This document shows positions 1 through 64,000 of a stretch of DNA of 64,000 nt, piece by piece. Positions within the stretch are counted from its first letter, which is position 1; every line of letters begins with the position of its first letter. Where the stretch lies: positions 186,001 to 250,000 of the IMG/VR virus record IMGVR_UViG_3300020202_000061, one strand, 5' to 3'. Made by a program: the position numbers and the translations under genes. The notes beneath the pieces are model-generated. The model saw only the letters and a program-made list of their open reading frames with translations. It searched no databases and had not been told where the DNA came from.

Positions 1-365
1 TACACCATCCGCTACGGTTTCCAACAGGGCAACTGCTTCGGTGTGGGCTTCGATCCCATCGAAGTCAGCCCGGAAGGTCTGCATGGCGCGTTGAAGGTGC
101 TGACCGGCATCATCGAGCGCACCAAGATCGCGATCACCGAGGCCGAGCAGGACAAGCGCGAGGAATACCCGGATTACAGCGCCGGAACCAACATGTATGG
201 TGGTGCGCTCAAGCAGGCCAAGCGTGGCGAGCCTAACTTTGAGCGGGCTCGCGAGCGGGCCATCCGCACCATGCAGGCCAACCTCAAGCAGGCTCTGCGC
301 GACGAGGTTCACTGGAATGAGCGCATCGTCGAGTGGAAGCCCGGAACCCTTCCTGGAGAACGGAA

Positions 366-656
366 ATGAGCACCAAGAACGATCTCGCCCTCCCCTCGAT
401 CCACGTGAACGGGACCAGTAAGGATGAACTGGTTCGTCAACTCTCTGAGGCGCATCTGCGCCTGCAACAGGCTCGTGAAGCGCTGATGCAGGCTGCGCCT
501 CACCAGCGAGATTACTACGTGCAGAAGGATCAGGGTAACTATTACCGTGCCCGGAAACAGTACGAGGCCCGACTCCTCAAGATCGAGGAAGTGATGAGCG
601 AACTGCTCGATCTCGGCATCCTCATTCAAGATGGTGGCCACAAGGCGGAGGAATAG
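366..656 (+). CDS. hypothetical phage protein
   Basis: ATG overlaps the upstream stop; part of a tightly packed + strand run. Confidence 0.6.
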   Translation: MSTKNDLALPSIHVNGTSKDELVRQLSEAHLRLQQAREALMQAAPHQRDYYVQKDQGNYYRARKQYEARLLKIEEVMSELLDLGILIQDGGHKAEE

Positions 657-798
657 ATGACTCTGGCTGGCCTGATCAAACTGACCTACGTGGCCCAGGG
701 CATGGCTGTGCTATTTGCGCTGCTTGCCGCATTCTCCCTCGGTATGGCCGTCAATGGTCGGAGTCGTGCTCGGCTCCGAACCCAACAGGAGCCCTAAC

Positions 799-1065
799 AT
801 GGATCAGGCAACTCGCGACAAACACAACCTGGACCTCATGTTTGAGGCAACCAGAGCGCTGCGTCATGCGATTGCGCCCAACACACCGATCATCAAGATC
901 GATGAGGCGTGCTTCGTATCGGCTCTTCATATGGCCGTGGTCCAACAGGACGTGGCGACCTTGGAGAAGATCGCCTACGACTGTCGCAAGAACCAGCAGC
1001 GTCTGGACAAGCTTCGGCTGTTGGTGAAGCGAATGGAGATCAACACGCGGGGGTATGCGATATGA
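799..1065 (+). CDS. hypothetical phage protein
   Basis: AGGAG before ATG799; stop overlaps next start. Confidence 0.6.
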   Translation: MDQATRDKHNLDLMFEATRALRHAIAPNTPIIKIDEACFVSALHMAVVQQDVATLEKIAYDCRKNQQRLDKLRLLVKRMEINTRGYAI

Positions 1066-1313
1066 CCCCGGCCGAAGCCCGTTGGGAGCGCATAGCCAGG
1101 GTGACGTTCTTCGTCCTGGAAAAGACCGGCTCCGTGTTCGGGACGTGGCGCGGTCGGATGTCCGCGAAGGATCAACGCGCCCTGTTCGGCCAGTTCCTCG
1201 GCAAGGGTCTGATCGCGATCAACGGTGAGAAAGAGACAATCAAGCACACCCGTAAGGTCTGTTTCGGCTTGGACTTCGACACCACCCACGACATCGCCTG
1301 GAGGGACCTGTGA
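1062..1313 (+). CDS. hypothetical phage protein
   Basis: ATGA overlap coupling on both sides. Confidence 0.55.
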   Translation: MTPAEARWERIARVTFFVLEKTGSVFGTWRGRMSAKDQRALFGQFLGKGLIAINGEKETIKHTRKVCFGLDFDTTHDIAWRDL

Positions 1314-2056
1314 CCGCAATGCTTCGCTCGACTCTGGCCGCCGCTATTGGCTGGGCCGACCCCACTCAGCGTCATCTGGTGGAACCGCCGATGAAGGATG
1401 GTGACTGGATGAAGCCGCTAGAGCGGGCCATCTTCATGGTGTTCGCCATGAACAAGACTGGTCCCAACGCAGACCTGCTGCGCCGAGCCGCCACCCAGTA
1501 TCTCCAAGGTGGTCGGATCGAATTCGACGATCCTGATCATCCTTCGGAGCATCTGGCCGAACAACCCTATCTGGAGTGTCTGGACTGGTACCGGAAGGAA
1601 CAGGAGCGCAAACAGCAGGTTCGGAACAAGCACGAACTGAGCCTCCAGCCTCTGGTTCTGACGCCAGAGCAGCAGGCCGAGATCATGAAGCCGGACTACG
1701 ATTTCCCTCGGTTGAAGAAAAACTCCAGCCGAGTCGTGGCCATGCTCTCGCATGTCATTCCGGAGATCGTGCACACCCACAGCAGTTGGGGTGCGATCTG
1801 GTCGAACAGCGCCAACACCAGCCACATCATGAATTCGATGGTTCGCCACGGAATTCTGGTGGTTGTCGAGGCCGTTCCCGACCGAAGCATCATGGCGGCC
1901 AAGGTCCGCAGCGGTCCGCAGTACGAGCGTGCCCTGGCTAAGTTCGGGATCAAGCCGGATTGGCGACCAACCGGAGTCAAAAAGGGTGTGAACTACGACT
2001 ATTATAATCAGGTCGCCACCGGACAAATCCCGCCGAAATTCCCTCACGGGGCTTGA
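1310..2056 (+). CDS. hypothetical phage protein (248 aa)
   Basis: long ORF ending at the next promoter. Confidence 0.7.
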   Translation: MTAMLRSTLAAAIGWADPTQRHLVEPPMKDGDWMKPLERAIFMVFAMNKTGPNADLLRRAATQYLQGGRIEFDDPDHPSEHLAEQPYLECLDWYRKEQERKQQVRNKHELSLQPLVLTPEQQAEIMKPDYDFPRLKKNSSRVVAMLSHVIPEIVHTHSSWGAIWSNSANTSHIMNSMVRHGILVVVEAVPDRSIMAAKVRSGPQYERALAKFGIKPDWRPTGVKKGVNYDYYNQVATGQIPPKFPHGA

Positions 2057-2081
2057 CAAACCCCGTCGTCTCGGTTATATG
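2053..2081 (+). promoter_or_regulatory. sigma70-like promoter for tRNA-Cys
   Basis: TTGACA-N17-TATATG. Confidence 0.7.
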
Positions 2082-2099
2082 GCGGTAAATAAGCAGTGT

Positions 2100-2176
2100 G
2101 TTGGGGTGGCTCGAAAGGCTAGGCACTCGGCTGCAAACCGTTATTCATGTGGGTTCAAATCCCATCCCCAACTCCA
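2100..2176 (+). tRNA. tRNA-Cys(GCA)
   Basis: GTTGGGG/CCCCAAC acceptor, CT-GCA-AA loop, U73, CCA. Confidence 0.88.
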
Positions 2177-2288
2177 AACCCTAAAATTTCCTTGACACCA
2201 CCCGAAATTGTGCTTGACGGGGAATAAAACCTGCGGTAGTTTACCACCTGAGGTTCATTTACCCCCGCCGTAACACACGGCTAACTCA

Positions 2289-2318
2289 AGCCCACCGGGA
2301 GACTGGTGGGCCTTTTTA
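2289..2318. terminator. intrinsic terminator, probably bidirectional
   Basis: GCCCACCGG-GAGA-CTGGTGGGC then T run; lies at the end of a convergent gene. Confidence 0.7.
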
Positions 2319-4343
2319 TTTGAGTCCGGCACGGCGACGTAGGGACTCGATCATGCGATCCATCCGATCAGGGCCGGGCATTTCGGCACGATCATTATCC
2401 AGGAGTTTCACCAGGATTGAGGCGGCGTCCATCGGATCGAATTCGAACTCCGGAATCACCGGTTTCTTTTTCATTGCCTTGTTGACGCGGTTCACCTTCT
2501 TGGTCGAGTTGGAATCCAGCAGAGTGGCCCATTTCTTGAAGATGGCTTTATCTCTGGGTGTGTCAGCGATGCTGCTGTCATAACCCCGAAGGATATTCTC
2601 ACGATCCTCTTGGACATTATAGTCGTCCATTGCGAGCCACGTATCCGAACTATCACGCACCGCCCTAGCTTCGCGATAGAATTCGTGATCGGGCATTTCA
2701 TCCTCATCATGTTTCAATAGTTCATCCACGGTTTCGGTAAACGTGTCGAGCGGAACATAGTAGGTGACGCCAACTTTGGGATCACCATTCCACACGCGCT
2801 CGCCATTGTCCCAGATCGAATAAACTTGCTGGTGCGTGAATGAATAATCCAGAAGCATCTGCATGTAGCGGAGAAGCTCTTTCTTCTCTTTCGGTGTGGT
2901 TTCGCCCGTGGGTGATCCAGCCTGTTTGATCGACCGGACTAGGATATCCTTGTAACGGCTCTTCTCGATGTTCTGTACCACATGAGCCAAAAGCTTACGA
3001 ATCGGTGCGCGTGAGCGATCCACACCTGCATCTTTGAGGAACATATCCTGGTAGCGATCTGGAAGACGTTCGAGCACGTCAAACAGATCGTGTGCGTCAT
3101 AGGTGAACTCGGGACGAATCATAGTCCAATCGTCCCAGACCTCCATGGCCTTTCTGAGATCATCATCTTGCATGGCCCAGTCCTTGGCGGTTCTCTTATC
3201 GACGACGACCACATATTCTTTATTATCATGCGCGGGATGTTCGGTCACTTCGAAATCATATCCCGGATAGACTCCAGCCTCTTCAGCTTTGAGTTTGAGT
3301 TCGGATTGAACTTCAGCGGTCGGACCATACAGCTTGAGCTTGTCCAACAGCGAGAGGAAGCGAGGATTCTGAGTGATGAGGCGTTCGCGGGTTTCCTCAT
3401 CGAGATCGGTCAGGCTGAAATTGTTCTCGGGCTTGTAGCCGCCACCCTTGATACCGTGAACTCCGGTTTGTTCCTCAGGCGCATCAAGTAGCGCCACGAT
3501 ATAGGGGTGATAACGAGGCACCGGTTTGTCGTTGTTGCGTCCCTTCATCTCACCGAGGTAGCCGCGCTTGTCCAGAATGAACGTCAAGAATGGCACATCC
3601 TGCGGCTTCCCACCGATGACCATGCGCTTGCGCAGGGATAGGACTTTCTCGCCGGGACGACCCATGCCATTGCCGCAGTGTCCCATGGACTTGGCCTCAA
3701 TCGGACATCCACCCACGCCGAGATTCCACCACGCCATCCCATCGGGGAATTCCATGATCTTCTCGGCATCCTGATATGAGTTCTCTGTGGGGTCCATTCC
3801 ACGCGCATCATCCGGACGATTGGTCTGCCAATCCGCCTCGATCTTACCGAACTCCGAGATCAATTGCTCCGGGGTCTGATAGCGCCATACCATGTTCTGC
3901 AAGGCCGGGATGTATTGCATCATCTGAAGGTAGTGCTTGAGGTTCTGTCGGAACTGGCCGCTCAGCGCAGTCGTGACGGCCATGTCAGCCTGCTGCTTGG
4001 TGACCCGTGACATCTTGGCCAGAGCCTCGATATCGCGCTGCACGACCTTCTCCAGTTCTTCATCCCTCGCATACTTCTGAGGATTCTTGTTTGCCATGTC
4101 TGGCTGACCGCCATTGAACAGCGCATCACCCAGGATCGCAGGGCGAGCCCAGCGCAGATACCAGACCACGCGGTCATCACGACGCAGATTCGTGTAGGCC
4201 CAATCCACATACTCGTTGGCACGCTCTGCGATCTCAGGGGCCGCCTGGATGTACTTCTGGAACATCGCACGATAACGATCTACAGCCGCCTCAATGAGCG
4301 GACGAACCCCAGCACGACGTTGAAGTTGCTCGATGAAATCCAC
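2316..4343 (-). CDS. late-type protein with a PcfJ-like domain (675 aa)
   Basis: E..SMGHCG...EMKGRNNDKP motif; TAAATA upstream; RRAG motif at both termini. Confidence 0.65.
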   Translation of the reverse strand: MDFIEQLQRRAGVRPLIEAAVDRYRAMFQKYIQAAPEIAERANEYVDWAYTNLRRDDRVVWYLRWARPAILGDALFNGGQPDMANKNPQKYARDEELEKVVQRDIEALAKMSRVTKQQADMAVTTALSGQFRQNLKHYLQMMQYIPALQNMVWRYQTPEQLISEFGKIEADWQTNRPDDARGMDPTENSYQDAEKIMEFPDGMAWWNLGVGGCPIEAKSMGHCGNGMGRPGEKVLSLRKRMVIGGKPQDVPFLTFILDKRGYLGEMKGRNNDKPVPRYHPYIVALLDAPEEQTGVHGIKGGGYKPENNFSLTDLDEETRERLITQNPRFLSLLDKLKLYGPTAEVQSELKLKAEEAGVYPGYDFEVTEHPAHDNKEYVVVVDKRTAKDWAMQDDDLRKAMEVWDDWTMIRPEFTYDAHDLFDVLERLPDRYQDMFLKDAGVDRSRAPIRKLLAHVVQNIEKSRYKDILVRSIKQAGSPTGETTPKEKKELLRYMQMLLDYSFTHQQVYSIWDNGERVWNGDPKVGVTYYVPLDTFTETVDELLKHDEDEMPDHEFYREARAVRDSSDTWLAMDDYNVQEDRENILRGYDSSIADTPRDKAIFKKWATLLDSNSTKKVNRVNKAMKKKPVIPEFEFDPMDAASILVKLLDNDRAEMPGPDRMDRMIESLRRRAGLK

Positions 4344-4408
4344 AGCTTAGACCCCCACGATATTTAGGAATCCCAGGCCCATCCCGGTCATGACTTGTAA
4401 ATATTAGC

Positions 4409-4840
4409 ATGGGAAGAGCCTGGAAACGACGCAAAGAGAACCATCGCAAGCCACCGAGGCCGATGAGTTGGGACTGTCCGCGAGGCAATTGTCGTTTCTG
4501 TGGCGGGGAGATCATCGAGGACGGAAAGAGAAACAACCGCAAGCATTGGCACCAAAAGTGTGCGGACTTCTGGGGGCTCCTGAACAACCCGGTGGACATG
4601 AAACGCTATGTGTTCGTCCGCGAGAAGGGCACCTGCCAGGGTTGCGGATGGTTCCGGCCACTCATGGGCGACTTCGATGCGGACCATCGTAGACCCCTAT
4701 TTGAGGCTTACGGAGACCTTCGGTACTGGGAACCAATCAACGTCGATCTCCTCTGCAAGGAATGCCATAAGAAGAAAACCAAGGAGGACATGATCCTCTG
4801 GAGGAAACTACAGGAAACCCCTCACACCCCCACTAAGTAG
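4409..4840 (+). CDS. HNH endonuclease with N-terminal Zn-binding motif
   Basis: CRFCG..HQKC; CQGCG...DADHRRPL...NVDLLCKECHKKKT. Confidence 0.85.
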   Translation: MGRAWKRRKENHRKPPRPMSWDCPRGNCRFCGGEIIEDGKRNNRKHWHQKCADFWGLLNNPVDMKRYVFVREKGTCQGCGWFRPLMGDFDADHRRPLFEAYGDLRYWEPINVDLLCKECHKKKTKEDMILWRKLQETPHTPTK

Positions 4841-4844
4841 GAGT

Positions 4845-4934
4845 GGAACTGTGTGTGAGTGGTTGAAACAACTCGCCTCCGACGCGAGCAGGCCCGCAAG
4901 GGCCTCGCGGGTTCGAATCCCGCCGGTTCCGCCA
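4845..4934 (+). tRNA. Ser-type (long variable arm, G73) tRNA with CCG anticodon
   Basis: GGAACTG/CGGTTCC-G-CCA, variable arm GGCCC-GCAA-GGGCC, loop CT-CCG-AC. Confidence 0.8.
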
Positions 4935-4982
4935 ACTTGAAACTCTTAACCCCCCGGATATATTGTTCCGGGGGGATTTTTT

Positions 4983-5213
4983 ATGACCGCATATACCTAC
5001 GAATTCAACGGCGCAATCACTCTGTTTGAGATCGACGGACACACCCACATCAACGTTCGCAATCGCGAACTCGGTGCGAGTGCGATCCTGGCGCTTCCAG
5101 ATTCAATGGAGGCTCCTCCCTATGACGACAAGCTCGGAACCATGTACGCCGGAGGCAGTGTCCGCATCACTGTGGAGATCAATCCCGAAACCGTGGTCCG
5201 CTTGAACAAGTAA
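4983..5213 (+). CDS. hypothetical protein
   Basis: compact ORF after the tRNA terminator. Confidence 0.6.
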   Translation: MTAYTYEFNGAITLFEIDGHTHINVRNRELGASAILALPDSMEAPPYDDKLGTMYAGGSVRITVEINPETVVRLNK

Positions 5214-5226
5214 CCAAGAAGAAACC

Positions 5227-5457
5227 ATGCTCAAAAAATCCATCATCCACGAAGAAGGCGAAGGCTATACCGTTCACACCGGGGACACCCTGACCTACCA
5301 GTTTGTCAGCAACGAAAGCCCGACCACACTCATGCTCAGCCGCAAGGTTGCAGAGATCGCACACGATTCGACCGTGACCCGCTACAAACGAGTCCGTGTC
5401 GAAATCTCGATTCTGCTGGAAGACGAGGAGTACACCGAAACCATCGAATCCGAATAA
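5227..5457 (+). CDS. hypothetical protein
   Basis: compact ORF in series. Confidence 0.55.
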   Translation: MLKKSIIHEEGEGYTVHTGDTLTYQFVSNESPTTLMLSRKVAEIAHDSTVTRYKRVRVEISILLEDEEYTETIESE

Positions 5458-5480
5458 ATATAAATCGGAGGGTTTCGGCC

Positions 5481-6008
5481 ATGAGTAAAAATGAACAGCG
5501 TCTGAGCTACACCGTGGAAAAATCTATTGGTGAGCATGATCCTCATGTTCTGGAGGACATCAAGTCGAGCCGTGAGAAGCTTGGTGAGTTCACCGTAGGG
5601 TTCTTCATGGAAGCGGTCTATGGCGAGGAGTATGCCAGAGCCATCCGTAAGGAAGTGGGTGTGCTCTACGAGAAGAAGCTCAAGGACGTGTCCATGGATG
5701 TGGTCAAGCAGGCCGATGGGTCGATCCGAACCAAGGTTGCAGGGGTCAATACGACACCGGATTCCGAGGAGAAGAAGAAGCACCTGAATGAGGTGTTGGA
5801 ACGACATGAGGACGGAGAGGTAGCGCGTTCGTCGGCCGAGAGCTATCGTCGTGTTCAGCAGACCACGATGGGTGTGAAACCCGAGCCGGAAGAAGATGAG
5901 GATGAGGGCGAGACCGATATGGTTGCGGCACTGAAGGCGCTCGCCAGCATGAGTCCAACAGAAAGAGAAGCCATCATGAAGTTGGCCAAGGCTATGGGGA
6001 AGAAGTGA
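5481..6008 (+). CDS. acidic hypothetical protein, late-type promoter
   Basis: TAAATA at 5455 and GGAGG before ATG. Confidence 0.7.
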   Translation: MSKNEQRLSYTVEKSIGEHDPHVLEDIKSSREKLGEFTVGFFMEAVYGEEYARAIRKEVGVLYEKKLKDVSMDVVKQADGSIRTKVAGVNTTPDSEEKKKHLNEVLERHEDGEVARSSAESYRRVQQTTMGVKPEPEEDEDEGETDMVAALKALASMSPTEREAIMKLAKAMGKK

Positions 6009-6247
6009 TGTCGAATGATTCGAGTTTGCCCGAGGAGATCGAACTAGATCGAGAAGAGGCGCGTGAACTTATTGCGAAGGTGTTGATCGCCACGTTGGTT
6101 GCGATTGTAGTTGGGTCCTTCGCCACGCTTTGGTTCAAGCTGGCTCCGATGACCGACCTCAAGATGCTGCTGGAGATCGTGTTCACGCCGATCATCGGCG
6201 TCATCGGCACCATCCTGGGCTTCTACTACGGAGCCCGCACCAGATGA
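6008..6247 (+). CDS. small two-TM membrane protein
   Basis: two hydrophobic stretches, basic C-terminus. Confidence 0.65.
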   Translation: MSNDSSLPEEIELDREEARELIAKVLIATLVAIVVGSFATLWFKLAPMTDLKMLLEIVFTPIIGVIGTILGFYYGARTR

Positions 6248-6687
6248 AATACGTTTATGACTTACGTGACCTGATCGGGGAGATTGCTCCGATCATTTCG
6301 TATCAGATTCGTTGGGCCTCAGCCACCTACACCAGCATCAAGCCGTTCGTGCGAACTCTGGTCAGGTTGTTTCGCTTCGACTATATGAGGTCCCACCGCA
6401 GGGCTCAGGATTCCTGGATCGCCATGCATATGGCGGATGTCGAGAAGTCTCTGGGTGGAGCAATTCTCGATAATCCACCAGACGTGATAAAACCCGCCAA
6501 CACCCTCATGGAAGAGTGGGAATCCGAACTCCGACTGATCATGGAAAAATGCACTCCGGAGGATTCATTCCAGCGTGATGTGGATTATTGGCGCAAGGAA
6601 CTCACCCAGCAGGACAATGAGAACGGCCATATTACCCCGCAGGTAGTCGATCTGGCCAATCAGTGGCCCTGCATTAAGTCGGAATAA
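6244..6687 (+). CDS. hypothetical protein
   Basis: ATGA coupling to upstream gene. Confidence 0.55.
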   Translation: MKYVYDLRDLIGEIAPIISYQIRWASATYTSIKPFVRTLVRLFRFDYMRSHRRAQDSWIAMHMADVEKSLGGAILDNPPDVIKPANTLMEEWESELRLIMEKCTPEDSFQRDVDYWRKELTQQDNENGHITPQVVDLANQWPCIKSE

Positions 6688-7471
6688 CCATGACCTCGCG
6701 CAGGTAAGAATCCTCCGGAAAATCCGTGAAGCGATCCGAACGAAAATCCATCGGTCGGGAATACCCATTAAGGGTGAGTGGTACCAACCCACTAACCGCG
6801 TGCAATCCTTTGATGCACTCGTTCCAAAACAATGGTGATTTTCCGCCTTTGTCTGTCCGATTGGGCTGTCCCTGGATGATCCATTTATTTGAGAAAGGTT
6901 GGGAACGATCAAACTGAATCATTTTCCCCAGTTCGTCCTGAACACCGAATGGGATACAGTCGAAGTTATCGATGATGACAATGGTATTCTGGACACCTCG
7001 TAGAGTTGTCAAGGCGGCCGTGAAATGCTCATGATGGAAGTGACTCATCTTGGTCACACCGGGCCAACGTAACTCGAAACGCTTCAGGACATCACTGTGA
7101 GACGACTTGGCCACAGAACTGAAGTAGTAGATAGGAATCGTGTTTTGCCTGAGCACCCAATAGAGAGCGTAGGCCAGGAGCAATGTAGTGACACCTAGCT
7201 GACGACCGACGTTCAGGATCGACGAGGGATAATTCTCGACGTGCTCCAGAATCAGTTGTTGAGCCAGTGTCGGACGGAATACCTGAGGTTGGGTATAGAG
7301 GGGATTTTTCACCCCTAGCGTCTCCATAAACTTGATCGGTTGCCAATCGTATTCGAATGGTTTCTGACTTTCTTGGCAGTATTTCTTGAGGTGGGCGAGA
7401 TGCTCGTCACGCTTGGACGGATCAAGATGAGAAGTGACCTCCTCCAGGAGGTCATGCAGAGTTTTTGACAT
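6674..7471 (-). CDS. terminase-large-subunit-like ATPase domain protein, degenerate
   Basis: PTLAQQ (Q motif), VGRQLGVTT (Walker-A-like), IIIDN (Walker-B-like). Confidence 0.55.
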   Translation of the reverse strand: MSKTLHDLLEEVTSHLDPSKRDEHLAHLKKYCQESQKPFEYDWQPIKFMETLGVKNPLYTQPQVFRPTLAQQLILEHVENYPSSILNVGRQLGVTTLLLAYALYWVLRQNTIPIYYFSSVAKSSHSDVLKRFELRWPGVTKMSHFHHEHFTAALTTLRGVQNTIVIIDNFDCIPFGVQDELGKMIQFDRSQPFSNKWIIQGQPNRTDKGGKSPLFWNECIKGLHAVSGLVPLTLNGYSRPMDFRSDRFTDFPEDSYLREVMVIPT

Positions 7472-7543
7472 TTCCAAATCCTATTCGGTTGGTTTCGGAA
7501 TCAGCCTATTCGGGATTCCTGAATCCAAGGTAGACAAAACCTC

Positions 7544-7572
7544 TTGACTTTCAAGATAAGTCAATCTAAATA
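7544..7572 (+). promoter_or_regulatory. composite promoter
   Basis: TTGACT-N17-TAAATA before tRNA-Ser. Confidence 0.7.
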
Positions 7573-7581
7573 CTTGCTCAT

Positions 7582-7671
7582 GGAAGGTGGGCAGGCTGGT
7601 AATGCAGCGGTTTGCTAAACCGTACAGCCCCTTAAAAGGCTGACAGGGTTCGATTCCCTGACCTTCCGCCA
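7582..7671 (+). tRNA. tRNA-Ser(GCT)
   Basis: GGAAGGT/ACCTTCC-G-CCA, long variable arm, TT-GCT-AA. Confidence 0.93.
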
Positions 7672-7940
7672 AATCTCATCACCCCAGGGGTGAAGGAGAT
7701 GAAACCGCCCTCGGGGCGGTTTTCCTTTGAGGATTCCACGATGACCTGACCGATCCGCTTAGCACGACGATGACCCGAAATGGTTCGGGCACGTATGTGC
7801 TGAGGGAAAAGTCATGTCTAAATCAAATGGAACGGTCCGCGAGGTCGCGGAGTATCTCGCCGAAAAGGCCAACCAGGGCTGGAAGGGCTCGAAGTCGATC
7901 CACGGCCGCGAATGGCCTAGGCTGGCCAAGCCGCAATCCC

Positions 7941-7969
7941 TTGACAAACCCAAGGGTTCCTGATATATA
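7941..7969 (+). promoter_or_regulatory. sigma70-like promoter
   Basis: TTGACA-N17-TATATA, followed by non-coding structured sequence. Confidence 0.7.
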
Positions 7970-8176
7970 CCCGCTGCCTCGTAGGAAGGTTGGGCTGAAA
8001 CCCCATCCTCTAAGGAGTGACGAGCGGAAGCAAGTAGGGAGCGCACCCGAAAGCAAGAGGTCCCACTGGGCGATGATCCCGACTGAGATGTCGGGTAGCT
8101 GAATCCACAGGGGTGGGCTTAGAACCGCAGGGAAACTGAAAGGCTAGACGGCAGCGTCGGGTAGTGGGTTTTTTGA
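7968..8176 (+). ncRNA. unassigned structured RNA candidate
   Basis: ends pair (CCCGCTGCC/GGCAGCG..GGG), internal hairpins, T run, no credible ORF. Confidence 0.45.
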
Positions 8177-8402
8177 TTTCCGGGCAACTGGATCAGTTCC
8201 TCCCACAAATGTCTGTGCTGTTCGAGACAAGCCGCCGAGTAGGTGCAGGTAGTTTTGCCCCCGCAGTACGTGAGGAACTGGGGGTTTGATCGGGACGGTA
8301 GATAAACGGATAAGGACCTACCGAGACGACTACCTAAAGCCCTCAGAGTCTTTGGCCTAACTGGCACACCACGCGGCATTCCAGCAATCTCTAAATATGA
8401 GC

Positions 8403-10397
8403 ATGAGATTGCTGGACCTTTTCGAAGATCACAATCATCCAGAACGCGGTGACGTTCGTTGGGCCGTGGGAAAGCATCTTTCCCGCGCCACCCGCGTTGG
8501 CACGAAGGACCAGAACGATCCCGATTACGCCCTGGTTTGGGGCAACATCAAGGACATCATGGACAATGCCGTCCCGAATATGGCGTTGGACCTGAATGAT
8601 CCGATGGGCGGGAAGAACCGGATCGGCCAGCGCGTGCCCAACGCGAAACTGCACTGGTCCGGTGGCAACTACATGGACCCGTCTCTGATCTACATGCGTG
8701 GCTCGAAGGTGGACTTCCAGGATGGTCGTCATCGCCTTGTCGCGGCCTACCAGCTTGGTCATCGCTATGCCCCGGTTTTGGTAGATCGAGAGGGACTCTC
8801 GGCGTTCCAGAAGGTCGTGCGTGTCAGACAGGACGAGGCACTGATCGAGGCCCAGATGATCCAGATTCCGGTGCGAACCCTAGGGGCTCGGCACATCGTG
8901 AAGGTCTGGAAGAATCCCACCCTGAGCCAAACTCGCGCCCTGGTGAACCGCATCCAGCAGGTTCGTGCACTCGATGATCGTCATGGAAACTTCTACTTGT
9001 GGGATGCACGTGATAGTTATCACGGTGCGATCCGTCGCGAACTTGGTCTGGGTCAGGCCGATTCGACCCGGCTCTACATGACCCCTCAGGGCGTGGCGAG
9101 CGATTACCTGGAGTGGAACCAAGACCCGGACTACGTCATCAACGGAATTGGTGTGTGGGCAGAGGACGATGAGTATTGGCGCACCAATAAGGGTACGGTG
9201 CGTGCGCTCGGCTCGGCTCGAATCACCGAGGATGCTAAATCATTCGAGATCACCATGTCCCATCATGGTGGTCAGGTTCGTGTCTGGAAGAATCCCACGC
9301 GTTCGCAAACACAAGCACTGGTCGAGCGTCTCGGCGAGGTTCGCGCGATCTCCACGATGAATGGGGATTTCTATCTGTGGCCTGCATTCCAAGCGATCCA
9401 CGAGACCGTGGCGAAGGAATTGGGTGTCAAAGGCGTACGGTTCTTTTTGACACCGATTGAGGGCGATAAAGAAGCATCGGAGTGGACGGGGCCGCCGTTG
9501 GAGATCAACGGGATTTGGGCCTGGGCCGAACCCGGTGCATATGCGGCCTGGAAATATCCGGGCACGGTTCGTGCACTGGGTCCGGCACGGAGATCGCGGT
9601 ATCCAAAGAATTGGAAAGAGGACATCGATGAGAGCCTGCATATCACCGAAGCACAATCCTTTGAGGTGGTTCTGGGCGACCACGGTTCGTGGAGAGTGCG
9701 AGTCTGGAAGAATCCCACCGCCAGTGAAACTCGCGCTCTGGTTGACCGTTTCAAGGAAGCACGCGGAATGGCCGAGGGTGCAGATTTCTATCTCTGGGAA
9801 GCATTCGAGGCGATCCATTCGACTATCGCTGGAAAGCTTGGCTTCCAGGGGGTTCGGTTCTATCTGACACCGGTTGGTTATGAGAAGTATGCGACCGAGT
9901 GGGATGGTAAACCCGAGACCTACAATGGCCTCTGGGTCTGGGCCAGTGATGAAGAGGGTTGGGGTTATCCTGGTGTACAGCGTGCACTCGGAATGACGCA
10001 ACCACAACTGCCTCAACGACAAATGGCGGCTGAATCCGCACGGATGCAAGTCGTGCAAAATCCGTTCGACCACAACAAGGAGTATCGAGTCTGGGTGAAT
10101 CCAGTTGCCTCGCAGACACGCGCCTTAGTTCATCAACTGGGGCAGGTTCGCGCCATATGTACGGGTAAGAACCTCTACTTGTGGAACGCTAATGACGCCA
10201 CACACGCGGACATGGAATACGCCTTGGATAAGGGTGGTGAACGGCTTTACATGGTCCCCAAAGGCGGGAAGCTCGAAGCCCCCGAGTGGGAAGGTCCGCC
10301 TGATCAGATCGTCAACGGAATCGAGGTCTGGGCGACCTGGGCCAAGACTACTCTGAAATTACCCGGCGTGGCTCGTGCGCTCGGATTGCCTTATTGA
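8403..10397 (+). CDS. late protein: ParB-like N-domain plus four ~120-aa VWKNP repeats
   Basis: DGRHRL motif; four repeats VW(K/V)NP..S.TRALV...YLW...RALG; TAAATA 5 nt upstream. Confidence 0.75.
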   Translation: MRLLDLFEDHNHPERGDVRWAVGKHLSRATRVGTKDQNDPDYALVWGNIKDIMDNAVPNMALDLNDPMGGKNRIGQRVPNAKLHWSGGNYMDPSLIYMRGSKVDFQDGRHRLVAAYQLGHRYAPVLVDREGLSAFQKVVRVRQDEALIEAQMIQIPVRTLGARHIVKVWKNPTLSQTRALVNRIQQVRALDDRHGNFYLWDARDSYHGAIRRELGLGQADSTRLYMTPQGVASDYLEWNQDPDYVINGIGVWAEDDEYWRTNKGTVRALGSARITEDAKSFEITMSHHGGQVRVWKNPTRSQTQALVERLGEVRAISTMNGDFYLWPAFQAIHETVAKELGVKGVRFFLTPIEGDKEASEWTGPPLEINGIWAWAEPGAYAAWKYPGTVRALGPARRSRYPKNWKEDIDESLHITEAQSFEVVLGDHGSWRVRVWKNPTASETRALVDRFKEARGMAEGADFYLWEAFEAIHSTIAGKLGFQGVRFYLTPVGYEKYATEWDGKPETYNGLWVWASDEEGWGYPGVQRALGMTQPQLPQRQMAAESARMQVVQNPFDHNKEYRVWVNPVASQTRALVHQLGQVRAICTGKNLYLWNANDATHADMEYALDKGGERLYMVPKGGKLEAPEWEGPPDQIVNGIEVWATWAKTTLKLPGVARALGLPY

Positions 10398-10422
10398 CAA
10401 ACCCCAGAGTTTCTCATAGATT
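10394..10422 (+). promoter_or_regulatory. sigma70-like promoter for the RNase P RNA
   Basis: TTGACA-N17-TAGATT. Confidence 0.7.
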
Positions 10423-10427
10423 TCCAC

Positions 10428-10774
10428 AGGGATATCCGAACCACCGGGCGGCCCAGTAATGGGAGTCAGGAAAGTCGGGACACCACGTGGTCATCCGAGA
10501 GGTTAACGGCCTCCAACTGAAAGGTTAGGGTAAACCGCACAGAGACAATACAGCCAAGGGGTTTCGGCCCCGGCGATAGGTGAAAAGTTGGGGCCTAAAA
10601 ATCCCTAAGGGTCCCCGTGAGGGTGACTCGTGCGGCACTTCGGTGGTGCAATTCCAGACCGAGCCTGTGACGGACCACGGGAGGCTCAGGTAGGAAGCAA
10701 AGAATCCAGGAGCAATCCTCGGATCAAGTCGAATGGTGGTTTGAGAAACAGAATCCCGCTTATAGGATATCCCT
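10428..10774 (+). ncRNA. rnpB: bacterial-type RNase P RNA
   Basis: P1 AGGGATATCC/GGATATCCCT; CAGGAAAGTCGGGACACC, ACAGAGACAATAC, GGTGAAAAG and ACAGAATCCCGCTTAT match conserved regions CR-I to CR-V. Confidence 0.88.
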
Positions 10775-10826
10775 TGATTTCCACCTCTACGCGCACCAAA
10801 TCGCAACAAACAACTTTGGAGATACC

Positions 10827-11450
10827 ATGAGATACGTTTGGGGTTTGCTGATCGCCATCGCACTGGTCGTGGGTGGTCAATTCAACACGGCGCTGGCTGA
10901 TCCGCCCACTGCTGTGAGCACGGAGGGATTGAAGGCCGAGGACCAGAAGCTGGTCGAGGACATGGTCAAGAAGCTCAAGGACGGCAATAAACCGCCGGTC
11001 GTTGAGAAGGTTGTGGAGAAGGTCGAGAGCCTCACGCCGGAGCAGGTATCCGAGTATGCCAAGGTGGGTCAGGCATACGGCACGGCGTTGGCCGAGACCG
11101 CCAAGTCCCTGGGTGTGGCGGCCGATGCTATCCTCGAATCCACTGCCGGGCAGATCGCCATGGTCATCATCGTGTGGAAGATGATCGGTCGCGATCTCAT
11201 GGAATATGTGATCGGCGTTGGTGGAGGTCTGGTTTGGTTCGGCGTGATGCTGCCGGGTTGGATGTGGTCGCTCCGCAAGTTTGTCCTAGGAGTCCAGGGC
11301 AAGGTCACGGAAAAGGTCAAGGACGGCGTCGTGATCGAGCGCATTGTCGCCCAGCCCGAATGGGATTCTAGCCGTGGTGCGCTCTACGCGGTGCATATGG
11401 CCGCCTTGGTCCTGATCTGCATCTGCGGCTTCATCATGGTGTTTGGCTAA
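10827..11450 (+). CDS. exported or membrane protein
   Basis: signal peptide (TALA-DP) and C-terminal TM helices. Confidence 0.7.
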   Translation: MRYVWGLLIAIALVVGGQFNTALADPPTAVSTEGLKAEDQKLVEDMVKKLKDGNKPPVVEKVVEKVESLTPEQVSEYAKVGQAYGTALAETAKSLGVAADAILESTAGQIAMVIIVWKMIGRDLMEYVIGVGGGLVWFGVMLPGWMWSLRKFVLGVQGKVTEKVKDGVVIERIVAQPEWDSSRGALYAVHMAALVLICICGFIMVFG

Positions 11451-11896
11451 TGGAACACCGATCCATCCTGGAGAAGTTGGCTACCCTCGATCAGCCCGAT
11501 CACAACCTGGATACCGCGATCTACGCGACCTGCCAGGGCTTCAAATACGATCAGGACGAGGATGGGAAGTATCGCTTCTTCCAGGGTGGAAGATGGGTGA
11601 AACCGGGCGAACAGTATCCCGACTCGGGTCAGTTCGTCTTGTGTCCGATCCCCGAATACACCCGGCAGTGGTCGGATGCAGTCTCAGTCATTCCTTATCC
11701 CTGGCGCATCAGCCGGTTATGGGAATCCGACCGCAAGGGGTTGACCTCGTTCTGGTCGGTCGAGATTGGCGGCGTTGTGACATTCCGTGATGATCTGGAA
11801 ACCACAGAGAAATCCGTGGTTCTTTCAGCAGGTGGGTTTCGCTTACCCACCATCGCCATCTGCTTCGTTGGACTCCAAGCCCGAGCCCTGATCTAA
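11450..11896 (+). CDS. hypothetical protein, possible ABA-sandwich-like domain
   Basis: PEYTRQWSDA...AICFVGLQA pattern. Confidence 0.5.
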   Translation: MEHRSILEKLATLDQPDHNLDTAIYATCQGFKYDQDEDGKYRFFQGGRWVKPGEQYPDSGQFVLCPIPEYTRQWSDAVSVIPYPWRISRLWESDRKGLTSFWSVEIGGVVTFRDDLETTEKSVVLSAGGFRLPTIAICFVGLQARALI

Positions 11897-12002
11897 CCCG
11901 TTCGTACTATACCGTACGTTTTCGGGTCCTGTGACAAATATGTGATAGACAAACCTGGGAATTTATGGTAAAGCTATTCACCATAATGAATCAATGTTCA
12001 GG

Positions 12003-12109
12003 TTTGTCCGATCAGAGATAGCGGTCCATACCGAGGAGGGGGAGCCGGTTCGCGGACCGCCGAGCCTTCGTGGGGAACCCCTCCTCGGTAGTTTTTAGAG
12101 ACGGACAAA
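12003..12109 (+). ncRNA. pseudoknotted leader or small RNA candidate
   Basis: outer stem TTTGTCCG/CGGACAAA with interleaved 7-bp and 11-bp helices. Confidence 0.5.
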
Positions 12110-12113
12110 GTTT

Positions 12114-12398
12114 GTGGCCGAGGTAGTTAATCTCCGACATACCAGTGGGTTTACCCCTCCGGGAGCGGTTCGAATCGACCGCAAGACCAAATGGGGAAAC
12201 CCCTTTCGGATTGGCCTCCATGGAGATCGTCAGGAGGTTATTCACCGATATACCGAGTGGATTCTCACCCAGGAGCATCTGTTGCTATGCCTGGGCGAAC
12301 TCCGAGGGAAGGACCTCGCCTGCTGGTGCTGCCCTGAGGAGTGTCATGGGGATATCTTACTGGTTCTGGCCAACTATCCCGAGGTTCTCGCTGCATAA
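12114..12398 (+). CDS. DUF4326 family protein
   Basis: IDRKTKWGNPF...LRGKDLACWC.P..CHGDIL. Confidence 0.88.
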   Translation: MAEVVNLRHTSGFTPPGAVRIDRKTKWGNPFRIGLHGDRQEVIHRYTEWILTQEHLLLCLGELRGKDLACWCCPEECHGDILLVLANYPEVLAA

Positions 12399-12403
12399 AC
12401 GAG

Positions 12404-12432
12404 AAGGGCCGCACAAGGCGGCCCTTCTCTGA
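12404..12432. terminator. bidirectional terminator hairpin
   Basis: GAGAAGGGCCGC-ACAAG-GCGGCCCTTCTC between convergent genes. Confidence 0.65.
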
Positions 12433-12451
12433 GATCACCCGAGGAAGGCGA

Positions 12452-13546
12452 TTACAGGAACTTCGAGTTGCGAGGACGCTTCGCATAGAAGCGCATACCC
12501 TCGTTGAGGGCACGAGTCGCGGTAGCAGCGGCATCATAGCTGGATGCTCCACCACCCTGGTTGAGTTCGGCGAGCATCTTGCGGAACAGGGTGTTCGCGA
12601 AACGAGCCTCACCGGGATTCTCAAGCGTAGCGATATACGAACGAAGAACCTCGACCATCGTCAGCAGACTGCGCTCGTTCACGGACGGGCCAGTACCAGC
12701 ATTCGGAGACAGCAAAGCCTCGAACACAGCATTGCCAGCAGATGCAGTCGCTACCGGAGCCGACGTATAATCGGTACCATTGTTGGTCATCACAACCTGA
12801 GCCACACCCCAAGTCGTATTCAGGTTCGCACCAGTGCCACCGGCCGGAGCCACCGTGGTACCACCGTTGGTGGTCGTCGGTAGAGCCGAGAAGACGCCCG
12901 GATGTGAGATTGCAACCGTGTGCACGCCCTGATTGGCCGTGTGCAAGGTCAGCGTGAAGCCGATTCCGGCACCGCTGCTGCTGGTCTGAGTCAGCGTCGG
13001 ACGATTCGTTGCAGAACCAGTCGATGCAGCAACGTTCATCGTGAATTGGGTAACCACGCCGCTGCTTACCGCAGTCACGGTAATGACGGTTCCGTCATTC
13101 AAAGTGATTGTGTCAGATGGAGCATAACCAGTGCCACCAGCAAACGTACCGTTCGAACCGGTGTTGTTGTAGTTGGCGTGACCCTGCGAAGCGGCCGGAG
13201 CAATTCTTTCAACCCTGTAGTTCGCCGGAGTAGTCGCGGTGCCATCCGAGTGAGATAGAGTCTCGTTGATCTGATAGCCCGAACCACGAGCACTTCCCAC
13301 TACCGCCGTCAGCACCTTCATACGGGCGCTTCCCGCCGCACCAGAACCACCAGTACCGGCGTTGTTGAAGTTCACATTGGGGATCGCCGTGTAGCCGGTA
13401 CCAGCCGAGGTAACTTTCACGGTTACGCCATCACCCTGCACATACTCGGGCGGAACACCGAAGTTACCAGGGCTCTGGTAGTTTGCATCATTGCCAACGT
13501 TGCCCGCGTAAAGCGAGAGAATGTTAGACGTAAAATTGAGAGCCAT
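12452..13546 (-). CDS. Gly/Thr-rich virion structural protein (fibre or baseplate-like)
   Basis: repeated GTGY/GSGY beta motifs; TAAATA upstream on the minus strand. Confidence 0.65.
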   Translation of the reverse strand: MALNFTSNILSLYAGNVGNDANYQSPGNFGVPPEYVQGDGVTVKVTSAGTGYTAIPNVNFNNAGTGGSGAAGSARMKVLTAVVGSARGSGYQINETLSHSDGTATTPANYRVERIAPAASQGHANYNNTGSNGTFAGGTGYAPSDTITLNDGTVITVTAVSSGVVTQFTMNVAASTGSATNRPTLTQTSSSGAGIGFTLTLHTANQGVHTVAISHPGVFSALPTTTNGGTTVAPAGGTGANLNTTWGVAQVVMTNNGTDYTSAPVATASAGNAVFEALLSPNAGTGPSVNERSLLTMVEVLRSYIATLENPGEARFANTLFRKMLAELNQGGGASSYDAAATATRALNEGMRFYAKRPRNSKFL

Positions 13547-13674
13547 CGTAGTTTTTCCTCGTTGAGGTAATCTCGGGAGTATTTACGGTCGGGTTGGAAT
13601 TTCATGACTTTCCCGAAGGTTGAAACCTTAGGATTTCCCTTGCATTTTCAAATGAACATGTTAAATTAAACTCC

Positions 13675-13986
13675 ATGCTTCATCAGGTGTTTACGAACGA
13701 CCACTACCGTTTCGATCCGGACGATCCGAAATCGAAGCTATTGGCGATTCAAGCCGGGATCGATGCGTGGGTCGCGATCAACCAGGGTGTGGCGAACGAA
13801 CAGGGTTGCCGTAGGGGGTTGGCCCGGATCGGAAGCTTCCTCGGGGTGTTGCCGACCTACCGGATTCTCAGCATGCTATGGGTGCAGGAGAATCCCACCC
13901 AGGTTCCTATTGTGGACACGCATCCGGATATTCCCTACGTGGGACGAAATACCGACGAATTACATTCGCACGGCCTCTTGGAATAA
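13675..13986 (+). CDS. hypothetical protein
   Basis: ORF after an AT-rich promoter region. Confidence 0.55.
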   Translation: MLHQVFTNDHYRFDPDDPKSKLLAIQAGIDAWVAINQGVANEQGCRRGLARIGSFLGVLPTYRILSMLWVQENPTQVPIVDTHPDIPYVGRNTDELHSHGLLE

Positions 13987-14023
13987 TCCGAATCCCTCCC
14001 ATATCTGGGGAATAGGGGGACAC

Positions 14024-14260
14024 ATGTCAGTATCGGTTAAAGTCAAAGAGGTTCGCCTCACCAAATCGCTCACCCTGAACCTGGGGAACTTTGAGAGTGC
14101 CCGAATCGAATGCGGGCTTACGGCCGACATCAATACGCCGAGTGGGGCTGCGCCATCGAATCAGGACGTTCAGGACGCCATGATGGACCTGGGCATGCAG
14201 ATCGACCAGCGTCTGCACACGGAAATGGTCGAACTCGGTGTGGAGACTGGGGAGGAATAG
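14024..14260 (+). CDS. hypothetical protein
   Basis: GGGGGA before ATG14024. Confidence 0.6.
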   Translation: MSVSVKVKEVRLTKSLTLNLGNFESARIECGLTADINTPSGAAPSNQDVQDAMMDLGMQIDQRLHTEMVELGVETGEE

Positions 14261-14574
14261 TGGATCAGGATTTCTCCATCCTATCCGGGGCAGAGCGCGA
14301 AACCATCTGGTGCCTGTTCAAGCACGGACCCACTCATGACGGGAATGTCCCGAGCAAATCCACTCGTGATGACCTAGTCTCCAAAGGGTTGGTTCAACGT
14401 GGTCACGGTTACGCATGGTTGACCCTGGCCGGAGTGAAGTCAGCGGTCCTGCTTGGGATGGATTCGAAAAAGGATCGATACCTCAGGGAACTCCATTATC
14501 CCACGATTGACTACGTGGCCCCAAATGAGGTTCGACAGCAGAAATTCCTTGACTTGGACACCACCCAGGGCTAA
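14260..14574 (+). CDS. hypothetical protein, possibly winged-helix
   Basis: GTG overlaps upstream stop; DLVSKGLV..G...LTLAG pattern. Confidence 0.55.
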   Translation: MDQDFSILSGAERETIWCLFKHGPTHDGNVPSKSTRDDLVSKGLVQRGHGYAWLTLAGVKSAVLLGMDSKKDRYLRELHYPTIDYVAPNEVRQQKFLDLDTTQG

Positions 14575-14583
14575 ATACAATCT

Positions 14584-14660
14584 GTTCTCGTAGGCTAACA
14601 GGATAAACCGCTGGTTTCCTAAACCGGATTTGTCGGGTTCGAATCCCACCGAGAACGCCA
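14584..14660 (+). tRNA. tRNA-Arg(CCT)
   Basis: GTTCTCG/CGAGAAC-G-CCA; TT-CCT-AA. Confidence 0.9.
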
Positions 14661-14679
14661 AAAGTTCCTCAAGGTTTCC

Positions 14680-15429
14680 ATGCAAGGCATTTACAAGATC
14701 AACGGTCTGGTCCATTGGACCGAGCGTGAAATTCGTCTGCGTGAGAGATTCATCACGGAGTTCGAATACGATGTCCGTGCATTCCTGCTCGGGACGAATC
14801 CTGCCTGGAACATTTCCCGTGTAGAAGGTCCCCTATTGACCCCGTTGGGGTTGATTTCCGCCGCGTACACTCCGAGTGACGTGTTCGTGCAGGAAACCTT
14901 CGAGAATGAAACACCGCTGGTTCTGCGCCCGGAAACCACTCCTGCGACCTACGCCTGGATGTGCCATCTGATCGAGCAGCAGGAGGCTCGCTTTCCGATG
15001 TGCGTATGGCAGGCCGGTAAATCGTTTCGTCGTGAACAGGATCAGGTCTCCAAGAACATGCGCCTGAAAGAATTCTATCAGATGGAATTCCAGTGCGCGT
15101 TCACGGCCGATTCCGCCAATGACTACCACGGCGCGAGTCTTGAACCGGTTCGTCGCATGCTGGAGAGTGCAATCTGCTTACCCACTCGTCTGGTTGAATC
15201 CGACCGACTTCCCGCATATTCCCAGATCACCATGGATGTCGAAGTTGACAACGGTGACAAATGGATGGAGGTCTGCTCGATTTCTCGCCGTACGGATTTT
15301 CCTATGAAGGCACGATTTGCCAACAAAAAGGGAGAGGTCGTCGAAAAGGAACTGTTGATCTTGGAGATCGCCATTGGTTTGGATCGCTGTGTTTACAATA
15401 GGTTAATTCGTGAATCCAGAATCCAGTGA
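14680..15429 (+). CDS. stand-alone class II aaRS catalytic core (GlyRS/ProRS/ThrRS-like)
   Basis: LRPET, GKSFRRE (motif 2), EFYQMEFQ, IGLDR (motif 3); no anticodon-binding domain. Confidence 0.8.
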   Translation: MQGIYKINGLVHWTEREIRLRERFITEFEYDVRAFLLGTNPAWNISRVEGPLLTPLGLISAAYTPSDVFVQETFENETPLVLRPETTPATYAWMCHLIEQQEARFPMCVWQAGKSFRREQDQVSKNMRLKEFYQMEFQCAFTADSANDYHGASLEPVRRMLESAICLPTRLVESDRLPAYSQITMDVEVDNGDKWMEVCSISRRTDFPMKARFANKKGEVVEKELLILEIAIGLDRCVYNRLIRESRIQ

Positions 15430-15475
15430 AAAACCTCTTGACATTCCTGCGAGAATCGCTAAATACCAGCGTGAT

Positions 15476-15550
15476 GCGGATGTAGCTCAGTGGTAGAGCG
15501 AGACGTTGCCAACGTCTAGGTCGAGGGTTCGATCCCCTTTATCCGCTCCA
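15476..15550 (+). tRNA. tRNA-Gly(GCC)
   Basis: cloverleaf, U73, CCA. Confidence 0.93.
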
Positions 15551-15565
15551 AATTTCTCCTCCCCT

Positions 15566-15640
15566 GCGGGTATGGTCTAGGGGTTGGGCCTCAGCCTTCC
15601 AAGCTGAAGAGGACCGGTTCGATTCCGGCTACCCGCTCCA
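15566..15640 (+). tRNA. tRNA-Gly(TCC)
   Basis: cloverleaf, U73, CCA. Confidence 0.92.
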
Positions 15641-15672
15641 GATGTCAACGGTCCCCGATACGTCGGGTCCAG

Positions 15673-15700
15673 CCCCAGTCTCCGGACTGGGGTTTTTCTT
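15673..15700 (+). terminator. intrinsic terminator
   Basis: CCCCAGTC-TCCG-GACTGGGG-TTTTT. Confidence 0.75.
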
Positions 15701-15751
15701 TGCCTTGAAAATCCCCAGGATTTGCTTACCTCTGCCTTGGGGGAAATTCTA

Positions 15752-16051
15752 ATGCCGCGATATAGAGAAGTCGAACTCACCAAGGAGGAGTGCCGTAAGG
15801 CTGGGCTTTCCTATGGGACTCCCAATTGCAAGCACTACAAGTTGGTCGAGATAAAGCCGAAGAAGCGCAAGGTTAAGCCGAAGAAGAAAGAGACTCTTCG
15901 CGAGAAGGTCAAGCGCCTGGAAGCCCAGGTCAAGCGCCTGAAATCGAAGAAGAAGGTCGAGGTTCACAACCACTACACGGCAAGCCAGCCGCTCTCGGCC
16001 GAGGATATTCTGGCCTGGGGCAAGGTTGGTGGCCCGAGTGGGTTGTTCTGA
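15752..16051 (+). CDS. Lys-rich hypothetical protein
   Basis: basic coiled-coil-like ORF. Confidence 0.55.
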   Translation: MPRYREVELTKEECRKAGLSYGTPNCKHYKLVEIKPKKRKVKPKKKETLREKVKRLEAQVKRLKSKKKVEVHNHYTASQPLSAEDILAWGKVGGPSGLF

Positions 16052-16060
16052 GGGGGATTC

Positions 16061-16336
16061 ATGAAGTTGATCGAGTGGGTTGGGAGGATGACGGAGGGGC
16101 CGTGGTTTGTGAGCCCACGTCAGGAAGATGAGTTTGGCCGATTCTTTTGGACGGTCGGACCACATGAGGGCGAGCACTACGAGGAGACGATCTGCGAGGT
16201 CTTCGACGGCAATAATGATGGCGAAGCCCATGCGAATCTGATCGCGATGGTTCCGGCGATGCTCCTGCACATAGAGACGTTGGAGGCTGAGGTCGAGCGA
16301 CTGGCCCATCTGAATCGGGTATTGGCTCGTGGTTGA
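16061..16336 (+). CDS. hypothetical protein
   Basis: T.GPW...ANLIAMVP.ML pattern common in small phage proteins. Confidence 0.6.
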   Translation: MKLIEWVGRMTEGPWFVSPRQEDEFGRFFWTVGPHEGEHYEETICEVFDGNNDGEAHANLIAMVPAMLLHIETLEAEVERLAHLNRVLARG

Positions 16337-16459
16337 GGGTTTGATTCTGCTCTGGGAGCAGTCGGAAACGGTCGGTCGCACGGGCATAGTTTTGATCGGT
16401 GCGATCTACCTCTCACTGCCTGTGCTTGCGGGGTATTGCTTCTACAGAGCTTGGAGAGC

Positions 16460-16789
16460 ATGGCGAAGATAGATTGGGCTGCGATCCACGCCTTGAACAT
16501 CGAGCACGCGGATAATCCTGTGACCGGGGATTACTGGCATGAGATGTTCTGTCCGATTGCCCGCATCCACAAAGTCACGGCAACTCATGTCCTTGTGGAG
16601 AAACTCACCAAGCCAGTTGTCGAACAGTCGCGCTTTAACATGACGAGATCGGAGTTTGCCCGTTGGATTCGTTACGATTCCATCCCGAATAAGACCTGGG
16701 CCGATGTAAGTCCAGCAGAGCCTGGACAAACTACAGGATTTTCGCTATTCTCGTGGTATGATAATCTACGCAGACGGTTCCTGGGATAA
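16460..16789 (+). CDS. hypothetical protein
   Basis: GGAG before ATG. Confidence 0.5.
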   Translation: MAKIDWAAIHALNIEHADNPVTGDYWHEMFCPIARIHKVTATHVLVEKLTKPVVEQSRFNMTRSEFARWIRYDSIPNKTWADVSPAEPGQTTGFSLFSWYDNLRRRFLG

Positions 16790-17300
16790 TCTGAAACGTG
16801 GCGGCTACGGCTGGGTGATCTTCGCCGGGGGCCAACGCCATTATCGTGGCGCGTCGGTGTTCCCGGCCGAGTCCTCCTCCCTGATGGAATTTACCGCCTG
16901 CATCAGCGCGCTCGAATTCGCCTGGAAATACCTGCTCGGTCGGGGCCAGGGCAACGCCGCACGTGCCAATGAGAAAATCATCATGGTGACAGACGTGGTG
17001 GATTTCCCGCGCACCCTGCCGTTGATCCCGATGATCCGGGACCGTGGGTGGCTCAACGAGAAGGGCGCACCCTTGTTGAATCGCGAACACTGGGAGCGGC
17101 TCCACGAGGTTCACGAACACATTCAACCCCATTGGGAATGGGTATCGGGCAAGCACAATCCGGCGGGAAAGATCGCCCATAAGCTGGACAACTATTACCG
17201 GCTGAAATGTGAGATTTCCCCGGCTCTGCTCGACAACAAAACCCGCAAGCGATTCCGGCGGTATGAGAAGCAGACCGCGTTAATCCTTGACAAACTCTGA
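16758..17300 (+). CDS. RNase H-like protein
   Basis: IYADGS..GGYGWV, MEFTA, WEWVSGKH. Confidence 0.75.
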   Translation: MIIYADGSWDNLKRGGYGWVIFAGGQRHYRGASVFPAESSSLMEFTACISALEFAWKYLLGRGQGNAARANEKIIMVTDVVDFPRTLPLIPMIRDRGWLNEKGAPLLNREHWERLHEVHEHIQPHWEWVSGKHNPAGKIAHKLDNYYRLKCEISPALLDNKTRKRFRRYEKQTALILDKL

Positions 17301-17343
17301 GGTTTCTGGTAGTATCTGGGCTCCACGCAATTAGGAGGATTGC

Positions 17344-17538
17344 ATGAAGCTTTATCAGAACCGATTCGGATTCCTGCTTGGTTTCAGCACCGAGGCGGAA
17401 GCGAATACGGAGGCGAATAAGCGGCGCGGTAAGGGTCATACCGTTGAGGTCACACAACGTACCGAGGGCGGCGAGACATGGTTTGATGTCTACGACAAGA
17501 CCGCTCAGCAGAATCTCATCAATAAACCCCGCCGCTAG
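17344..17538 (+). CDS. hypothetical protein
   Basis: promoter at 17287 and AGGAGG RBS. Confidence 0.7.
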   Translation: MKLYQNRFGFLLGFSTEAEANTEANKRRGKGHTVEVTQRTEGGETWFDVYDKTAQQNLINKPRR

Positions 17539-17560
17539 GTCCCAATCAGGAGGATTACAG

Positions 17561-17992
17561 ATGTCTGTTGTTACTCCGTTCTCTCGCCAGTCGGTCCAGG
17601 CCCTCGCCAAGGATATCCAGGCCGCGCTCGACGAGGTCGCCAAGAAGCATGGCCTCGTGATCCGGATGGACCCCGGCAAGTTCACCAGCCAGGACTATTT
17701 CGGCAAGTTCACCGCCACCCTGAACCAGCAGGACAAATCGCTTCTGGCCGACGCCGACCGCACCTACTACGAGACGGTTGCCCCGAAACTCGGCATCGAT
17801 ATCAAGAAGTTCCCCTTCGGCAAGGTTGTCGAATACGGCCGTGATCGCTACCAGATCACCGGCCTCCAGCCCGGCTCCAAGAAGTTCCCGATCAAGGTGA
17901 TGCGCGTCCGTGACGGCAAGGACGGCTTCGGCTTGCCGCTGCATGTGGTGGTCCAGCCCGGCAAGAACATCCTGCCGGAGGTTCCGGCCTGA
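17561..17992 (+). CDS. hypothetical protein
   Basis: AGGAGG RBS; strongly C-ending codons. Confidence 0.75.
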   Translation: MSVVTPFSRQSVQALAKDIQAALDEVAKKHGLVIRMDPGKFTSQDYFGKFTATLNQQDKSLLADADRTYYETVAPKLGIDIKKFPFGKVVEYGRDRYQITGLQPGSKKFPIKVMRVRDGKDGFGLPLHVVVQPGKNILPEVPA

Positions 17993-18344
17993 TGGGTCTG
18001 ATCGACCGCATCCTAGACTTTCTGTTTCCGCGCCCCGCGCCGATCCCCGTGAGGATTCCGGTGCGGGTTCGCCCACCCCGGAGATAACCATGGTGATCGA
18101 CAACGCGACCAGCAACGGATGATGAAACCTGAGGATATCAGCGAAGGTCGGTATTACGTGCGGCGTGATATGCCGTGGTATTTCCGCCGTGTCGAATTCA
18201 TTCTCGATTCTCCGTCTCGATCTGGTGGTAAGGCCGTCCAATGGTCCACGGATGCCTTTGGCGTTCGAGGCGGACGCCGTGCCGGTCGTTGTAGTCTCCA
18301 GACCTTTGCCCGATGGGCTCAGGAGGAAATGGAGTCACTCGGCA

Positions 18345-18773
18345 ATGATTGATCCTCGCGTTGAGCAGATCGCCCTCAAGACCCGGACCTGGGCGGAGAA
18401 GAAAGCCAACTACGGTTTGTTTTGTCGGGACCTGACAGGGTTTTGCGCCCGAGGCGCGGCTGAACTTCACATACGGCTGAGGCGGGCACGGTTCGCCTCG
18501 CAAATCGGCGTGTTTGATCCGAGAGTCTACGAGGATTCCCAGGCGTTCGGCGGCCACGCCTTCGTGATGGTCCAGGAACACGTCGTGGACATCACTGCGA
18601 CCCAATTCGGTCTGAAACCGGTCGAGATCGTCCCATTTGGACCCTCCAGGAGGGATCGGGAATTCTGGCACGCCACGTTCTCGTTCGAGCGGCTCAAAGA
18701 TTTCATCAACCACATTCAGGAATGGCCGCATTATCAGCGTCCCAAGCACAGAAAAATCCCAGAATTCGCTTGA
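18345..18773 (+). CDS. hypothetical protein
   Basis: C...A...H...GHAFV..VVDITATQF pattern. Confidence 0.55.
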   Translation: MIDPRVEQIALKTRTWAEKKANYGLFCRDLTGFCARGAAELHIRLRRARFASQIGVFDPRVYEDSQAFGGHAFVMVQEHVVDITATQFGLKPVEIVPFGPSRRDREFWHATFSFERLKDFINHIQEWPHYQRPKHRKIPEFA

Positions 18774-18798
18774 CAAACCCTGGGGTTTCTGGTAGACT
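18770..18798 (+). promoter_or_regulatory. early-type promoter with palindromic spacer
   Basis: TTGACAAACCCTGGGGTTTCTGGTAGACT; first 26 nt identical at 38967. Confidence 0.8.
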
Positions 18799-18827
18799 CT
18801 GACCTCGCAATCAGGAGGGCTACCCGA

Positions 18828-19313
18828 ATGTATCAGTTGATTTCCGAGATCGCTCGTGAAGTTGGTGTTGATGCGACGGTGGCCGAGGTAGTGGCGCGGA
18901 AGAACCGCGACGACCTCGCCGTTCACGACAGCTTCCGTGGTCTGGAACTCGGCTACTGGCAGGTCGATCAGTTCAAGGCGATGCTGCGCGGTAAGCCGTT
19001 CGTGCGGCCGGTGACCCAGGACGACATGCTGCGCCTGAACGAGAACATCGCAATCTTCCTGGGTTGGACCACCGAGGAAGAGCGTCGTCTCGCCGCCGAA
19101 GAAGCTCACGCCGAGTGGCTGGCCGAGAACGCTTATGTGATCGCCCAGGAGAACCGTTACGATCCGGAAGCCGAGGCCGACCTTGAGCGGCACAACGAAA
19201 TGTTCCCCTATGGTTATTGCAGCCCCGAGGAGGCCGCGCGTCGTGAGGCCGAACTGGTCGGTGACGAGCAGGCCGACCGCTGGCATGCGGACTCCATGGA
19301 AGAGGGCCGTTAA
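18828..19313 (+). CDS. hypothetical protein
   Basis: AGGAGG RBS after promoter. Confidence 0.7.
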   Translation: MYQLISEIAREVGVDATVAEVVARKNRDDLAVHDSFRGLELGYWQVDQFKAMLRGKPFVRPVTQDDMLRLNENIAIFLGWTTEEERRLAAEEAHAEWLAENAYVIAQENRYDPEAEADLERHNEMFPYGYCSPEEAARREAELVGDEQADRWHADSMEEGR

Positions 19314-19315
19314 TC

Positions 19316-19501
19316 ATGTGGCACAAGGTCGAAACCGTCGTCCAGAACTACCGGCTCGATCCGGTCGTGGCCGCGAAGGTCATCGAGAAGAACCGTGATC
19401 GGTTCAGCATCGTCAACGAGTTCGGCTGGGACGAGATCAGCACGTGGTACGTGAATGACTTCGTCGCCGAAGTTCGCAAACATCAGGAGACACAATCATG
19501 A
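19316..19501 (+). CDS. hypothetical protein
   Basis: coupled ORF; resembles the N-terminus of 18828..19313. Confidence 0.55.
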   Translation: MWHKVETVVQNYRLDPVVAAKVIEKNRDRFSIVNEFGWDEISTWYVNDFVAEVRKHQETQS

Positions 19502-19812
19502 GCAAAATGCCCGAAGTCAAGCGTATGCATTCGGCGCGAATGCCGGATGAACTCACCGAAGTGTTCAGCCCGGCCCGATTCCGAGTGTATCGGACGGACA
19601 AGCCCGATTATTTCGACATCGGTTGGGGCGGTCAACGGGTCGGCATGATCCGTTGGATCGAACAGACGAACGGCTATTTCCTGGGCTCGATGACCGTGGA
19701 GGGTCAGGCATTTCAGGCGCAGTCACACGACATTGAAAGCCTCATGCATTCCTTGCTTGATATGCTGGAGGCTTCGCTCGTCTACGTGAGCCAGAAGTTC
19801 CTCAATGCCTAG
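19498..19812 (+). CDS. hypothetical protein
   Basis: AGGAG RBS, ATGA overlap. Confidence 0.6.
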   Translation: MSKMPEVKRMHSARMPDELTEVFSPARFRVYRTDKPDYFDIGWGGQRVGMIRWIEQTNGYFLGSMTVEGQAFQAQSHDIESLMHSLLDMLEASLVYVSQKFLNA

Positions 19813-20005
19813 GAAGAAGGCCCAACCCACTCTCCAACCGGGTGATGTCGAGCGTAAGCCCGGCTTCTACTGGCTCGACATGGGCCAGGGTAAGTGGGAA
19901 CCCGCCGAATGGACCGGCACAAACTGGTTCCTCATTGGTGGACTCCGCCCGTTCCACACGGACGAGTTCGATCAGATTGGGGATCGCATCGAGCGAAACC
20001 CCTGA
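19805..20005 (+). CDS. hypothetical protein
   Basis: coupled ORF; PGFYW...WEPAEW. Confidence 0.55.
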   Translation: MPRKKAQPTLQPGDVERKPGFYWLDMGQGKWEPAEWTGTNWFLIGGLRPFHTDEFDQIGDRIERNP

Positions 20006-20095
20006 AATCGTTCAAAACCCCTTGACAACATCCCTGTGGTTATCCACATACCGTGGACAGTCACCATGGGGGTGATTCTATTTTGGGGGTTTTTA

Positions 20096-20344
20096 ATGGC
20101 AACGACTCGTACCGTCGCCGGAGTTCTGGCGACCGCAATCCGCAACAACCTGGGCAAGGGTCCGCATACCCTGGAGTCCATCTACAAGGCCACCAGCAAG
20201 ACTTGGCCGTTCTCGCGCAAGTCCCGCAAGGCCGTGATCCGTGCGACTCTCCAGCGCAATTCGGCGACTTCGCCCGCATTCACCGGCAATCAGAACCTGT
20301 TCCGCCACTACAATCAGGGCGTTTGGGGTCTGTCCGGTCGCTAA
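20096..20344 (+). CDS. small winged-helix (HARE-HTH-like) protein
   Basis: LESIYK...VIRATLQRNS...LF...GVWGL. Confidence 0.6.
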   Translation: MATTRTVAGVLATAIRNNLGKGPHTLESIYKATSKTWPFSRKSRKAVIRATLQRNSATSPAFTGNQNLFRHYNQGVWGLSGR

Positions 20345-20410
20345 GTCTGAGGGATTTCTTTACGGAAACCTCTTGACAAGAACAAGGGGTTTCCGTAAAT
20401 ACCCTTTGTC

Positions 20411-20484
20411 GCCCGCATAGGTAAGTGATATACCGTTTCTTTGGTAAGGAAAAATCGGAAGTTTGATTCTTCCTGCGGGCACCA
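20411..20484 (+). tRNA. tRNA-Thr(GGT)
   Basis: GCCCGCA/TGCGGGC-A-CCA; TT-GGT-AA; T-loop TTTGATT. Confidence 0.82.
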
Positions 20485-20487
20485 ATA

Positions 20488-21234
20488 TCAGTTCATGATG
20501 TCCTCGACAATCCCCCGATAATCGACCGGGGGATTTTCGTTTTTGGGCTTCCGAATCTCCTCACGGAGCTTGGCCAGGATCGGATCGTGCTGGAATAGTT
20601 TGTATGCGCCGGGATGCAGATCGATGTGCCGGAGCCCATCAAATCCCACCCAAATATAGTCCACGGCTTTTTCCGAGTTCAGATCGGGATCAAACTCCTC
20701 CTGCACCACATGGAGGTAATTGTGGTAGACGTGGTCCTGATTCTCGTCCACCCACAACGGGAGTAGTCTCCGGTGATCCACGCGGAACCTGCCGTCCTCA
20801 AGCGCCGCCCTTGCGGCTGCAATGGGTGCGGTTTCACCCTGTGCGACCGAACTCCCCCACAGACCCGCCAGCCAGGGATTGTCCTGCTCGGTCCGTCTGA
20901 TCTGCATGAGGAATCGACGAGTTTTGCGGCAGAACACCAGGAGACCACCGACCTGACGTTTCCGAACAGGCGGTGGTAGCAGATCGGTGAATTTCTTCTT
21001 CGAGGTCCGCTCGGGTCGAATGAAATTTTCCAGGTCCTTGCCAACGATGAATTCGATGAACCGAGGTTGGCTCGGATAGATCAGGAACACCGAGCGCAAT
21101 TCCTGAATCTTGTTCTGGTTCAGAAAATCCACCAACAACTTCTGTGCCACGCTGGGATAATCCCGGTAGACACGTGCGACACGCTTGATGTCGTCGTAGC
21201 GAATTGTGGCGTCTTTGGTCCGCAGGCGTTTCAT
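20488..21234 (-). CDS. NUDIX-fold protein with degenerate box
   Basis: GGLLVF..RFLMQIRR..GET..AAARAALED; TAAATA and GGAGG upstream. Confidence 0.6.
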   Translation of the reverse strand: MKRLRTKDATIRYDDIKRVARVYRDYPSVAQKLLVDFLNQNKIQELRSVFLIYPSQPRFIEFIVGKDLENFIRPERTSKKKFTDLLPPPVRKRQVGGLLVFCRKTRRFLMQIRRTEQDNPWLAGLWGSSVAQGETAPIAAARAALEDGRFRVDHRRLLPLWVDENQDHVYHNYLHVVQEEFDPDLNSEKAVDYIWVGFDGLRHIDLHPGAYKLFQHDPILAKLREEIRKPKNENPPVDYRGIVEDIMN

Positions 21235-21290
21235 TAGAGCCTCCGTGATATTTAGGTTGAAACCCCAGGTTTTTCTCTTACATCCCCAAG

Positions 21291-22028
21291 ATGTTCGAGA
21301 TTTCCAATGGGATAGTTCTGCGCACGAGCATTCTGGAGTTTCTTCCAGAATGCTGGCGAGCCCTACCCACACCGGAAGAGTTCTACGGCATCGACTGGCG
21401 CGAGGTGCCGATATCGACAATCTATGCCGACCTCTCTCATCACAGTTACGAGGAGAAATTCCACTATAACTGTGAGAATCGTAGTGGGCAGGCCACGCGC
21501 ATCAGTGAACCCAATTGGGAACGCCAAGAGCTTTGGGGCGCGGCTAAGACGAAAATTCCCACAACTCCACTTCAATGGACCCACAATCGTGGTGTGCTTG
21601 GCTCGCGTTGCTATGAGGGTTTGGTGCAACCGGCCGTGCGCAATTCCTATCTGGGTGTTTTCATGCGGAATGGGATCATCCACAATGATTACTCTCAACG
21701 CGCTGTCAAGAGTCTTGCGGATGATTATCGAGGGATTGTATTACCGCTGGCCCCAGTCGGGACTATGCGAATGACTTTGAATTGCCGAGCTTACAGTGAG
21801 CATTGGATCGATGGCGTGCACAAGAGTGTCATAGCGGAGAATGCTTACGTGGTGTTCTACGACACCCACGGCGTGCGCTTCCGCAGGTATATCCCGCGCG
21901 ACGACATGGACTGGTCCGGATTTTATTTCTCACCCAACGCGGAATACCCAAATGCCACGGACAAGATGATCTTTCTGTCAAAACTCCGGGAATTGACAGA
22001 GAAACCCAAAGCTGTTATGTTTCTTTGA
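21291..22028 (+). CDS. hypothetical protein
   Basis: 245-aa ORF. Confidence 0.55.
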   Translation: MFEISNGIVLRTSILEFLPECWRALPTPEEFYGIDWREVPISTIYADLSHHSYEEKFHYNCENRSGQATRISEPNWERQELWGAAKTKIPTTPLQWTHNRGVLGSRCYEGLVQPAVRNSYLGVFMRNGIIHNDYSQRAVKSLADDYRGIVLPLAPVGTMRMTLNCRAYSEHWIDGVHKSVIAENAYVVFYDTHGVRFRRYIPRDDMDWSGFYFSPNAEYPNATDKMIFLSKLRELTEKPKAVMFL

Positions 22029-22038
22029 GGAGAACCCC

Positions 22039-22554
22039 ATGGAAGTTGTGAATCCGGCCTATCTGTATCTGCTCGTCCGCAACGATCTCCAATCGTTGAA
22101 CGCGGGTAAGGCTGTTGCGCATGGAGCGCACGCCGCCAACCAATTCATGTGGAAGATGGAACGTGCCCTGCACGCGACTACCGCTGAGGCCGAGAGCAAG
22201 CTTCCTTTCCAGGCATATGCGGAGTGGCTCGGTGAGGGCCAGGAACATCGTGCCGATGGATTCGGTACGACCATCGCTCTGTCCGTGAATCTGACCCAAC
22301 TCCAGACCGTCTACAACCTGGGCTCCCGCCTGGGCTTCGAAACGGGTCTGGCCTGGGACCTCTCGTATCCGTACGATGTGACGGCCGAGGTCGCCAAGCT
22401 GATCGAGCGTGTCGAAGCGTATCCGCTGGAGTATCCCCCGATCTACAAGGGTGACCGCGCCACGTGCTTTCGACGTGAAGTCGCGGCCGGATACATCTTC
22501 GGTCGCAAGGATGACCTGCGCCCGCTTCTCCAGAACTTCCCGTTGATGCCGTGA
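22039..22554 (+). CDS. peptidyl-tRNA hydrolase Pth2-like, divergent
   Basis: YLLVRNDL.SLNAGKAVAHGAHAA. Confidence 0.7.
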   Translation: MEVVNPAYLYLLVRNDLQSLNAGKAVAHGAHAANQFMWKMERALHATTAEAESKLPFQAYAEWLGEGQEHRADGFGTTIALSVNLTQLQTVYNLGSRLGFETGLAWDLSYPYDVTAEVAKLIERVEAYPLEYPPIYKGDRATCFRREVAAGYIFGRKDDLRPLLQNFPLMP

Positions 22555-22561
22555 AACACTA

Positions 22562-23134
22562 ATGCTACTACCTGCTCTCCTCAATGAGATCATGGACACA
22601 CCGGCCGAGGACGAGTCGAAGAAGCTCGTTCAGGTTGCCACGATCCTCTATGACCAGGGTTGGATCGACACCTTCACCTATGCCAGGGTGAAGCAGTTGA
22701 TCAATCTGGGAGCGCCGGAGAGTGCCGTCATCTTCATGCGGCCGAAGAACCGGCTTTATTCGATTGGTTCCCGTGTCAAGGTTGGTGGTTTCGTCGGGAT
22801 CACCGATAACTCTGGAGTCTCCTACGACGGTGCTACACCCGCTCTGGCTCTGGCTGCGGCATTTGTCGCAGCCTACTGGAACAAGGGTTGCTACACGCCG
22901 GACGAACTCAAGCAGATTCGTGAGCATCGTCTGGAGGCGCAGAGACGCGCCCGTGAAGAAGCTGAGCGCCGTGGCATTCAGATGGACCCGGAGATTGCTC
23001 GTCTCCAAGAGATCAGAGAGAACGCTCGTAGCGAAGCCTTGGAAATCCTTGATGGCCATAAGGGCGTGATTGCCTCGATGAGTACCGAACAATTCATTGC
23101 CGAATTCGGGGAGTTCGGAGAGCAAGGGTGCTGA
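22562..23134 (+). CDS. hypothetical protein
   Basis: co-directional ORF. Confidence 0.6.
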   Translation: MLLPALLNEIMDTPAEDESKKLVQVATILYDQGWIDTFTYARVKQLINLGAPESAVIFMRPKNRLYSIGSRVKVGGFVGITDNSGVSYDGATPALALAAAFVAAYWNKGCYTPDELKQIREHRLEAQRRAREEAERRGIQMDPEIARLQEIRENARSEALEILDGHKGVIASMSTEQFIAEFGEFGEQGC

Positions 23135-23349
23135 AACCTTGACAATTCCTGGAGTTTCTGGTATATCTGGCTGAGGAGGACCCAAATGCTTTCTCAGAGT
23201 CAGATCGATCAGCTTCCTCGTTGGCCTCAGCGTCAGGACTCCCTGACAGATCAACTTCGTGATCTCGTGATCGTGGCCGATCTCCTAGGTATGCATGATG
23301 CGGCCGATTTCATCCGGTACAACCATGTCAAACGTCCGGAAGCCGAGTG

Positions 23350-24123
23350 ATGCCTGAGAAACCCCACAAACTAACCAAGAGCGAACTGTTCCTGCTGGAC
23401 GAGCTTTCCAAGCCGTTCTCCATGCTGGAGACGACCAGTGGTATGCACAGCAGTATTTCGGTCAGCTATCACGACGAGAATTGGAAACGTCTCGACGAGA
23501 AGGACAAGGTGCGCTGGCCGCATCGTGATTTCTGGAAGTTCGTGACGGAAATCCCCGAAACCGATTATCCCAAGTATGGTCGTGGTCAACGACCGTTCTG
23601 GCTCCGTTTGTATTTGCTCAACGACATGGGTCGAGCCGCGCTCGAAGCCAATCGGCCTGCTCTGGAAAAGTTCAAGCAGGCCGAAGCCGACGAACGTGCC
23701 AAGGCCGAGCGCCTCGTAATCGTCGGCTATTCCCGTGGTTTCGGTGGTGGATACGGCGGGCGGCGCAAGTTCGGTGCTCTGGTCCGGGTCCTGCGCGAGA
23801 CGGACAATCGTCTCTACGTGCAGCCGGTGGCCTCAGCCAGCAAACACAGCGATGGTGCGGCCTACTACGGCAGCACGGCTGTGCGTGGCCGTGGCAAGGA
23901 CCGGTATGTGGAAAAGGATGATATTCTGGTCGATCCCGCCACGGAGGAACAATTCCGTGCCCTGGTCCTGCTGGATGATGAGCGTGGTGCGACAACCGAC
24001 CGCATCAACAAGGCCGAACAGGACGAACTCGCCCCGATCAAGAAGCGTTGGGAGGACTCCCGCAAGCAGCAGGCCGCCATGTATGAGGAACTGGAACAGG
24101 GCCTCATCAAGGGGAAGAAATGA
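23350..24123 (+). CDS. hypothetical protein
   Basis: 257-aa ORF in the promoter-23139 unit. Confidence 0.65.
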   Translation: MPEKPHKLTKSELFLLDELSKPFSMLETTSGMHSSISVSYHDENWKRLDEKDKVRWPHRDFWKFVTEIPETDYPKYGRGQRPFWLRLYLLNDMGRAALEANRPALEKFKQAEADERAKAERLVIVGYSRGFGGGYGGRRKFGALVRVLRETDNRLYVQPVASASKHSDGAAYYGSTAVRGRGKDRYVEKDDILVDPATEEQFRALVLLDDERGATTDRINKAEQDELAPIKKRWEDSRKQQAAMYEELEQGLIKGKK

Positions 24124-24722
24124 AAATCCTTCGGCGTCCTATTGTTTCCGGCAGTGGCTACACCTACATTCTGTCGCCCAGGTGCTTCTACTGGGGTCGG
24201 GGCCGTCTGTACGTGGGCTACAACATCATGAGTAAACTTCATCCAGGGGATGAACCCCTGTGGGACCCGGTACCCGTGGCCCCCTTTACCGTGATGGAAG
24301 CCATGGGGGGTTTCTTCCAACTCACCCAGGTCCAAACCGAAGGTGGCCCGTACTATCGGAAATGGGCAACACTGGAATCTCATTTGGTGATTCAACCGTG
24401 TGACTACGGTGATGGATTTCTCAAGAAGCAGATCGACCAGGGCGAGATCGAATCACACAACGTCTATACTCTGGAACCCAGCACCATGCTCCGGTTCGAA
24501 CACGAATGGGGCCGAGAAACCATCGCCCGCTGGGAAAATCCTGATCGGCTGATCCCGAAAATCGAGCGCCAACTCAGGTTGTCCCGTGAACGCGCAGTCA
24601 ACGGTAAACAACGGAAAAATTTGGAGGAATTGTTCCCCTTCCCTCGCATCCTGGAGAATCGTGCTCGGATGATCGCTCGATACGCGCGTCTCCGAAGATC
24701 AAACAGTAATCATCAGTTCTGA
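24120..24722 (+). CDS. hypothetical protein
   Basis: ATGA-coupled ORF. Confidence 0.6.
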   Translation: MKILRRPIVSGSGYTYILSPRCFYWGRGRLYVGYNIMSKLHPGDEPLWDPVPVAPFTVMEAMGGFFQLTQVQTEGGPYYRKWATLESHLVIQPCDYGDGFLKKQIDQGEIESHNVYTLEPSTMLRFEHEWGRETIARWENPDRLIPKIERQLRLSRERAVNGKQRKNLEELFPFPRILENRARMIARYARLRRSNSNHQF

Positions 24723-25044
24723 TTGCGTGGGCCGGAAAAAAGAGATTCCGGCCCAAATTTTTTGGAACCGAATCCCAGGTTCAGGAGTTTACGGATTCAT
24801 AACGAACCACAATGGAGTGTAAAAAGATTCTTAATCTACATTTTCCCTATTGACGGAATCTAAACGACTCGCTACGATAGGGAACGACTATGGTGTAAAC
24901 TTTCAAAGTGGAGCCGAATTCCCCCCGGCTCCCAACACGAGCCAGGACTCTTCCCCCCAAGGGTCCTGGCTCTTCTTTTCTGGTAAAAGAAAAACTCTTG
25001 ACATTCTCGGGATTCTCGCATAAATACTCCCTGCGACACGGTTT

Positions 25045-25120
25045 GGGGCCTTAGCTCAGTTGGGAGAGCGCAACGCTGGCAGTGTTGAGGTCAGGGGTTC
25101 GACCCCCCTAGGCTCCACCA
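25045..25120 (+). tRNA. tRNA-Ala(GGC)
   Basis: G3:U70, CT-GGC-AG. Confidence 0.93.
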
Positions 25121-25157
25121 AATCAGATTCGAGGGCGGTTCGCCGCCCTTTGTGTTT

Positions 25158-25233
25158 GGGGCCATAGCTCAATTGGGAGAGCAGTAGCTTTGCAAGCTAA
25201 AGGTTCGGGGTTCAAGTCCCCGTGGCTCCACCA
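25158..25233 (+). tRNA. tRNA-Ala(TGC)
   Basis: G3:U70, TT-TGC-AA. Confidence 0.93.
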
Positions 25234-25244
25234 AACATGTGTAA

Positions 25245-25320
25245 GGGGCTTTAGCTCAGTTGGGAGAGCGTCTCGTTCGCAATGAGAAGGTCAGGGGTTC
25301 GACTCCCCTAAGCTCCACCA
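25245..25320 (+). tRNA. tRNA-Ala(CGC)
   Basis: G3:U70, TT-CGC-AA. Confidence 0.93.
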
Positions 25321-25531
25321 AGCACTTCGGTGCTAAGTTCGTGCGGCACGGGATCGTGAAGTGTCTGGCAGCGGCCCCCTTAAAAGGGCACTCAAGCCGG
25401 ATCGCTTGGAGACCTCTTTAATCCGAGAGGTTGTTGAAGGGCATCGGACCGTGGTCTCACCCATGAGGGAGTGGATTCCCGCGTGGGTCCCAAGAAGAGA
25501 CGCCAGAGGTCTAAGAGACGCTGGCACTTTT

Positions 25532-25606
25532 GACTCGTTAGCTCAGCGGGAGAGCATCGCCTTGACATGGCGGGGGCCACAGGTTCAATCCCTGTACGAG
25601 TCACCA
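25532..25606 (+). tRNA. tRNA-Val(GAC)
   Basis: cloverleaf, A73-CCA. Confidence 0.92.
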
Positions 25607-25609
25607 AAT

Positions 25610-25684
25610 GGGTCCTTAGCTCAGCGGGAGAGCGTTCCCTTCACACGGGAAAGGCCACAGGTTCAATCCCTGTAGGACCCACCA
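25610..25684 (+). tRNA. tRNA-Val(CAC)
   Basis: cloverleaf, A73-CCA. Confidence 0.92.
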
Positions 25685-25871
25685 AGCCCCTTAGATGATT
25701 CATGTTACCTGATGAAGGTCGTGCACGACCATTGGGGAACCTGAGCGTCTGAATCGGTCCTCTGGAGAAATACTGCTTTATTGTGGTTGATCTGGTCCGG
25801 CCGCAGCGGTGAATCCGTCTAAGGGGCTTACCTTTTCTCTCCCCCGCGCCTACATACGACGGGGGTCATCA

Positions 25872-26267
25872 ATGAAAATCAGACATCTCACAATGGGCTA
25901 TCAGGCATACTTCGTGCCGCGCACGGTCATCGACACGTTGGCCATAGGGTTTCCGCCGCGATTCCCCAAGTTTGATCCGCACCACGTGACCATCGTCTTT
26001 GGGGTGACCCAGCAGGAACCGCTCCCAGAGGGACTCGCGGAGATCAAGATCGTGGGCTATGCGAGTGACCGTAAGGGAATCGAGGCGTTCGTGTGCTCGG
26101 TGAACGGGACGGAGAAGCGTCCGGATGGTCAAACCTATCATATTACCTGGAGCTACGATCCTGCTCAGGGTTATGCGCCGAAGAACTCGAATGATCTGAT
26201 TCAGAAGTATGGCTGGGTCAAGGTTAATACGGGCGTGCGGTTCCACGCCCAAGCGAAATTCATTTAA
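25872..26267 (+). CDS. 2H phosphoesterase family protein
   Basis: two HxT motifs (HHVTI, YHITW) about 65 aa apart. Confidence 0.75.
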   Translation: MKIRHLTMGYQAYFVPRTVIDTLAIGFPPRFPKFDPHHVTIVFGVTQQEPLPEGLAEIKIVGYASDRKGIEAFVCSVNGTEKRPDGQTYHITWSYDPAQGYAPKNSNDLIQKYGWVKVNTGVRFHAQAKFI

Positions 26268-26689
26268 CGTTGCGGGCGTTGGAGCTTCTGCAAGTCCTGC
26301 GGAGCCAATTTCTCCACGGTGCCAATGGTGATGGAATTGCTAAATGCCTTCACTAGGCTTTCCAGATTGATCGCTCCGACCTCACTCAGCTTGGCCAAAA
26401 CACCCACGGAGACCTCTACGTCATGTAGTTCCACGTCGATCTCAACTTGTCCGGTCTTGGGATCGATATCCACGCTGATCTCCCGGATTTCTCCAGCGAT
26501 TCCTGCCTTCTGGTAGAGACCGAGGTATTTCTGCTTATAGACTTTCTCGATAACAATCTGGCGGTCGAAAATCATGTCGTTCTCGGCGTCGATGCGTGCC
26601 TGTTCATCGTCATCACGGATTGGCGGGATGATTTCCTGGGCTTCGGTGAGCCCAGCCAGTTTACGGATACGTTCGAGTTCCTTGTCCAT
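26264..26689 (-). CDS. late protein with RKLAGLTEA motif
   Basis: TAAATA 5 nt before ATG; MDKELERIRKLAGLTEAQE. Confidence 0.7.
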   Translation of the reverse strand: MDKELERIRKLAGLTEAQEIIPPIRDDDEQARIDAENDMIFDRQIVIEKVYKQKYLGLYQKAGIAGEIREISVDIDPKTGQVEIDVELHDVEVSVGVLAKLSEVGAINLESLVKAFSNSITIGTVEKLAPQDLQKLQRPQR

Positions 26690-26740
26690 GCTCATATTTA
26701 GGGCCTTGATTATTCCTTGGGTTTTGACTAATATTGGTTC

Positions 26741-27070
26741 ATGCCAGTTCAGGAAGTATATTGGGGTGTCCCCTATCAGATCATCGACGGTCGTCAGACC
26801 TACTTCGATATCTACGAGAGGAAGTGGCTGACCGAGGCCAAGGTGAACGGGAACAAGGGCAACGCGCTTCGTCTGAGAATCCACGAGCGCCAACCCGAGG
26901 ACCCACCCAGCACGTACTGGGGCTGGCTTCGTACGGACGATGACGCATACATAATGATCCAGCCGGTGAGGCTTTTCTTTGACATGTGCTTCCCGTACGG
27001 TCCGAAGATCGAAGAGGAAAAGGGTAAAGGTCGCGCCGTGAATCTTCACGTCGAGCCGTGGCCGGAGTAA
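26741..27070 (+). CDS. hypothetical protein
   Basis: divergent ORF. Confidence 0.55.
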   Translation: MPVQEVYWGVPYQIIDGRQTYFDIYERKWLTEAKVNGNKGNALRLRIHERQPEDPPSTYWGWLRTDDDAYIMIQPVRLFFDMCFPYGPKIEEEKGKGRAVNLHVEPWPE

Positions 27071-27137
27071 ATATGAGCATGATCCACGAGAATCACAAGG
27101 CAGGTTTCCAGTAGTGTAAACTACTGAGGAATCTGAA

Positions 27138-27794
27138 ATGTTCACTGCTGATTGGTCCGGTAACCTCGGACCGTGCCGCCTCGTCCGCCACACCGGGGAA
27201 ACCTGGAGCTACGAGAATCTCGACGCGCTGGTTCGCGACAACCACAACATCCTGATCAAGAATCTACTCTCGGACCGCCCTCCGCTACTGAGCGGGGTGC
27301 GCCCGAAGAACGAGTACGTCCGCATCGACGATCACCACGAGTATCGTCGCCGCATGATGAAGGACTACGGCTACGACCCATTCGCTCCGTGGGATCGTCC
27401 CTGGTACGTGGTTCTGGATGAACTCGACCTGATCGTGCCGCCCTGGAAGGTCCTGGAGCGTGCCTACGCCCTGCGTCTGTTCGACCGCTGGTATTGGCCC
27501 TGGTATACACCGGGTGTGGATCGCAAGACGCGCAAGCGCACCTACATGTTCCGTCAGGGCGTGGTGCCCGGCACCGGCCACAGCAGGGGTCGTCACCGCT
27601 GCTACATGCGCCGTCCTCACACCACGGCCGAGCGCCGTCAGTACGAGCGGGACCTTGTCGATGAAGATTTAGAGGATTTCCCCCAGCTTCGCGTGAGGAA
27701 TCGTCACCTGCGTCATTCCTATGACGATATCCCTCGCAACAAGCCTCGGAAGTCCTGGAAAAGCCAGCGCAAAACCCAGTACCGTCCGACTTGA
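27138..27794 (+). CDS. Arg-rich hypothetical protein
   Basis: GAGGA RBS; C-terminal SWK..RKTQY. Confidence 0.65.
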   Translation: MFTADWSGNLGPCRLVRHTGETWSYENLDALVRDNHNILIKNLLSDRPPLLSGVRPKNEYVRIDDHHEYRRRMMKDYGYDPFAPWDRPWYVVLDELDLIVPPWKVLERAYALRLFDRWYWPWYTPGVDRKTRKRTYMFRQGVVPGTGHSRGRHRCYMRRPHTTAERRQYERDLVDEDLEDFPQLRVRNRHLRHSYDDIPRNKPRKSWKSQRKTQYRPT

Positions 27795-27901
27795 CTTCTT
27801 GAAAAACCCCTCTATTTCAGGATTACACACGACACGAAATGAGCGCCTTTTCCAGGTTTTGACGGGGACCCGGAAAGGCGCTCTTCTTTCAAGGGGGAAA
27901 C

Positions 27902-28390
27902 GTGGAGATCGTCTATCAACAGGGCGACCTATTAGAAGCGCCAGAAACGGTTATCGCCCACGGGTGCAATGCCCAGGGTGCAATGGGGTCAGGAGTGGCC
28001 AAGGCGATTCGCGCAAAATATCCCAGCGTCTATCAGACGTATCGAGCCCATTATGAGAATCATAATCTCGGTTTGAAACTGGGTGATGTGATCTGGGTTG
28101 CCCAGACCGATGGCAAGACCATTGCCAACTGCATCACTCAACAACACTACGGCAACGATGGAAAGCGCTACGTCGATTACGACGCGGTGCGTCTGTGCAT
28201 GAAAGAGATCAACGGGGTTGGCCGATCCCTCCAGGAGCAGAAACGAAACTGGTGGGATGAGGTCGATACGTTCTTCCGATTCGCCATGCCTAAGATAGGT
28301 GCGGGACTTGGAGGTGGAAGTTGGGACGAAATCGCCAAGATTGTGGAAGAGGAAACCATTTGGGTGCAAGCCGTGGTGTATGAGATATGA
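27902..28390 (+). CDS. macro domain protein (ADP-ribose processing)
   Basis: IAHGCNAQGAMGSGVAKAI; MPKIGAGLGGG.W. Confidence 0.9.
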   Translation: MEIVYQQGDLLEAPETVIAHGCNAQGAMGSGVAKAIRAKYPSVYQTYRAHYENHNLGLKLGDVIWVAQTDGKTIANCITQQHYGNDGKRYVDYDAVRLCMKEINGVGRSLQEQKRNWWDEVDTFFRFAMPKIGAGLGGGSWDEIAKIVEEETIWVQAVVYEI

Positions 28391-28557
28391 GCAAGAAATT
28401 CACACTCACTGATGAACAGATCGATGCGATTCAGACCGAACTCGTTTATGCGCTGGATCGTCTGAGCGATGAACTGGAAAACTCCGATATTGATGAGATG
28501 GACGAACTCCAGATTCGAATCGCTGCGGTCAAAGAACTTCAAAAGGTGTTTGAATGA
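28387..28557 (+). CDS. small acidic protein (56 aa)
   Basis: fills the gap between macro and metK with overlaps at both ends. Confidence 0.55.
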   Translation: MSKKFTLTDEQIDAIQTELVYALDRLSDELENSDIDEMDELQIRIAAVKELQKVFE

Positions 28558-29657
28558 GTCAGGTCTGGACCAGCGAATGTGTGGCTCCGGGCCACCCCGA
28601 CAAGATCGCCGACCGTATCAGTGATGCGGTGGTGGACGAGGCCATGCGTGGGGACGTGAATTCACGTGTCGCTGTGGAAACCCTGGTGAAATCCGATACG
28701 GTGTATATCGCGGGTGAGATCACCACCAAGGCGGAACTCGACTACCAGCGAATCGTGCGCTCCACCCTGCGTGGTCTGGGTTATGGCGATCCCAAGTGGG
28801 GATTTCCAGCCGATGATGTGACGATTGTCACCAACATTAATGAGCAGGCTCCGAAGCTGCATCAATTGAGTCAGCATAAGGCGGGTGATCAAGGCATCAT
28901 GTTTGGATATGCCTGCACCGAGACGCTCGATTACATGCCATTACCGCTGGTGTTGGCACGAGAGATGCAAATTGAGATGCGTCTCTACTCTCAGCGCAAT
29001 CCTGGTCGTTTCGGTCCGGATGGCAAGTCTCAGGTCACGGTACGCTACTCCGATGAAGGACGCGTAAGTGCTGTGCCGTTGGTGTTGTTGTCGGTCTTGC
29101 ACTCATCTGAGGTGACCCGAGAAGAACTCGATCATCTGGGCGCGAACGTGTTCAAGCTCGCCATATTTAACCTCGGTCTGACTCGTGCGCAGACCGAGCA
29201 CACTCAGGTTCTGGTGAACCCAGACGGTCTGTGGACCCGTGGTGGTCCCCAGGTGGACGCAGGCGTAACCGGCCGCAAGATCATCGTGGACACTTATGGC
29301 GGTCGTGGCCGTCACGGTGGTGGCGCATTCTCAGGGAAGGACCCGAGCAAGCTAGATCGCACCGGAGCCTACGCCGCACGTTATCTGGCCAAACACATCT
29401 GTCGTCGATTCAAACTCCCGGAGGTGGAGGTCCAACTCGCCTACGTGATCGGTCAGGAACAGCCCGTGTCGATCTGGGTCTCTGGAATGGATGAGGTCGA
29501 AGCGCGAAAGGTCGTGCACGATCAGTTACCGGATTTATCCCCGAATGGACTGATCGAACGCTTTCAGTTGAAAACCCCAGGGAAGATGCCCATCTATTCC
29601 TGGTTGGCAAGTGGGGGACATTTTGGTATACCCGACCTGCCATGGGAGAAACTATGA
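28554..29657 (+). CDS. metK: S-adenosylmethionine synthetase
   Basis: GHPDKIAD, AGDQGIMFGYA, DGKSQV, TGRKIIVDTYGG..HGGGAFSGKDPSK. Confidence 0.95.
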   Translation: MSQVWTSECVAPGHPDKIADRISDAVVDEAMRGDVNSRVAVETLVKSDTVYIAGEITTKAELDYQRIVRSTLRGLGYGDPKWGFPADDVTIVTNINEQAPKLHQLSQHKAGDQGIMFGYACTETLDYMPLPLVLAREMQIEMRLYSQRNPGRFGPDGKSQVTVRYSDEGRVSAVPLVLLSVLHSSEVTREELDHLGANVFKLAIFNLGLTRAQTEHTQVLVNPDGLWTRGGPQVDAGVTGRKIIVDTYGGRGRHGGGAFSGKDPSKLDRTGAYAARYLAKHICRRFKLPEVEVQLAYVIGQEQPVSIWVSGMDEVEARKVVHDQLPDLSPNGLIERFQLKTPGKMPIYSWLASGGHFGIPDLPWEKL

Positions 29658-30235
29658 GTGAGATTTACTTTTCCACGGATATCGAATCCGATGGACCTAT
29701 TCCGGGACCCTACTCGATGTTTGCATTCGGGTGTGTTCCTATCTTGGAGAACGGCCAGATTCTACACGGTCGTGGATGGAACCTGAAACACCTGGAGGGT
29801 GCGAATCAGCATCCCGATACTATGGCGTTCTGGAATCGTCCAGAGAATGTCAAAGTCTACAAGCGCCTGCATGAGGCTCAGTTCGAACCCGAAGCAGCGA
29901 TGTTTCAGTTTTCCGATTGGGTGAAGAGCCTCTCGAAGCAGCACAACGCGACTCCGGTATTCGTGGCGTATCCGGCCGGGTTCGACTTCATGTTCGTTCT
30001 TTGGTATTTGAACCACTTCGTCGGAGAGTCGGTATTCTCGCATTCCGCTTTGGATATGAAAACCGCCGCATGGTCCTGGTTCAAGAACCGTGCGTTCCGC
30101 AAGGTCACCAAATCGTTCCTGCGAGAACACTGGCCCAGCGATCACGTCCATGATCATGATCCGGTCAATGATGCGCGTCAGCAGGCGGAGATATTTTCGT
30201 TGATGCTCCAACACCGTCAGAGGATAGCTGCGTGA
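29654..30235 (+). CDS. DEDDh 3'-5' exonuclease
   Basis: TDIESDGP, GFDF, HDPVNDA. Confidence 0.85.
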   Translation: MSEIYFSTDIESDGPIPGPYSMFAFGCVPILENGQILHGRGWNLKHLEGANQHPDTMAFWNRPENVKVYKRLHEAQFEPEAAMFQFSDWVKSLSKQHNATPVFVAYPAGFDFMFVLWYLNHFVGESVFSHSALDMKTAAWSWFKNRAFRKVTKSFLREHWPSDHVHDHDPVNDARQQAEIFSLMLQHRQRIAA

Positions 30236-30552
30236 AACTCCCACTAAGACGTGCCGGGTTTCGTGATTGTGCTGGAGGAGCATTTCGTTGTGTGGTGCCA
30301 GTCGATCTCAAAGCCAACAATAATCTTCGTCAACGCGTGATTCGCGTGCCACATCAGCACACGAAGTCCACCGTGATTGCTCCGTTCAACGAATACACAT
30401 TTAAGCATTCGGATCGCTACGCTGAAGAGCGCGATCTGGCAGAACTTGTCCATATCACACAATCATTCTTTGGTGAGCGTGATGACGAGGAGAGCGATAT
30501 CGAATCGGTCGATATCGAGTGGGGTAGTTACAATGACTTTGGAGATTCCTGA
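30232..30552 (+). CDS. hypothetical protein
   Basis: GTGA coupling. Confidence 0.5.
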   Translation: MKLPLRRAGFRDCAGGAFRCVVPVDLKANNNLRQRVIRVPHQHTKSTVIAPFNEYTFKHSDRYAEERDLAELVHITQSFFGERDDEESDIESVDIEWGSYNDFGDS

Positions 30553-30561
30553 GGGGGAAAC

Positions 30562-30774
30562 ATGCAGGAAACACTTTATGCTTTGATTGCGATTTTCTGG
30601 ATTCTACAACCGGATGGTTCGGTTGTGATGGAGGAAGCTATATCGGATTATTATTATCCGATGGAAGAATGTCTGGACCTCCAAAAGCAAATTCCTAAAT
30701 CTATGGCGATGGAGCCCGTCGCTCACGGTTCGAAGTCACAGTGCGTGCCGATTCAGGTGATTCCGGCGAACTAA
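30562..30774 (+). CDS. small protein with N-terminal hydrophobic segment and two Cys
   Basis: GGGGGA RBS. Confidence 0.5.
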   Translation: MQETLYALIAIFWILQPDGSVVMEEAISDYYYPMEECLDLQKQIPKSMAMEPVAHGSKSQCVPIQVIPAN

Positions 30775-30918
30775 CCGATCCAGAACGGGTCGGGCATAGG
30801 TCCAATAGAACCGCATATGACCGGACCACGAATAGGCATCGCGATCCGGGAATATTCTGGCGTATTTCTGTTTGAGTCGGGTAAGCGGGGTCAAGGGTTC
30901 CTCCGGAACCGCTCCCCC

Positions 30919-31956
30919 TTATTCGGCCGCTGCCTTCTGCTCGACGCGATCCCGGCCATACTGGATACCGGGCTTATTCGTGGCTGAGAAACGCTGCGAC
31001 TTGATCCTGGTCCACCCCTGAGGATCAATGTTCCGGAACCGGATTTGGTTCCCGAGGGTGTGGAACTTGTTGCCCTCGCTGTCGTAGAGCCGAATCTCCT
31101 CACCATCACCGAACAGAAACGATTCTTGATTGTACTTCGCACACAGGTAGATGGCGAACTTCAAAAACGCATTCAGGTTGAGTGTGCCCAGATTCCGTGT
31201 GGGTAGAACCAGAAACCGCTGCTCCTCATGAGGGCGATTCTCTTCCTTCTCTTGATACCCACCCATCACCGGGATATACCGGACTGCCTCCTGAGAGAGG
31301 TCGGTGCGAAGTTGGTGGGTGAGTCTCTTGTTGAGACGATCATTCTTGGGTTTATCCTGGACAAGACCACGCGCCTCGGGGCTACGCGAGGCCGAAATCG
31401 CGAAGAACGGAGTCCCTGCCTTGATCTTCTGCACGATACGTGAGGCACCCGCACCGGCCTCCATCAGACCAGCACGACGACGAATATCAGCGATTTCGAT
31501 GTCCTCGGCGGCCATCCGACCCGGACGCGGCGGCACACCGTGTTTGATGAAGCGCTCGATCCCGTCCTGATCAAGGATACGATGTTCCTCACCACGACCG
31601 ATGGTCGTGCGTGGTGCACGAGCCACGATGATCAGGCGTTGAATGCCTGGAATCTGATCGGCTAGAAACTTTGTGGCCCGACGCAGGTCCTTCCAATCAC
31701 GACCTTCCAGGTTCGAACCCACATCAGGTTTACGACGGTCGAACGCCAGACGCACCCAGCCGTGGCTGAACATCACGTCCAGTGTGACCGGGTCATAATC
31801 GCCCTGGATCGCATCGTCGAGTTCCTCAGGATCGACCCCGTAAACCTCAGGACGCTTTTGCACATCTCCGGTATGGCTGTTCGATCCGAACGGAATCGTC
31901 ACCAATTCCCCGGTTTTCGCGTTATACCAATGACGGTCGGACTGATACAAGCTCAT
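30919..31956 (-). CDS. late two-domain protein with internal RRRAGLMEA linker
   Basis: TAAATA 5 nt before ATG; C-domain GGYQE..EQRFLV..KYNQES pattern. Confidence 0.7.
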   Translation of the reverse strand: MSLYQSDRHWYNAKTGELVTIPFGSNSHTGDVQKRPEVYGVDPEELDDAIQGDYDPVTLDVMFSHGWVRLAFDRRKPDVGSNLEGRDWKDLRRATKFLADQIPGIQRLIIVARAPRTTIGRGEEHRILDQDGIERFIKHGVPPRPGRMAAEDIEIADIRRRAGLMEAGAGASRIVQKIKAGTPFFAISASRSPEARGLVQDKPKNDRLNKRLTHQLRTDLSQEAVRYIPVMGGYQEKEENRPHEEQRFLVLPTRNLGTLNLNAFLKFAIYLCAKYNQESFLFGDGEEIRLYDSEGNKFHTLGNQIRFRNIDPQGWTRIKSQRFSATNKPGIQYGRDRVEQKAAAE

Positions 31957-32027
31957 GAGGATATTTAGGAATTCCGCTTGACGGATACCTATCCGGGAGT
32001 TAAATTTAATCTAGGAGGAGAAATAGC

Positions 32028-32657
32028 ATGAATTTTCAGGATTACAACAAGATTCGAGCCAGTCTGAGATATTGGCTACTGGGGAGAAACTATTTCAAAG
32101 CACTGAAGGCGATGGAAGTCGGTCTGGAATACCATACGGGAACCCGCAAGAACGGGGCTCCGGAGTTTATCCATCAGGTCAGTCAGGTCCAGTACGCGAG
32201 AACCCTCGAATCCCAGCTACTCTATCCGGAGGATACGTTCTGCACGATTTTCCTCCACGACATTGTCGAGGATCACAAGTATCCACGATCCGGCATCAAA
32301 CAGTTCGGCGATTCGGTGTATCGAGCGGTCGAACTCATGACGGATGCGGATGAGACGGGTGAGGATAAAGCCCTGGCTGACTATTTCCGCGCTATGGGCT
32401 ACGATCCCATCGCAAGTTTCGCCAAGGGTTGTGACCGTGTGCACAACTTCCAGACCATGATGGGTGTGTTCAAGCCGGAGAAGAAGGAACGCTACATCCG
32501 GGAGGGGACCGACCTGATTATCCCGATGCTGAAAATCGCTCGCAAGCAATTCCCCGAGCAAGAGCAGGCATATCACAACGTCACGCATATTCTGAGGATG
32601 CAGATCGAACTGATCCAGTATTCCTTAACTTCGGAACTCCAGGAGACAGTTTCCTAA
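32028..32657 (+). CDS. HD-domain protein, RelA/SpoT-hydrolase (Mesh1)-like
   Basis: HTGTRKNG.PEFIH, FLHDIVED, KGCDRVHN. Confidence 0.85.
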   Translation: MNFQDYNKIRASLRYWLLGRNYFKALKAMEVGLEYHTGTRKNGAPEFIHQVSQVQYARTLESQLLYPEDTFCTIFLHDIVEDHKYPRSGIKQFGDSVYRAVELMTDADETGEDKALADYFRAMGYDPIASFAKGCDRVHNFQTMMGVFKPEKKERYIREGTDLIIPMLKIARKQFPEQEQAYHNVTHILRMQIELIQYSLTSELQETVS

Positions 32658-32698
32658 TCTCTTGACAAGGTTTGGGGTTCTGATATATACTCGGATAT

Positions 32699-32776
32699 GG
32701 CGGTGTACTGCTTAGCGGCCTAAAGCGGGTGTCTCTAAAATACTGATCGCGGGTTCGAATCCCGCCACCGCCGCCA
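32699..32776 (+). tRNA. amber suppressor tRNA (CTA anticodon)
   Basis: GGCGGTG/CACCGCC-G-CCA; GGTGT-CT-CTA-AA-ATACT; own promoter at 32662. Confidence 0.82.
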
Positions 32777-32790
32777 AGAAAGGAACTAGA

Positions 32791-33009
32791 ATGCCCTATC
32801 GCCGTCGTTCCGGTCTCAGTGCCGGAGATACAATTTTCGCCGGGATCAGTGCCGTCTGGATTGTTCTCTGGATCGCCTGCATTGCCGCGTGGATCACCCA
32901 CGTGATCACCTGCATTCAGACCGAGCAATGGGTATTGCTGATTGTGGGCGCACTTCTCGCTCCGATTGGGGTCATCCATGGCTGGGGTCTGTGGCTCGGG
33001 ATATTCTGA
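32791..33009 (+). CDS. small two-TM membrane protein
   Basis: hydrophobic; P.GVIHG. Confidence 0.65.
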   Translation: MPYRRRSGLSAGDTIFAGISAVWIVLWIACIAAWITHVITCIQTEQWVLLIVGALLAPIGVIHGWGLWLGIF

Positions 33010-33530
33010 TGGAAAACCGCAAAGGACTTCTCGCGCTGCTCCTGGCCCTGTTGGTCGGAGCTTGCACGAATCAACCCTATCCCCCGGTGACCCACCGGAT
33101 GCAGCCGAACTGGCAGCAGGTCTACCAACAGCAACACGGTCTGGTCTATGTGTGCGAGCCCTCCAGGGGCGTCAGCACCGGCCAGATCATTGGAACCCTT
33201 GGTGGGGCCGCAGCGGGCGGCTACATCGGCTCTGAGGCCATCGGCAGCAAGGCAGGCACCGCTGGTCTGGCTGTGCTTGGCGCGATCATCGGCAATCAAG
33301 CCGGTGCTGCGATGGACCAGCAGCAGAACTGTTACTACACCCAGGGTCCACAGCCCTACGCGGGCGCGGCCACACCCTACTATCTGCGGGAGCCCCAGGG
33401 CTTTGGTCCGGGCGGCCGTATCTGTCGAGAATTCGTCGAGGACGTGACCATGGTCCGTACCAACACGATCACCCAGGCCCACTACATCGCCTGCCAGGAT
33501 TCCCAGGGTTTCTGGAGAATCATGCAGTGA
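33009..33530 (+). CDS. glycine-zipper lipoprotein (17-kDa surface antigen-like)
   Basis: lipobox LVGAC; GTLGGAAAGGYIG; CREF...AC.D..G.W. Confidence 0.8.
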   Translation: MENRKGLLALLLALLVGACTNQPYPPVTHRMQPNWQQVYQQQHGLVYVCEPSRGVSTGQIIGTLGGAAAGGYIGSEAIGSKAGTAGLAVLGAIIGNQAGAAMDQQQNCYYTQGPQPYAGAATPYYLREPQGFGPGGRICREFVEDVTMVRTNTITQAHYIACQDSQGFWRIMQ

Positions 33531-33865
33531 CCGAAATGTATCCGAATCTGGAGAACCCGGCTGTAAACCCGGACGAGCTTCCATATCCGGATCAAAACGA
33601 GGTCTACCAGACCCGTGGCGGCCACAAGGCGCGATTCCTCATGGAATTGCCCAAACATTGTGTGCCGGGTGACGAGACAGTGACCCACAAGCGTTTCCTC
33701 TACGCGGTCGAAACCGGACCCGACTCGGGCTGCTACCAGTATCAAATCTGCCACGAGGACGGTACCCAATTCGGGGTCTCTCAGAGTGGCCCTCTTATGT
33801 TCGATATCATGCCGTTCGCCGATATTCGATGGGGTCGAACATGGCCGCAATGGCGAGGGGAATAG
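33527..33865 (+). CDS. hypothetical protein
   Basis: GTGA coupling. Confidence 0.5.
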   Translation: MTEMYPNLENPAVNPDELPYPDQNEVYQTRGGHKARFLMELPKHCVPGDETVTHKRFLYAVETGPDSGCYQYQICHEDGTQFGVSQSGPLMFDIMPFADIRWGRTWPQWRGE

Positions 33866-34155
33866 GCCGCACGCGTCTGCGTCTGGCCAGGATGATCGAG
33901 GCCAAACTCCGCGATCTCGGCCACTCTGTTCGTGTCGATCCCGCCCGACTTGATCCCGCCCAGGGTTATTGGCGAACGGATTCCCGTGCCGACGTGATGC
34001 GCTGGGAAGGTTGGTTCGAGCGTGAGATCGAACCCGGCCGATGGATGCGCCAGAGCATCTGTTCCTGGGATACCATGACGGACTGTGTCAGGGGTTTCGA
34101 GATTTGGCAGGACACCGGATGGTCGTGGGAAGTCGGCGCTCACAAAAACTCTTGA
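33850..34155 (+). CDS. hypothetical protein
   Basis: ORF ending at promoter 34152. Confidence 0.5.
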   Translation: MARGIGRTRLRLARMIEAKLRDLGHSVRVDPARLDPAQGYWRTDSRADVMRWEGWFEREIEPGRWMRQSICSWDTMTDCVRGFEIWQDTGWSWEVGAHKNS

Positions 34156-34275
34156 CAAACTCCTCGGTTTGACATAAGTATTCATCAACCGTTATCCCCG
34201 CCGAGTGCGGGTTGTGATTTGAAAGCGATTGTGCTGTCAACTTGGGACTATGAGGATCAAACCATGTTGTAGGAT

Positions 34276-34680
34276 TTGACTACCGACACGCGTAACCGGA
34301 GGGATTCTGATCCCCTTCGTCTCTATGCGATCCTCCGAGGCGATCTCGATATGACGCCCGGTAAGATTGCAGCGCAAGCGGGTCATGCATATCTCGACTC
34401 GTTTCTTGCCGCACGGACACTCCGTCCCGATACCATCGACCCTTACAAGACTCTGCACGGGATCAAGATCGCCATGAAGGCGAAGTCCCTGGTGCATCTG
34501 GAAGAGGCCCACGAGAAGCTCGTGCAGGCCGGGATTCCCTGTGCCCTGATCACCGATCTCGGATACTACGGGGTTCGTGAGGACCTCCTGGGCAAGGCCA
34601 CGATCACCGCGCTCGGTGTGGGTCCGGCTCGCCGTGGCGAGGTCGAGAAGATTTTCCATCGCTTCCGCTTGATGGACTGA
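34276..34680 (+). CDS. pth2: peptidyl-tRNA hydrolase Pth2
   Basis: LYAILRGDLDMTPGKIAAQAGHA..KIAMK..ITD.G..TALGVGP. Confidence 0.9.
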   Translation: MTTDTRNRRDSDPLRLYAILRGDLDMTPGKIAAQAGHAYLDSFLAARTLRPDTIDPYKTLHGIKIAMKAKSLVHLEEAHEKLVQAGIPCALITDLGYYGVREDLLGKATITALGVGPARRGEVEKIFHRFRLMD

Positions 34681-34691
34681 GGAGAACAATC

Positions 34692-35075
34692 ATGAAAACC
34701 AAAGAACTCATCCGCCAACTGATGGAGCAGGACCCTACCGGAGAAGAAGAGGTCTGCGTGAACAACGTGGACATCCACTTCGTCCAGCGTGAACCCGCCT
34801 GTCATGACGGTCACCATCAGGTATTGATCCGCGACGAATCCAATCCCTACTACAACATAATCGGCGCGGAGTATCGCTCCGAGGGGATCAAAATCAACAT
34901 CACGCCTCTCTCGATCCAGTGGGCCATCTATAACGATCCGAAAGTCCCGGTAAGTTACGTCGGTGATTACACCGAGGAGGATCACAAAGAACAGGTCGAG
35001 CAATGGCGTGCAGAGACCCGCAAGATTATCAAAGAGATTGCGGCCGAGAAACCCAAGCGTAAGAAAGGAAAGTGA
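34692..35075 (+). CDS. hypothetical protein
   Basis: GAGGAG RBS. Confidence 0.6.
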   Translation: MKTKELIRQLMEQDPTGEEEVCVNNVDIHFVQREPACHDGHHQVLIRDESNPYYNIIGAEYRSEGIKINITPLSIQWAIYNDPKVPVSYVGDYTEEDHKEQVEQWRAETRKIIKEIAAEKPKRKKGK

Positions 35076-35076
35076 C

Positions 35077-35445
35077 GTGAGCGATTTTACTATTCCGACT
35101 CCTGAGCAGGCTCAGTGGTTCATGAACCGCATCGAGCAGTTCTCCTCGAATCGTATTGAGGAAGTGTTCATCAACGAGACGGATGAAATGGTCCATCTGA
35201 CGACCTCTTATGAGGATTACTGTATGGGTTGTCATATGGGCACAGAGCGCGAAAGCTTTGGGATTCCATTTGGAATCTTCTTCTCTCATATCAATCCTAA
35301 ACAGTGGCTCGATGAGAGAAAGGCGCGTCTCGATGCTGAGAAGAAGGCTAAGGAAGAACAGTCTCGCCTGGAACAGCAGCGCATCATCGAGCGATCTGAG
35401 CGCGAAGAGTTGGCGCGACTCTCACGCAAATATAATGAGGCATAA
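35077..35445 (+). CDS. hypothetical protein
   Basis: co-directional ORF. Confidence 0.55.
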   Translation: MSDFTIPTPEQAQWFMNRIEQFSSNRIEEVFINETDEMVHLTTSYEDYCMGCHMGTERESFGIPFGIFFSHINPKQWLDERKARLDAEKKAKEEQSRLEQQRIIERSEREELARLSRKYNEA

Positions 35446-35781
35446 CCATGTCGTAGAAGTGCTCCTGCGATTCTAACGTTGCTTACGGCATCTTCAAGGA
35501 TGATCGACTCTACCGCGTCACGTTCAGTCGCGCGGTAGCCCGTCATATCCTTTCGTATTTCCCGGAACATCACGCGCGTCTGATCGACATCGTGATGGGT
35601 CCGGAACTCCAACCCGGTGAGACTCACGGTCTCCTCGGTATCGTCAATCGCCGAAACAACCGACTCCTCAGGGCCACGTGTATCCCTGGGGTTGCGGAGC
35701 TATTGACGGAAGACCCCTCGCGATACATCGCCAAGTGCTGGATCGCGGGAACTCAACCCCTAACCCAAGAGGAACTCAATC

Positions 35782-36159
35782 ATGACTAACAGCGAAATGA
35801 ATGCGAAGCTCCGTGATTTCTTCAAACTACCCGAACCCAAGGATAGAGAATCATATCTGGCCTGGGTGAAGGAGTGGAAGGCGCTCTACCGCGAGCTTAC
35901 CCTGTTCATCAGGAAACTCCGCACCACCCGTAAGCAGTACATCTGGAAGCGCACGGAGGCCAACGGTTACACCGATCCCAGCGGTAAGTTCATCCGTATG
36001 AACAAGAAGTACGAGCAGGTGGGGCCGAATCCCAACCACGATAGCTCGGCCAACTATTGGATCGCTCGGTTCTCGGCATCAGCCGCAAGTATGCTCGAAC
36101 TTCGTGCGATGCAAAAGGAAAATGCCCGGAAGCGTATGACAGAGAAAAGGGCTGCTTAA
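35782..36159 (+). CDS. hypothetical protein
   Basis: GAGGA RBS. Confidence 0.6.
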   Translation: MTNSEMNAKLRDFFKLPEPKDRESYLAWVKEWKALYRELTLFIRKLRTTRKQYIWKRTEANGYTDPSGKFIRMNKKYEQVGPNPNHDSSANYWIARFSASAASMLELRAMQKENARKRMTEKRAA

Positions 36160-36482
36160 GGGGTGCAAAATAGGGGTTATAAATATTTTTCTTCAAACGA
36201 ATCACATCCAAGTATTTGTGATCCCTCATGTTCCTAAATGTCCAGATAGCGCTAAATTGACGTTATCTGGACATTTTTGCACCCATTTGTAACCCCATGA
36301 AATCCAGGTATTGAATAAATTCAAAACTCTGTTACATCTGGTGAATAGTGGTGGGCCGTAAACAGGGGTCGCCAGAGAGCAATCCATCCAACCTGTGGAA
36401 AACTCTTGACAAACCCTAGGGTTGACAGTATGTTTCTCGGGTAACGAACGGGAATTGATCTCGTTTAACCTGTGGGGGAACC

Positions 36483-37727
36483 ATGTCTGCACCTTTCGAA
36501 AAGGACCTCGACGTTTTGTTCGAGGAATTGAACAAGCGTGAAATACCGGAAGTCGATCCTGCGTTGGGGTATGCTCGTACCTCAAAGCTAACGGTCGGCA
36601 AACTTAGGCAGTATTTTCCGGAGATCGATGATCTTACCTGGAAGAAGCTGGTGTCCGGCAAGATCGAGGACTACTTCACCAAACGTGCACACGATCAAGA
36701 TTTTGGTATCGTTCTTCTATTTGATGCTTGGTACGAGCATCAGCGTTACGTCGCGTCGGATTGGCTCTACACGGTGATGGAGTCGATGGAGGATGGAACC
36801 TACAAGGCAAAGGTCGATCCCATCATCATTGGTTTGCTCGACGGCTACGCCTATCATCTGGCCGGTCGCCATCGTACCGTAGCTACTGTTGCCACTGGTA
36901 AGAGCTACGTTCACAACTACCAGATCATCAACTTCGACAGCTATGAAGAAATGCGGGAGTTCTACGGACACACGCACACCCGTCGTGCTGCGAACACTAA
37001 CACCAAGAACACGTTCTGGCTCGACAAGACCACATGGAAGATGACCGAACGTTTCGTGGACAAGGTCGTCTCGGCTGTGAAGGCTGTTGTCGTTCTGAAC
37101 ATGGACCCGCGCACTGGCTTCACCAAGGACATGCTGATGTCGGATCGCAAGTTTTACAAGGACATCCTGCCGACCTATAAGAAGGCGGCCGAAGCGATCT
37201 ACGAAATTCTGGAGAACGGTGAGCGTGATATTCTCAAGGGTCTGAGCTACGCCGGTCGTTTGGGTTTTATGCTCGTCGCAATGCGCTATCAACCAGCCAA
37301 GGCGTCGGCTCTTCTCATGACGTTGGCCAATCCTCGTCATTTGTCTGAGGATACGCCTGCGTGGTTCATGAATCGTGTGCTCAAGGATTTGAACAAGCCC
37401 ATCGATCCGGTTATTCTCAAAGCCGGTCGTGGCTATTCCACAGGTGTCGGTCAGCAGATCGAGCATGCCAGTGAGTTTTCGGTTCTCTGGTTCCGTTACT
37501 GCAAGCAGGTGACGATGAAGCGATACATCGTTCCGCCGGAACTCGTCAACGCCCCGATTTTTATCGAGGGTGCGCCTGCTCAGCATCAGCAGGGTCGTGA
37601 GCACTACGCGGTTCGTCTCTCGAAGAAAGATGAAGCCAAACAAACATTAGCCAATCGTATGGCCAGGGTTCTCGGAGCGCGTAAGAAGATGATGACTCAG
37701 GCGAAGCGTCTGCAAGCAGCCGAGTAA
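36483..37727 (+). CDS. 414-aa protein with ParB-like (GRHR) motif
   Basis: own promoter (36406) and terminator (37747); LAGRHRTVA. Confidence 0.65.
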   Translation: MSAPFEKDLDVLFEELNKREIPEVDPALGYARTSKLTVGKLRQYFPEIDDLTWKKLVSGKIEDYFTKRAHDQDFGIVLLFDAWYEHQRYVASDWLYTVMESMEDGTYKAKVDPIIIGLLDGYAYHLAGRHRTVATVATGKSYVHNYQIINFDSYEEMREFYGHTHTRRAANTNTKNTFWLDKTTWKMTERFVDKVVSAVKAVVVLNMDPRTGFTKDMLMSDRKFYKDILPTYKKAAEAIYEILENGERDILKGLSYAGRLGFMLVAMRYQPAKASALLMTLANPRHLSEDTPAWFMNRVLKDLNKPIDPVILKAGRGYSTGVGQQIEHASEFSVLWFRYCKQVTMKRYIVPPELVNAPIFIEGAPAQHQQGREHYAVRLSKKDEAKQTLANRMARVLGARKKMMTQAKRLQAAE

Positions 37728-37746
37728 CGTTGGATCGACAACAGAG

Positions 37747-37778
37747 AACCCCCGGCATTTTCTGCCGGGGGTTTTTCA
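37747..37778 (+). terminator. intrinsic terminator
   Basis: AACCCCCGGCA-TTTTC-TGCCGGGGGTTTTT. Confidence 0.75.
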
Positions 37779-37974
37779 TTGGACAATATGGTTTACAGTC
37801 ATGGTTAGTATTCGGGTAGTATAATAGATATCTGTCCATTTACAATACTCAGAGATTTCCACTTAGACTGCATAATTGTGACCGATATGCCACGATCATT
37901 TCACACCATTTCTGGAAATTCTTGACAACCTCTGGATTTCCCCGATATACTCCTGAACAGGAAGGGAGAACCAC

Positions 37975-38382
37975 ATGGCTGAAACACAAGCGGCTCAACC
38001 GAGCCATACTCTGCGAAACATCACGCTTGGCATTTTGCTGATCGGTGCGGTCGCAGGCTCAGTGCTAGGAACCCTCAAGGGGAAAGAGAAGTTCGATGAG
38101 TTTGTGGACGCACGGGTCCAGGCTCGATTCGAGGAACTCTCCAAGAACAACGTGATGGTGGACAAGAACGCCGCCGTTATGACCACGGTCTGGTCCAGTT
38201 CGGACGCGAAAGAGCCGGTGCGTCGAACCATGGCGTTGGACGCGGTCAAATGCCAGGAACTCAAGGAATCCAACACCAAGGCCAGTGCCACCAGTACTCT
38301 CTCGGTGGACTGTCTGCCCGTGGATTCCCTATTCGGGGCGGCTCCGGCTCCGTCCGTAACAACGGCACCAGCCACCAACTGA
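37975..38382 (+). CDS. single-TM membrane-anchored protein
   Basis: N-terminal TM; promoter at 37922. Confidence 0.65.
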   Translation: MAETQAAQPSHTLRNITLGILLIGAVAGSVLGTLKGKEKFDEFVDARVQARFEELSKNNVMVDKNAAVMTTVWSSSDAKEPVRRTMALDAVKCQELKESNTKASATSTLSVDCLPVDSLFGAAPAPSVTTAPATN

Positions 38383-38421
38383 TCGTCCCTCGGGGCGAAA
38401 CCCTGACAACAGGAGTTCGCT

Positions 38422-38970
38422 ATGTCTACGACGACAATCGTAGCGGGGATGTTGCAGTTTCTGCACCCGCTGTTCTTTGATACGACCATCGAGATTAATC
38501 GGGCGGAGATCGAATGTCTGGCTACGAACATCTACTTCGAAGCAGCAGCCGAAGAACGCCTTGGGAAAACCGCCGTCGCCCACGTCACGTTGAATCGTCT
38601 GCGCGATCCCGCATACGAACACAGCGTTTGCAACGTGGTCGAGGAATCGTTCGCCCCTGGCACGAAATCATGCCAGTTTTCCTGGACGTGTGACGGAAAA
38701 TCCGACGTGGTGCCGGTGGATACCAAAGCCGGGGCTAGGGTCTACCAGGAGTGTGTGGAAGAGGCGATCCTCGCCTACTTCGGGCTCACCCCGGACCCCA
38801 CGCAGGGGGCGACCTACTACTACGCGTATGAGTTGGTCACCCCGCATTGGGCATCCAAATTCAAAGAGGTTGCGGTGATCGGCGGTCACCGATTCATGGC
38901 CGACCAAAACGATCTCCGTCGTTACAATAATCCGGTCGAATCCTTACTGGTTCGGGCCAGCTATCCTTGA
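38422..38970 (+). CDS. cell wall hydrolase (SleB/Hydrolase_2)
   Basis: CLATNIYFEA..AVAHVTLNR..CQFSW..IGGHRF. Confidence 0.9.
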   Translation: MSTTTIVAGMLQFLHPLFFDTTIEINRAEIECLATNIYFEAAAEERLGKTAVAHVTLNRLRDPAYEHSVCNVVEESFAPGTKSCQFSWTCDGKSDVVPVDTKAGARVYQECVEEAILAYFGLTPDPTQGATYYYAYELVTPHWASKFKEVAVIGGHRFMADQNDLRRYNNPVESLLVRASYP

Positions 38971-39018
38971 CAAACCCTGGGGTTTCTGGTAGGATCGCGG
39001 AAATCCCAGGAGTCTTTC

Positions 39019-39255
39019 ATGACGTTTACCCGCGAGCAGGTCGATGCCATCACCATCGGTACGATGATCACCAGAGGTATCGATGACCGTTGGAGTGATC
39101 CTCATCCGGTTGTGAGTATTCACGCCAAGCAAAATGACATCGAGGGCAAGCTGTTCGTCTGTGGTTACACCACCTACGGCGAAGATGCTCAGATGAGTTT
39201 CTCCATCAAGGAAGGCGATCCCACGGATTTTCGCCATTACAGGATCGGCGAATGA
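39019..39255 (+). CDS. hypothetical protein
   Basis: AGGAG RBS after promoter 38967. Confidence 0.6.
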   Translation: MTFTREQVDAITIGTMITRGIDDRWSDPHPVVSIHAKQNDIEGKLFVCGYTTYGEDAQMSFSIKEGDPTDFRHYRIGE

Positions 39256-40499
39256 CCCAACCCTTTCCATATCCAGTTCGCCGGGTACTGGCGCGTCTGA
39301 ACCACGCGGGGTTCGAGGCACGTGTGGCGGGCGGCGCAGTTCGTGATCTTCTGCTGGGCCAGACTCCGAAGGATTACGATGTGGCGACCACGGCACGGCC
39401 CGAACAGGTTGTGAAACTGTTCGAACAATGCGGGCTCCAGGTGATCCCCACCGGTATCTTTCACGGAACAGTCACGGTAGTTGTGCCGGACGATGAGCCG
39501 GGCACCCCGACGAACCTCGTCGAGAACGAGGACCTCCGTTTCATGCAGATCGAGATCACCACGTTGCGGGTGGATCGGGAAACCGATGGCCGCCACGCCG
39601 TGGTCGAATTCACCGACGACTGGGAGGCCGACGCCGCCCGCCGAGACTTCACGATCAATGCGATGTTCATGGACGCCGAGGGTGAGGTCTACGACTTCTT
39701 CCACGGCCAAGAGGACCTGGAACATTCGGTGATCCGGTTCGTCGGCAACGCGGATGAGCGCATTCAGGAGGATTACCTCCGTATCTTGCGATTCTATCGG
39801 TTCGCAGCACGCTTCGGCAACAACGACATGTGTCCGATGATGAGCGACCGCGAAGCTATCCGCCGGAACCTCGCCGGGCTCAAACAGATCAGCGGTGAGC
39901 GCATCTGGATGGAACTGACCAAACTGATCCGGTTGCCCGGCGCGAGCATGGCCCTCTACTGCATGTGCCTGGATGGTGTGCATGAGGCTATTGACCTGTC
40001 GATGATCCGGACTGCCGAGTTCATCAACATCCGTTATCATACGGATGATCCGATCACGTGTTTGGTCGGAGCTTGCTCGGCCGACCGTATGCCCCTGGCC
40101 GAGGGCTATCAAACCCTCATGGACACTCTGTGGCATCGCTACAAGGTCAGCAAGGTTGAGGTCGCCCGAGCCCAGTTTCTGATCGCCCATCGTGAACCGG
40201 GACGGTTTCAGTCGCTCCAGGACTATCTGCGGCTGATCACCCAGCAGGACCCGAAGAGCCAGGAGTTCGCAAAGGAATCCGCGCAGTTCCTGGCACTGCT
40301 GCATGATCGACCGGGGATTTCCACGACCATCGCGGTTTGGACAATCCCAACGTTTCCTCTGACCGGGAAGGACTTGATCCAACAGGGTATCCTGCCCGGC
40401 GCGGATATGGGCCGAATGTTGAAACGGGCCAAGGTCTTTTGGATCGATTCCCAATACACCCTTACCACGGAGGAATTGGTAAATTTAGTGAGAACCTGA
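39252..40499 (+). CDS. cca: CCA-adding tRNA nucleotidyltransferase (class II)
   Basis: GGAVRDLLLG..PKDYDVAT, RRDFTINAM, DYLRILRFYRF, SGERI. Confidence 0.9.
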   Translation: MTQPFPYPVRRVLARLNHAGFEARVAGGAVRDLLLGQTPKDYDVATTARPEQVVKLFEQCGLQVIPTGIFHGTVTVVVPDDEPGTPTNLVENEDLRFMQIEITTLRVDRETDGRHAVVEFTDDWEADAARRDFTINAMFMDAEGEVYDFFHGQEDLEHSVIRFVGNADERIQEDYLRILRFYRFAARFGNNDMCPMMSDREAIRRNLAGLKQISGERIWMELTKLIRLPGASMALYCMCLDGVHEAIDLSMIRTAEFINIRYHTDDPITCLVGACSADRMPLAEGYQTLMDTLWHRYKVSKVEVARAQFLIAHREPGRFQSLQDYLRLITQQDPKSQEFAKESAQFLALLHDRPGISTTIAVWTIPTFPLTGKDLIQQGILPGADMGRMLKRAKVFWIDSQYTLTTEELVNLVRT

Positions 40500-40542
40500 A
40501 AAAACCTCTTGACCTTCCGCTCGCAATCCCCTAAGTAGGTGT

Positions 40543-40621
40543 TGCGGGCGGGAGGCATTTAGAGTTTCTCACAGCGCTCATAACGCTGCAAGCCGGGTGC
40601 GATATCCGGGCCTCGCAACCA
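40543..40621 (+). tRNA. tRNA-Met(CAT), initiator-like, atypical
   Basis: fMet-like 3' end CGCAACCA, CT-CAT-AA, T-loop TGCGATA. Confidence 0.72.
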
Positions 40622-40651
40622 AAAGGGACCTCCGGGTCCCTTCTTCTCTTT

Positions 40652-40723
40652 GGCGAATCCTCTGGTGAGGAGTCGGCTCTCATAAGGCTGATAGCGTGAG
40701 TTCGATTCTCCGATTCGCCACCA
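40652..40723 (+). tRNA. tRNA(CAT), Met or Ile2, shortened D arm
   Basis: GGCGAAT/ATTCGCC-A-CCA; CT-CAT-AA. Confidence 0.75.
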
Positions 40724-40735
40724 AAAATCTCCGAT

Positions 40736-40814
40736 GGGTGGTTGAAGGGAATTGGGTATACCTGCCGGTCTTAGAAGCCGGTGTTTGTGGGTTCGAGTCC
40801 CACACCACCTACCA
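40736..40814 (+). tRNA. tRNA-Leu(TAG), short variable loop
   Basis: GGGTGGT/ACCACCT-A-CCA; CT-TAG-AA. Confidence 0.85.
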
Positions 40815-40830
40815 GACCTCTGGAGGCCGT

Positions 40831-41580
40831 ATGCGTGAATATCCTTTCCGTTACATCGGTCCGTCCATCAATCAGACAGTCTGGTTCGTCCTGTGCCAGA
40901 AAGGCAACCCCCAGGTATTCGAGGGGAAGATCGTCGAGATCGCCGATTACGCGGAGATCGCCCGTAGTCATGGCCATTACAAAGACCCGGTCGAGAACTA
41001 CCTAGTGGATTATTGGGTGGAATCCCCAGACTATTCATTCGGCCATGGTGTGACCTTCGGGAATGAAATCTACGAGACGCGTGAGGAAGCCGAGCGGGTT
41101 GCGGCGGATTGGAAAATTGAGATCAATCTGGTTCTCGATCTCTCTCAAAGGCTCATCGGTGAGCCCAAGCTGACCGGCCAAGACCAACTTGATATGGCCA
41201 AAATCCTTGGCAAGGCTCCGTTGAATGCGGAGTTTGACGGTTATGATCCGGAGACGGGTTGGATCAAATGGTCTACCCAGGCGTATCGTGATTGGGATCA
41301 GAACCAGCGCGAATACTTCGAGAAACATCATGATCTTCCGGATGAGTATCCGCCCGAGAACAGCAGCGGGGAGCATCCCTGCTATCTCAGCAATTTCGAT
41401 GCAATCCGTTCATACCTCCCTATGGGCGGGTGGACCCTGGCACAACCGACCGAATCATATTTCGAGGTCGAGTTGACTTCCACTTTTTCCGCAACACCTT
41501 ATAGGGGAACGAGTACGCAGAGCCCAGCACTGGCACTGTGTAGGGCGATCCTCGCTTATGAGATCGCCCAAATAAACTGA
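40831..41580 (+). CDS. hypothetical protein, possible C-terminal ABA-sandwich-like domain
   Basis: GGAGG RBS; PCYLSNFDA...PALALCRAIL. Confidence 0.6.
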   Translation: MREYPFRYIGPSINQTVWFVLCQKGNPQVFEGKIVEIADYAEIARSHGHYKDPVENYLVDYWVESPDYSFGHGVTFGNEIYETREEAERVAADWKIEINLVLDLSQRLIGEPKLTGQDQLDMAKILGKAPLNAEFDGYDPETGWIKWSTQAYRDWDQNQREYFEKHHDLPDEYPPENSSGEHPCYLSNFDAIRSYLPMGGWTLAQPTESYFEVELTSTFSATPYRGTSTQSPALALCRAILAYEIAQIN

Positions 41581-41589
41581 GGGGATTTC

Positions 41590-42120
41590 ATGGAACTGCT
41601 CGACCCACCTGTCGCTGGCCAAGTCTACGCGGCACAACATCCACATGCGGCAACTGGTGCCGAGAACAAATACACAGTTCTGGCGGTGATTGATGATGTC
41701 GTGATCGTCGAGGATTCCTGGAAGGGTGAAGCCTATCTGGAGGAGCGCCATTGGGAGGCTCCGAAGGTGATGAGTCTCAGCCAATTCAACGCGTGGCCTA
41801 AGACGCTGGTCGAGGACGTGGTTGAATTGGAGCTTGTGGATGATATCACCGATATCGATGACACCGATATCGATGACACCGATGTCGATGACACCAATGT
41901 GAGCGCTGATGACGTTAATCTGTCATCAACATGTTGGGTAGTATCATCGAGCTATGATGAGGCTGAGTTCTGGAGCATTCGTGACGGCGGATACTGGACC
42001 AACGATGTTTCGTCCGCCCTGAAATTCTATTCCGCACAGGACGCGGATGATTATGCGAGGTCTGCTCTGGGCACGCACACACGCTTCGTCATTTCCATGG
42101 TCAATGTTGTTCGTGACTAA
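41590..42120 (+). CDS. acidic hypothetical protein
   Basis: GAGGGG RBS; internal TDIDD repeats. Confidence 0.6.
   Translation: MELLDPPVAGQVYAAQHPHAATGAENKYTVLAVIDDVVIVEDSWKGEAYLEERHWEAPKVMSLSQFNAWPKTLVEDVVELELVDDITDIDDTDIDDTDVDDTNVSADDVNLSSTCWVVSSSYDEAEFWSIRDGGYWTNDVSSALKFYSAQDADDYARSALGTHTRFVISMVNVVRD
41851..41895 (+). repeat. 15-bp tandem repeat x3, in frame
   Basis: GAT(A/G)TCGATGACACC x3. Confidence 0.85.
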
Positions 42121-42404
42121 TGATCAGGAAGATAGTTCTGAGTCCGAATGAGATGGATTTCTTCATGTCAGCCGATCTCGATCCTGCTGAGAAGCAGTTG
42201 TTCGCAATCGTGCTCAAGGCAAATCCTGATGAAATCCTCAAGTTCGAACCCAAGACCTATCGCACGAAGAACTCCAAGACCGGTCGTGTCGTAGACTATT
42301 TCGCATGTTCTTCTGATCGTGCACTTGCCCTGGCCTACATGGACCAGGGATGGCATCACCAAATTGATCTCGTTGATCTTGACACGGAATCGAAAGGCTC
42401 GTAA
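42120..42404 (+). CDS. hypothetical protein
   Basis: TAATG coupling. Confidence 0.55.
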   Translation: MIRKIVLSPNEMDFFMSADLDPAEKQLFAIVLKANPDEILKFEPKTYRTKNSKTGRVVDYFACSSDRALALAYMDQGWHHQIDLVDLDTESKGS

Positions 42405-42437
42405 CTCTGGTAATCGGGGACGAGTTTTGGGGGAAGA

Positions 42438-43064
42438 ATGGAGACCTTGGGGAAGGATGCGTACGAGGACGACGTTGTCGTCCGCGATCTCGCACGCATG
42501 AAGAACCACATCGAGACTGCCGTAATTCTGGGTCGTCTCGAAGAATTCTATGTAGCCACCTGTACCTTTCGTAGTCCCAAACATTTCCAGGGCGAACGTC
42601 GTTGCGTGATGCTGCACGATCACGAACGCGTCGTGGCCATGGTTGGTCTAGGTGATTATCAAAGCGGATTGATCTCTGGCTACGATATTCGTTGGGTGGG
42701 GGTACATCCCGATTTTCGTGGCCGTAGGCTGGCGATGAAACTCTACGTGTTCCTGATCATCAAAACCCGCACACGCCTCTGGAGCGGAAGCCAACAGACA
42801 CCAGACGGGCGTAAGCTGTGGTTGAATCTGTCTCGGGAACCCGGTATTGAAATGCGGGTGATCTCTCCGCGTCACGTTGATCATGTCGTTCCCGGACAGC
42901 ACCGCCTGCATGGCGAGACCCACCCACTCTACAATGGGAAGCTCGCTGAGGACACCCGAATTCTGGCATTTCACCAGGATGATCCTGTAGGAAAGTGGAT
43001 CGATCTGATTCCCACTATCTTCGAGGAACGATCTATTTTACGAAGATTCGAAAAAACCGCTTGA
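42438..43064 (+). CDS. GNAT-fold protein
   Basis: VGVHPDFRGRRLAMKLY; QTPDGRKLW. Confidence 0.75.
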   Translation: METLGKDAYEDDVVVRDLARMKNHIETAVILGRLEEFYVATCTFRSPKHFQGERRCVMLHDHERVVAMVGLGDYQSGLISGYDIRWVGVHPDFRGRRLAMKLYVFLIIKTRTRLWSGSQQTPDGRKLWLNLSREPGIEMRVISPRHVDHVVPGQHRLHGETHPLYNGKLAEDTRILAFHQDDPVGKWIDLIPTIFEERSILRRFEKTA

Positions 43065-43398
43065 CGAGACCTAGGGGTTTCCTATATACGGATCGAGAAG
43101 AGGTGCGGTGGAGCCGAAATGACCGTTGTAACCGGATTGCCGGTGGTCGTTGAGGTGTCGGGCGATGCCCGTGAACATCGATAGCCAAATACAACCCAGG
43201 CACTCCTGGAATGGCCGTAGGTCGCTGAACCTCGTCTCGAAACTGACACCGGACCTAAATAGGTCCTAGAGGAATCTGAGATGACCATTCGATTTTATCA
43301 TTATTTGCTTAGTGAGGGCTGGGGCGGATAACGTATCCCAAATACGTTCACGCGTCTCCGGCCACCCAACGCAAGTTCGGTGGTCTTTTTTTGTATCT

Positions 43399-43474
43399 GC
43401 ACCTTTGGTGAAGCTGGTGCTCACAGCGGTCTGAAAAGCCGAAGAAGTTGGTTCGATTCCAACAGGGTGCACCA
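43399..43474 (+). tRNA. tRNA-Phe(GAA)
   Basis: cloverleaf, CT-GAA-AA, CCA. Confidence 0.9.
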
Positions 43475-43548
43475 AGAAGTTGGGCTTTGCGATAGCCTCT
43501 GGATTGGAGCCAGTGACCGTGGTGACGGTCGAACAAAGTCGCAGCTAT

Positions 43549-43625
43549 GGTGGATATAGTGTACTGGTGTGCACGTCAGGCTGTGAACCTGAAAGGCGAG
43601 GGTTCGATTCCCCGTTTCCACCCCA
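43549..43625 (+). tRNA. tRNA-His(GTG) with G-1 and C73
   Basis: G-GTGGATA/TTTCCAC-C-CCA. Confidence 0.9.
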
Positions 43626-43638
43626 AAGTTTTGAGTAT

Positions 43639-43722
43639 GCACGAGCCGTTCCTTGGAGAGATCAAGTGGCTGTAAACCACCCGGCTTCGCCTGAGTAGGT
43701 TCGAATCCTACCTCGTGCACCA
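43639..43722 (+). tRNA. tRNA-Tyr(GTA)
   Basis: GCACGAG/CTCGTGC-A-CCA; variable arm. Confidence 0.85.
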
Positions 43723-43727
43723 ATTAT

Positions 43728-43818
43728 GGGTTTCCTTCTTCACGGCGGTCTGTAAAACCGCTGGCGCAAAATCGAGTGAAGCGGATGCTGAGAGGTTCGA
43801 CTCCTCGGAAACCCACCA
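43728..43818 (+). tRNA. tRNA-Tyr(GTA)-like, lacking a D hairpin
   Basis: GGGTTTC/GAAACCC-A-CCA; only 9 nt in place of the D arm; 28-nt extra region. Confidence 0.65.
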
Positions 43819-43891
43819 AATATCGCAGGTGATTAGCTCCTGAAATTCTTAAAGGCGGGCCGCCAGGAGTCCCCCGCCGCCTGCACAGAAT

Positions 43892-43975
43892 GCGGTCGTG
43901 GTGTAACGGTAGCCACGCTGGTCTCAGAAGCCAGTGCCGAAAGGCGTGGGAGTTCGACTCTCCCCGGCCGCACCA
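43892..43975 (+). tRNA. tRNA-Leu(CAG)
   Basis: cloverleaf with variable arm, CCA. Confidence 0.92.
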
Positions 43976-44112
43976 ACTTCGGGTCGTTTGGATTGGGTTA
44001 TTGCTCCATAAGCACGAGGGTGTAGGTTCGAATCCTACTCTGCCGACCAATACCGGCAGATAGCATAACGGTAGTGCACGTAAAACATCTGGTCCGCCTT
44101 TTATCCGAAGTT
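43976..44112 (+). ncRNA. YrlA-like Y RNA / circularly permuted tRNA module, copy A
   Basis: CTTCGGGT(C)G/TTATCCGAAG bulged stem; T arm, TCTGCCG-ACCA-ATAC-CGGCAGA, then D arm. Confidence 0.72.
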
Positions 44113-44118
44113 GATTTC

Positions 44119-44200
44119 GCGCCTATGGCGAAACTGGTAGACGCACTGGAATGAGAGTCCAGCGAGTAAAATCATGGAGGTTCGAGTCCTCTTAGGCGCA
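44119..44200 (+). tRNA. tRNA-Leu(GAG), no encoded CCA
   Basis: GCGCCTA/TAGGCGC-A then CTA. Confidence 0.88.
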
Positions 44201-44203
44201 CTA

Positions 44204-44339
44204 AACTCGGGTCGTTAGATTGGGTTATCGTAGCCCGTCCCCATCGTGGGTTCGAATCCCACTACCTGTCGTATGACGGGTATAGCCAAGTGGTTAAGGC
44301 AGGGACTTGTATAAACCAGTCGGCCTTTTTATCCGAGTT
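44204..44339 (+). ncRNA. YrlA-like Y RNA, copy B
   Basis: AACTCGGGT(C)G/TTATCCGAGTT; T arm, acceptor closed by GTAT, D arm, GGGAC/GTCCC stem. Confidence 0.72.
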
Positions 44340-44343
44340 GTTT

Positions 44344-44424
44344 GCCCTGGTGGCGTAATGGTAGCCGCGCTGGATTCAAAACCCAGTGCCGAGAGGCGTG
44401 TCGGTTCGAGTCCGACCTGGGGCA
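44344..44424 (+). tRNA. tRNA-Leu(CAA), no encoded CCA
   Basis: GCCCTGG/CTGGGGC-A then CCC. Confidence 0.88.
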
Positions 44425-44477
44425 CCCAGTTGACAAAATCCTCTGTATCTCTTAGATGAGTGCAGGGGATTATTTTT

Positions 44478-45002
44478 ATGACACGCATTGGCATCTACGC
44501 GGGATCGTTTGATCCACCGACCAATGGTCACCAATGGATGATTCAGGAGGGGGCCAAGCTCTTCGACAATCTGATTGTGGCCATCGGTGTAAACCCGGCG
44601 AAACGCCCCATGTTCAGCGTGGCCGAGCGCAAAGCCATGCTCCAGGACATGTTGGTATGTGATCGATATGGTTTGCAAAACGTCCAGGTAACGACGTTCG
44701 AAAACGAGTTCCTCATCGGCTACGCGCGTGAGATCGGAGCCAACTACATTCTCCGTGGAATCCGTTCGGCCGCCGATTACGAATACGAACACAATATGCG
44801 CAACATCAACGAGGATATTGGCTCGGATTGGCCCGAGCGGAACAGAACCACAGTGTTTTTGATTCCACCGAGGGAGGTCTGTGAGATCAGTTCCAGTACG
44901 GTGAAGGGGTTGATCGGCCCCAATGGTTGGGAGGGCATTGTCGCGAAATATGTGCCGCGCAGTGTTTACGAGATTTTGATCAAAAAATCCAGGGAAGGGT
45001 GA
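44478..45002 (+). CDS. coaD: phosphopantetheine adenylyltransferase
   Basis: GIYAGSFDPPTNGH, LRGIRS..DYEYE, EISSSTVK. Confidence 0.9.
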   Translation: MTRIGIYAGSFDPPTNGHQWMIQEGAKLFDNLIVAIGVNPAKRPMFSVAERKAMLQDMLVCDRYGLQNVQVTTFENEFLIGYAREIGANYILRGIRSAADYEYEHNMRNINEDIGSDWPERNRTTVFLIPPREVCEISSSTVKGLIGPNGWEGIVAKYVPRSVYEILIKKSREG

Positions 45003-45003
45003 A

Positions 45004-45240
45004 ATGGCATTGTTCGTGAGTTACGTCTTGAACACGGCTGGTATCACGCAGCACGAATTTGACTGGCGCGTGATTGATTGTCCGACACCAACTTGCAAGG
45101 AAGAGATCGCAGCGCTCCAATCCAGTCTGAAACAGACCATTTGCGGTGAGCGCGACCGAGCCTGCATCGAACGACGGGGCAATAGTGCTCATGTCTACGG
45201 GCTGACCGTGTTGAATTGGAGAGAGATCGGTGCTGGTTAG
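45004..45240 (+). CDS. hypothetical protein
   Basis: coupled ORF. Confidence 0.5.
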   Translation: MALFVSYVLNTAGITQHEFDWRVIDCPTPTCKEEIAALQSSLKQTICGERDRACIERRGNSAHVYGLTVLNWREIGAG

Positions 45241-45694
45241 TGTTTTCGCGGACGCCTCGTACCATCACGAGTCCCGTGCAGGAGGCTGGGCCGGGTGGGC
45301 GAAGTCCGACCGTGGTTCTCATTATGAGGGGGGTCCGATCCGGACCCCTCTTGCCTCATCAACCGAGGCCGAGTTTCTCGCCGTGGTCAATGCCGTCCAC
45401 ATGTCGATCAAAGCCAAGATCACTGAAAAGCATGATTTCATTCTGATCCAATCTGATTGTCAGTCCGTCGAGCACATCCTGTTCAAACCGAACTATGTGA
45501 TGACCTCCATCATTAAGCGGGCTCGTGCCCATTTGATGGCATTACGATTCGAGCATCAACTCTCCTTCTCATATCGTCATGTCAAGGGTCACTCCTACAA
45601 GAACGAACCCAGATACGCGATAAATCGTCTCTGTGACGGTATAGCCGGTCGAGGTATGGTCCAGGCCCGAACCGCACGGGGATGGCGTAGCTGA
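45230..45694 (+). CDS. RNase HI-like protein
   Basis: FADAS, TEAEFLA, QSDC, HVKGH, NRLCD. Confidence 0.85.
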   Translation: MLVSVFADASYHHESRAGGWAGWAKSDRGSHYEGGPIRTPLASSTEAEFLAVVNAVHMSIKAKITEKHDFILIQSDCQSVEHILFKPNYVMTSIIKRARAHLMALRFEHQLSFSYRHVKGHSYKNEPRYAINRLCDGIAGRGMVQARTARGWRS

Positions 45695-45719
45695 ATAAAT
45701 ATCCCATGGAGGAACCCCC

Positions 45720-46184
45720 ATGGATATCCAACTTAGCCCACACTTTCGTATGTCCGAATTGGTACGTTCGGAGACTGCTGCCCGCCTCGGCCTGGACAAT
45801 TGGCCGCGCGAACCCCGAGTGATTGAAAACCTCCGTAGTACTGCCCTTCACATCCTAGAGCCGATCCGTGTTCAGTTCGGTATTCCCTTCGCACCAAATT
45901 CCGGCTATCGTAGTCCTGAGGTGAACAGGGCTACCGGGGGTTCCAAAACACGGCAACACATGATGGGACAGGCAGTCGATATCGAACTGCCGGGCGTTTC
46001 CAATCACTTATTGGCGGAATGGGTGCGGAAAAATCTACAGTTCGACCAAATCATTCTTGAATGCTATCGTCGCGGAATTCCCAACTCCGGATGGGTTCAT
46101 ATCCGGTACGCAAGCTCTTCGAATCGTCATCAAACTCTGACATTCATTCAGGGTCAGGGATATCTGCCGGGATTTGTTATCTGA
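45720..46184 (+). CDS. peptidase M15A family endolysin-like
   Basis: NSGYRS..VN..GG....QH..GQAVD..WVHI; TAAATA upstream. Confidence 0.88.
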   Translation: MDIQLSPHFRMSELVRSETAARLGLDNWPREPRVIENLRSTALHILEPIRVQFGIPFAPNSGYRSPEVNRATGGSKTRQHMMGQAVDIELPGVSNHLLAEWVRKNLQFDQIILECYRRGIPNSGWVHIRYASSSNRHQTLTFIQGQGYLPGFVI

Positions 46185-46558
46185 TAATTCCGAGATATCA
46201 ATCCTGTGACAAAATATTCTTAACGGCAGAAATTACCTACTGCTCAATTGACAACGTGCTTTTTGTGTGATTTGTAGCACTTCGGGGATGTTGTTCAACC
46301 GGGGGATACAGACGGAGACGGGGTATGACTCCAGCACGTATCGAAACGAGACATACGCGTTATGGGACGCGTCTTGATCGGGTCACCATTGAGGAACCCG
46401 ATGTGATCGTGATCCACACTCAGTCGGAGGTGATCACGGTGGATGCGAGACGTAAATCCGAACTGGTTCGGGTCGAGTTCATCCACACCGGAGAAGTCGA
46501 GATCATTCGTTGACATTCTCGGGGTTTCGTGGTATTTCCGGGGAAACGGAGAAATACC

Positions 46559-46738
46559 ATGTCGTTGTCCAATACTGACGAGATTGACCATCGCTGGGCG
46601 AATGCGCTTGCATCGTTGCAGGGCGCATACCGTCATATGCTGGACACCGTGGTCGATGCCGAGGAGGTCCGGTCCCGCAACCGACTGATCGCACTCTGCA
46701 AGCGTATCGCCGAGGATCATAAGGATTCGCCAACATGA
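46559..46738 (+). CDS. hypothetical protein
   Basis: GGAG RBS. Confidence 0.5.
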   Translation: MSLSNTDEIDHRWANALASLQGAYRHMLDTVVDAEEVRSRNRLIALCKRIAEDHKDSPT

Positions 46739-46959
46739 TCGATGGCACCAAGGAACTCTTCCTGGTCACAGCCACGATCTGGCAGCACGGCTACCAGAAT
46801 GAGGAAGAGGCCGCCATCATCACGGAGGTTCGTCTGGTCGAGGCCGACACAACGAGCGATGCCCGCGCCAAATACGAGAAGTATTGGGAGCGGAAGTCCG
46901 AGCCCTTTGGCACGTGGTATGAGCTTCGCGAAGTCGAAGTGACGGACGTGATCCGATGA
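46735..46959 (+). CDS. hypothetical protein
   Basis: ATGA coupling. Confidence 0.55.
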   Translation: MIDGTKELFLVTATIWQHGYQNEEEAAIITEVRLVEADTTSDARAKYEKYWERKSEPFGTWYELREVEVTDVIR

Positions 46960-47249
46960 GCCGGTTCTGTCCGAACGCGATGCTGGCCTGCTACAACCCG
47001 AAGTGCGACAAGGGGTGTGCTCATCCCATGTTCCAGGCTGTTTACACGCTATCGATGGACCACAAGGACAAGAGCGTCCGCAAGGTTGTTGGAACCCTGA
47101 GTGAATGTCTGTCGGCGGCCAGTGAGATCGTGAAGCGCCCACCGCCGGGCACCCTCGACGTGATTCTGACCGATCCCCAGGGCGAGAAATTGTTCACCTG
47201 GGACCTGATCAAACACGCATCCTATCGGGGAAATACCGAGAATACTTGA
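46956..47249 (+). CDS. hypothetical protein, Cys-containing
   Basis: ATGA coupling. Confidence 0.5.
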   Translation: MSRFCPNAMLACYNPKCDKGCAHPMFQAVYTLSMDHKDKSVRKVVGTLSECLSAASEIVKRPPPGTLDVILTDPQGEKLFTWDLIKHASYRGNTENT

Positions 47250-47297
47250 CAATCCCCAGGGTTTCTGGTAGAATCCTCTTGCAATTCAGGAGGACCC

Positions 47298-47606
47298 ATG
47301 CCCGGCACCCGTGCGACCATCCGTCAGATGCTGAACTTCTTCAACGCGAATGTTCGGCTGGCCTTCGCCAAGCATCAAAATCGTGAGCAGTTCCTGGCCG
47401 GGTTCAAGCCGGACCTCCACGAGAAGCTGGGTACGCTCTACGATGACTATCACAAGCGTGTTCTGAACGCGCAGACCCTCCGAGACAAATGGTTGGCCGA
47501 TGGCAACGAGGCGGCAGAGCGCGGCAATCAGAAGCGTGCCGACTATTGCTACGCGAAGTCGCAGACCTGGACCGACCGCTACAACCGGTTGGTCGGTGAC
47601 GCCTAG
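47298..47606 (+). CDS. hypothetical protein
   Basis: AGGAGG RBS after promoter 47246; ends in TAG. Confidence 0.7.
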   Translation: MPGTRATIRQMLNFFNANVRLAFAKHQNREQFLAGFKPDLHEKLGTLYDDYHKRVLNAQTLRDKWLADGNEAAERGNQKRADYCYAKSQTWTDRYNRLVGDA

Positions 47607-47855
47607 ATGTTCACCCTGATCGTCCTCTCCTGCCTGCTCCCGACCACCTGCATCGAGGATCATTCCCCAGCGGATTACATCACGGAGGAACGGTGTTTCG
47701 CCCAGGGTGCGATCCTGGCCGGGATGAATCGGGTCGAATTCGGTAGGATCGGCTGGGACTTTTCCATCGAACACACTCTGATCTGCACAGATCAATTCGG
47801 GGAGCAAATCGTCCGCAAACATACGGATTTGGTTGACAAATCGCTGGGTTTCTGA
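47607..47855 (+). CDS. small exported protein
   Basis: ATG directly after an in-frame TAG; hydrophobic N-terminus with Cys. Confidence 0.55.
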   Translation: MFTLIVLSCLLPTTCIEDHSPADYITEERCFAQGAILAGMNRVEFGRIGWDFSIEHTLICTDQFGEQIVRKHTDLVDKSLGF

Positions 47856-47890
47856 TAGACTTGGCGAACCAAATCAGGAGAAACCACCGC

Positions 47891-48229
47891 ATGATGTTGC
47901 TGACCAAGGAACTGCGCCGCGAGCTTTTGAAGAACGGCACTCTGTCAGAGTCCGAGAAAGAGAAGCTCAAACCCGTCGTGAAGTTCTTCAACCCAACCGG
48001 CGCGGCCACGTGGTTGATCACGGAAATGGACCCGGACGGGGATCGCCTGTTCGGCCTTTGCGATCTCGGCTTCGGGGAGCCCGAACTCGGCTACGTCAGC
48101 CTGACCGAGCTTCAACTCACTCCAGTGCGTTTCGGTTTGGGGATCGAGCGTGATCGCTGGTTCACCCCGAACAAGACCCTCCAGGAATACGCCGACGAGG
48201 CACGCGAGAAGGGTCGCGTCCAGGCATGA
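47891..48229 (+). CDS. DUF2958 family protein
   Basis: PVVKFFNPTGAATWLITE..LFGLCDLG.G.PELGYVSL.EL. Confidence 0.9.
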   Translation: MMLLTKELRRELLKNGTLSESEKEKLKPVVKFFNPTGAATWLITEMDPDGDRLFGLCDLGFGEPELGYVSLTELQLTPVRFGLGIERDRWFTPNKTLQEYADEAREKGRVQA

Positions 48230-48447
48230 GACGCAAGCCGCGCCCCCTCGGTGACTATACTGACAAGGCATGGCTGACCGGCTGGGATTACTGCATCATG
48301 CTCCGCCGGATCAATGAGAATCCCTATACTCGGCGTCCCCAGCATGACGCGTTCCGACGTGGCTACAAGGCGTGTGAAAACAACGCCGTGAGCAGCTTGC
48401 GCACGGTGATGCGGCGGCGATATCCAGAAAGGTTGTTCGCAACATGA
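48226..48447 (+). CDS. hypothetical protein
   Basis: AW..GW....NPY.....AF.RGY (RMF-like pattern). Confidence 0.5.
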   Translation: MRRKPRPLGDYTDKAWLTGWDYCIMLRRINENPYTRRPQHDAFRRGYKACENNAVSSLRTVMRRRYPERLFAT

Positions 48448-48617
48448 CTGCGATTTTCATCATGTTCGTGTTTGCATTCATTCTGGTCCTGATCCTGTTG
48501 TTCGGAGATTTGACCATCGAGCAAGCAGGGGCAATACAGACCTACGGTGTCTCAGTCATGGGTCTGTTTACGGTCGGCGTCCTGATCTACGAAGGCTTGA
48601 AGCTCTAGGAGGCATCC

Positions 48618-49064
48618 TTGTTGAAAGGTCCCTACGAACTCGAACTCTGCCGGTTTCGCATCGGTGAGCGCGTGCGGGTGAAAGAGTCCAGCAAGGCCCG
48701 CTGGTGTCGTGACAAGCCTTTGGTCGTGTTGAACCTGAGCTACGCTGATGGCCAATCAGCAATACCCGGCAAGCTCGTGGTGGGTTGTGCGGTCGAACGA
48801 CCGTTTGAAGCCTACGGGCCGATCATACACGAGTTCGCCCAGGATGATCTGGAACCGAATCCGTTCCCGGCTCTGACCGAGGAACATCTTCCAGATGGTT
48901 GGTTCCCGGCCAGTGGTGGAGCGGAGAAGCCCTTCAAGTCGCGTTCCGGCCGCACCCTGCTCTACTGCTACAATCCGGCCAAGCACGCCCACGCCTACCT
49001 GGATCAGGACAACGACATTATCCTGACCGACAAGGAAGCGGCTGATCTCATGCAGATGACGTAA
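48618..49064 (+). CDS. hypothetical protein
   Basis: AGGAGG RBS before TTG. Confidence 0.6.
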   Translation: MLKGPYELELCRFRIGERVRVKESSKARWCRDKPLVVLNLSYADGQSAIPGKLVVGCAVERPFEAYGPIIHEFAQDDLEPNPFPALTEEHLPDGWFPASGGAEKPFKSRSGRTLLYCYNPAKHAHAYLDQDNDIILTDKEAADLMQMT

Positions 49065-49072
49065 ATATTCGC

Positions 49073-49327
49073 ATGCCAAGATACGTCCTTGAAGTCCCCA
49101 CATTGGCCACGAACGGGAGCATCAATTCCCCGGCTCTGAAATCGTTTGAAGTTCCGAACGATAAGGAAGCGCGTGACTATTGTGTTCTTCACGCCAGAAG
49201 CCTGTATACGCTGTTCCACAGCAGCCAAAACAATCCGTTCAGTTCGGGCGGCACCAACTGGACCAAAATCGCTCAATGCCGCCGTACAGACAACGATAAG
49301 ATCGTCTGGAGATACGGTCAGTATTGA
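49073..49327 (+). CDS. hypothetical late-type protein
   Basis: TAAATA 5 nt before ATG. Confidence 0.55.
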   Translation: MPRYVLEVPTLATNGSINSPALKSFEVPNDKEARDYCVLHARSLYTLFHSSQNNPFSSGGTNWTKIAQCRRTDNDKIVWRYGQY

Positions 49328-49358
49328 CAAATTGCTGATCATCCAACAGATTATTAAT

Positions 49359-49558
49359 CGAGCGATGGCGTAACACACGTCGAACCCGGCCTTAAAGGAT
49401 GCCCCTCGGGGTGGTCGCAACAAGACGTGTGCCAGCCGGGTGGAAGTTCGAATCGTAGGTCGTAGGACCGCTCTTAGCGTCCGCATAGAGGCTTGGTAAT
49501 GCGCAAGCCGGTGGGTAGATTCGAACTCGTGGGACCGGGAACTAAACCGGATCGCTCG
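49359..49558 (+). ncRNA. unassigned ~200-nt structured RNA
   Basis: CGAGCGAT/ATCGCTCG closing stem; ACACGTC/GACGTGT; AGTTCGAATC/GATTCGAACT; promoter at 49324. Confidence 0.6.
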
Positions 49559-49572
49559 CCTTGGGGAGAGCT

Positions 49573-50112
49573 ATGCGTCCTGTCATCTTCTTGGACTTTG
49601 ATGGTCCGCTTCTACCGAAGCGTGGCTTCTACCATCCCGACAATCAGACCGTCATGCCTCGCACGTACGATCCCTACGCGATAGGGATGATCGAATGGTG
49701 CGCCAGCAAGGTCAACGCCCACTACGTGATCAGTTCGACGTGGCGCGATAGCGGACGCGGATGGATCGTCGCGCTGCTCAAAGAGAATAGAGTCTCGGTG
49801 GATCGCCTCCACCCGGACTGGGCCACGCCCCGATATGGTGGTGGCTCTATGGCTACCCGCACCGAAGAGATTCTTCTCTGGCTGAATCAGCACCCTGAGG
49901 TTCAACAGTGGGTGGCCATCGACGATATGGGTGATCCGAAGAAACTTCCCAACCTGATCAAGGTCACCGAGGAGGACGGATTCCTTCTTCGTCATTTCAA
50001 CCAGATGTGCAAACTCCTCAAAATCACCGCTCGAATCGAGGATCAGCTTTTAATCCCGAGTGAGTTCTTGACTTCCTCGGGGATTCCTCCCATAAATATT
50101 ACAGACGGGTAG
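49573..50112 (+). CDS. HAD-domain protein (Swiss-army-knife RNA-repair type)
   Basis: IFLDFDGPL, VISSTWR, EI..WL..HP...WVAIDD. Confidence 0.88.
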   Translation: MRPVIFLDFDGPLLPKRGFYHPDNQTVMPRTYDPYAIGMIEWCASKVNAHYVISSTWRDSGRGWIVALLKENRVSVDRLHPDWATPRYGGGSMATRTEEILLWLNQHPEVQQWVAIDDMGDPKKLPNLIKVTEEDGFLLRHFNQMCKLLKITARIEDQLLIPSEFLTSSGIPPINITDG

Positions 50113-50279
50113 AGTGCCACGTCGCCTATGGCTTTAACCTTGCGGATTTCCCGGCCTTGGCGAAATGTTTACTCGTATATTAAGGGAAGGCGGCTTAGAG
50201 CGGGCAGATGTCGTTCTCGGCGGTGACCCCAGCCGGATCGGGCAGGTCTATAAGAGGTCCCTAGGACTTCGGGTTGTTT

Positions 50280-50355
50280 GGGTCTTGAGCCAGATGGGAC
50301 GGCTGCGGTTTTACACGCCGCTATTGAGCAGGTTCGATTCCTGCAAGACCTACCA
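50280..50355 (+). tRNA. tRNA-Val(TAC)
   Basis: GGGTCTT/AAGACCT-A-CCA; TT-TAC-AC. Confidence 0.85.
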
Positions 50356-50373
50356 ACGACCGAAAGTCAATCT

Positions 50374-50775
50374 ATGCCTACCCTGGCTGAATCTCTTCGT
50401 CGCACTCAAAAGACCGTCGAACGCCGCGCTCATAAGGTTGCAGATGTTGCATCGCGTAAGACGCAAGTCGAGGACAAGAAGCGTTGGGATGCCTACGTAA
50501 CGAAGGTTCGGTCCACCCTTACCGAGAAAGCCAAGAAAGCCGCTAAGGATGGTCAGGACTACATCAGAATCGAATGTCCTGGTGATCTTTCTGGAGCCCA
50601 TAGAGAAAAGCTCATGAAGCTGTTTGAATCGAAGGGGTTTTGGGTTCTGGAAGATACCCGAAAGTATTATCCCTCGGATGATTCTCCGGAGGAAGTTCTT
50701 TTCGCTTTCATCGTGGGATGGGGTGAGAAACCCACATACTCAGCCGGTTTCAATTCGGGTTGGAATTACCGCTGA
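50374..50775 (+). CDS. hypothetical protein
   Basis: ORF after the tRNA. Confidence 0.55.
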   Translation: MPTLAESLRRTQKTVERRAHKVADVASRKTQVEDKKRWDAYVTKVRSTLTEKAKKAAKDGQDYIRIECPGDLSGAHREKLMKLFESKGFWVLEDTRKYYPSDDSPEEVLFAFIVGWGEKPTYSAGFNSGWNYR

Positions 50776-50829
50776 CGCTTCGGGTATTGAAATCCCGCAA
50801 AGAACCCCTAGGTATGCCTGGGGGATTTC

Positions 50830-51243
50830 ATGGAAGAAGAAGTCAAGTCTCACACATTCACGAAGGTGCGTGGCCTCTCCTATGAGGAGTTCGCACCGAA
50901 ACCGCCATTCCTGGGTCGTTACAAGATTGGGGATTGGTGTGCGGTCCGTCCGGTAACGGACAACCCTGAGAATCAAACCTACCTGGGTATCTACCTGGGC
51001 GACCTTCCAACCGGGATCATGCACAGCATCAAGGGTGACGAACTCATCCCGATGGTTGGTGCGTTCAACCGCAACCCTGCGATCTACTGCTTCGAGTTGA
51101 AGCGTGTGGTCATGGGGTATGAGAGTTGGTGGTCCAACATCGAGAGCCCGGACGATCTCAAGCAGATCACCAACACCGACATCGATTCGGTCTGGTACGT
51201 GCAGGCGTTGAAGGCGCTGTCCACGAAGGACGAAGAAGCGTGA
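50830..51243 (+). CDS. hypothetical protein
   Basis: GGGGGA RBS; TYLGIYLG..NPAI..GYESWW. Confidence 0.65.
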   Translation: MEEEVKSHTFTKVRGLSYEEFAPKPPFLGRYKIGDWCAVRPVTDNPENQTYLGIYLGDLPTGIMHSIKGDELIPMVGAFNRNPAIYCFELKRVVMGYESWWSNIESPDDLKQITNTDIDSVWYVQALKALSTKDEEA

Positions 51244-51521
51244 GCCCTGCCCTTGATACCCTCATCCAATACGCGAGGCTCATCCTCGATGATGCCCTGA
51301 TGGAGGAGAACGATGCGGAACTCCGACAGAGTGTGGTCGATGAGATCAGCGAGTATGCGAACGATCTGACCCTGATGGAGGGGTATCAAATCGACGCTTA
51401 TCAGGTGATTTGTGACGACACCAACAATCCATCGAGTGTGATCAACGCGGGAGAAATTCGCGTGACCATCGCGGTCGTTTCCAATGGAAAACGACAAATC
51501 GCAAAGTTGAGGGCACCATGA
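51240..51521 (+). CDS. hypothetical protein resembling a tail-sheath C-terminal segment
   Basis: Y.VICDDTNN.SSVINAGEI.V.I. Confidence 0.5.
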   Translation: MSPALDTLIQYARLILDDALMEENDAELRQSVVDEISEYANDLTLMEGYQIDAYQVICDDTNNPSSVINAGEIRVTIAVVSNGKRQIAKLRAP

Positions 51522-51751
51522 CACGAATTCAGAAGAATATCCGAATCGGCCTGCTCTGGTTGGGTTTGTTCGTGACGTTTTCCCTCAGCATGGCTGGTCT
51601 CGGTGAAGCAGTGGATGAGATTCGCCAACTCTCTGGTTTTTGGGAAACCTTTTGGAAAACCATGCTTACCCTCCTGTTCATGGCTTCGGTGTTCGGACAT
51701 ATCATCGGTGGACTCTTGATGAGCATTGCGATTGACGAGATCAAATCATGA
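51518..51751 (+). CDS. two-TM membrane protein
   Basis: hydrophobic helices. Confidence 0.6.
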   Translation: MTRIQKNIRIGLLWLGLFVTFSLSMAGLGEAVDEIRQLSGFWETFWKTMLTLLFMASVFGHIIGGLLMSIAIDEIKS

Positions 51752-51942
51752 GCATGGACGCAACCCCTACCGGCCGTTGGGAAATCACCCCGTGGTGGCT
51801 CCGCCTGATCGGGAAGCCCAGCTTTCGTATGTTCTATGAGGGTTGGGGCAGTGATTTCATGGGTAGTGTGCCGGACTATTGGGAATACTCTTGGGAGCCT
51901 TGGAAGGAAGAGTTTCTTCACGACAACACAAAAACCCCTTGA
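51748..51942 (+). CDS. Trp-rich hypothetical protein
   Basis: ATGA coupling. Confidence 0.5.
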   Translation: MSMDATPTGRWEITPWWLRLIGKPSFRMFYEGWGSDFMGSVPDYWEYSWEPWKEEFLHDNTKTP

Positions 51943-51977
51943 CATCCCCATGGGGTTCCCCTAAATAGGTCTTGGAT

Positions 51978-52056
51978 AGGACGAGCCGCTTGGTTCGGGT
52001 TATTGCTTGGTGCAACGGGCGTAAGCCCATATCCCGGTCCGCTTTTTGTTCGTCCT
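51978..52056 (+). ncRNA. minimal Y-RNA-like element D
   Basis: GGACGAGC(C)G/TTGTTCGTCC bulged stem; GGGTTATTG; promoter at 51939. Confidence 0.55.
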
Positions 52057-52077
52057 CCTTTTTAGAGGTGCTTTGAG

Positions 52078-52155
52078 ATGAAGTTTGGCGTTAACACTCA
52101 CATCACTCAGATCGCCCGCGATGCTCAGCAACGCGGCGAGGAGAAGTCTGTGTAA
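52078..52155 (+). CDS. 25-aa small ORF
   Basis: GAGGTG RBS; followed by terminator 52185-52208. Confidence 0.4.
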   Translation: MKFGVNTHITQIARDAQQRGEEKSV

Positions 52156-52220
52156 GGCCCCGGATGTACGGGTCATGCACAGGCGCTCCGTTTTGAGCGC
52201 CTTTTTTATTGCTTGAATGA

Positions 52221-52296
52221 TGCCCCTTGGCGCAATTGGTAGCGCAGCGGACTCTGAATCCGAAGGTTCCAGGTTCGACCCCTGGAGGGGCAACCA
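52221..52296 (+). tRNA. tRNA-Gln(CTG)
   Basis: TGCCCCT/AGGGGCA-A-CCA; CT-CTG-AA. Confidence 0.92.
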
Positions 52297-52401
52297 AACA
52301 CGGGCCGACTGGCTTGGATTATTGGATGAAGGCTGAGGACGATGACTCCTCTTGCCGCAGGGCTTCGAAACCCTGGTCCAGGTCTCTAACTTGTCCGTGT
52401 T
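52297..52401 (+). ncRNA. Y-RNA-like element E
   Basis: AACACGGGC(C)GA/TTGTCCGTGTT; GGATTATTG; internal TTCGA hairpin. Confidence 0.6.
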
Positions 52402-52406
52402 CTTGA

Positions 52407-52485
52407 TCCAGTGTTGCTCTGTCGGTATGGGCGACCTGCCTCTGAAGCAGGGAATTCGTAGGTTCGACTCCTACCGCTGGAACCA
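52407..52485 (+). tRNA. tRNA-Gln(CTG), second copy
   Basis: TCCAGTG/CGCTGGA-A-CCA. Confidence 0.82.
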
Positions 52486-52499
52486 AATAGTTGCCGTGA

Positions 52500-52582
52500 T
52501 CCAGAGTTGCTCTGTCGGCAAGGGGCCGCTCGGCTTTGAACCGAGATTAGGGACGTAGGTTCGACTCCTACCTCTGGAACCA
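52500..52582 (+). tRNA. tRNA-Gln(TTG)
   Basis: TCCAGAG/CTCTGGA-A-CCA; CT-TTG-AA. Confidence 0.85.
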
Positions 52583-52643
52583 AACTAATTCTTGAATATT
52601 CCATAATTCCTGTTATATTGGGCTTGACAACAAGGAGCCCATA

Positions 52644-54941
52644 ATGTCAGCGATTCGATTCAAGAATTTCTCCCTCCACACCCAGATCATTCAAGCAGCG
52701 CCGACCAAACTGGTCGAGCCCGCGCTGAACCATGTGATCGTGATCGACGTATCTGGATCGATGTATTCGGACCTGCCCGGACTCCGCACCCAACTCAAGA
52801 ACAAGCTGGTGTCGCTGGTCAAGGACCAGGACACGGTGACGATGATCTGGTTCTCCGGCCGTGACCATTACGGTGTCCTGCTGGAGGGAGAGCCCATCCG
52901 CACCCTGACCGACCTCAGTCAGATTCACAAGGCCATTGACCGCTTCTTGGTCCCGCAGGGTCTGACCGGATTCAAGCAGCCCCTGGAGGAAGTCTCCAAG
53001 GTGATCGGCCGCCTCAGCAAGAAGAACAACCACGGCTTCTCCATGTTCTTCATGACCGATGGCTATGACAATCAGTGGGGACAGACAGAGATTCTCAAGG
53101 CTGCGCAGGCGCTGGAATCGCTCCTGGTCAATGCAACGTTCGTCGAGTATGGCTGGAACTGCAACCGTTCACTGATCACCAAGATGGCCGAGACGGTCGG
53201 TGGCAACTACATATTCTCGGAGAATCTCTCGGCGTATCAGGTGATCTTCGAGAAGGAACTCGCCAAGCGCTCGGGTGGTAAGAAGATCGAGGTTCGACTC
53301 AAGACCCCGGCTGCACATGGGTTCGTGTTCGCTCAGGACAAAGACGGCGGCCTGATCACGTTCGCCGTGGAGAACAATTCCGTGCGTGTGCCGGAAAACA
53401 TCCAGGAGATCGCCTATTTCACCCGTACTCGTGATGGCGACAGTCTTGATCCCACCGAGGATGCGGTACACTGGAGCGTCTATGCGGGCCTCGCCGCGCT
53501 ATCCCAGCGCATGATGTCCACGGAAATCTTCGACATCCTGGCGGACCTCGGCGACGTAGCCCTGGTGAACAAGTTCGTAAACTGCTTCTCCAAGCAGGAT
53601 TACTCAGAATTCGAGGCAATGGCCCTGGCTGGGTCTCGCGATTTCGTACACCAGTTCGTCCAGGGTCGCGATCTCAACGCGGTACCGCCGGAGGACGCCT
53701 ACACCGTGCTGGAGGCATTGCGTGATCTCGCCGATGATGACGAGAACCTTCTCTATCTGAACCACGAGGCGTTCGGCTACAAGCGCATCGGCGCGGCTCG
53801 CGTGGACGTGGCCGACACCGTCACGGACAAGGAAATCAATCTGCTCGCGGAGAAGGTCCGCAACGCCAACAAGGCTGATGACCTCAACGCGATCAAGGAT
53901 GAGATTGACGCGCTCCAGGCCAGCAAGGTCAAGCTGGTGTTCGAGAAGCACGACAAAGACGCGGGTGTTCCGGTCAGCAAGCTGGTCTACAACAGCGACC
54001 GCCCGAACGTCAGCATCCTGACCCGCTCTGAGGGGTCGATCAAACTGCCGGAAAATCAGTTCAAGAAGCTGCCGGAACGTATCGATTCGTTCATCTACCG
54101 TAACTACACGATCATCCGCGACGGTATCGTGCATACCCGCGTGCTGCCGGTGAGCCTCGCTAAGGACACATTCGATCTACTCCAGTCCGAGGGACTTCTC
54201 CAGGGTGAGACCTACAAGACTGGTCGGGTCTATGTGCTCGATCTGAGCCCGCTGCCGGTGATCAACCGCCAGATGGTCAAGAGCGTGACCGCGAAAGACC
54301 TCTGCACGAAGCTCTGGAAGCTCCAGCAGTTGAAGGCGGAGCAGAAGGTGTTCAACGACGCGTTCAAGTCGGACTTCGAGCGTGTCTCGGAGAGCTTCGC
54401 CCTGCTCTACGGCGAGGATGCGGCCGATTGGCTGAAAGAGATCGGAATCACCGACTACAACGGGTTCAACCCCAAGACCGTGGCCGGTGCCTTCGACGAT
54501 GTCTACATCGCGAAGATTCTCAAGACCACCATCAAGGGGCTGAGCAGCCTGCCCAAGGTCGAGGAAGTCCGCAAGAAGCTGGCCACCCTTGGCGGGAAGA
54601 ATCCCAGGGATGTCCTGACCATTTCTCAGTGGGTCATGGTGCCCGCATTGGAACGCCTGGACGAGTTCAAGGCGAGCAAGGCATTCCAGTCCAGCAAGAA
54701 CCAGGACGCTCTTCTGGGCACGTGGTTGGACGCGGAGAAGGCCGAGATCACCAAACAGACCCGTGCCCTGATGCTGGAGATCGCGCAGATCAAATTCGCC
54801 GTCGTGGTCGGTCATGTGTGGTTCCAGGACCTGGGATCGCTCGACAACACTACATACGAACTGGACGTGGGCTTCCGCGAGAAGGCCCTGTTCAACCTCC
54901 TGCTGGAGGACAAAGAGATCGGCGGCAAGGACAAAGACTGA
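52644..54941 (+). CDS. N-terminal vWA-domain protein (765 aa)
   Basis: MIDAS DVSGSM, T, FMTDG. Confidence 0.85.
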   Translation: MSAIRFKNFSLHTQIIQAAPTKLVEPALNHVIVIDVSGSMYSDLPGLRTQLKNKLVSLVKDQDTVTMIWFSGRDHYGVLLEGEPIRTLTDLSQIHKAIDRFLVPQGLTGFKQPLEEVSKVIGRLSKKNNHGFSMFFMTDGYDNQWGQTEILKAAQALESLLVNATFVEYGWNCNRSLITKMAETVGGNYIFSENLSAYQVIFEKELAKRSGGKKIEVRLKTPAAHGFVFAQDKDGGLITFAVENNSVRVPENIQEIAYFTRTRDGDSLDPTEDAVHWSVYAGLAALSQRMMSTEIFDILADLGDVALVNKFVNCFSKQDYSEFEAMALAGSRDFVHQFVQGRDLNAVPPEDAYTVLEALRDLADDDENLLYLNHEAFGYKRIGAARVDVADTVTDKEINLLAEKVRNANKADDLNAIKDEIDALQASKVKLVFEKHDKDAGVPVSKLVYNSDRPNVSILTRSEGSIKLPENQFKKLPERIDSFIYRNYTIIRDGIVHTRVLPVSLAKDTFDLLQSEGLLQGETYKTGRVYVLDLSPLPVINRQMVKSVTAKDLCTKLWKLQQLKAEQKVFNDAFKSDFERVSESFALLYGEDAADWLKEIGITDYNGFNPKTVAGAFDDVYIAKILKTTIKGLSSLPKVEEVRKKLATLGGKNPRDVLTISQWVMVPALERLDEFKASKAFQSSKNQDALLGTWLDAEKAEITKQTRALMLEIAQIKFAVVVGHVWFQDLGSLDNTTYELDVGFREKALFNLLLEDKEIGGKDKD

Positions 54942-55177
54942 TGTCATCGACCACCTACCACACCCAGTGTACCCTCCAGAAGAAAGACGGTTCCACTCAG
55001 ACCAGTTGGATTCCCAGCAAGTTCGCCAACCAGGACAAGTATGTCCAGTTGAAGAAGGACGATGGCACTTGGGATGATGGTTGGAAGGTGATCCAGGTCG
55101 GAACGAAGATGCTTTCCAAATTCATTCAGGAGCGCACGCAGGACTACAAGAACATGCGTAAGATGACCGACATCTAG
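54941..55177 (+). CDS. hypothetical protein
   Basis: TGATG coupling; SWIPSKFA. Confidence 0.6.
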   Translation: MSSTTYHTQCTLQKKDGSTQTSWIPSKFANQDKYVQLKKDDGTWDDGWKVIQVGTKMLSKFIQERTQDYKNMRKMTDI

Positions 55178-55193
55178 TCGGTCGGGGGATTCT

Positions 55194-55442
55194 ATGTGGG
55201 GACTACTCAGTAAATTTTTCACGGATTCGAAAACAACCCGATTTGTTCTTCTAGCTCTGTTCGGGTGTTTCCTGGGTCTGTTGGTGGTTTCGGTTATTGT
55301 CGGTGGGGGTGGGCTCATCGCGATGATGGCGGTCGAACTCGGAGCCAGTGCCGAAGGCCATTCTGCGGCATGGGTGATGTCGTCGCTGTTCATCGGAATC
55401 GCCACTGTTGTGGTTCCACTAATTTACTCGGGGATTGATTAA
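55194..55442 (+). CDS. membrane protein
   Basis: hydrophobic helices. Confidence 0.6.
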   Translation: MWGLLSKFFTDSKTTRFVLLALFGCFLGLLVVSVIVGGGGLIAMMAVELGASAEGHSAAWVMSSLFIGIATVVVPLIYSGID

Positions 55443-55443
55443 G

Positions 55444-55668
55444 ATGTTGACGATTCAGAACCCGGACTTGGCTCCGGATCAGCTAAAGCCGTTCATCCCG
55501 AATGGCGCGAAGTGGTACGCCCTCTATGAGATCGGTGACAATCCGCAGGACTACGCCTACTATCGCAACCTCCTGAACCGCCTGCTCCCTCTGGCCACTC
55601 GTGAGTTCCAGGGCAAGCCTCTCGGTCTCAAGGATAAGAACTATCTGTTTGCGGTCGGAATGACCTGA
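55444..55668 (+). CDS. hypothetical protein
   Basis: coupled ORF. Confidence 0.5.
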   Translation: MLTIQNPDLAPDQLKPFIPNGAKWYALYEIGDNPQDYAYYRNLLNRLLPLATREFQGKPLGLKDKNYLFAVGMT

Positions 55669-55722
55669 TAAATTTTTGACGACCTCCGATAAATAGTATC
55701 GAATTTTCGGAGGACATGAAAC

Positions 55723-56148
55723 ATGGGTTTGGATTTTTGGAATACCTTGACGCGCACGTATAATGCCAACGATTTCTCCGTGGTGTTCACGGACAAGGAC
55801 TGGGAGCCGGGCTGGGACAAGAAGCTGTCGGCTCAGATTGCGTCGGCGTCGTTCAACTTGGTCAGCAAGACCCTGACTATCCGTGTGAGGCAGACCAAGG
55901 ACGATATCGTCCAGGACCTGCTGTTCCATCTGTTGACGCCGGAGACGCAGGAGATCGATTCGGTTGAGTTGAAGCCGATGAGCGGCGACAGTCACTCCTG
56001 GATGTTTGTCAAAGGCAAGTTGGTGGATCACTCCTGTGGGTTCGCCTATGGTGATCCCGATCCGGCCTACCACACGTTGGTGATCCAGTTCGAGGAGATC
56101 AACTTCACCACGGTCATGACCAAGACGGTTCGGCTTAAGAGGGCGTAA
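55723..56148 (+). CDS. late protein, possibly tail-tube-like
   Basis: TAAATA and GGAGG upstream; beta-rich with a final xIQF strand. Confidence 0.5.
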   Translation: MGLDFWNTLTRTYNANDFSVVFTDKDWEPGWDKKLSAQIASASFNLVSKTLTIRVRQTKDDIVQDLLFHLLTPETQEIDSVELKPMSGDSHSWMFVKGKLVDHSCGFAYGDPDPAYHTLVIQFEEINFTTVMTKTVRLKRA

Positions 56149-56373
56149 GTGAGCTACGATATCGAGCGCAAGCTGATCTACACGAAGGAAGAATCCGGCC
56201 TCATTGATGATGGGGTCGAATTCTTTCCGGCCGAAACCATCACGATCTACCTGAATGATCTGGACGAGATCGAAATCACCAAGGTTCTCTATACCAAACC
56301 CGTCCGGATTCAGCATTTCAAGCTGGATCGAGTTCTCCGTGATCTCATCGCCAATGCCAAGTGGGAATCGTGA
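56149..56373 (+). CDS. hypothetical protein
   Basis: coupled ORF. Confidence 0.5.
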   Translation: MSYDIERKLIYTKEESGLIDDGVEFFPAETITIYLNDLDEIEITKVLYTKPVRIQHFKLDRVLRDLIANAKWES

Positions 56374-57005
56374 ACTGGTTCGATCTACCATTCTTCGAAG
56401 TCGAATTTGAGCAGACCCTGCAACGTGTCCTGGATGAGCAGGTTGAAGGCAAGTTGGTGCTGCCCGATCTCGATGATATTCTGAACGCCTACCATACAAC
56501 GCCACTCGACAAGGTCCGTGTGGTGATTCTTGGCCAGGACCCCTATCCGACCCCTGGTCACGCGCACGGATTAGCATTCTCGGTGCGTCCCGAGGTGGAG
56601 ATTCCCGCATCACTCAGAAACATCTACGCGGAACTCCAGGACGATCTGGGTGTAACCAGGGTCACGGGTAATCTCCAGGATTGGGCCGAGCAGGGTGTAT
56701 TCTTGTTGAATACGAGCCTGACCGTGTTAGCGGGTTCGCCGGGTTCCCATCAACGATATTGGACAAGTCTGATTCGGCAGACCTTAGAGGCTGTTAGCAG
56801 CCACCAGGAACACGTTGCGTTCATCCTCTGGGGCAACCCAGCCCAGGGGAAATCCGTCTACATCAACCGTCGCCAAAACCATCTGATTCATCGATCTCCA
56901 CATCCGAGCCCGCTCAGTGCCAGAACTGGATTCTTTGGATCAAAACCCTTCTCTAAGACTAATATTTTCCTTGACAGTCATGGCATTCGTCCGATATTCT
57001 GGTGA
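56370..57005 (+). CDS. ung: uracil-DNA glycosylase (family 1)
   Basis: ILGQDPYP..AHGLAFSV, LLNTSLTV, HPSPLS. Confidence 0.95.
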   Translation: MNWFDLPFFEVEFEQTLQRVLDEQVEGKLVLPDLDDILNAYHTTPLDKVRVVILGQDPYPTPGHAHGLAFSVRPEVEIPASLRNIYAELQDDLGVTRVTGNLQDWAEQGVFLLNTSLTVLAGSPGSHQRYWTSLIRQTLEAVSSHQEHVAFILWGNPAQGKSVYINRRQNHLIHRSPHPSPLSARTGFFGSKPFSKTNIFLDSHGIRPIFW

Positions 57006-57208
57006 TCATGAATTTGCGAAAAACCCTGAGCAATATCGGTTTTACTCTGACCATGGGTGGGTTGGCCTATGGAATGGTATTCTTGATCGGGGCCATCGCA
57101 CATCAAATGAGTCTCTACGAAAATATCGCCTTTTCCGGAGTTTGTGCCCTGATCTCGACGGGCATGACGATGATGGCGATGATCAAGAATCCAAAACTTC
57201 GAGCTTAA
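57005..57208 (+). CDS. two-TM membrane protein
   Basis: hydrophobic helices. Confidence 0.55.
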   Translation: MMNLRKTLSNIGFTLTMGGLAYGMVFLIGAIAHQMSLYENIAFSGVCALISTGMTMMAMIKNPKLRA

Positions 57209-57224
57209 CGCGTAGGGGGAACGA

Positions 57225-57677
57225 ATGCGTACATCACTGCTTGGACTGATGCTGATCGTGTCCGCCTCGACCCCGGTCCTGGCCGACGAATACGATCACG
57301 AGAAGGCGTTGGTCGCGGTGGGCTTCTCGACGTTGGTCGGGAACGACTCAGTCACCTGGGACACCCAGGATGGATTTGGCCGCTCGATTACCGAGGTCAC
57401 AATCACGGAGCCGAACGGACGTGAGTGCACCTATGTGAGTGTTGATCTCTACCCGAGCAATCCCGGCTACATGAACGCAGCTTGCCGCCGGGACAACACC
57501 CAGGATTGGATCGTCAACGAAGCCTACAAGATGGACGTGCAGGAATTACCTGCACCACAGCCGTTGTGCCGTCAAGTCAGGGTCAGCATGATCGGCGTGG
57601 CCACAGGCCTTCTGACCCGCATTGGCACGTTTTGCCAAAACAGTCAGGGTGTGTGGAATCTCCAGGAAATCCGATAA
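57225..57677 (+). CDS. exported protein with 17-kDa-antigen-like C-terminal repeats
   Basis: signal peptide; C......AC....W twice. Confidence 0.65.
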   Translation: MRTSLLGLMLIVSASTPVLADEYDHEKALVAVGFSTLVGNDSVTWDTQDGFGRSITEVTITEPNGRECTYVSVDLYPSNPGYMNAACRRDNTQDWIVNEAYKMDVQELPAPQPLCRQVRVSMIGVATGLLTRIGTFCQNSQGVWNLQEIR

Positions 57678-57719
57678 TTTCCCTTGACAAACCCCGGAGT
57701 TTCCTGTAGACTCCGAGGT

Positions 57720-58394
57720 ATGGAAAATAGCCGCTTCGCCTCCGTCGATCAGTATCTCGCCGCCCTCATCCGGGCTTGGCCCACCCTGTTCGCGAGCCGC
57801 GAGGATGCGCTCCTGCGGGTGGCCACTCAGTCCTGGAACGACAAGACGGGTTGTCCCTATCGGGAGGATGATGACTCCGAGAAGGACCTGAGCCAGACTT
57901 TTGAAGAGATTCTGGCCGAAAAGCGCGGCAAGCTCGGCGGCCGTGATCGCTCGACGCTGATGGATAGCTTCGATCATCGCATGGCCCTGGAACGGATGCG
58001 CGAGAACCACGACGCGCTGTTCACCCGCAACAACGCCGATCTGATCGCCACGCTGGAGGGCGAGTTCACGTCTCCGCCCAATCTGTCCATCTACAATGTC
58101 AATCGTTGGCCTGCTACCATGACTCCGGCCTGGAAGGCTGCGATGGTCGAACTGGCCGACCGCATCCTGGAATACCGGGATGTTCAGGTGGACAAGCACA
58201 CGGAGAGTCCGATCAGTCGTGATCAGTATCGTGCCGGTCTGAAAGAGGCTCAGGCGGCGGCTCGTGAAATCCTCGCCCGGTTCGCGCCGGAGCGCTTCAC
58301 CCAGGCACAGAAGCAGGAGCGCGATCAGGAAGTCCAGAAGCTGCGCTATGCGGCCGAGGCGCTCGGCTACAAGCTGACCCCGGTACAGCAGTAA
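57720..58394 (+). CDS. hypothetical protein
   Basis: promoter at 57684 and GAGG RBS. Confidence 0.65.
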   Translation: MENSRFASVDQYLAALIRAWPTLFASREDALLRVATQSWNDKTGCPYREDDDSEKDLSQTFEEILAEKRGKLGGRDRSTLMDSFDHRMALERMRENHDALFTRNNADLIATLEGEFTSPPNLSIYNVNRWPATMTPAWKAAMVELADRILEYRDVQVDKHTESPISRDQYRAGLKEAQAAAREILARFAPERFTQAQKQERDQEVQKLRYAAEALGYKLTPVQQ

Positions 58395-58711
58395 TGCACA
58401 AGACAGCCGAACAACTCCGTGACAGCCACCCCGCGACCTTTCGACGATTGCTGGAGGCGAGCACCCACACCACACGGATAATTCGAGCGGCTTTGGATAA
58501 GGGAATGTCTGGTCCTTCTTTGATGGACCCCGAATACGCGAAATGGTCAACCATCGAGAACCGCATGGGTGATCGGCTCTACGTCAAGGCGATCAAGCTG
58601 CCGTTGGCCGAAGCCAAGCGGTTCATCGCGTTCTTCCCACCCTGCGTGGAGCGGGCCTTCCTTGCGGATTGGGTCCGGCAACAGGAGAAGGCGAATGAAA
58701 ACCGCCAGTGA
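58394..58711 (+). CDS. hypothetical protein
   Basis: TAATG coupling; paralog-like to 58695..59000. Confidence 0.55.
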   Translation: MHKTAEQLRDSHPATFRRLLEASTHTTRIIRAALDKGMSGPSLMDPEYAKWSTIENRMGDRLYVKAIKLPLAEAKRFIAFFPPCVERAFLADWVRQQEKANENRQ

Positions 58712-59000
58712 ATTTCTTTCGGTGTATCAGACCGATCTGGACACAATGCGTCGTCAGACGAATGTGATGAACCAGATCATCGCCGACTACGAGGCGCTGG
58801 GTCAGGTTGAGCTTCCGGCAGACGATCCCCGATATCGAGCCGCATTCAAGACAAAGCTCCGTCTCGGAAAGGAACTCTTGGCCGAGATCAAGCGACTCCC
58901 GCTGGATGAGGCGATCATCGTCTACAACCATTTCCCTCATGGCGCACACCGGTCGTTTCTGCGGACGTGGATCGCCGATCAGGGAGTTCTGGTCCAATGA
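58695..59000 (+). CDS. hypothetical protein
   Basis: shares IKxLPL.EA...FP....R.FL..WI with the upstream gene. Confidence 0.55.
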   Translation: MKTASEFLSVYQTDLDTMRRQTNVMNQIIADYEALGQVELPADDPRYRAAFKTKLRLGKELLAEIKRLPLDEAIIVYNHFPHGAHRSFLRTWIADQGVLVQ

Positions 59001-59305
59001 AGCAGATCGAGATCATTCCCATTCAACATGGGATTCCGTGCCAACCAGGGAACGCCACAGCATTTCGCTTGGACGTGTTCGGGATGTACGTCGGGAATTT
59101 TTCGACCGAGTCAGAAGCACAGGAAACGGCTGACAATCTGGTCGCCGGAGTGTTTCCGTCGAATTTCTCACGGGAGTTTATCGACCTGTTTCTGAACAAC
59201 AAGAAGGTCTGGCAGGACCAGGAAACAGAACGACTCGCCGATATCCGTTCCGACGCGGATTGGGAGGAATTATTGTGGAATTCCTCAACGGGAGCCCCGG
59301 AATGA
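58997..59305 (+). CDS. hypothetical protein
   Basis: ATGA coupling. Confidence 0.5.
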   Translation: MKQIEIIPIQHGIPCQPGNATAFRLDVFGMYVGNFSTESEAQETADNLVAGVFPSNFSREFIDLFLNNKKVWQDQETERLADIRSDADWEELLWNSSTGAPE

Positions 59306-59568
59306 CCCGCGATTTCCAAAAGTTTCACAACAGCCTCCGCATCATGTACAGCCTCGATTTGGCTGATCTGGTCGAGGCTGACGTGCTCCCGAAGCATGAG
59401 GATGGCAGTTTCAACACGCTCGGCGTGATCCTCTCCTACGAGCAGTTCCACCAGAACCCGATGGGTTGGCTGGTTCAGACCGCCTCCGATGAACAGGTCG
59501 AACGTCTCTGGAACTTGATTGAGTCCCGTCAACCTAACAATCTCAAGGGGGAAGCCAATGTCTCATAA
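59302..59568 (+). CDS. hypothetical protein
   Basis: ATGA coupling. Confidence 0.5.
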   Translation: MTRDFQKFHNSLRIMYSLDLADLVEADVLPKHEDGSFNTLGVILSYEQFHQNPMGWLVQTASDEQVERLWNLIESRQPNNLKGEANVS

Positions 59569-59770
59569 CGGCCATCTGACCGTGCTGTGCGAGGTCGAGC
59601 GCTACTTTCAGCGCACTCGCTGTGTCTCGATCATGCCGGTCCCGCACCCGACTCGTGTTGGCGCGAAGGTGATCCAGGACGAGATCGAGTGGATCGTTAC
59701 TCGCATCATCAATCCGACGCCGATGACGCCGTTCGAGGCAGCGGCGGCCGACGCCCATGCCCACTCTTGA
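59558..59770 (+). CDS. hypothetical protein
   Basis: GGGGGA RBS. Confidence 0.45.
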   Translation: MSHNGHLTVLCEVERYFQRTRCVSIMPVPHPTRVGAKVIQDEIEWIVTRIINPTPMTPFEAAAADAHAHS

Positions 59771-59957
59771 TCAGACCTACCTCCTGTGTGACGTGGCCTG
59801 GAACCACTTGAAGGCTCGCACCTACATCCGCCAGCGTGAGGCGGTGCCGGGAGAAAAAGGGATCAACTTCTTCGGCACCATGTGGGATGTGGTTGCGGTG
59901 GTCGATCCAAATCCGATCACTGAGGAACAACTGAGGCACCAATACTATGGATACTGA
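59757..59957 (+). CDS. hypothetical protein
   Basis: overlapping series. Confidence 0.45.
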   Translation: MPTLDQTYLLCDVAWNHLKARTYIRQREAVPGEKGINFFGTMWDVVAVVDPNPITEEQLRHQYYGY

Positions 59958-60171
59958 GCCACAACGGATCATCCGCCGTGTCATTGCTGGTTTCTTGTTC
60001 GGGAAACCACAGATGGAGATCGCCTGTTCTGATCCCTGCTGCGAGTACCAGCTTGGTGCATATGACCAGGACGAGGAACGGCATCGTGAGGGCAACCCCC
60101 ACTACCAGGGACTCTGTCTGAATCATATCGACGATCAGCGCCGGGCCGACGAGGAAGTCTATTGGCTATGA
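59947..60171 (+). CDS. hypothetical Cys-containing protein
   Basis: GAGG RBS. Confidence 0.5.
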   Translation: MDTEPQRIIRRVIAGFLFGKPQMEIACSDPCCEYQLGAYDQDEERHREGNPHYQGLCLNHIDDQRRADEEVYWL

Positions 60172-60458
60172 GCAAGACCTCCTACGTGATCCACGTGAAC
60201 CGGCAGGTCATCGCGTTCAACGCGAAGCACGGGAAGCCTCTCCTGCCTCCGTATATCGTCCGCAGGGGCTCGAAGCCCTCGGTCTACGGGTTCGGTGTGG
60301 AGATCACCGGCAAGACCATCCTGGTCGATCCTAGGCGGCACAAGCCTCTGAAATGTGGTGCTCGCGCCTGGATCGCATGTGATGGACCCGTAAAGATCAC
60401 CGATCCGATGAGTTTCCGGGAGGTTGAAGCCCTTCGGAAGAAGCACGAGTCCGCGTAA
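60168..60458 (+). CDS. hypothetical protein
   Basis: IHVNRQVI..N...KPLKCGARAWI pattern. Confidence 0.65.
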   Translation: MSKTSYVIHVNRQVIAFNAKHGKPLLPPYIVRRGSKPSVYGFGVEITGKTILVDPRRHKPLKCGARAWIACDGPVKITDPMSFREVEALRKKHESA

Positions 60459-60512
60459 ATACCGTGGTATTTTTTCCTGGATCGGCCAGGAAAACCATGG
60501 TATAATACGCGC

Positions 60513-61028
60513 ATGAGGCGATCTCTAACCACTGCCATAGCACTGGTTCTTGGCTTCCAGGCAATCACCGCCGATCTGGCGAGCGCCGCTGCCAATACAC
60601 CTATCCAGGTCAATTGGGGTGCCGTCGAGTTCTATGGTCAGAATCACGACCAGATGTCTCAGGGAGAGATCAAACCAGCCCAAATTGAACCCCAATTGAT
60701 TGCTGCCGCCCAGGACGTGTTGAATCGGAGGGGCATCTACATTCCCGAACCGAATGGTCGGGACAAATGGAAGATTTCCTGGATCGGTGACTGTGAGGAT
60801 CAGGCTCTGGCAGTGATGAAGTGGCTGAACCAGAAGGGTGTACCGTTGGAGGCGATGAGGATCGTCTATACCCCGCCCACGAAGAAGCGCTTGGGCCACG
60901 CCATGCTATGCATCTGGGACGCCGAACGCGGTCCGATCTGCATCGACAGCCTGAGCAAAACTCCGACCTTTCTCAAGGATAAGCCCGGCAAGTGGTTTGA
61001 GGCTCTCTCGAACAAACGCGTGAAATAA
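60513..61028 (+). CDS. transglutaminase-like cysteine protease (BTLCP-like), exported
   Basis: signal peptide; GDCEDQA...GHAML...ID. Confidence 0.8.
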   Translation: MRRSLTTAIALVLGFQAITADLASAAANTPIQVNWGAVEFYGQNHDQMSQGEIKPAQIEPQLIAAAQDVLNRRGIYIPEPNGRDKWKISWIGDCEDQALAVMKWLNQKGVPLEAMRIVYTPPTKKRLGHAMLCIWDAERGPICIDSLSKTPTFLKDKPGKWFEALSNKRVK

Positions 61029-61097
61029 TTCACTACCTCGTAAAAACCTCTTGACTTCCCTAGGATGCCCCGCTAAATACCCGTTACCAACTTCGTT

Positions 61098-61174
61098 GGG
61101 CGCGTAGAGGAGAGGCCGTCCTCGGCACCCTGTCACGGTGCATATCGCGGGTTCGAATCCCGTCGCGCTCGCCA
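61098..61174 (+). tRNA. tRNA-Asp(GTC)
   Basis: cloverleaf, G73, CCA. Confidence 0.92.
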
Positions 61175-61255
61175 ACGAGGGCCGAACTGAATCGGATTAT
61201 TGTTCTTCCAAAACAAGAGGGATAGCATCCCACCGGTTCTCAAATTTGCCCTCGT
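61175..61255 (+). ncRNA. minimal Y-RNA-like element F
   Basis: ACGAGGGC(C)GAA/TTTGCCCTCGT; GGATTATTG. Confidence 0.62.
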
Positions 61256-61261
61256 GATTTT

Positions 61262-61339
61262 CTGGGTGTAGCTCAGCTTGGTTAGAGTGTCGTGTTCGGA
61301 ACGCGAAGGTCGGAGGTTCAAATCCTCTCACCCAGACCA
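61262..61339 (+). tRNA. tRNA-Pro(CGG)
   Basis: CTGGGTG/CACCCAG-A-CCA; TT-CGG-AA. Confidence 0.92.
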
Positions 61340-61344
61340 GTTTT

Positions 61345-61572
61345 AGTAGGAATCTGCGGGTTCATGTCCCCGAGTGTTGACATGATGGCGGCTGGTAGCC
61401 GAGGCAATGAGATTCATGCAACCACCCTTCGGGGTGTATCTCAGGCCGGTTCTCGGACCTAAACCGAGTGGTGGAAGGAGCGCGAGGACGTGCGAATCTC
61501 GCCCCCGGTTCCCGGACCTAAACCGGGTGGAGACGGTGATCCGTTGGGCGTGCCGGTGCCCTAGTACCGGCG
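61345..61572 (+). ncRNA. unassigned structured RNA with twin ACCUAAA hairpins
   Basis: CTCGG-ACCTAAA-CCGAG and CCCGG-ACCTAAA-CCGGG. Confidence 0.5.
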
Positions 61573-61576
61573 ATTT

Positions 61577-61653
61577 CAGGGTGTAGCTCAGCTTGGTTAG
61601 AGTGCCGTGTCGGGAACGCGGAGGCCGGTGGTTCAAATCCACTCATCCTGACC
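61577..61653 (+). tRNA. tRNA-Pro(GGG)
   Basis: CAGGGTG/CATCCTG-A-CCA; TC-GGG-AA. Confidence 0.88.
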
Positions 61654-61829
61654 AATTAGATCACCTGGATAGGTGGCCCATGAGGGACCGATTCCAGATG
61701 ATATCCACGCCTGCGGTTTACCGTAGGCCCCGGCGGGCAGAGGAAACTCTGGCCCGCCGTTTTCATTAGGGCTTTCTTCACGACCGGTGGCTTACCATCT
61801 ATCCAGTAAATATTCTGGGGGAAACCACC

Positions 61830-62075
61830 ATGAATGAGATCGTCGATCTAAAGCGTCGTGCCGGAATCCACAAAATATCTCGGTTGGATAATCCCGAGGG
61901 GTATCTCCAGGCGGTGCTCGATGCGAAATTGGAACTGGACGACTTCAAGAAGTCTATCCAGCATCTGACCTGGACGCCCGAGTTGGAAGCGAAATTCACC
62001 GAGGTATTCGCGTTCATGGATCAGGCCCTAAAATCGGGGATTGAACAAGCCACGAATCGTCGTCGTAACTCTTGA
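61830..62075 (+). CDS. late protein with KRRAGI motif
   Basis: TAAATA upstream; MNEIVDLKRRAGI. Confidence 0.65.
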   Translation: MNEIVDLKRRAGIHKISRLDNPEGYLQAVLDAKLELDDFKKSIQHLTWTPELEAKFTEVFAFMDQALKSGIEQATNRRRNS

Positions 62076-62110
62076 CATTCCCTCTGATCTGTCCTAAGTA
62101 GGATGTTGAT

Positions 62111-62232
62111 GACGGGTCGTTAGAATTGGGTTATTGTTGCCTTGATAGCAAACGAGTGGGTTCGATTCCCACGCATCCTCGGAAGAGGGTGTCCTTGGCG
62201 GTAGTTCTAGTCCGGTTCGCCTCTTATCCGTC
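62111..62232 (+). ncRNA. YrlA-like Y RNA, copy C
   Basis: GACGGGT(C)G/TTATCCGTC; TGGGTTATTG; T arm then looped acceptor-like stem; promoter at 62072. Confidence 0.68.
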
Positions 62233-62238
62233 TTCTTT

Positions 62239-62316
62239 CTGGGATTAGCTCAGTCAGGTTAGAGTGTCGGTTTTGGAAGCCGAAGGTCGAGGGTTCAAAT
62301 CCCTCATCCCAGACCA
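62239..62316 (+). tRNA. tRNA-Pro(TGG)
   Basis: CTGGGAT/ATCCCAG-A-CCA; TT-TGG-AA. Confidence 0.92.
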
Positions 62317-62389
62317 AAATTGGAAGACCAGTTGAAAAATCCCCACGAAACTCCTATGTGAGTCGTGGGGATTTTCGTTGGGGGAATTC

Positions 62390-62611
62390 ATGATCAGTAT
62401 TTTGATTGTTTCGCTGGTGGCCGGTTTGGTCATCGCTATTGGTTTTTTGATCAACGACTCTCTTCCAGTGAAATACCCCTATCTGGGGTTCCTTGGCGTT
62501 ACAGTGTTTTGGCCCCTCGGGCTGGTTGCGGCTGCAATCTTCGGGCTCGGGTATTTTCTGTTTCAGACTGGGCGTGAGATCGGCGTACTGCTGGGGATGG
62601 TGAAGTCATGA
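62390..62611 (+). CDS. two-TM membrane protein
   Basis: FWPL motif; paralogous series. Confidence 0.6.
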   Translation: MISILIVSLVAGLVIAIGFLINDSLPVKYPYLGFLGVTVFWPLGLVAAAIFGLGYFLFQTGREIGVLLGMVKS

Positions 62612-62862
62612 TCAGTGGGATTCTCGCATATATTTTGGTCGGTGGCTTATGCTGGGCATTCGGGGTTCTGGGGCTTGTTGCTTTCGATGAAAGTGATCAC
62701 GGATTGTTTAGCCAATATCCGTATCTGATCTCGTTGATTCTATTGCTGGGATGGCCTTTGGTTATTCCGAGTGTTATATTGGGACTGATCTGTTATGCGC
62801 TGTATCGCGCCACTAAGGAGATTCAACTGCTCTGGTCACGTCTTTCCGGGAAAGCCCTATGA
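62608..62862 (+). CDS. two-TM membrane protein
   Basis: GWPL motif. Confidence 0.6.
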   Translation: MISGILAYILVGGLCWAFGVLGLVAFDESDHGLFSQYPYLISLILLLGWPLVIPSVILGLICYALYRATKEIQLLWSRLSGKAL

Positions 62863-63104
62863 ATTGGTTTTTTGTTGCACTTGCCTACTCGTTTATAGGA
62901 GCATGCATCATTGCATTTTATTGGTCGGCGTATGACGATGCCCCACTCGATGCGAAACCACCCCTGCCGTTGTGGACCGGAACCCTACTATTTTTGGGCT
63001 GGCCAATTGCAGGAGTTATTGGTATAATTATCGGGTCGTATTTGTTCGGCCGCGCCCTCTACAGGGAAGCCGCAGAGTTCTTCTCCAAAAAGGGAACTAC
63101 CTGA
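62859..63104 (+). CDS. two-TM membrane protein
   Basis: GWPI motif. Confidence 0.6.
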   Translation: MNWFFVALAYSFIGACIIAFYWSAYDDAPLDAKPPLPLWTGTLLFLGWPIAGVIGIIIGSYLFGRALYREAAEFFSKKGTT

Positions 63105-63301
63105 TGCAGTATTTGGTGTTCTTGGTGGTCGGTCTGTTGTGGGGACTCTACGCCTGCTCGATCCAGGCCCACCGCAAACCCGATGTCGGCGCACTCCGTC
63201 AGACATGGACATTCGTGTTGAACTTTGTCGGCTGGTTCATCCTGATTCCAACCGCTGTGATCAGCCGCCTTATCTACAACCGTACCCTTATTGTTGGATG
63301 A
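63104..63301 (+). CDS. two-TM membrane protein
   Basis: GWF motif. Confidence 0.55.
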   Translation: MQYLVFLVVGLLWGLYACSIQAHRKPDVGALRQTWTFVLNFVGWFILIPTAVISRLIYNRTLIVG

Positions 63302-63391
63302 TAAATTTAATCCACGGGGTTTTTCTCATAGGGAATTGACAAACCTCCTGACTGCTCCAAATTTCCTATATAGAGTATAGGGGGTGCGGTC

Positions 63392-63967
63392 ATGATTAAG
63401 AGTTTCTTTGAGAAAACGCAGAACCTTCCAATCTACTCGTGGCTGGTCTGGAATGTATTTGGCCTTGCGCTAATCGGTTATTCGGCTCTCCAGGGTTGGG
63501 TCCAGATGTTTCTGACCCAGGACAACACCCACATCACCAAGATCATTGTCGCGATCTTCCTGATTTTTCAAGGAATCGGTTTCTTCCGAATCCGTGACTT
63601 CTCGAACCAACTCGAAGACTTTCGTACCGGAAAAGTTGATCCGGCCGGGGTGAAGCTGTCTGCGTTGATGACGAGAATGGCCGGTAAGGTTCGTATCTTC
63701 CAGGATGCTGCCGTAGCCCTGGTCACGTTGGGCCTGATTGGAACCGCTGTGGGCTACAAAATCGCGATCTCCGAGGTTGATCCCAACGCGGTGAGTGATC
63801 CCAGTGCGTTGACCGGGATGATCACGACGATGTTCGCCGGAATGAACTACATGCTCTACACCACGATTGCCGGAATGGTGTTCGGAATGTGGTTGATGAA
63901 CACCTATTACATTCTGCGTGGTGCTGGCACGGAAATAGTCGCTCTGGTCCAGGAGAAACAGCCCTGA
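63392..63967 (+). CDS. MotA/TolQ/ExbB family membrane protein
   Basis: LGLIGTAVG...MFAGM..MLYTTIAG. Confidence 0.82.
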   Translation: MIKSFFEKTQNLPIYSWLVWNVFGLALIGYSALQGWVQMFLTQDNTHITKIIVAIFLIFQGIGFFRIRDFSNQLEDFRTGKVDPAGVKLSALMTRMAGKVRIFQDAAVALVTLGLIGTAVGYKIAISEVDPNAVSDPSALTGMITTMFAGMNYMLYTTIAGMVFGMWLMNTYYILRGAGTEIVALVQEKQP

Positions 63968-64000
63968 TGTTCGACTCGAACAGCGATGAGTTTCTAGGAC

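What the first reader, a model, noticed from the sequence alone, without database searches (positions are those of the whole stretch)
14584..15640. Minimal class II synthetase core flanked by tRNA-Arg and two tRNA-Gly
Seen: a 249-aa protein with motifs 2 and 3 and LRPET but no anticodon-binding domain, followed directly by tRNA-Gly(GCC) and tRNA-Gly(TCC). Knowledge: these motifs resemble alpha2-type GlyRS/ProRS/ThrRS cores, and truncated class II paralogs often ligate amino acids to proteins or carriers. Inference: either a minimal GlyRS for the adjacent tRNAs or an amino-acid ligase with another acceptor.
Basis: partly seen in the sequence, partly recalled or inferred. Interest (0 to 1): 0.6.

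Follow-up and report, generated by a model that had tools for sequence, protein, structure and literature searches.

The report
Free-standing mini glycyl-tRNA-synthetase core in phage
A jumbo phage carries a 249-residue stand-alone copy of the catalytic core of glycyl-tRNA synthetase with its glycine and ATP sites intact but no tRNA-reading domains; it belongs to a large, untested, mostly phage-borne family, and its position beside two glycine tRNAs is not conserved in relatives.

Summary
ORF 14680-15429 (+) encodes a 249-aa class II synthetase core, flanked by tRNA-Arg(CCT) and by tRNA-Gly(GCC) and tRNA-Gly(TCC). The core is of alpha2-GlyRS type by sequence and by fold. It keeps the three glycine-binding glutamates, their bracing arginine and the ATP-binding residues of motifs 2 and 3, and a controlled prediction supports the class II homodimer. 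It lacks the anticodon-binding domain and the GlyRS insertion domains, and no such domain is encoded elsewhere in the phage. It belongs to an uncharacterised family (over 1,300 clusters at 90% identity, nearly all 210-260 aa). The family is deeply diversified in jumbo phages, and one shallow clade sits as a lone gene in Rhizobium, Phenylobacterium and related chromosomes; all are under purifying selection. Linkage to tRNA-Gly is not conserved: it is absent from all 80 bacterial loci and from the CcrBL9 and Domovoi phages, and it is not above expectation once local tRNA composition is allowed for. The gene does tend to sit in or beside phage tRNA arrays, and here it follows a tRNA-type promoter. 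It most likely forms glycyl-adenylate. The acceptor is unresolved: non-tRNA about 0.45, tRNA 3' end about 0.3.

The parts
14549..14577 (+). Promoter-like element TTGACT-N17-TAAATA, ending 7 nt before tRNA-Arg. It is the likely start of the unit that contains the ORF.
   Evidence: The motif TTGACW-N16-18-TAAATA occurs 7 times in the window, all on the + strand, against 0.02 expected. Six copies end 7-20 nt before a tRNA gene. Sequence read.
14584..14660 (+). tRNA-Arg(CCT), 19 nt upstream of the ORF start
   Evidence: ARAGORN; Rfam RF00005 at 44.5 bits
14680..15429 (+). ORF of 249 aa: a free-standing alpha2-GlyRS-type class II catalytic core (P0001). An SD-like AAGG lies at 14671-14674.
   Evidence: AF2 model with pLDDT 89.8 and pTM 0.87. 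Fold matches to GlyRS at Z 20.4 and 19.4 and Foldseek E 6.6e-14.
14809..14844 (+). Motif 1 region (residues 44-55, with E49 and P51 invariant): the core of the predicted homodimer interface
   Evidence: Invariant columns in A1. Interface residues 46-55 in the dimer prediction, score 0.85 against best control 0.00.
14923..14940 (+). LRPETT strand (residues 82-87). E85 corresponds to human GlyRS E245, the first glycine-binding glutamate.
   Evidence: Alignment offset of 160 to human GlyRS. Invariant in A1, A2 and A3. Residue roles from PMC4938167.
15016..15093 (+). Motif 2 (residues 113-138: GKSFRREQDQVSKNMRLKEFYQMEFQ). It holds R117, E119, R128 and F132 (ATP site) and E136, which corresponds to human E296, the second glycine-binding glutamate.
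   Evidence: invariant columns; roles
15268..15300 (+). EVCSISRRTDF segment (residues 197-207). R204 corresponds to human GlyRS R410, which braces the glutamates. E197 and D206 are invariant.
   Evidence: Aligned to the GlyRS segment E..GIA.RTDFDL; role of R410
15358..15390 (+). Motif 3 (residues 227-237: LILEIAIGLDR). E229 corresponds to human E522, the third glycine-binding glutamate. A231 sits at the Ser/Ala position 524. R236 is the motif 3 arginine.
   Evidence: Aligned to IEPSLGADR of a canonical GlyRS and to LELSFGVDR of N. equitans GlyRS
15438..15465 (+). Second promoter-like element, TTGACA-N16-TAAATA, between the ORF stop codon and tRNA-Gly(GCC)
   Evidence: sequence read
15476..15550 (+). 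tRNA-Gly(GCC) with the bacterial glycine identity set (G1:C72, C2:G71, G3:C70, U73) and an encoded CCA
   Evidence: 68.3 bits
15566..15640 (+). tRNA-Gly(TCC) with the same identity set and an encoded CCA
   Evidence: 49.7 bits
15671..15704 (+). Intrinsic-terminator-like hairpin (10 pairs, 6 of them G-C) followed by a T-run. It is the first terminator-like site downstream of the ORF.

Best explanation
The ORF encodes a free-standing homodimeric enzyme descended from the catalytic core of alpha2-type glycyl-tRNA synthetase. It binds ATP and glycine and forms glycyl-adenylate. This step is inferred from complete conservation of the ATP site and of the three-glutamate-plus-arginine glycine pocket. 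It has no domain that could read an anticodon and none of the GlyRS insertions that hold the acceptor stem. I therefore think it most likely passes the glycyl group to a non-tRNA acceptor, as the other known domain-stripped class II paralogues do (EpmA to a protein, AsnA to ammonia, aa:carrier-protein ligases to a phosphopantetheine thiol). No partner gene is conserved next to it in phages or bacteria, so the acceptor should be something every host cell already contains: a housekeeping protein, a small-molecule amine or thiol, or a nucleotide. The gene belongs to an uncharacterised family that is chiefly borne by jumbo phages, and one lineage has become fixed in alphaproteobacterial chromosomes. 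Its position next to tRNA-Gly in this phage comes from lying inside a 115-kb tRNA-dense region, not from a conserved pairing. Shown here: the anatomy, fold, residue conservation, predicted dimer, family distribution, purifying selection and lack of conserved linkage. Inferred: glycine activation. Guessed: the acceptor.
For: Core type: Pfam PF00587 lies above its cut-off, and dimeric GlyRS is by far the best NCBIfam match. PDB sequence matches to GlyRS reach 6e-8 with the single sequence and 2e-12 with the family profile. The confident AF2 model matches GlyRS best by Foldseek and by VIA-align, Z 20.4 over 232 residues.
Active site: the alignment to a canonical GlyRS is collinear from LRPET through motif 3. 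R83, P84, E85, T86, G113, S115, F116, R117, E119, R128, F132, Q134, E136, D186, E188, E197, R204, D206, E229, G233, D235 and R236 are invariant across family members down to 31% identity. E85, E136, E229 and R204 correspond to human E245, E296, E522 and R410, the glycine-binding set. Position 524 is Ser or Ala in true GlyRS, so A231 is compatible with glycine specificity.
Oligomer: the homodimer passes the controlled test, 0.85 against a best control of 0.00, and the interface runs through motif 1.
Functional gene: dN/dS is 0.08-0.25 in phage and bacterial clades. The gene's GC and GC3 equal the phage average.
Stable architecture: the family has more than 1,300 clusters at 90% identity, nearly all 246-259 aa among the 120 listed. 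Of 300 representatives at 50% identity, the top 150 show no fusion to an anticodon-binding domain.
No helper in trans: there is no PF03129 or GlyS match in this phage, XbC2, CcrBL9 or Domovoi.
No conserved neighbour: none across phage, Rhizobium, Caulobacterales, Devosia, Labrys and Shinella contexts.
Not tied to tRNA-Gly.
Against: No biochemical data exist for any member. In phages the gene lies closer to tRNA genes than random positions in the same loci, and here it follows a tRNA-type promoter. That fits a tRNA-related role better than an unrelated ligase. Glycine specificity is read from an alignment, not from a bound ligand. The family-specific motif 2 loop (EQDQxxK) and A231 could alter the substrate. 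A non-tRNA acceptor is argued mainly from precedent and from missing domains. No candidate acceptor was identified.
Confidence: 0.45

Rival explanations
1. It is a true minimal GlyRS. The dimeric core alone binds the acceptor end of tRNA-Gly (phage and/or host) through the motif 2 loop. It recognises only U73 and the first base pairs, charges the tRNA with glycine without reading the anticodon, and so supplements or bypasses the host alpha2beta2 GlyRS during infection.
For: The glycine and ATP sites are intact. The gene is embedded in tRNA arrays more often than random positions; for example, tRNA-Gly lies within 500 bp in 9 of 73 independent viral loci against 0.93 expected under a sliding null. 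tRNA-Gly abuts the gene in at least four separate lineages. The gene follows a tRNA-type promoter with tRNA-Arg, and the first terminator comes after the tRNA-Gly pair. All five complete carrier phages examined encode tRNA-Gly. All phage tRNA-Gly genes carry a uniform acceptor identity set that a core could read. From my own knowledge: PylRS variants of about 275 aa charge tRNA without an anticodon-binding domain.
Against: Canonical alpha2 GlyRS needs C35 and C36 as well as acceptor elements, and the domains that make those contacts are absent here. Conditional on local tRNA composition, tRNA-Gly is not significantly favoured as nearest tRNA, 4 against 2.65; Glu, Ala, Ser, Val and Cys tRNAs are also enriched. 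In CcrBL9 and Domovoi the gene lies 16 and 66 kb from any tRNA. Bacterial copies have no tRNA-Gly within 8 kb in 80 of 80 loci. Those copies are maintained under purifying selection in cells that I expect, from general knowledge, to have the normal glyQS enzyme; I did not test this. Phages that need real synthetases carry full-length ones; Phosso has a CysRS and a 665-aa class II enzyme with an anticodon-binding domain. The family pI is about 5.5.
Confidence: 0.3
2. It is a dedicated synthetase for the phage amber-suppressor-type tRNA(CTA). An anticodon-blind core loads that tRNA, by analogy with pylS-pylT.
For: In Phosso and in seven further distinct viral loci, a tRNA(CTA) is the only tRNA within 1.5 kb, always upstream on the same strand, 53 to 1036 bp away. 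This phage and XbC2 also carry a tRNA(CTA), 17 and 22 kb from the gene. The family profile weakly matches PylRS cores at E 1e-5.
Against: The adjacent cases collapse to one cluster at 70% identity, so they amount to one or two evolutionary events. CcrBL9, Domovoi and all bacterial carriers lack a suppressor tRNA nearby or altogether. The tRNA(CTA) genes share no acceptor features with tRNA-Gly and vary among themselves apart from G73. This phage shows no TAG recoding: TAG ends 61 of 371 long ORFs and the standard code covers 88% of the genome. The amino-acid pocket is of GlyRS type, not PylRS type.
Confidence: 0.03
3. It activates a different small substrate, such as alanine, beta-alanine, a D-amino acid or an amine-bearing metabolite, because the Ser-to-Ala change and the altered motif 2 loop have retuned the pocket.
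For: A231 replaces the serine that helps exclude alanine in many GlyRS enzymes. The motif 2 loop is family-specific. From my own knowledge: SerRS-like aa:carrier-protein ligases shifted specificity to Gly or Ala.
Against: Ala occurs at this position in bona fide GlyRS enzymes. All three glutamates and the bracing arginine are invariant.
Confidence: 0.12
4. It is a non-catalytic or nucleotide-only protein: a regulatory subunit in the manner of HisZ or POLG2, or an Ap4A-type dinucleotide synthase that uses the ATP site without transferring glycine.
For: HisZ, the POLG2 accessory subunit and the HisRS-like domain of GCN2 are close structural neighbours, Z 13-19. NUDIX hydrolase genes recur within a few kb in Sinorhizobium, Devosia and Domovoi loci. 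From my own knowledge: human GlyRS makes Ap4A.
Against: Invariance of the glycine-binding residues as well as the ATP residues across deep divergence argues for amino-acid chemistry. No regulatory partner is conserved nearby. NUDIX genes are common, and their recurrence was not tested statistically.
Confidence: 0.08

Closest known systems
alpha2-type (dimeric) glycyl-tRNA synthetase (GlyRS of archaea, eukaryotes, Actinobacteria, Thermus, Staphylococcus)
   Same: Same class IIa core fold. Collinear alignment from LRPET to motif 3. Same ATP residues, the same three glycine-binding glutamates and bracing arginine. Predicted motif-1 homodimer.
   Different: Only 249 aa against 440-690 aa. It lacks the C-terminal HGTP anticodon-binding domain and the insertion between motif 1 and LRPET. 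It scores 64.8 bits against an equivalog cut-off of 312. The motif 2 loop sequence is family-specific. tRNA charging is untested.
Amino acid:[carrier protein] ligases (SerRS-like, e.g. Bll0957, PDB 3mey)
   Same: Free-standing class II core without a tRNA-binding domain. They occur in Alphaproteobacteria and activate glycine or alanine. Close structural neighbour at Z 18.5.
   Different: Those descend from methanogen-type SerRS, whereas this family is GlyRS-like by sequence. From my own knowledge those ligases sit beside their carrier-protein genes; no carrier-protein gene or any other neighbour is conserved here.
EpmA / PoxA / GenX (LysRS-like lysine-EF-P ligase)
   Same: A domain-stripped class II core that makes an aminoacyl-adenylate and transfers it to a housekeeping protein. 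Its gene need not be next to its target (my own knowledge). Structural neighbour at Z 12.7.
   Different: It is a class IIb, LysRS-derived core. The Pfam PF00152 match here is only E 0.065 and below its cut-off. The amino-acid pocket differs.
GlyQ, the alpha subunit of bacterial alpha2beta2 GlyRS
   Same: A small (about 300 aa) class II core that activates glycine and has no tRNA-binding domain of its own.
   Different: It is evolutionarily unrelated in its pocket chemistry, using five different residues. It needs the GlyS beta subunit, which is absent from these phages.
Glu-Q-RS (YadB)
   Same: The same concept: a synthetase core that has lost its anticodon-binding domain yet still acts in the tRNA world.
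   Different: It is a class I, GluRS-derived enzyme that modifies queuosine in tRNA-Asp. There is no sequence or fold relation.

Membership tests
Class II aaRS core, Pfam PF00587 (tRNA-synt_2b; G, H, P, S, T) | Match to the family HMM above the gathering cut-off | tested here: met
   45.5 bits against a cut-off of 29.3, residues 75-238. Confirmed in the genome search at 46.1 bits.
Class II aaRS core | Motifs 1, 2 and 3 with the invariant motif 1 Pro, the motif 2 Arg/Glu and the motif 3 Arg, on an antiparallel beta-sheet fold | tested here: met
   P51, R117, E119 and R236 are invariant. The AF2 model aligns over residues 2-249 to many class IIa cores at Z 15-20.
Class II aaRS core | Homodimer through motif 1 | tested here: met
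   Prediction only. ipSAE 0.85 against a best control of 0.00. The mark was reached by 20 of 30 solved homodimers and 1 of 23 proteins solved as single chains. The runs agree in at least 93% of contacts and partner pLDDT is at least 89. The interface includes residues 46-55. The pass may reflect likeness to solved class II dimers.
alpha2-type GlyRS (canonical glycine--tRNA ligase) | Three conserved glutamates plus a bracing arginine forming the glycine pocket (human E245, E296, E522, R410) | tested here: met
   E85, E136, E229 and R204 align to these positions and are invariant in the family. Roles from PMC4938167.
alpha2-type GlyRS (canonical glycine--tRNA ligase) | C-terminal HGTP anticodon-binding domain (PF03129) that reads C35/C36 | tested here: not met
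   No Pfam match. The ORF ends about 13 residues after motif 3. There is no PF03129 match anywhere in the phage. The need for C35/C36 is stated.
alpha2-type GlyRS (canonical glycine--tRNA ligase) | Score above the NCBIfam equivalog cut-offs (PRK04173, TIGR00389) | tested here: not met
   64.8 bits against 312, and 34.6 bits against 243.3
alpha2-type GlyRS (canonical glycine--tRNA ligase) | Insertion domain between motif 1 and the LRPET strand that contacts the acceptor arm | tested here: not met
   It is absent from P0001 in the alignment to a canonical 463-aa GlyRS. A few ~335-aa family members carry an unrelated ~75-aa insert at that site with no Pfam match.
alpha2-type GlyRS (canonical glycine--tRNA ligase) | Glycylation of tRNA-Gly | not testable with these tools
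   Needs an aminoacylation assay
Amino acid:[carrier protein] ligase | SerRS-type core, and a carrier-protein gene in the same locus | tested here: not met
   The best sequence relatives are GlyRS, not SerRS. No neighbour family is shared across contexts. PF00550 itself was not searched.
HisZ (ATP-PRT regulatory subunit) | HisRS-like sequence above the TIGR00443 cut-off | tested here: not met
   13 bits against a cut-off of 271.65. No his genes were seen in the four bacterial neighbourhoods inspected; hisG was not specifically searched.
EpmA/PoxA/GenX | Class IIb (PF00152) LysRS-like core | tested here: not met
   PF00152 scores E 0.065, 12.7 bits against a cut-off of 25
PylRS | Class IIc core with a large hydrophobic pocket, paired with tRNA(CUA) in a genome that reads TAG as sense | tested here: not met
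   Only weak profile matches at E 1e-5. The pocket is of GlyRS type. TAG behaves as a stop codon here. The tRNA(CTA) linkage is confined to one clade.

The most novel reading that the evidence does not exclude
The family is the smallest natural aminoacyl-tRNA synthetase known. On this reading a 210-260-residue, anticodon-blind dimeric GlyRS core charges tRNAs by acceptor-stem features alone. Jumbo phages would spread it to keep glycine tRNAs charged independently of the host's unrelated alpha2beta2 enzyme, and Alphaproteobacteria would have domesticated it once.
Probability: 0.27. Interest if true: 0.8.

Novelty: new variant of a known kind. Interest (0 to 1): 0.55.

Why it matters
Truncated synthetase paralogues have repeatedly turned out to do unexpected chemistry: EF-P lysylation, asparagine synthesis, carrier-protein loading and tRNA hypermodification. 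The review I read lists no GlyRS-core-derived paralogue (PMC9437257), and six literature searches found no work on this family. Databases call it only "aminoacyl--tRNA ligase-related protein", "glycyl-tRNA synthetase" or, wrongly, "serine-tRNA synthetase". The family is large, conserved and under selection. It occurs both in culturable jumbo phages (CcrBL9 and Bertelyviruses on Caulobacter CB15, Brevundimonas phages, Sinorhizobium phage Phosso, Xanthomonas phage XbC2) and in genetically tractable Rhizobium, so its function can be tested directly. If it charges tRNA, it would set a new lower size limit for a synthetase and provide an anticodon-independent glycine-charging enzyme. If it does not, it marks an unknown glycine-ligation reaction that both phages and rhizobia keep.

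Tried and rejected
1. The tRNA-Gly linkage as a conserved trait is rejected.
2. A shared glycine-type acceptor stem linking tRNA(CTA) to tRNA-Gly is rejected. The tRNA(CTA) genes have G73 and variable stems.
3. TAG recoding in this phage: no sign of it.
4. An anticodon-binding domain or GlyS beta subunit supplied in trans: none in G000, XbC2, CcrBL9 or Domovoi. Phosso's only PF03129 match lies inside a 665-aa full-length enzyme.
5. A conserved protein-coding partner: none across groups. My ORF caller is crude in high-GC bacterial DNA, so weak or short partners could have been missed.
6. A riboswitch or T-box leader upstream of bacterial copies: none at Rfam gathering thresholds in 8 diverse loci.
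7. PHROGs and PADLOC gave no match for the protein.
8. Near-identical phage DNA in GenBank phages: none.
9. The Staphylococcus 'phage' hit H21 is a full-length canonical GlyRS in an UNVERIFIED_ORG record, not a family member.
10. Recent horizontal acquisition by this phage is rejected, because the gene's GC and GC3 equal the phage mean.
11. The generic sigma-70 scanner did not call the tRNA promoters, because TAAATA matches TATAAT at only 3 of 6 positions. The explicit motif search did find them.
12. The careful phylogeny did not finish in the time allowed, so only the quick IQ-TREE tree is reported. One bacterial row (L023) was dropped for an in-frame stop in my extraction.
13. I could not examine the model's coordinates, so pocket volume and electrostatics were not computed.
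14. The read-mapping tools were not used.
Full report
OBSERVATION. The window is part (186001-250000) of a 347.5-kb virus record with 54.5% GC. ORF 14680-15429 on the + strand encodes 249 residues. ARAGORN places tRNA-Arg(CCT) at 14584-14660, tRNA-Gly(GCC) at 15476-15550 and tRNA-Gly(TCC) at 15566-15640. Infernal confirms all three. The protein matches the class II core family PF00587 above its gathering score, 45.5 bits against 29.3. It contains LRPET, motif 2 and motif 3, and it stops about 13 residues after motif 3. The description is therefore correct. The flanking needs context, however. The phage has 55 tRNA genes interspersed with protein genes across about 115 kb, 30 of them in this window, so a gene flanked by tRNAs is ordinary here.

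WHAT KIND OF CORE. Among NCBIfam models, dimeric (alpha2) GlyRS is the best match by far at E 6.8e-18. HisRS follows at 3.5e-6 and ProRS at 5e-4. The GlyRS score is far below the equivalog cut-off, and only the core region of the model is matched. The best PDB sequence matches are mycobacterial, N. equitans, human and T. thermophilus GlyRS. An AlphaFold2 model built on 30 family members is confident, with pLDDT 89.8 and pTM 0.87. Its best Foldseek matches are GlyRS structures at E 6.6e-14. An independent all-against-representatives search ranks N. equitans GlyRS first (Z 20.4, 232 residues aligned) and human GlyRS second (Z 19.4). These sit just above a dense field of class IIa cores at Z 17-19, which includes HisRS/HisZ, SerRS, ProRS, ThrRS, the POLG2 accessory subunit and the aa:carrier-protein ligase Bll0957.

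ACTIVE SITE. A canonical 463-aa alpha2 GlyRS turned up by accident in an unverified 'phage' record. It aligns collinearly with the family from LRPET through motif 3. The following residues are invariant in that GlyRS and in family members down to 31% identity: R83, P84, E85, T86, P106, Q111, G113, S115, F116, R117, E119, R128, F132, Q134, E136, Y180, D186, E188, E197, R204, D206, E229, G233, D235 and R236. According to Valencia-Sanchez et al. 2016 (PMC4938167), alpha2-type GlyRS holds the glycine amino group with three absolutely conserved glutamates (human E245, E296, E522). [quoted passage not shown] The alignment offset to human GlyRS is 160. With it, these residues map to E85, E136, E229, R204 and A231. 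The glycine pocket and the class II ATP site (R117 and E119 of motif 2, F132, R236 of motif 3) are thus intact. The inference that the protein forms glycyl-adenylate rests on this conservation and was not measured.

OLIGOMER. A controlled complex prediction supports a homodimer. The score is 0.85 against a best control of 0.00. That mark was reached by 20 of 30 solved homodimers and by 1 of 23 proteins solved as single chains. The three runs agree in at least 93% of contacts, and partner pLDDT is at least 89. The interface runs through residues 2-18, the motif 1 strand 46-55, residues 66-96, and 114-116. Class II dimers are well represented among solved structures, so this shows likeness to them rather than proof of binding.

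WHAT IS MISSING. There is no HGTP anticodon-binding domain in the protein or anywhere else in the phage. There is no GlyS-type beta subunit either. The same holds for XbC2, CcrBL9 and Domovoi. Phosso's single PF03129 match lies inside a full-length 665-aa enzyme. The large GlyRS insertion between motif 1 and LRPET is absent. Both GlyRS types normally read C35 and C36, N73 and the first three acceptor pairs (PMC10164559). This core could at most read the acceptor end.

THE FAMILY. The word-indexed search found 1,316 clusters at 90% identity. Nearly all of the 120 listed are 246-259 aa, and the sources name them 'aminoacyl--tRNA ligase-related protein' or 'glycyl-tRNA synthetase'. The exhaustive search of 1.84 billion representatives found 300 clusters at 50% identity with E up to 1e-3, and 160 with E up to 1e-10. 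Almost all are 210-260 aa, and none of the top 150 is fused to an anticodon-binding domain. A handful of ~335-aa members carry a ~75-aa insert exactly where GlyRS has its first insertion; the insert has no Pfam match. In GenBank phages the gene occurs in jumbo phages of Sinorhizobium (Phosso, annotated 'serine-tRNA synthetase'), Xanthomonas (XbC2), Caulobacter (CcrBL9, CcrSC and the Bertelyviruses) and Brevundimonas, and in two ~635-kb uncultured phages. IMG/VR gave 111 confirmed loci at 31-63% identity, many on contigs of 200-560 kb. Among 185,579 species genomes, 112 have it; the 80 loci kept are all Alphaproteobacteria, mainly Rhizobium and Phenylobacterium with Caulobacter, Devosia, Labrys and Shinella, at 60-69% identity. 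A quick maximum-likelihood tree places all 19 sampled bacterial copies in one shallow clade (support 86) inside a much deeper viral radiation. The window's protein and L093 are their nearest viral kin (support 98). The root is only a midpoint, so I do not claim a direction of transfer. The far greater viral depth nonetheless marks this as primarily a phage family. dN/dS is 0.09 in Rhizobium, 0.25 in Caulobacterales and 0.08 in a phage clade. The gene's GC and GC3 match its own genome in every case checked. These are maintained, long-resident genes.

LINKAGE TO tRNA GENES. In 80 bacterial loci there is no tRNA-Gly within 8 kb, and almost no tRNA of any kind. In 73 viral loci that are independent at 90% protein identity, 25 have a tRNA within 500 bp and 9 have a tRNA-Gly within 500 bp. 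I slid the gene along each locus as a null model. By that test the gene is closer than expected to tRNAs of many types: Gly 9 against 0.93, suppressor 6 against 0.95, Glu 5 against 0.75, and also Cys, Val and Ala. This null ignores gene boundaries and probably understates the expectation. Conditioning on each locus's own tRNA composition gives tRNA-Gly as the nearest tRNA 4 times against 2.65 expected, which is not significant. Among complete genomes, CcrBL9 has the gene 16 kb from any tRNA and 88 kb from its tRNA-Gly. Domovoi has it 66 kb from any tRNA. XbC2 has it next to tRNA-Ser and 40 kb from tRNA-Gly. Phosso's tRNA-Gly lies 248 kb away. The specific pairing with tRNA-Gly is therefore not a family trait. 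A looser tendency to sit in or beside phage tRNA arrays is real.

AN UNEXPECTED NEIGHBOUR. In Phosso and in seven further distinct viral loci, the only tRNA within 1.5 kb is an amber-suppressor-type tRNA(CTA). It always lies upstream on the same strand. I tested the idea of an anticodon-blind enzyme that serves this tRNA, and four results count against it. The tRNA(CTA) genes have G73 and variable acceptor stems, not the uniform G1:C72/C2:G71/G3:C70/U73 set of the phage tRNA-Gly genes. The cases collapse to one cluster at 70% identity. CcrBL9 and Domovoi have no suppressor tRNA. This phage uses TAG as a stop codon: 61 of 371 long ORFs end in TAG, and the standard code covers 88% of the genome. 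I keep this reading as a low-probability rival.

LOCAL TRANSCRIPTION ANATOMY. The motif TTGACW-N16-18-TAAATA occurs seven times in the window against 0.02 expected, always on the + strand. Six copies end 7-20 nt before a tRNA gene. One copy (14549-14577) precedes tRNA-Arg(CCT), and the ORF starts 19 nt after that tRNA. A second copy (15438-15465) lies between the ORF's stop codon and tRNA-Gly(GCC). The first terminator-like hairpin (15671-15694 plus a T-run) follows tRNA-Gly(TCC). The ORF therefore appears to be transcribed from a tRNA-type promoter as a tRNA-mRNA co-transcript. The two tRNA-Gly genes have a promoter of their own. These are sequence inferences without transcript data.

NEIGHBOURS. 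All-against-all clustering of ORFs from 167 loci found no protein family shared between the viral, Rhizobium, Caulobacterales, Devosia, Labrys and Shinella contexts. No widely conserved adjacent gene exists among phages outside one clade. A CysRS-sized family lies within a few genes in 14 viral loci, as in Phosso, but it is absent from this phage. In bacteria the gene stands alone in ordinary chromosomal neighbourhoods, without a known leader RNA. PHROGs and PADLOC have no model for it.

INTERPRETATION. The shown features are an intact glycine-and-ATP site, a dimeric class II core, a stable domain-free architecture across deep divergence, and purifying selection. They point to an enzyme that makes glycyl-adenylate. 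The acceptor is not shown. Several points argue against a conventional tRNA role. Every tRNA-holding element of GlyRS outside the core is missing. Phages that need synthetases carry full-length ones. Carriers keep the gene under selection in cells that I expect, from general knowledge, to have the normal glyQS enzyme; I did not test this. To my knowledge every characterised class II core stripped of its tRNA-binding domains uses a non-tRNA acceptor or none. In favour of a tRNA role are the array context, the tRNA-type promoter and the uniform acceptor identity of phage tRNA-Gly. I put a non-tRNA glycine ligase at about 0.45, a true anticodon-blind mini-GlyRS at about 0.3, another small substrate at about 0.12, a non-catalytic or nucleotide-only role at about 0.08, and a suppressor-tRNA synthetase at about 0.03.

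NOVELTY. Literature searches found only generic mentions (XbC2 paper) and no study of the family. A 2022 review of synthetase paralogues lists no GlyRS-core-derived paralogue. I rate this a new variant of a known kind, the truncated class II synthetase paralogues. It is widespread, conserved and directly testable in culturable phages and in Rhizobium.

Noticed in passing
window 7544-7572, 14549-14577, 15438-15465, 20373-20401, 24998-25026, 51939-51967, 61051-61079 (all + strand): A conserved promoter-like motif, TTGACW-N16-18-TAAATA, occurs 7 times against 0.02 expected. Six copies end 7-20 nt before a tRNA gene or cluster (Ser, Arg, Gly, Thr, Ala, Asp). The seventh lies about 250 nt before tRNA-Gln. 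It looks like a dedicated promoter class for the phage's tRNA genes.
   Followed up: partly
window 32699-32776 (+): An amber-suppressor-type tRNA(CTA) with G73 and an encoded CCA, in a phage that otherwise uses TAG as a stop codon (61 of 371 long ORFs). Similar tRNA(CTA) genes sit directly upstream of the mini-GlyRS homologue in Phosso and seven other viral contigs. Their amino-acid identity was not determined.
   Followed up: partly
G000 whole record; tRNAs between about 178 and 293 kb (window = 186001-250000): The phage encodes 55 tRNA genes covering nearly all amino acids. They are scattered singly and in small clusters among protein genes over about 115 kb rather than forming one array. 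Two of the ARAGORN calls have abnormal anticodon loops ('???').
   Followed up: no
window 16758-17300 (+): A 180-aa ORF with an RNase H domain (PF00075, E 2.4e-9) lies 1.3 kb downstream of the mini-GlyRS.
   Followed up: no
L008 10502-11948 (- strand), Sinorhizobium sp. B11 chromosome: About 2 kb from the bacterial homologue, a TyrRS-like gene is called as two overlapping ORFs: 334 aa with the class I catalytic domain PF00579, and 149 aa with the TyrRS C-terminal and S4 domains. This may be a split gene, a frameshift or a sequencing error.
   Followed up: no
P0121, P0122, P0127, P0128, P0152 (family members of 306-352 aa): These members carry a ~75-aa insert with no Pfam match between motif 1 and LRPET, exactly where canonical GlyRS has its acceptor-contacting insertion 1.
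   Followed up: partly
ESM Atlas clusters: Other GlyRS-like clusters without an anticodon-binding domain appear to exist outside this family: a 323-aa 'glycine--tRNA ligase family protein' cluster in Chloroflexota (some members with GlyRS_ins_1) and a 252-aa cluster in Actinomycetota. Loss of the anticodon-binding domain may have happened more than once.
   Followed up: no
L001 4001-4753 (Sinorhizobium phage Phosso, XYS97415.1) and L227 1021-2412 (OR844995.1): Two database issues. The Phosso homologue is annotated 'serine-tRNA synthetase', but the family is GlyRS-like. The record 'Staphylococcus phage SA 1306 Kay' (UNVERIFIED_ORG) contains a full-length canonical 463-aa GlyRS, which may be host DNA in the assembly.
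   Followed up: partly
L001 1-3000 and 8264-8596 (Phosso); viral fam 20 in 14 loci: In the Phosso-like clade the homologue sits in a translation and RNA-repair neighbourhood: RNA ligase, an ATP-grasp protein, a full-length CysRS, tRNA(CTA) and a peptidyl-tRNA hydrolase. This phage has no CysRS.
   Followed up: partly

What the first reader, a model, noticed from the sequence alone, without database searches (positions are those of the whole stretch)
32699..32776. Amber suppressor tRNA in a genome that still uses TAG as stop
Seen: complete cloverleaf with CT-CTA-AA loop, G73 and CCA, and a dedicated promoter (32662), directly behind the HD-hydrolase gene. TAG ends several convincing genes (656, 14260, 17538, 47606, 55177), so the code is not globally reassigned. 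One natural readthrough candidate is TAG at 47604-47606, followed immediately in frame by ATG47607. Inference: conditional or partial readthrough.
Basis: partly seen in the sequence, partly recalled or inferred. Interest (0 to 1): 0.65.

Follow-up and report, generated by a model that had tools for sequence, protein, structure and literature searches.

The report
Amber suppressor tRNA in standard-code jumbo phage
A giant soil phage that ends about one gene in eight with TAG also carries a well-conserved tRNA that reads TAG as an amino acid; a few cultured giant phages do the same, and nobody yet knows why.

Summary
Window 32699-32776 (+) is a real tRNA with anticodon CUA, G73, an encoded CCA and a near-consensus sigma-70-type promoter.

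The window is part of a 347.5-kb soil virus record with 54 tRNAs, a tmRNA and an RNase P RNA. The genome uses the standard code:
- Coding density and coding score fall when TAG is read as sense.
- 61 of 472 predicted genes end in TAG.
- At orthologous gene ends in a relative that also has the tRNA, TAG swaps with TAA and TGA.

I found no recoded gene, no RF2, and no GlnRS/GluRS, TrpRS/TyrRS or LysRS-class synthetase.

The tRNA is not a relic. A tRNA(CUA) sits behind the same HD gene in five phage lineages. Its stems covary, its loop CUCUAAA never varies, and it diverges at the same rate as sense tRNAs.

The cultured jumbo phages RsoM2USA, Phosso and (by its paper) XacN1 show the same unexplained pairing of a CUA tRNA with TAG stops. 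This is therefore a new member of a known but unexplained kind.

Most likely mechanism: a host-charged suppressor gives partial, untargeted UAG readthrough. What the phage gains is still inference.

The parts
32662..32691 (+). Sigma-70-type promoter of the tRNA: TTGACA, spacer, TG-n-TATATACT. The inferred transcription start lies a few bases before the tRNA 5' end.
   Evidence: 11 of 12 matches, joint best in 24001-44000; one of 4 perfect sites in 347 kb against 0.05 expected. The same motif stands before the tRNA in L016 and in the loose end of the X3 contig.
32699..32776 (+). tRNA(CUA), an amber-suppressor-type elongator tRNA, 78 nt, G73, encoded CCA.
   Evidence: ARAGORN. (Rfam RF00005, 53.1 bits). 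(cloverleaf); 17 of 21 pairs show compensatory changes across 8 phage tRNA(CUA) genes; identical in an independent soil assembly.
32733..32739 (+). Anticodon loop CUCUAAA (anticodon CUA at 32735-32737; U33, A37, A38). It is invariant in all related copies.
   Evidence: Alignments A2 and A3. A ninth tRNA(CUA), in IMG/VR fragment G001, has the same whole anticodon arm.
32708..32709 (+). CU insertion between position 9 and the D stem. It is specific to this lineage and can lengthen the D helix.
   Evidence: shown as an insert against the Rfam model. (absent from L016). (the minimum-energy fold has a longer D helix). (present in the X2 contig; no gaps in X3).
32028..32657 (+). HD_4 protein, a RelA/SpoT hydrolase domain on its own (small-alarmone-hydrolase-like). 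It is the conserved upstream neighbour and ends in TAA here but TAG in L016.
   Evidence: families. (homologues). (tRNA(CUA) directly 3' of it in five lineages). (stop-codon swap).
32791..33009 (+). A 72-aa hydrophobic protein gene starting 15 nt after the CCA, probably co-transcribed with the tRNA. A glycine-zipper protein gene follows at 33009-33530.
   Evidence: The same gene order is seen in L016. Neither gene has an in-frame TAG.

Best explanation
This is a working amber-suppressor tRNA gene of a standard-code jumbo phage.

Proposed mechanism:
1. It is transcribed from its own strong sigma-70-type promoter, so probably by host RNA polymerase from early in infection.
2. It is processed by RNase P; the phage even encodes an RNase P RNA.
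3. It is aminoacylated by a host synthetase, since no matching phage synthetase was found. The amino acid is unknown. Lys or Gln are the usual fates of CUA tRNAs, with Trp as an outsider.
4. It competes with host RF1 at UAG.

The result would be partial, untargeted readthrough of UAG on both phage and host messages, not a change of code. The phage can tolerate this because UAG is its rarest stop and is scarce in long genes.

My favoured benefit is buffering of amber nonsense. With this codon usage, UAG is by far the largest one-step nonsense target and also the cheapest stop to weaken. This last step is inference.

Shown: the gene, its conservation, the standard code, and the absence of recoded targets.
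Inferred: expression, charging, readthrough and the benefit.
For: The gene is real.

It is under selection:
- A tRNA(CUA) sits directly 3' of the HD gene in five lineages whose HD proteins are 54-81% identical to the window's.
- 17 of 21 stem pairs have compensatory changes, while the loop CUCUAAA is invariant.
- It diverges like sense tRNAs: 0.94 against 0.72-1.0 versus L016, and 0.72 against 0.60-0.79 versus L017.
- The promoter is conserved in L016 and is rare in the genome.

The code is standard:
- Density 0.867 under code 11 against 0.849 with TAG as sense.
- Stops are TGA 252, TAA 159, TAG 61.
- Stops swap at orthologous ends, including the HD gene itself.

There is no code-change kit:
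- No PCRF domain, so no RF1 or RF2.
- No GlnRS/GluRS, TrpRS/TyrRS or Lys/Asp/Asn-class synthetase.

Readthrough looks tolerable: TAG ends 5 of 83 genes of 300 aa or more, against 13% of all genes.

Nonsense target size: sense codons one step from TAG number 18267, from TAA 8872 and from TGA 5975. By transitions alone the figures are 4871, 1017 and 2551.

Same situation in cultured jumbo phages:
- RsoM2USA has one CUA tRNA and Phosso has two.
- XacN1 has two CUA tRNAs and 18 amber stops, and its authors found no targets (PMC5852040).
- RsoM2USA paper: PMC8504454.

CUA tRNAs tend to be charged with Lys or Gln in E. coli (PMC1483225).
Against: - There are no expression data. No RNA run holds the region.
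- Charging and the inserted amino acid are untested. Acceptor stems and discriminators differ among the copies (G73 or A73; G1-C72 or C1-G72), so they may not all carry the same residue.
- The CU insert could weaken this particular copy.
- The genome shows no sign of adapting to a suppressor. Back-up stops are not enriched after TAG: a second stop within 3 codons follows 8% of TAG genes, against 18% for TAA and 20% for TGA. There is no bias in the base after TAG.
- The buffering benefit rests on a target-size argument, not on a test.
- The IMG/VR record is probably about 54 kb short of the full genome, so a recoded gene outside it cannot be excluded.
Confidence: 0.6

Rival explanations
1. Partial or incipient code-15 use. 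A few phage genes, for example late or lysis genes, carry in-frame TAG and need the tRNA, as in recoded gut phages. The reader's pair 47298-47855 would be one such gene.
For: - Recoded phages often keep early genes in the standard code and carry a CUA tRNA, and standard-code relatives with suppressors are proposed as precursors (bioRxiv 10.1101/2021.08.26.457843).
- Ten TAG-ended genes are followed in frame by another predicted gene.
- Small membrane-protein genes lie directly behind the tRNA.
- About 54 kb of the genome may be missing from the record.
Against: - In-frame continuation is no commoner after TAG (10 of 61) than after TAA (19 of 159).
- Nine of the ten junctions have a Shine-Dalgarno-like run and their own start within 0-9 nt (my reading); only G000 70354 is less clear.
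- No family spans a junction, and the thymidylate kinase behind one TAG is complete on its own.
- Density and coding score fall when TAG is read as sense.
- TAG swaps freely with TAA and TGA at orthologous ends.
- No RF2.
- GC is 54.5% and TAG is not depleted, unlike the proposed precursor state.
Confidence: 0.08
2. A host-directed weapon. Early, strong expression of a suppressor extends host proteins that end in UAG, or overloads host ribosome rescue. This helps shut the host off or disables a host defence. The phage covers its own needs with its tmRNA, its GGQ-only release factor and PTH2.
For: - A strong host-type promoter.
- The phage encodes an alpha-type tmRNA, a release-factor GGQ domain without a codon-reading domain and PTH2.
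- The suppressor is kept although the phage itself has no visible use for it.
Against: - The phage ends 61 of its own genes in TAG, with no back-up stops, so it would be hit as well.
- The host and its stop-codon usage are unknown.
- No such mechanism has been shown for any phage in the papers read.
Confidence: 0.15
3. A non-decoding or counter-defence role. The tRNA would serve as a decoy or spare substrate for host tRNA-targeting toxins (anticodon nucleases, or CCA-end pyrophosphorylating RelA/SpoT-type toxins), in concert with the adjacent HD hydrolase and the phage tRNA-repair genes.
For: - Conserved adjacency to an HD_4 (RelA/SpoT hydrolase) gene in five lineages.
- The genome carries a polynucleotide kinase/phosphatase, an RNA ligase, a CCA-adding enzyme and PTH2.
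Against: - The only part of the tRNA that never varies is the decoding loop CUCUAAA, while the bodies, discriminators and acceptor stems vary. That points to selection on reading UAG.
- HD homologues occur without the tRNA (L020, L023, L025-L027).
- Suppressors occur without the HD neighbour (RsoM2USA, Phosso). The adjacency may be only shared gene order.
Confidence: 0.1
4. A decaying or neutral passenger. The gene would be a mutated sense tRNA (for example CUU, CUG or CCA changed to CUA) with no function, tolerated because it is weakly expressed or uncharged.
For: - The window copy has an odd CU insert.
- The genome holds another tRNA-like gene with a defective 6-nt loop (G000 178288-178364).
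- Nearest-neighbour similarity to the phage's tRNA-Lys(CUU) is only marginal, 0.69-0.72.
Against: - The CUA anticodon and the whole loop are conserved in five syntenic lineages and in three cultured-phage copies, with compensatory stem changes.
- Its divergence equals that of sense tRNAs.
- It has a conserved strong promoter.
Confidence: 0.04

Closest known systems
CUA suppressor tRNAs of cultured standard-code jumbo phages: Xanthomonas phage XacN1, Ralstonia phage RsoM2USA, Sinorhizobium phage Phosso
   Same: - Soil phages of 340-470 kb with dozens of tRNAs covering all or nearly all amino acids.
- XacN1 is also reported to carry tRNA-processing genes: CCA-adding enzyme, PNKP and peptidyl-tRNA hydrolase.
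- One or two tRNA(CUA) genes.
- For XacN1, TAG is reported as a stop (18 genes) and no readthrough target was found (PMC5852040). RsoM2USA paper: PMC8504454.
- I located the RsoM2USA and Phosso copies; they share the loop CUCUAAA.
   Different: - The window's phage is only distantly related. The HD protein is 39-43% identical, and two other proteins have no tblastn match in 50,697 phage records.
- In RsoM2USA and Phosso the tRNA is not next to the HD gene.
- Here TAG ends about 13% of genes, against 18 of 592 in XacN1.
- I did not examine the XacN1 sequences with tools.
Code-15 (TAG to Gln) recoded phages: crAss-like, Lak and other gut phages
   Same: A phage-encoded tRNA(CUA), presumed to be charged by a host enzyme. 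Standard-code relatives that carry suppressors are described.
   Different: - Recoded phages have in-frame TAG in structural and lysis genes, low coding density under code 11, low GC with depleted TAG stops, and sometimes RF2.
- None of these holds here.
Laboratory amber suppressors (E. coli supF/supE type, and engineered tRNA-CUA)
   Same: - A canonical elongator body with anticodon CUA, flanked by U33 and A37 A38.
- From my own knowledge, CUCUAAA is also the supF loop. The heptamer occurs 18 times in a paper on engineered amber-suppressor tRNA-Tyr variants (PMC6337575, seen in the list; I did not read it).
- CUA tRNAs are prone to Lys or Gln charging (PMC1483225).
   Different: Laboratory suppressors are single mutants of host tRNAs with a known identity. 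This is a natural, long-conserved phage gene of unknown identity, with a CU insert in the D region.
tRNA-Pyl (ARAGORN's label)
   Same: Only the CUA anticodon.
   Different: It has the G18 G19 and T-psi-C-type loops, a 9-nt D loop, a 5-bp anticodon stem and a 4-nt variable loop. By my knowledge of tRNA-Pyl, none of these fits the Pyl type.

Membership tests
tRNA (Rfam RF00005), canonical class I elongator | A cloverleaf with a 7-bp acceptor stem, D arm with GG, 7-nt anticodon loop with U33, T arm with a UUCGAAU-type loop, and a score above the family cut-off. | tested here: met
   53.1 bits against a cut-off of 29. ARAGORN cloverleaf. The one departure is a 2-nt insert after position 9.
tRNA (Rfam RF00005), canonical class I elongator | The structure is maintained in evolution through compensatory changes. 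| tested here: met
   17 of 21 pairs have changes on both sides across 8 sequences.
Nonsense (amber) suppressor tRNA | An anticodon complementary to UAG, in a loop context compatible with decoding. | tested here: met
   CUA at 32735-32737 in loop CUCUAAA. The loop is invariant in 9 phage copies.
Nonsense (amber) suppressor tRNA | It is expressed, aminoacylated, and inserts an amino acid at UAG. | not testable with these tools
   No RNA run holds the region. Needs a reporter assay and mass spectrometry.
Stop-codon-recoded (code 15) phage system | In-frame TAG inside genes, and higher coding density when TAG is read as sense. | tested here: not met
   Density 0.867 under code 11 against 0.849 with TAG as sense, and the coding score falls. 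No excess of coding extensions behind TAG. No split families.
Stop-codon-recoded (code 15) phage system | TAG is lost or depleted as a true stop. | tested here: not met
   61 of 472 genes end in TAG. TAG aligns with TAA or TGA at orthologous ends.
Stop-codon-recoded (code 15) phage system | A code-change module: RF2 and/or a matching aminoacyl-tRNA synthetase near the suppressor. | tested here: not met
   PCRF domain: 0 hits. The only RF-1 domain is a 143-aa GGQ-only protein. No tRNA-synt_1c, 1b or 2 families. The only synthetase-like gene is a GlyRS-like core.
Standard-code jumbo phages with an orphan suppressor tRNA (XacN1 / RsoM2USA kind) | A genome over 300 kb with a near-complete tRNA set and tRNA-maturation or repair genes. 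| tested here: met
   347.5 kb (a 401-kb contig exists). 54 tRNAs and a tmRNA. CCA-adding enzyme, PTH2, PNK/phosphatase, RNA ligase and RNase P RNA.
Standard-code jumbo phages with an orphan suppressor tRNA (XacN1 / RsoM2USA kind) | A CUA tRNA together with TAG-terminated genes and no identifiable readthrough target. | tested here: met
   Compare PMC5852040.
tRNA-Pyl | By my knowledge of the family: a compact core (short D loop without GG, 3-nt variable loop, 6-bp anticodon stem, one base between acceptor and D stems) together with pylS/pylBCD genes. | tested here: not met
   The structural features are absent. I did not search for pyl genes specifically. The only class II synthetase core found is GlyRS-like.

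The most novel reading that the evidence does not exclude
The suppressor would not be a way-station towards recoding. It would be a stable, selected part of a jumbo-phage translation take-over kit. An early-expressed amber suppressor, held in place for a long time alongside normal TAG stops, would either rescue the commonest nonsense lesions (CAG or TGG changed to TAG, for example from deamination, whether spontaneous or caused by a host defence) or derail termination on host messages. The phage's own tmRNA, GGQ-only release factor and PTH2 would clear the resulting stalled ribosomes. That would make leaky termination a deliberate phage strategy.
Probability: 0.2. Interest if true: 0.7.

Novelty: new member of a known kind. 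Interest (0 to 1): 0.4.

Why it matters
Suppressor tRNAs in phages are usually read as markers of stop-codon recoding, or as a brief step towards it. Here the suppressor and ordinary TAG stops have coexisted across five lineages whose neighbouring HD proteins are only 54-81% identical to the window's. The decoding loop is frozen, and the genome shows no sign of adapting to it. That argues for a stable function other than recoding.

The same puzzle is on record for cultured phages (XacN1, RsoM2USA, Phosso), where it could be tested directly.

There is also a practical point. Annotation pipelines that switch to code 15 on seeing a CUA tRNA would mis-annotate such genomes. Natural, host-charged amber suppressors with varied bodies are also of interest as parts for genetic-code expansion.

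Tried and rejected
1. Global or partial TAG recoding: rejected. Evidence is coding density and score, extensions behind stops, back-up stops, PHROG scans of both halves of the TAG-joined pairs (the upstream ORF of the pair at G000 59724-60098 was left out because it crosses a locus boundary) and orthologous stop comparison.

2. The apparent excess of TAGATG junctions (4 of 61 TAG genes against 1 of 159 TAA genes): explained. TAG cannot overlap a start codon, whereas TAATG and ATGA can.

3. The only relatives found were the window's own record and contig, so comparison was not possible.

4. A phage-encoded release factor or cognate synthetase: none found. The RF-1 hit is a GGQ-only protein. The class II hit is a GlyRS-like core next to the tRNA-Gly genes, and its expected acceptor-stem identity does not fit this tRNA.

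5. Amino-acid identity from similarity. The phage's tRNA-Lys(CUU) is first or joint first for all five syntenic suppressors, but only by 0.00-0.02 identity. That is too weak to use.

6. Close relatives:
- Megablast against phage records: none.
- An exact 29-mer in IMG/VR: none.
- The HD protein by peptide seeds in IMG/VR: none.
- Two other proteins by tblastn against phage records: none.
- Relatives came only from the word search on the HD protein plus contig look-ups.
- One look-up returned genes but no DNA.
- The L016 record is not held for whole-record searches, so no genome-wide orthologue comparison could be made.

7. RNA evidence: no RNA run holds the stretch.

8. No alternative genetic code was named to any translation or search tool. 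TAG as sense was used only inside my own ORF-density scripts.

Full report
**What is there**

ARAGORN finds 30 tRNA genes in the window, all on the + strand. One has anticodon CTA, at 32699-32776. Rfam's tRNA model scores it 53.1 bits against a cut-off of 29.

From the sequence, it is a canonical elongator tRNA:
- acceptor stem GGCGGUG/CACCGCC, G73, encoded CCA;
- D loop with GG, T loop UUCGAAU;
- 5-bp anticodon stem, loop CUCUAAA, 4-nt variable loop.

The one oddity is a CU insert (32708-32709) between position 9 and the D stem. ARAGORN's label tRNA-Pyl is only its default name for CUA; the Pyl-type core is absent.

A TTGACA / TG-n-TATATACT promoter (32662-32691) ends a few bases before the tRNA. 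It is the joint best sigma-70-type match in 20 kb. It is one of four perfect matches in the whole genome, where shuffles give 0.05.

Contigs of an independent soil study reproduce 32036-32758 exactly, and a cave-metagenome contig covers the tRNA with two differences and no gaps. The anticodon is therefore not an assembly error.

**The genome**

The window is bases 186001-250000 of a 347,504-bp IMG/VR virus record from soil, 54.5% GC. The identical HD protein also lies on a 401,308-bp contig, so the record is probably incomplete.

The genome carries:
- 54 tRNAs and an alpha-type permuted tmRNA;
- an RNase P RNA;
- a CCA-adding enzyme, PTH2, a polynucleotide kinase/phosphatase and an RNA ligase;
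- a 143-aa protein that is only the GGQ domain of a release factor.

**Is TAG still a stop? Yes.**

I used a simple codon-usage gene finder.
- It gives 472 genes covering 86.7% of the genome under code 11, with stops TGA 252, TAA 159 and TAG 61.
- Reading TAG as sense lowers both density (84.9%) and total coding score.
- Coding-like in-frame extensions follow 10 of 61 TAG stops, 22 of 159 TAA stops and 17 of 252 TGA stops.
- A predicted gene follows in frame with no other stop after 10 of 61 TAG, 19 of 159 TAA and 17 of 252 TGA.
- As I read the contexts printed, nine of the ten TAG cases show a Shine-Dalgarno-like purine run and their own start within 0-9 nt. The tenth (G000 70354) has a 39-nt gap and no clear one.
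- PHROG scans of the halves of these pairs show no family split across a TAG (one upstream ORF, G000 59724-60098, was not scanned). The thymidylate kinase behind one TAG matches its profile from residue 2.
- In L016, a relative that also has the tRNA, orthologous proteins end flush. TAG in one genome aligns with TGA twice, TAA once and TAG once in the other. The HD gene beside the tRNA ends in TAA here and TAG there.

There is no PCRF domain, so no RF1 or RF2. There is no Glu/Gln, Trp/Tyr or Lys/Asp/Asn-class synthetase. The only synthetase-like gene is a GlyRS-like core next to the tRNA-Gly pair.

The genome also shows no adaptation to a suppressor. Back-up stops are not enriched after TAG, and the base after TAG is unbiased. 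TAG is scarcer among long genes: 5 of 83 genes of 300 aa or more.

Of the five TAG-ended genes cited:
- 656 and 47606 are supported;
- 17538 overlaps a better ORF;
- 14260 and 55177 have negative coding scores.

The proposed readthrough site (TAG 47604, ATG 47607) looks like an ordinary coupled stop-start junction. TAGATG is the tightest junction TAG allows, because TAG cannot overlap a start as TAATG and ATGA do. That accounts for the small excess of such junctions. The upstream ORF has no homologue other than itself, so a fused relative could not be sought.

**The tRNA is conserved**

Homologues of the HD protein lie on many large contigs. A tRNA(CUA) sits directly behind the HD gene in five lineages:
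- the window;
- L016, from a 409-kb contig, HD 81% identical;
- L017/18/19, HD 59%;
- L024, HD 57%;
- L022, HD 54%.

More distant HD loci lack the tRNA (L020/21, L023, L025-27).

The copies differ in acceptor stem and discriminator (G73 or A73) but keep the loop CUCUAAA. L016 also keeps the promoter. When the tRNA(CUA) genes I located in Ralstonia phage RsoM2USA and Sinorhizobium phage Phosso are added, 17 of 21 stem pairs show compensatory changes.

Between the window and L016 or L017, the suppressor is as conserved as the sense tRNAs: 0.94 against 0.72-1.0, and 0.72 against 0.60-0.79. An unrelated low-GC IMG/VR fragment has yet another tRNA(CUA) with the identical anticodon arm on a different body, again with high coding density under code 11. 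Selection therefore acts on decoding UAG.

**What is known**

Recoded gut phages use CUA tRNAs. Suppressors in standard-code relatives have been read as a step towards recoding in low-GC, TAG-poor genomes (bioRxiv 10.1101/2021.08.26.457843). That description does not fit this genome.

The better match is the cultured soil jumbo phages.
- XacN1 has two CUA tRNAs and 18 amber stops, and in-silico readthrough found nothing (PMC5852040).
- RsoM2USA has one CUA tRNA (PMC8504454).
- Atu_ph07 has a UCA suppressor (PMC6102473).

The phenomenon is therefore on record but unexplained. This window adds an uncultured, only distantly related clade. It also adds evidence that the state is stable and selected.

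**Mechanism**

I take it to be a host-charged suppressor, expressed from a host-type promoter, that competes with RF1 and causes partial, untargeted UAG readthrough.

The amino acid is open. CUA tRNAs tend to be taken by LysRS or GlnRS (PMC1483225). The alpha-type tmRNA hints at an alphaproteobacterial host; from my own knowledge these often lack GlnRS, which would favour Lys. Similarity to the phage's tRNA-Lys(CUU) is only marginal.

For the benefit I favour nonsense buffering. With this codon usage, 18267 sense codons lie one step from TAG, against 8872 for TAA and 5975 for TGA, while TAG is the least used stop.

The rivals are host-directed disruption of termination, a counter-defence or decoy role tied to the HD hydrolase and the tRNA-repair genes, hidden partial recoding, and a neutral relic. 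I weigh each in the Rival explanations section. None is excluded by experiment.

**Verdict**

This is a new member of a known, unexplained kind, of moderate interest.

Noticed in passing
window 10428-10778 (+): A bacterial class A RNase P RNA (146.6 bits, full-length model) encoded in the phage among the tRNA genes.
   Followed up: no
G000 128216-128552 (L007:8208-8520): A permuted, alpha-type tmRNA (RF01849 108.5 bits, RF04321 113.6 bits) with tag ANDNFVADEGFRMAA ending in TAA. It hints at an alphaproteobacterial host.
   Followed up: partly
G000 299355-299786 (L013:9355-9786): A 143-aa protein made only of the RF-1 (GGQ) domain, with no codon-reading PCRF domain. It resembles a codon-independent ribosome-rescue or release factor of the ArfB/PrfH type.
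   Followed up: partly
window 14680-15429 (+): A 249-aa GlyRS-like class II catalytic core that is too short to hold the anticodon-binding domain of a full GlyRS (no such domain was detected). It lies just upstream of tRNA-Gly(GCC) and tRNA-Gly(UCC).
   Followed up: partly
window 4845-4934; G000 133337-133428, 271227-271312, 275948-276033: tRNAs of 86-92 nt, a length that implies a long (class II-like) variable arm, carry anticodons for Arg (CCG), Ile (UAU) and Thr (CGU, UGU). That shape is unusual for these isotypes.
   Followed up: no
G000 178288-178364 (L009:18288-18364): A tRNA-like gene with a 6-nt anticodon loop GUUAAA, C1-G72 and G73, as in the RsoM2USA and Phosso_a suppressors. It may be a decayed second suppressor.
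   Followed up: partly
window 28554-29657 (+) and 30919-31956 (-): A SAM synthetase (MetK) and a SAM-lyase-like gene lie about 1.3 kb apart, and both are conserved in L016.
   Followed up: no
window 32028-32657 (+): The HD neighbour is a stand-alone RelA/SpoT hydrolase domain (small-alarmone-hydrolase-like). It is widespread on huge phage contigs and in Rak2-like phages.
   Followed up: partly
window 34276-34680, 39252-40499; G000 120694-122076, 169353-170960: A tRNA maintenance and repair set: PTH2, CCA-adding enzyme, polynucleotide kinase/phosphatase and RNA ligase.
   Followed up: no
whole record G000: The identical HD protein and the identical 102-aa ORF are on a 401,308-bp contig, so the 347,504-bp IMG/VR record is probably about 54 kb short of the genome.
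   Followed up: no
L036:1043-1118 (-), IMG/VR fragment G001 (76.8 kb, GC 38.9%): Another phage tRNA(CUA) with its own TTGACA promoter and the same anticodon arm GGUGU-CUCUAAA-AUACU on an unrelated body. The fragment's stops are TAA 59, TAG 4, TGA 0.
   Followed up: partly
G000 185463, 218662, 223922, 288780 (+): Four perfect TTGACA-N16-19-TATAMT promoters, all on the + strand and within or beside the tRNA-rich part of the genome.
   Followed up: no

What the first reader, a model, noticed from the sequence alone, without database searches (positions are those of the whole stretch)
40736..62316. All G36 tRNAs for CNN codons have A37 instead of G37
Seen: Pro(CGG) TT-CGG-AA, Pro(GGG) TC-GGG-AA (also C33), Pro(TGG) TT-TGG-AA, Leu(TAG), Leu(CAG), Leu(GAG), His(GTG), the three Gln tRNAs and the CCG tRNA all have A at 37. 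Knowledge: bacterial tRNA-Pro and the CUN-reading tRNA-Leu normally carry m1G37 made by TrmD, which suppresses +1 frameshifting (A37 is ordinary for E. coli His and Gln). Inference: systematic TrmD/SAM independence or evasion of host anticodon nucleases. It could also change frameshifting at CCC-N sites.
Basis: partly seen in the sequence, partly recalled or inferred. Interest (0 to 1): 0.68.

Follow-up and report, generated by a model that had tools for sequence, protein, structure and literature searches.

The report
Phage tRNAs that skip m1G37
A huge phage encodes proline, leucine and CCG-anticodon tRNAs with A instead of the near-universal G next to the anticodon, so they cannot take and may not need the essential host methylation m1G37; I found the same swap to be common in phage tRNAs and rare in cellular ones.

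Summary
All 30 tRNAs in the window have A37. That includes the seven that match the E. coli TrmD substrate set: Pro CGG/GGG/UGG, Leu UAG/CAG/GAG and the CCG tRNA.

A close relative keeps A37 in 5 of 5 such tRNAs although their anticodon stems differ. A more distant relative keeps it in 2 of 3.

The trait is not unique to this phage:
- In 230 IMG/VR tRNA clusters, A37 fractions run from 17% (Pro UGG) to 86% (Leu CAG).
- Cellular controls show about 3-7%.
- Phage T5 Leu(UAG) also has A37.
- A complete set is rare: 1 of 46 clusters with three or more such tRNAs, and the independence product is about 1e-3.

The window also encodes a T3-type SAM-lyase domain protein, a divergent MetK, a CCA-adding enzyme and an RNase P RNA.

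Best reading, with confidence about 0.45: A37 is hard-wired to bypass TrmD and SAM for tRNAs made during infection. Evasion of anticodon nucleases and lineage inheritance are not excluded. The host is unknown. I found no paper that describes this bypass.

The parts
4845..4934 (+). tRNA with anticodon CCG and A37 (loop CT-CCG-AC). It is 90 nt with a long variable arm and G73, so the body looks like tRNA-Ser and its amino-acid identity is uncertain.
   Evidence: Rfam 51.8 bits; 69% identical to the window's tRNA-Ser(GCU); none of 35 other viral Arg(CCG) tRNAs has a long arm
40736..40814 (+). tRNA with anticodon UAG (Leu codon CUA/CUG) and A37. It is 79 nt with no long variable arm and has A73.
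   Evidence: Rfam 38.4 bits
43550..43625 (+). tRNA-His(GUG) with A37, which the finding itself states is ordinary for E. coli His.
43892..43975 (+). tRNA-Leu(CAG) with A37 (CT-CAG-AA). Long variable arm, A73.
44119..44201 (+). tRNA-Leu(GAG) with A37 (AT-GAG-AG). It is the only tRNA in the window without an encoded CCA end.
52221..52582 (+). Three tRNA-Gln genes (CUG, CUG, UUG), all with A37, which the finding itself states is ordinary for E. coli Gln.
61262..61339 (+). tRNA-Pro(CGG) with A37 (TT-CGG-AA). C1:G72 and A73.
   Evidence: (62.5 bits)
61577..61654 (+). tRNA-Pro(GGG) with A37 and C33 (TC-GGG-AA).
   Evidence: 55.7 bits; C33 and A37 are conserved in L002
62239..62316 (+). tRNA-Pro(UGG) with A37 (TT-TGG-AA).
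   Evidence: 69.7 bits
30919..31956 (-). 345-aa protein whose C-terminal ~150 aa form a T3-type SAM-lyase (S-AdoMet_lyase) domain. This is context for the SAM-independence reading.
   Evidence: Pfam PF23780, 33-36 bits, above the cut-off; 37 of 38 homologues match the family; the family profile hits T3 SAM lyase chains 7ock_L/8bb1 at E=4e-6; AF2 model pLDDT 85.7 with top three Foldseek hits T3 SAMase, prob 0.99-1.0, TM about 0.5; called as a gene independently in two assemblies
28554..29657 (+). Phage-encoded S-adenosylmethionine synthetase (MetK), full length and at most 47% identical to any cellular MetK listed.
   Evidence: (E=4e-83 to solved MetK structures)
39252..40499 (+). tRNA nucleotidyltransferase (CCA-adding enzyme).
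   Evidence: Pfam PolyA_pol, E=7e-33; 34-37% identical to the tRNA nucleotidyltransferases of jumbo phages of Alphaproteobacteria
10428..10778 (+). Bacterial class-A RNase P RNA, covering the full model. It is part of the phage's own kit for maturing tRNAs.
   Evidence: Rfam RF00010, 146.6 bits, gathering score 100

Best explanation
These are working tRNA genes of a huge phage (contig at least 347-401 kb). In them the nucleotide that cells keep as G37, and must methylate to m1G37 with TrmD and SAM, is hard-coded as A.

Shown:
- The seven tRNA species that are TrmD substrates in E. coli all have A37 here.
- They therefore lack the G36-G37 motif that TrmD needs.

Inferred:
- An adenine at 37 supplies the stacking purine 3' of the anticodon without the Watson-Crick face of an unmethylated G, which pairs with C and favours +1 slippage. 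The tRNAs would then be usable straight after transcription.
- This matters for a phage because all its tRNAs are made during infection. At that point host TrmD capacity cannot be raised, and in this phage SAM is probably being destroyed by its own T3-type SAM-lyase domain protein.
- From established knowledge, m1G37 is the SAM-dependent tRNA methylation that bacteria generally cannot lose. Fixing position 37 would therefore be enough.
- The swap fits a wider self-sufficiency for tRNA maturation: an RNase P RNA, a CCA-adding enzyme, and CCA encoded in 29 of 30 tRNA genes.
For: - All 30 tRNAs have A37, including all seven TrmD-set tRNAs. All seven have good cloverleafs and Rfam scores.
- The set equals the published E. 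coli TrmD substrate list. TrmD needs G36-G37 and SAM.
- A37 is conserved while the stems diverge. Relative L002 (VWA protein 89% identical) has A37 in Pro CGG/GGG/UGG and Leu GAG/CAG, with different anticodon stems that still pair.
- The window's Pro genes belong to a D-arm type found in other viral contigs as 19 distinct UGG/CGG sequences. These have 13 different anticodon stems and 69-94% pairwise identity, and all have A37. Bacterial tRNA-Pro with the same D-arm has G37 in 112 of 116 cases.
- There is a bias specific to phages. In the first 163 IMG/VR tRNA clusters, 107 of 283 TrmD-set tRNAs have A37, against 4 of 124 in bacterial genome loci (Fisher p=2e-15). For CUN-Leu with one variable-arm pattern the figures are 41 of 74 against 6 of 89 in metagenome contigs (p=4e-12).
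- In those clusters G37 is rare in tRNAs with C36 (1.2%) or U36 (0.7%), and reaches 7.3% with A36, so G36 tRNAs are the main place where the two purines alternate.
- SAM context: a SAM-lyase domain gene and metK lie 1.3 kb apart in the window, and both are conserved at 85-88% in a sister phage.
- Apart from position 37, the loops in the window mostly keep the usual Y32-U33 and A37-A/C38 form.
Against: - The phage also carries an intact-looking metK, which argues against a cell starved of SAM, unless the two genes act at different times or the lyase domain mainly inhibits host MetK.
- A more distant relative (L402) keeps a canonical G37 Leu(UAG). Methylation by TrmD is evidently still usable in that lineage.
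- Across phages, tRNA-Pro is the family that depends most on m1G37, yet it is the least often A37: 17% for UGG against 52-86% for Leu UAG/CAG. This may reflect a ProRS constraint, because ProRS senses position 37. It fits a target-specific pressure equally well.
- Activity of the SAM-lyase domain is untested, and the Foldseek E-values are weak (0.01).
- Only 64 kb, plus a few kb beyond, of a genome of 401 kb or more was seen. A phage trmD or G37 tRNAs elsewhere are not excluded.
- The host and its tRNAs are unknown.
Confidence: 0.45

Rival explanations
1. Evasion of anticodon nucleases. Host toxins or defence nucleases recognise the G36-(m1)G37 context of particular Leu, Pro or Arg tRNAs, and the G37A change makes the phage copies uncleavable, so phage translation continues after host tRNAs are cut.
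For: - Published hypothesis for phage tRNAs in general (PMC10264068).
- Its supplementary table lists mycobacteriophage Leu(CAG) and Leu(GAG) variants whose loops read A37, next to variants with G37.
- The strong dependence on anticodon across phages (CAG 86%, UAG 52%, UGG 17%) is what pressure on specific targets would give.
- The window has an RNA-repair-type HAD_SAK_2 domain gene, so damage to tRNAs is a plausible concern for this phage.
Against: - No nuclease is known to me that uses G37 or m1G37 of all seven species as its determinant.
- Here the change is uniform across seven tRNAs of three families and is confined to position 37. The other loop positions are mostly unremarkable.
- The paper does not discuss position 37, TrmD or m1G.
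Confidence: 0.25
2. Tolerated drift plus inheritance. Phage tRNAs only supplement the host pool, so G37A is nearly neutral. It arose a few times and spread by gene duplication and anticodon switching, and nothing is being selected.
For: - The three Pro genes are 76-87% identical paralogues, so one event explains three cases.
- A37 and G37 coexist in many phage clusters: 18 of 35 loci are mixed.
- The distant relative has one G37 Leu(UAG).
Against: - A37 is invariant across 19 divergent viral Pro(UGG/CGG) sequences with 13 different stems, while bacterial tRNAs of the same type have G37.
- The gap between phage and cellular tRNAs is very large.
- The all-A37 state is rare (1 of 46 clusters; product about 1e-3).
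- An origin by remoulding of UUR-Leu tRNAs is not supported: 31 of 42 A37 YAG-Leu bodies are closer to G37 CUN-Leu tRNAs.
Confidence: 0.17
3. Host mimicry. The unknown host itself uses A37 in these tRNAs, and the phage genes simply copy the host state.
For: A native chromosomal tRNA-Pro(CGG) with A37 exists in Acetobacteraceae and other Alphaproteobacteria. It is identical in four genomes and lies between an MFS transporter gene and an amidase gene in the two genomes examined. Arg(CCG) with A37 is also common in viral loci with few tRNAs, some of which may be host genes at prophage ends.
Against: - In Acidocella the neighbouring Pro(GGG) has G37.
- 120 of 124 bacterial tRNAs of these families have G37, and 83 of 89 metagenome CUN-Leu tRNAs do.
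- The window's Pro genes are no closer to the Acetobacteraceae gene than to G37 bacterial ones (61-63 matches either way).
- trmD deletion is lethal or severely harmful in the bacteria tested.
Confidence: 0.08
4. Tuned frameshifting. A37 tRNA-Pro changes +1 slippage at CCC-N sites so that particular phage proteins are expressed.
For: The state of position 37 controls +1 frameshifting by tRNA-Pro. CCC is a frequent Pro codon in the window's genes (88 of 287), and a dedicated Pro(GGG) tRNA with an unusual C33 is present.
Against: I did not identify a candidate frameshift site. The idea does not explain A37 in the Leu and CCG tRNAs. By established reasoning an A at 37 should reduce pairing with C, not increase it.
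Confidence: 0.04

Closest known systems
Bacterial TrmD-substrate tRNAs: Pro (all isoacceptors), Leu(CUN) and Arg(CCG), carrying m1G37
   Same: The anticodons are the same seven. Pro has the bacterial identity features C1:G72, A73, G35 and G36. The Leu tRNAs have A73. The cloverleafs are ordinary.
   Different: Position 37 is A, so the G36-G37 motif that defines a TrmD substrate is missing. In addition, the UAG tRNA lacks the long variable arm and the CCG tRNA has one.
Phage tRNAs with anticodon-loop substitutions proposed to evade anticodon nucleases (van den Berg et al., eLife 2023, PMC10264068)
   Same: Both concern phage-encoded tRNA arrays whose anticodon loops differ from the cellular norm at conserved positions. 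Some mycobacteriophage Leu(CAG/GAG) variants in that paper's table also read A37.
   Different: That work argues from cleavage sites of known VapC, MazF or colicin nucleases in known hosts, and it does not mention position 37, m1G or TrmD. Here the change is uniform, confined to position 37, and covers the whole TrmD set.
Phage T5 tRNA cluster
   Same: T5 tRNA-Leu(UAG) has A37 (CT-TAG-AT), and the T5 set is otherwise almost all A37.
   Different: T5 tRNA-Pro(UGG) keeps G37 (TT-TGG-GG). The replacement in T5 is partial.
T3 SAM lyase with host MetK (PDB 7OCK, 8BB1)
   Same: The C-terminal domain of ORF 30919-31956 matches the same Pfam family, and its family profile and predicted fold match T3 SAM lyase.
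   Different: It is a 345-aa protein with an uncharacterised N-terminal half of about 190 aa. It sits in a tRNA-rich huge phage next to the phage's own metK. Its activity is untested.

Membership tests
TrmD substrate tRNA | G at position 36 | tested here: met
   All seven anticodons end in G.
TrmD substrate tRNA | G at position 37, which accepts the methyl group (G36-G37 motif; PMC13602947) | tested here: not met
   A37 in all seven. They are therefore not TrmD substrates.
Bacterial-type tRNA-Pro | Anticodon NGG, C1:G72 pair, A73 discriminator (identity set recalled from established knowledge) | tested here: met
   The sequences of the three Pro genes start with C, pair it with G72 and have A73 before CCA. 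Rfam scores are 55.7-69.7 bits.
Bacterial-type tRNA-Leu (type II) | Long variable arm and A73 | tested here: inconclusive
   Leu(CAG) and Leu(GAG) have both. The UAG tRNA (79 nt) has A73 but only a 4-nt variable loop. Such short tRNAs with Leu anticodons are frequent in phage clusters. Charging was not tested.
Nuclease-evading phage tRNAs (van den Berg 2023) | Encoded by a phage | tested here: met
   The contig is IMG/VR UViG_3300020202_000061. Gene content is typical of a huge phage. No structural gene lies in the window.
Nuclease-evading phage tRNAs (van den Berg 2023) | The substitution lies in the cleavage or recognition site of an anticodon nuclease of the host | not testable with these tools
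   The host and its nucleases are unknown.
Nuclease-evading phage tRNAs (van den Berg 2023) | The anticodon loop differs from that of the host's cognate tRNA | tested here: inconclusive
   It differs from the bacterial norm, but the actual host's tRNAs were not available.
S-AdoMet_lyase (T3 SAMase / Svi3-3 type) | Sequence membership in Pfam PF23780 | tested here: met
   33.1-35.6 bits against a cut-off of 28; 37 of 38 homologues match.
S-AdoMet_lyase (T3 SAMase / Svi3-3 type) | Fold like a solved SAM lyase | tested here: met
   The profile hits 7ock_L/8bb1 at E=4e-6. The top three Foldseek hits are T3 SAMase chains, prob 0.99-1.0, TM about 0.5, E about 0.01.
S-AdoMet_lyase (T3 SAMase / Svi3-3 type) | Cleaves SAM and/or inhibits host MetK | not testable with these tools
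   This needs an enzyme assay.

The most novel reading that the evidence does not exclude
Replacing G37 by A37 is a general, selected strategy by which phages free their own tRNAs from the one SAM-dependent tRNA methylation that bacteria generally cannot lose. This phage is the complete case: it degrades SAM or blocks host MetK with a T3-type lyase, yet translates with a full set of tRNAs that need no methylation and that it can process itself (RNase P RNA, CCA enzyme). If so, A37 can functionally replace m1G37, and the reason cells retain G37 (regulation, or gatekeeping by ProRS) becomes directly testable.
Probability: 0.3. Interest if true: 0.8.

Novelty: new variant of a known kind. Interest (0 to 1): 0.62.

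Why it matters
m1G37 made by TrmD is described as near-universal and essential, and TrmD is an antibiotic target. A natural, complete set of Pro, Leu and CCG-anticodon tRNAs with A37 would be a ready-made experiment, as would the strong excess of A37 in phage tRNAs over cellular ones measured here. Both bear on three questions: whether an unmethylated A can do the job of m1G, why cells nevertheless keep G37, and what phage tRNAs are for. If the SAM link holds, it adds a rule for phages that attack the host SAM pool: their own tRNAs must not depend on SAM. It also bears on the design of orthogonal or modification-independent tRNAs.

Tried and rejected
- No close relative among isolate phages. 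Megablast of 24 kb of the window against isolate phages found no match, and so did tblastn of the 666-aa ORF.
- The CCA enzyme gives only about 35% identity to jumbo phages of Alphaproteobacteria. The 41-kb region around that gene in CcrColossus holds no tRNA, so it gave no comparison.
- The search for related loci with the VWA protein and with the protein next to the Pro cluster found only the window's own contig in IMG/VR.
- Two VWA homologues at about 50% identity (L005, L006) lie in unrelated contexts without tRNAs.
- Host inference failed. MetK is at most 47% identical to cellular MetKs from scattered phyla. VWA homologues in Burkholderia and Methylophilaceae are only 45-49% identical.
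- The idea that the window's Pro genes derive from the Acetobacteraceae A37 tRNA-Pro(CGG) was rejected. They are equally similar to G37 bacterial genes.
- The idea that A37 CUN-Leu tRNAs arise by anticodon switching from UUR-Leu tRNAs (A36 to G) was rejected for phages in general.
- The class-II synthetase-like ORF (14680-15429) is GlyRS-like, not ProRS-like, so it does not explain charging of A37 tRNA-Pro.
- The SAM-lyase ORF gave no PDB hit as a single sequence and no tblastn hit in isolate phages. Only the family profile and the fold search linked it to T3 SAMase.
- The test of whether CGG is read as Ser by the long-arm CCG tRNA was uninformative. There is no CGG codon in metK and one in the VWA gene, at a column where homologues have Lys.
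- Literature searches found no paper that links phage tRNAs to TrmD or A37. Björk et al. 2001 (PMC140193) is not held.

Full report
**What is there.** The window is positions 186001-250000 of IMG/VR contig UViG_3300020202_000061, which is 347,504 bp. The same genome also occurs as a 401,308-bp contig in an ENA assembly. G+C is about 55%. ARAGORN finds 30 tRNA genes, all on the + strand and scattered between short ORFs. Rfam confirms 25 of them, including all seven discussed below, above the curated threshold. I extracted the seven-nucleotide anticodon loop of each gene. Position 37 is A in 30 of 30.

Eleven tRNAs have G36. The finding itself states, as background, that A37 is ordinary for E. 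coli His and Gln. It is not ordinary for the other seven: Pro(CGG), Pro(GGG), Pro(UGG), Leu(UAG), Leu(CAG), Leu(GAG) and the CCG tRNA. These seven are exactly the published TrmD substrate set of E. coli (10.1101/2021.07.14.452415). The CCG tRNA lies at 4845-4934, outside the coordinates given in the finding. Each loop is closed by a regular 5-bp stem, so the register is not in doubt.

**Relatives.** A Logan contig (L002) encodes a VWA protein 89% identical to the window's, and it has the same gene order.
- Its Pro CGG/GGG/UGG and Leu GAG/CAG all have A37, although several anticodon stems differ and still pair. For example, the Pro(UGG) stem is tcggt/gccga in the window and ccacg/cgtgg in L002.
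- A more distant syntenic relative (L402, VWA 56% identical) has A37 in Leu(CAG) and Leu(GAG), but it keeps a canonical 85-nt Leu(UAG) with G37.
- So the trait is conserved in the near clade and is not absolute further out.

**How unusual is it?** I drew samples that do not depend on position 37.
- A D-arm motif shared by the window's Pro genes retrieved 37 IMG/VR loci. Apart from an identical, usually solitary tRNA-Pro(GGG) with G37, probably a host gene at prophage ends, the hits were 19 distinct Pro(UGG/CGG) sequences. They have 13 different anticodon stems and 69-94% pairwise identity, and all have A37.
- The same motif in 120 bacterial genome loci gave tRNA-Pro with G37 in 112 of 116 cases.
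- Four motif scans of IMG/VR that leave position 37 free to be A or G gave 230 loci with four or more tRNAs. The A37 fractions were: Pro UGG 26/150, Pro CGG 10/32, Pro GGG 4/20, Leu UAG 68/132, Leu CAG 18/21, Leu GAG 10/36, Arg CCG 12/17.
- The Leu motif run on metagenome contigs, which are mostly cellular, gave A37 in 6 of 89 CUN-Leu tRNAs. In viral clusters the same motif gave 41 of 74 (Fisher p=4e-12).
- In the first 163 phage clusters, G37 is rare in tRNAs with C36 (1.2%) or U36 (0.7%), and reaches 7.3% with A36. G36 tRNAs are therefore the main place where the two purines alternate.
- Phage T5 shows the partial state: Leu(UAG) has A37 and Pro(UGG) has G37. So do the published mycobacteriophage C1 tRNAs.

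**What these samples mean.** A37 in these tRNA families is a widespread phage trait that is rare in cells. What is unusual about this phage is that the replacement is complete.
- The product of the per-anticodon fractions is about 9e-4.
- Only 1 of 46 clusters with three or more such tRNAs is all A37.
- 9 of 85 clusters with ten or more tRNAs contain no G37 at all, and each of those has only one or two TrmD-set tRNAs.
The three Pro genes here are paralogues.

**Context in the window.** Pfam scans of about 95 ORFs found no tRNA methyltransferase. They did find the following:
- A full-length MetK at 28554-29657. It matches solved MetK structures at E=4e-83 and is at most 47% identical to any cellular MetK listed.
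- A 345-aa protein 1.3 kb downstream on the opposite strand, whose C-terminal domain belongs to the S-AdoMet_lyase family. A profile of its homologues hits T3 SAM lyase chains 7OCK/8BB1 at E=4e-6. An AlphaFold model (pLDDT 85.7) has T3 SAMase as its top three Foldseek matches, with prob 0.99-1.0, TM about 0.5 and weak E-values. The gene was called independently in two assemblies. Both this gene and metK are conserved at 85-88% identity in a sister phage.
- A CCA-adding enzyme, a bacterial class-A RNase P RNA at 146.6 bits, an RNA-repair-type HAD domain, RNase H, a 3'-5' exoribonuclease-like protein, Macro and NUDIX domains.
- A GlyRS-like catalytic core next to the two tRNA-Gly genes.
- In addition, 29 of the 30 tRNA genes encode their CCA end.

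**How it most likely works.**
- Shown: these tRNAs lack G37. TrmD methylates G37 in a G36-G37 motif using SAM, so they cannot be its substrates.
- From the literature: loss of m1G37 causes +1 frameshifting and poor charging of tRNA-Pro, and trmD is essential or nearly so in the bacteria tested.
- Inferred: an A at 37 keeps the stacking purine without the pairing face of an unmethylated G, so the tRNA is usable without modification.
- Inferred: the benefit is specific to phages. Every phage tRNA is made during infection, when TrmD cannot be increased and, in this phage, SAM is probably being removed or host MetK blocked by the lyase-domain protein. Host tRNAs made before infection are already methylated.
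- I give this reading about 0.45.

**Points against this reading.**
- The phage's own metK argues against a cell starved of SAM.
- The distant relative has a G37 Leu(UAG).
- Across phages, Pro depends most on m1G37 yet is the least often A37. Sensing of position 37 by ProRS could explain that, but so could pressure on specific targets.

**Rival explanations.**
- Evasion of anticodon nucleases (PMC10264068) fits the dependence on anticodon and cannot be tested without the host. I give it about 0.25.
- Tolerated drift with inheritance through paralogues gets about 0.17. It is weakened by the invariance of A37 across divergent viral Pro genes and by the contrast between phage and cellular tRNAs.
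- Host mimicry gets about 0.08. I found one native bacterial case, an identical tRNA-Pro(CGG) with A37 in four Alphaproteobacteria/Acetobacteraceae genomes, flanked by an MFS transporter gene and an amidase gene in the two examined. The neighbouring Pro(GGG) there has G37, and the window's genes are not specifically related to it.
- Tuned +1 frameshifting gets about 0.04.
- An origin of A37 Leu(YAG) tRNAs by anticodon switching from UUR-Leu tRNAs is not supported.

**Comparison with what is known, and novelty.**
- These genes work like Pro, Leu and CGG-decoding tRNAs, but they fail the defining test of a TrmD substrate, which is G37.
- They fit the known category of phage tRNAs with altered anticodon loops. 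The published account of that category does not mention position 37, m1G or TrmD.
- Six literature searches found no paper that links phage tRNAs to a TrmD bypass. A 2026 review notes only that some phage Leu tRNAs do carry m1G37.
- I therefore rate it a new variant of a known kind. The single-gene fact has been visible in T5 for decades. The complete replacement, the quantified excess in phage over cellular tRNAs, and the co-occurrence with a SAM-lyase domain gene appear to be undescribed.

**Verdict.**
- The mechanism is inferred, not shown.
- Interest is 0.62.

Noticed in passing
window 10428-10778 (+): A full-length bacterial class-A RNase P RNA (Rfam RF00010, 146.6 bits, gathering score 100) is encoded inside the phage contig, between two ORFs. 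One literature search found no report of a phage-encoded RNase P RNA.
   Followed up: partly
window 4845-4934 (+): The CCG-anticodon tRNA is 90 nt long with a long variable arm, G73 and a GGAA...UUCC acceptor stem like tRNA-Ser. It might insert Ser at CGG codons. None of 35 other viral Arg(CCG) tRNAs sampled has a long arm. CGG is absent from metK and occurs once in the VWA gene, so the codon test was uninformative.
   Followed up: partly
window 32699-32776 (+): There is an amber-suppressor-type tRNA (anticodon CUA, Rfam 53.1 bits). Among 22 ORFs taken as likely genes, TAG is the stop codon only once (TGA 15, TAA 6). Possible TAG recoding was not examined.
   Followed up: no
window 40736-40814; L402 6372-6541: These are tRNAs with Leu anticodons but no long variable arm (78-79 nt, D-arm GAAGGGAATTGGTATACC). 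The window has UAG and the distant relative has CAG and GAG. Such short 'Leu' tRNAs are frequent in IMG/VR clusters, for example 28 of 62 CAA and 17 of 110 UAG. Their amino-acid identity is untested.
   Followed up: partly
window 61577-61654; L002 17313-17388: tRNA-Pro(GGG) has C33 instead of the near-universal U33, and this is conserved in the close relative. C33 also occurs in some other viral Pro(CGG/GGG) tRNAs and in half (12 of 23) of the viral Val(GAC) tRNAs sampled.
   Followed up: partly
L044 4717-4794, L106, L123 4530-4607 (Acidocella aquatica NBRC 112502), L157; also viral L042: A native chromosomal tRNA-Pro(CGG) with A37 is identical in four Alphaproteobacteria/Acetobacteraceae genomes. 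In the two examined it lies between an MFS transporter gene and an Amidase_3 gene. It is a cellular exception to the G37 rule. The same sequence sits near the end of one viral contig, where it may be an attachment site.
   Followed up: partly
window 14680-15429 (+): A 249-aa stand-alone class-II aminoacyl-tRNA-synthetase catalytic core is most similar to GlyRS (PDB 8u2q, E=6e-8). It lies between tRNA-Arg(CCU) and the two tRNA-Gly genes.
   Followed up: partly
window 28554-31956: A divergent metK and a gene with a T3-type SAM-lyase domain lie 1.3 kb apart on opposite strands, and both are conserved in a sister phage. An enzyme that makes SAM next to one that destroys it, or that inhibits MetK, is unexplained.
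   Followed up: partly
window 44119-44201: 29 of the 30 tRNA genes encode their 3' CCA. Only Leu(GAG) does not, and a CCA-adding enzyme is encoded at 39252-40499.
   Followed up: yes
window 52644-54941 (+): The 765-aa VWA-domain protein has hundreds of 45-50% identical homologues of the same length in Burkholderia, Paraburkholderia and Methylophilaceae genomes and in metagenomes. Its function is unknown. It may be a weak hint at the host.
   Followed up: no
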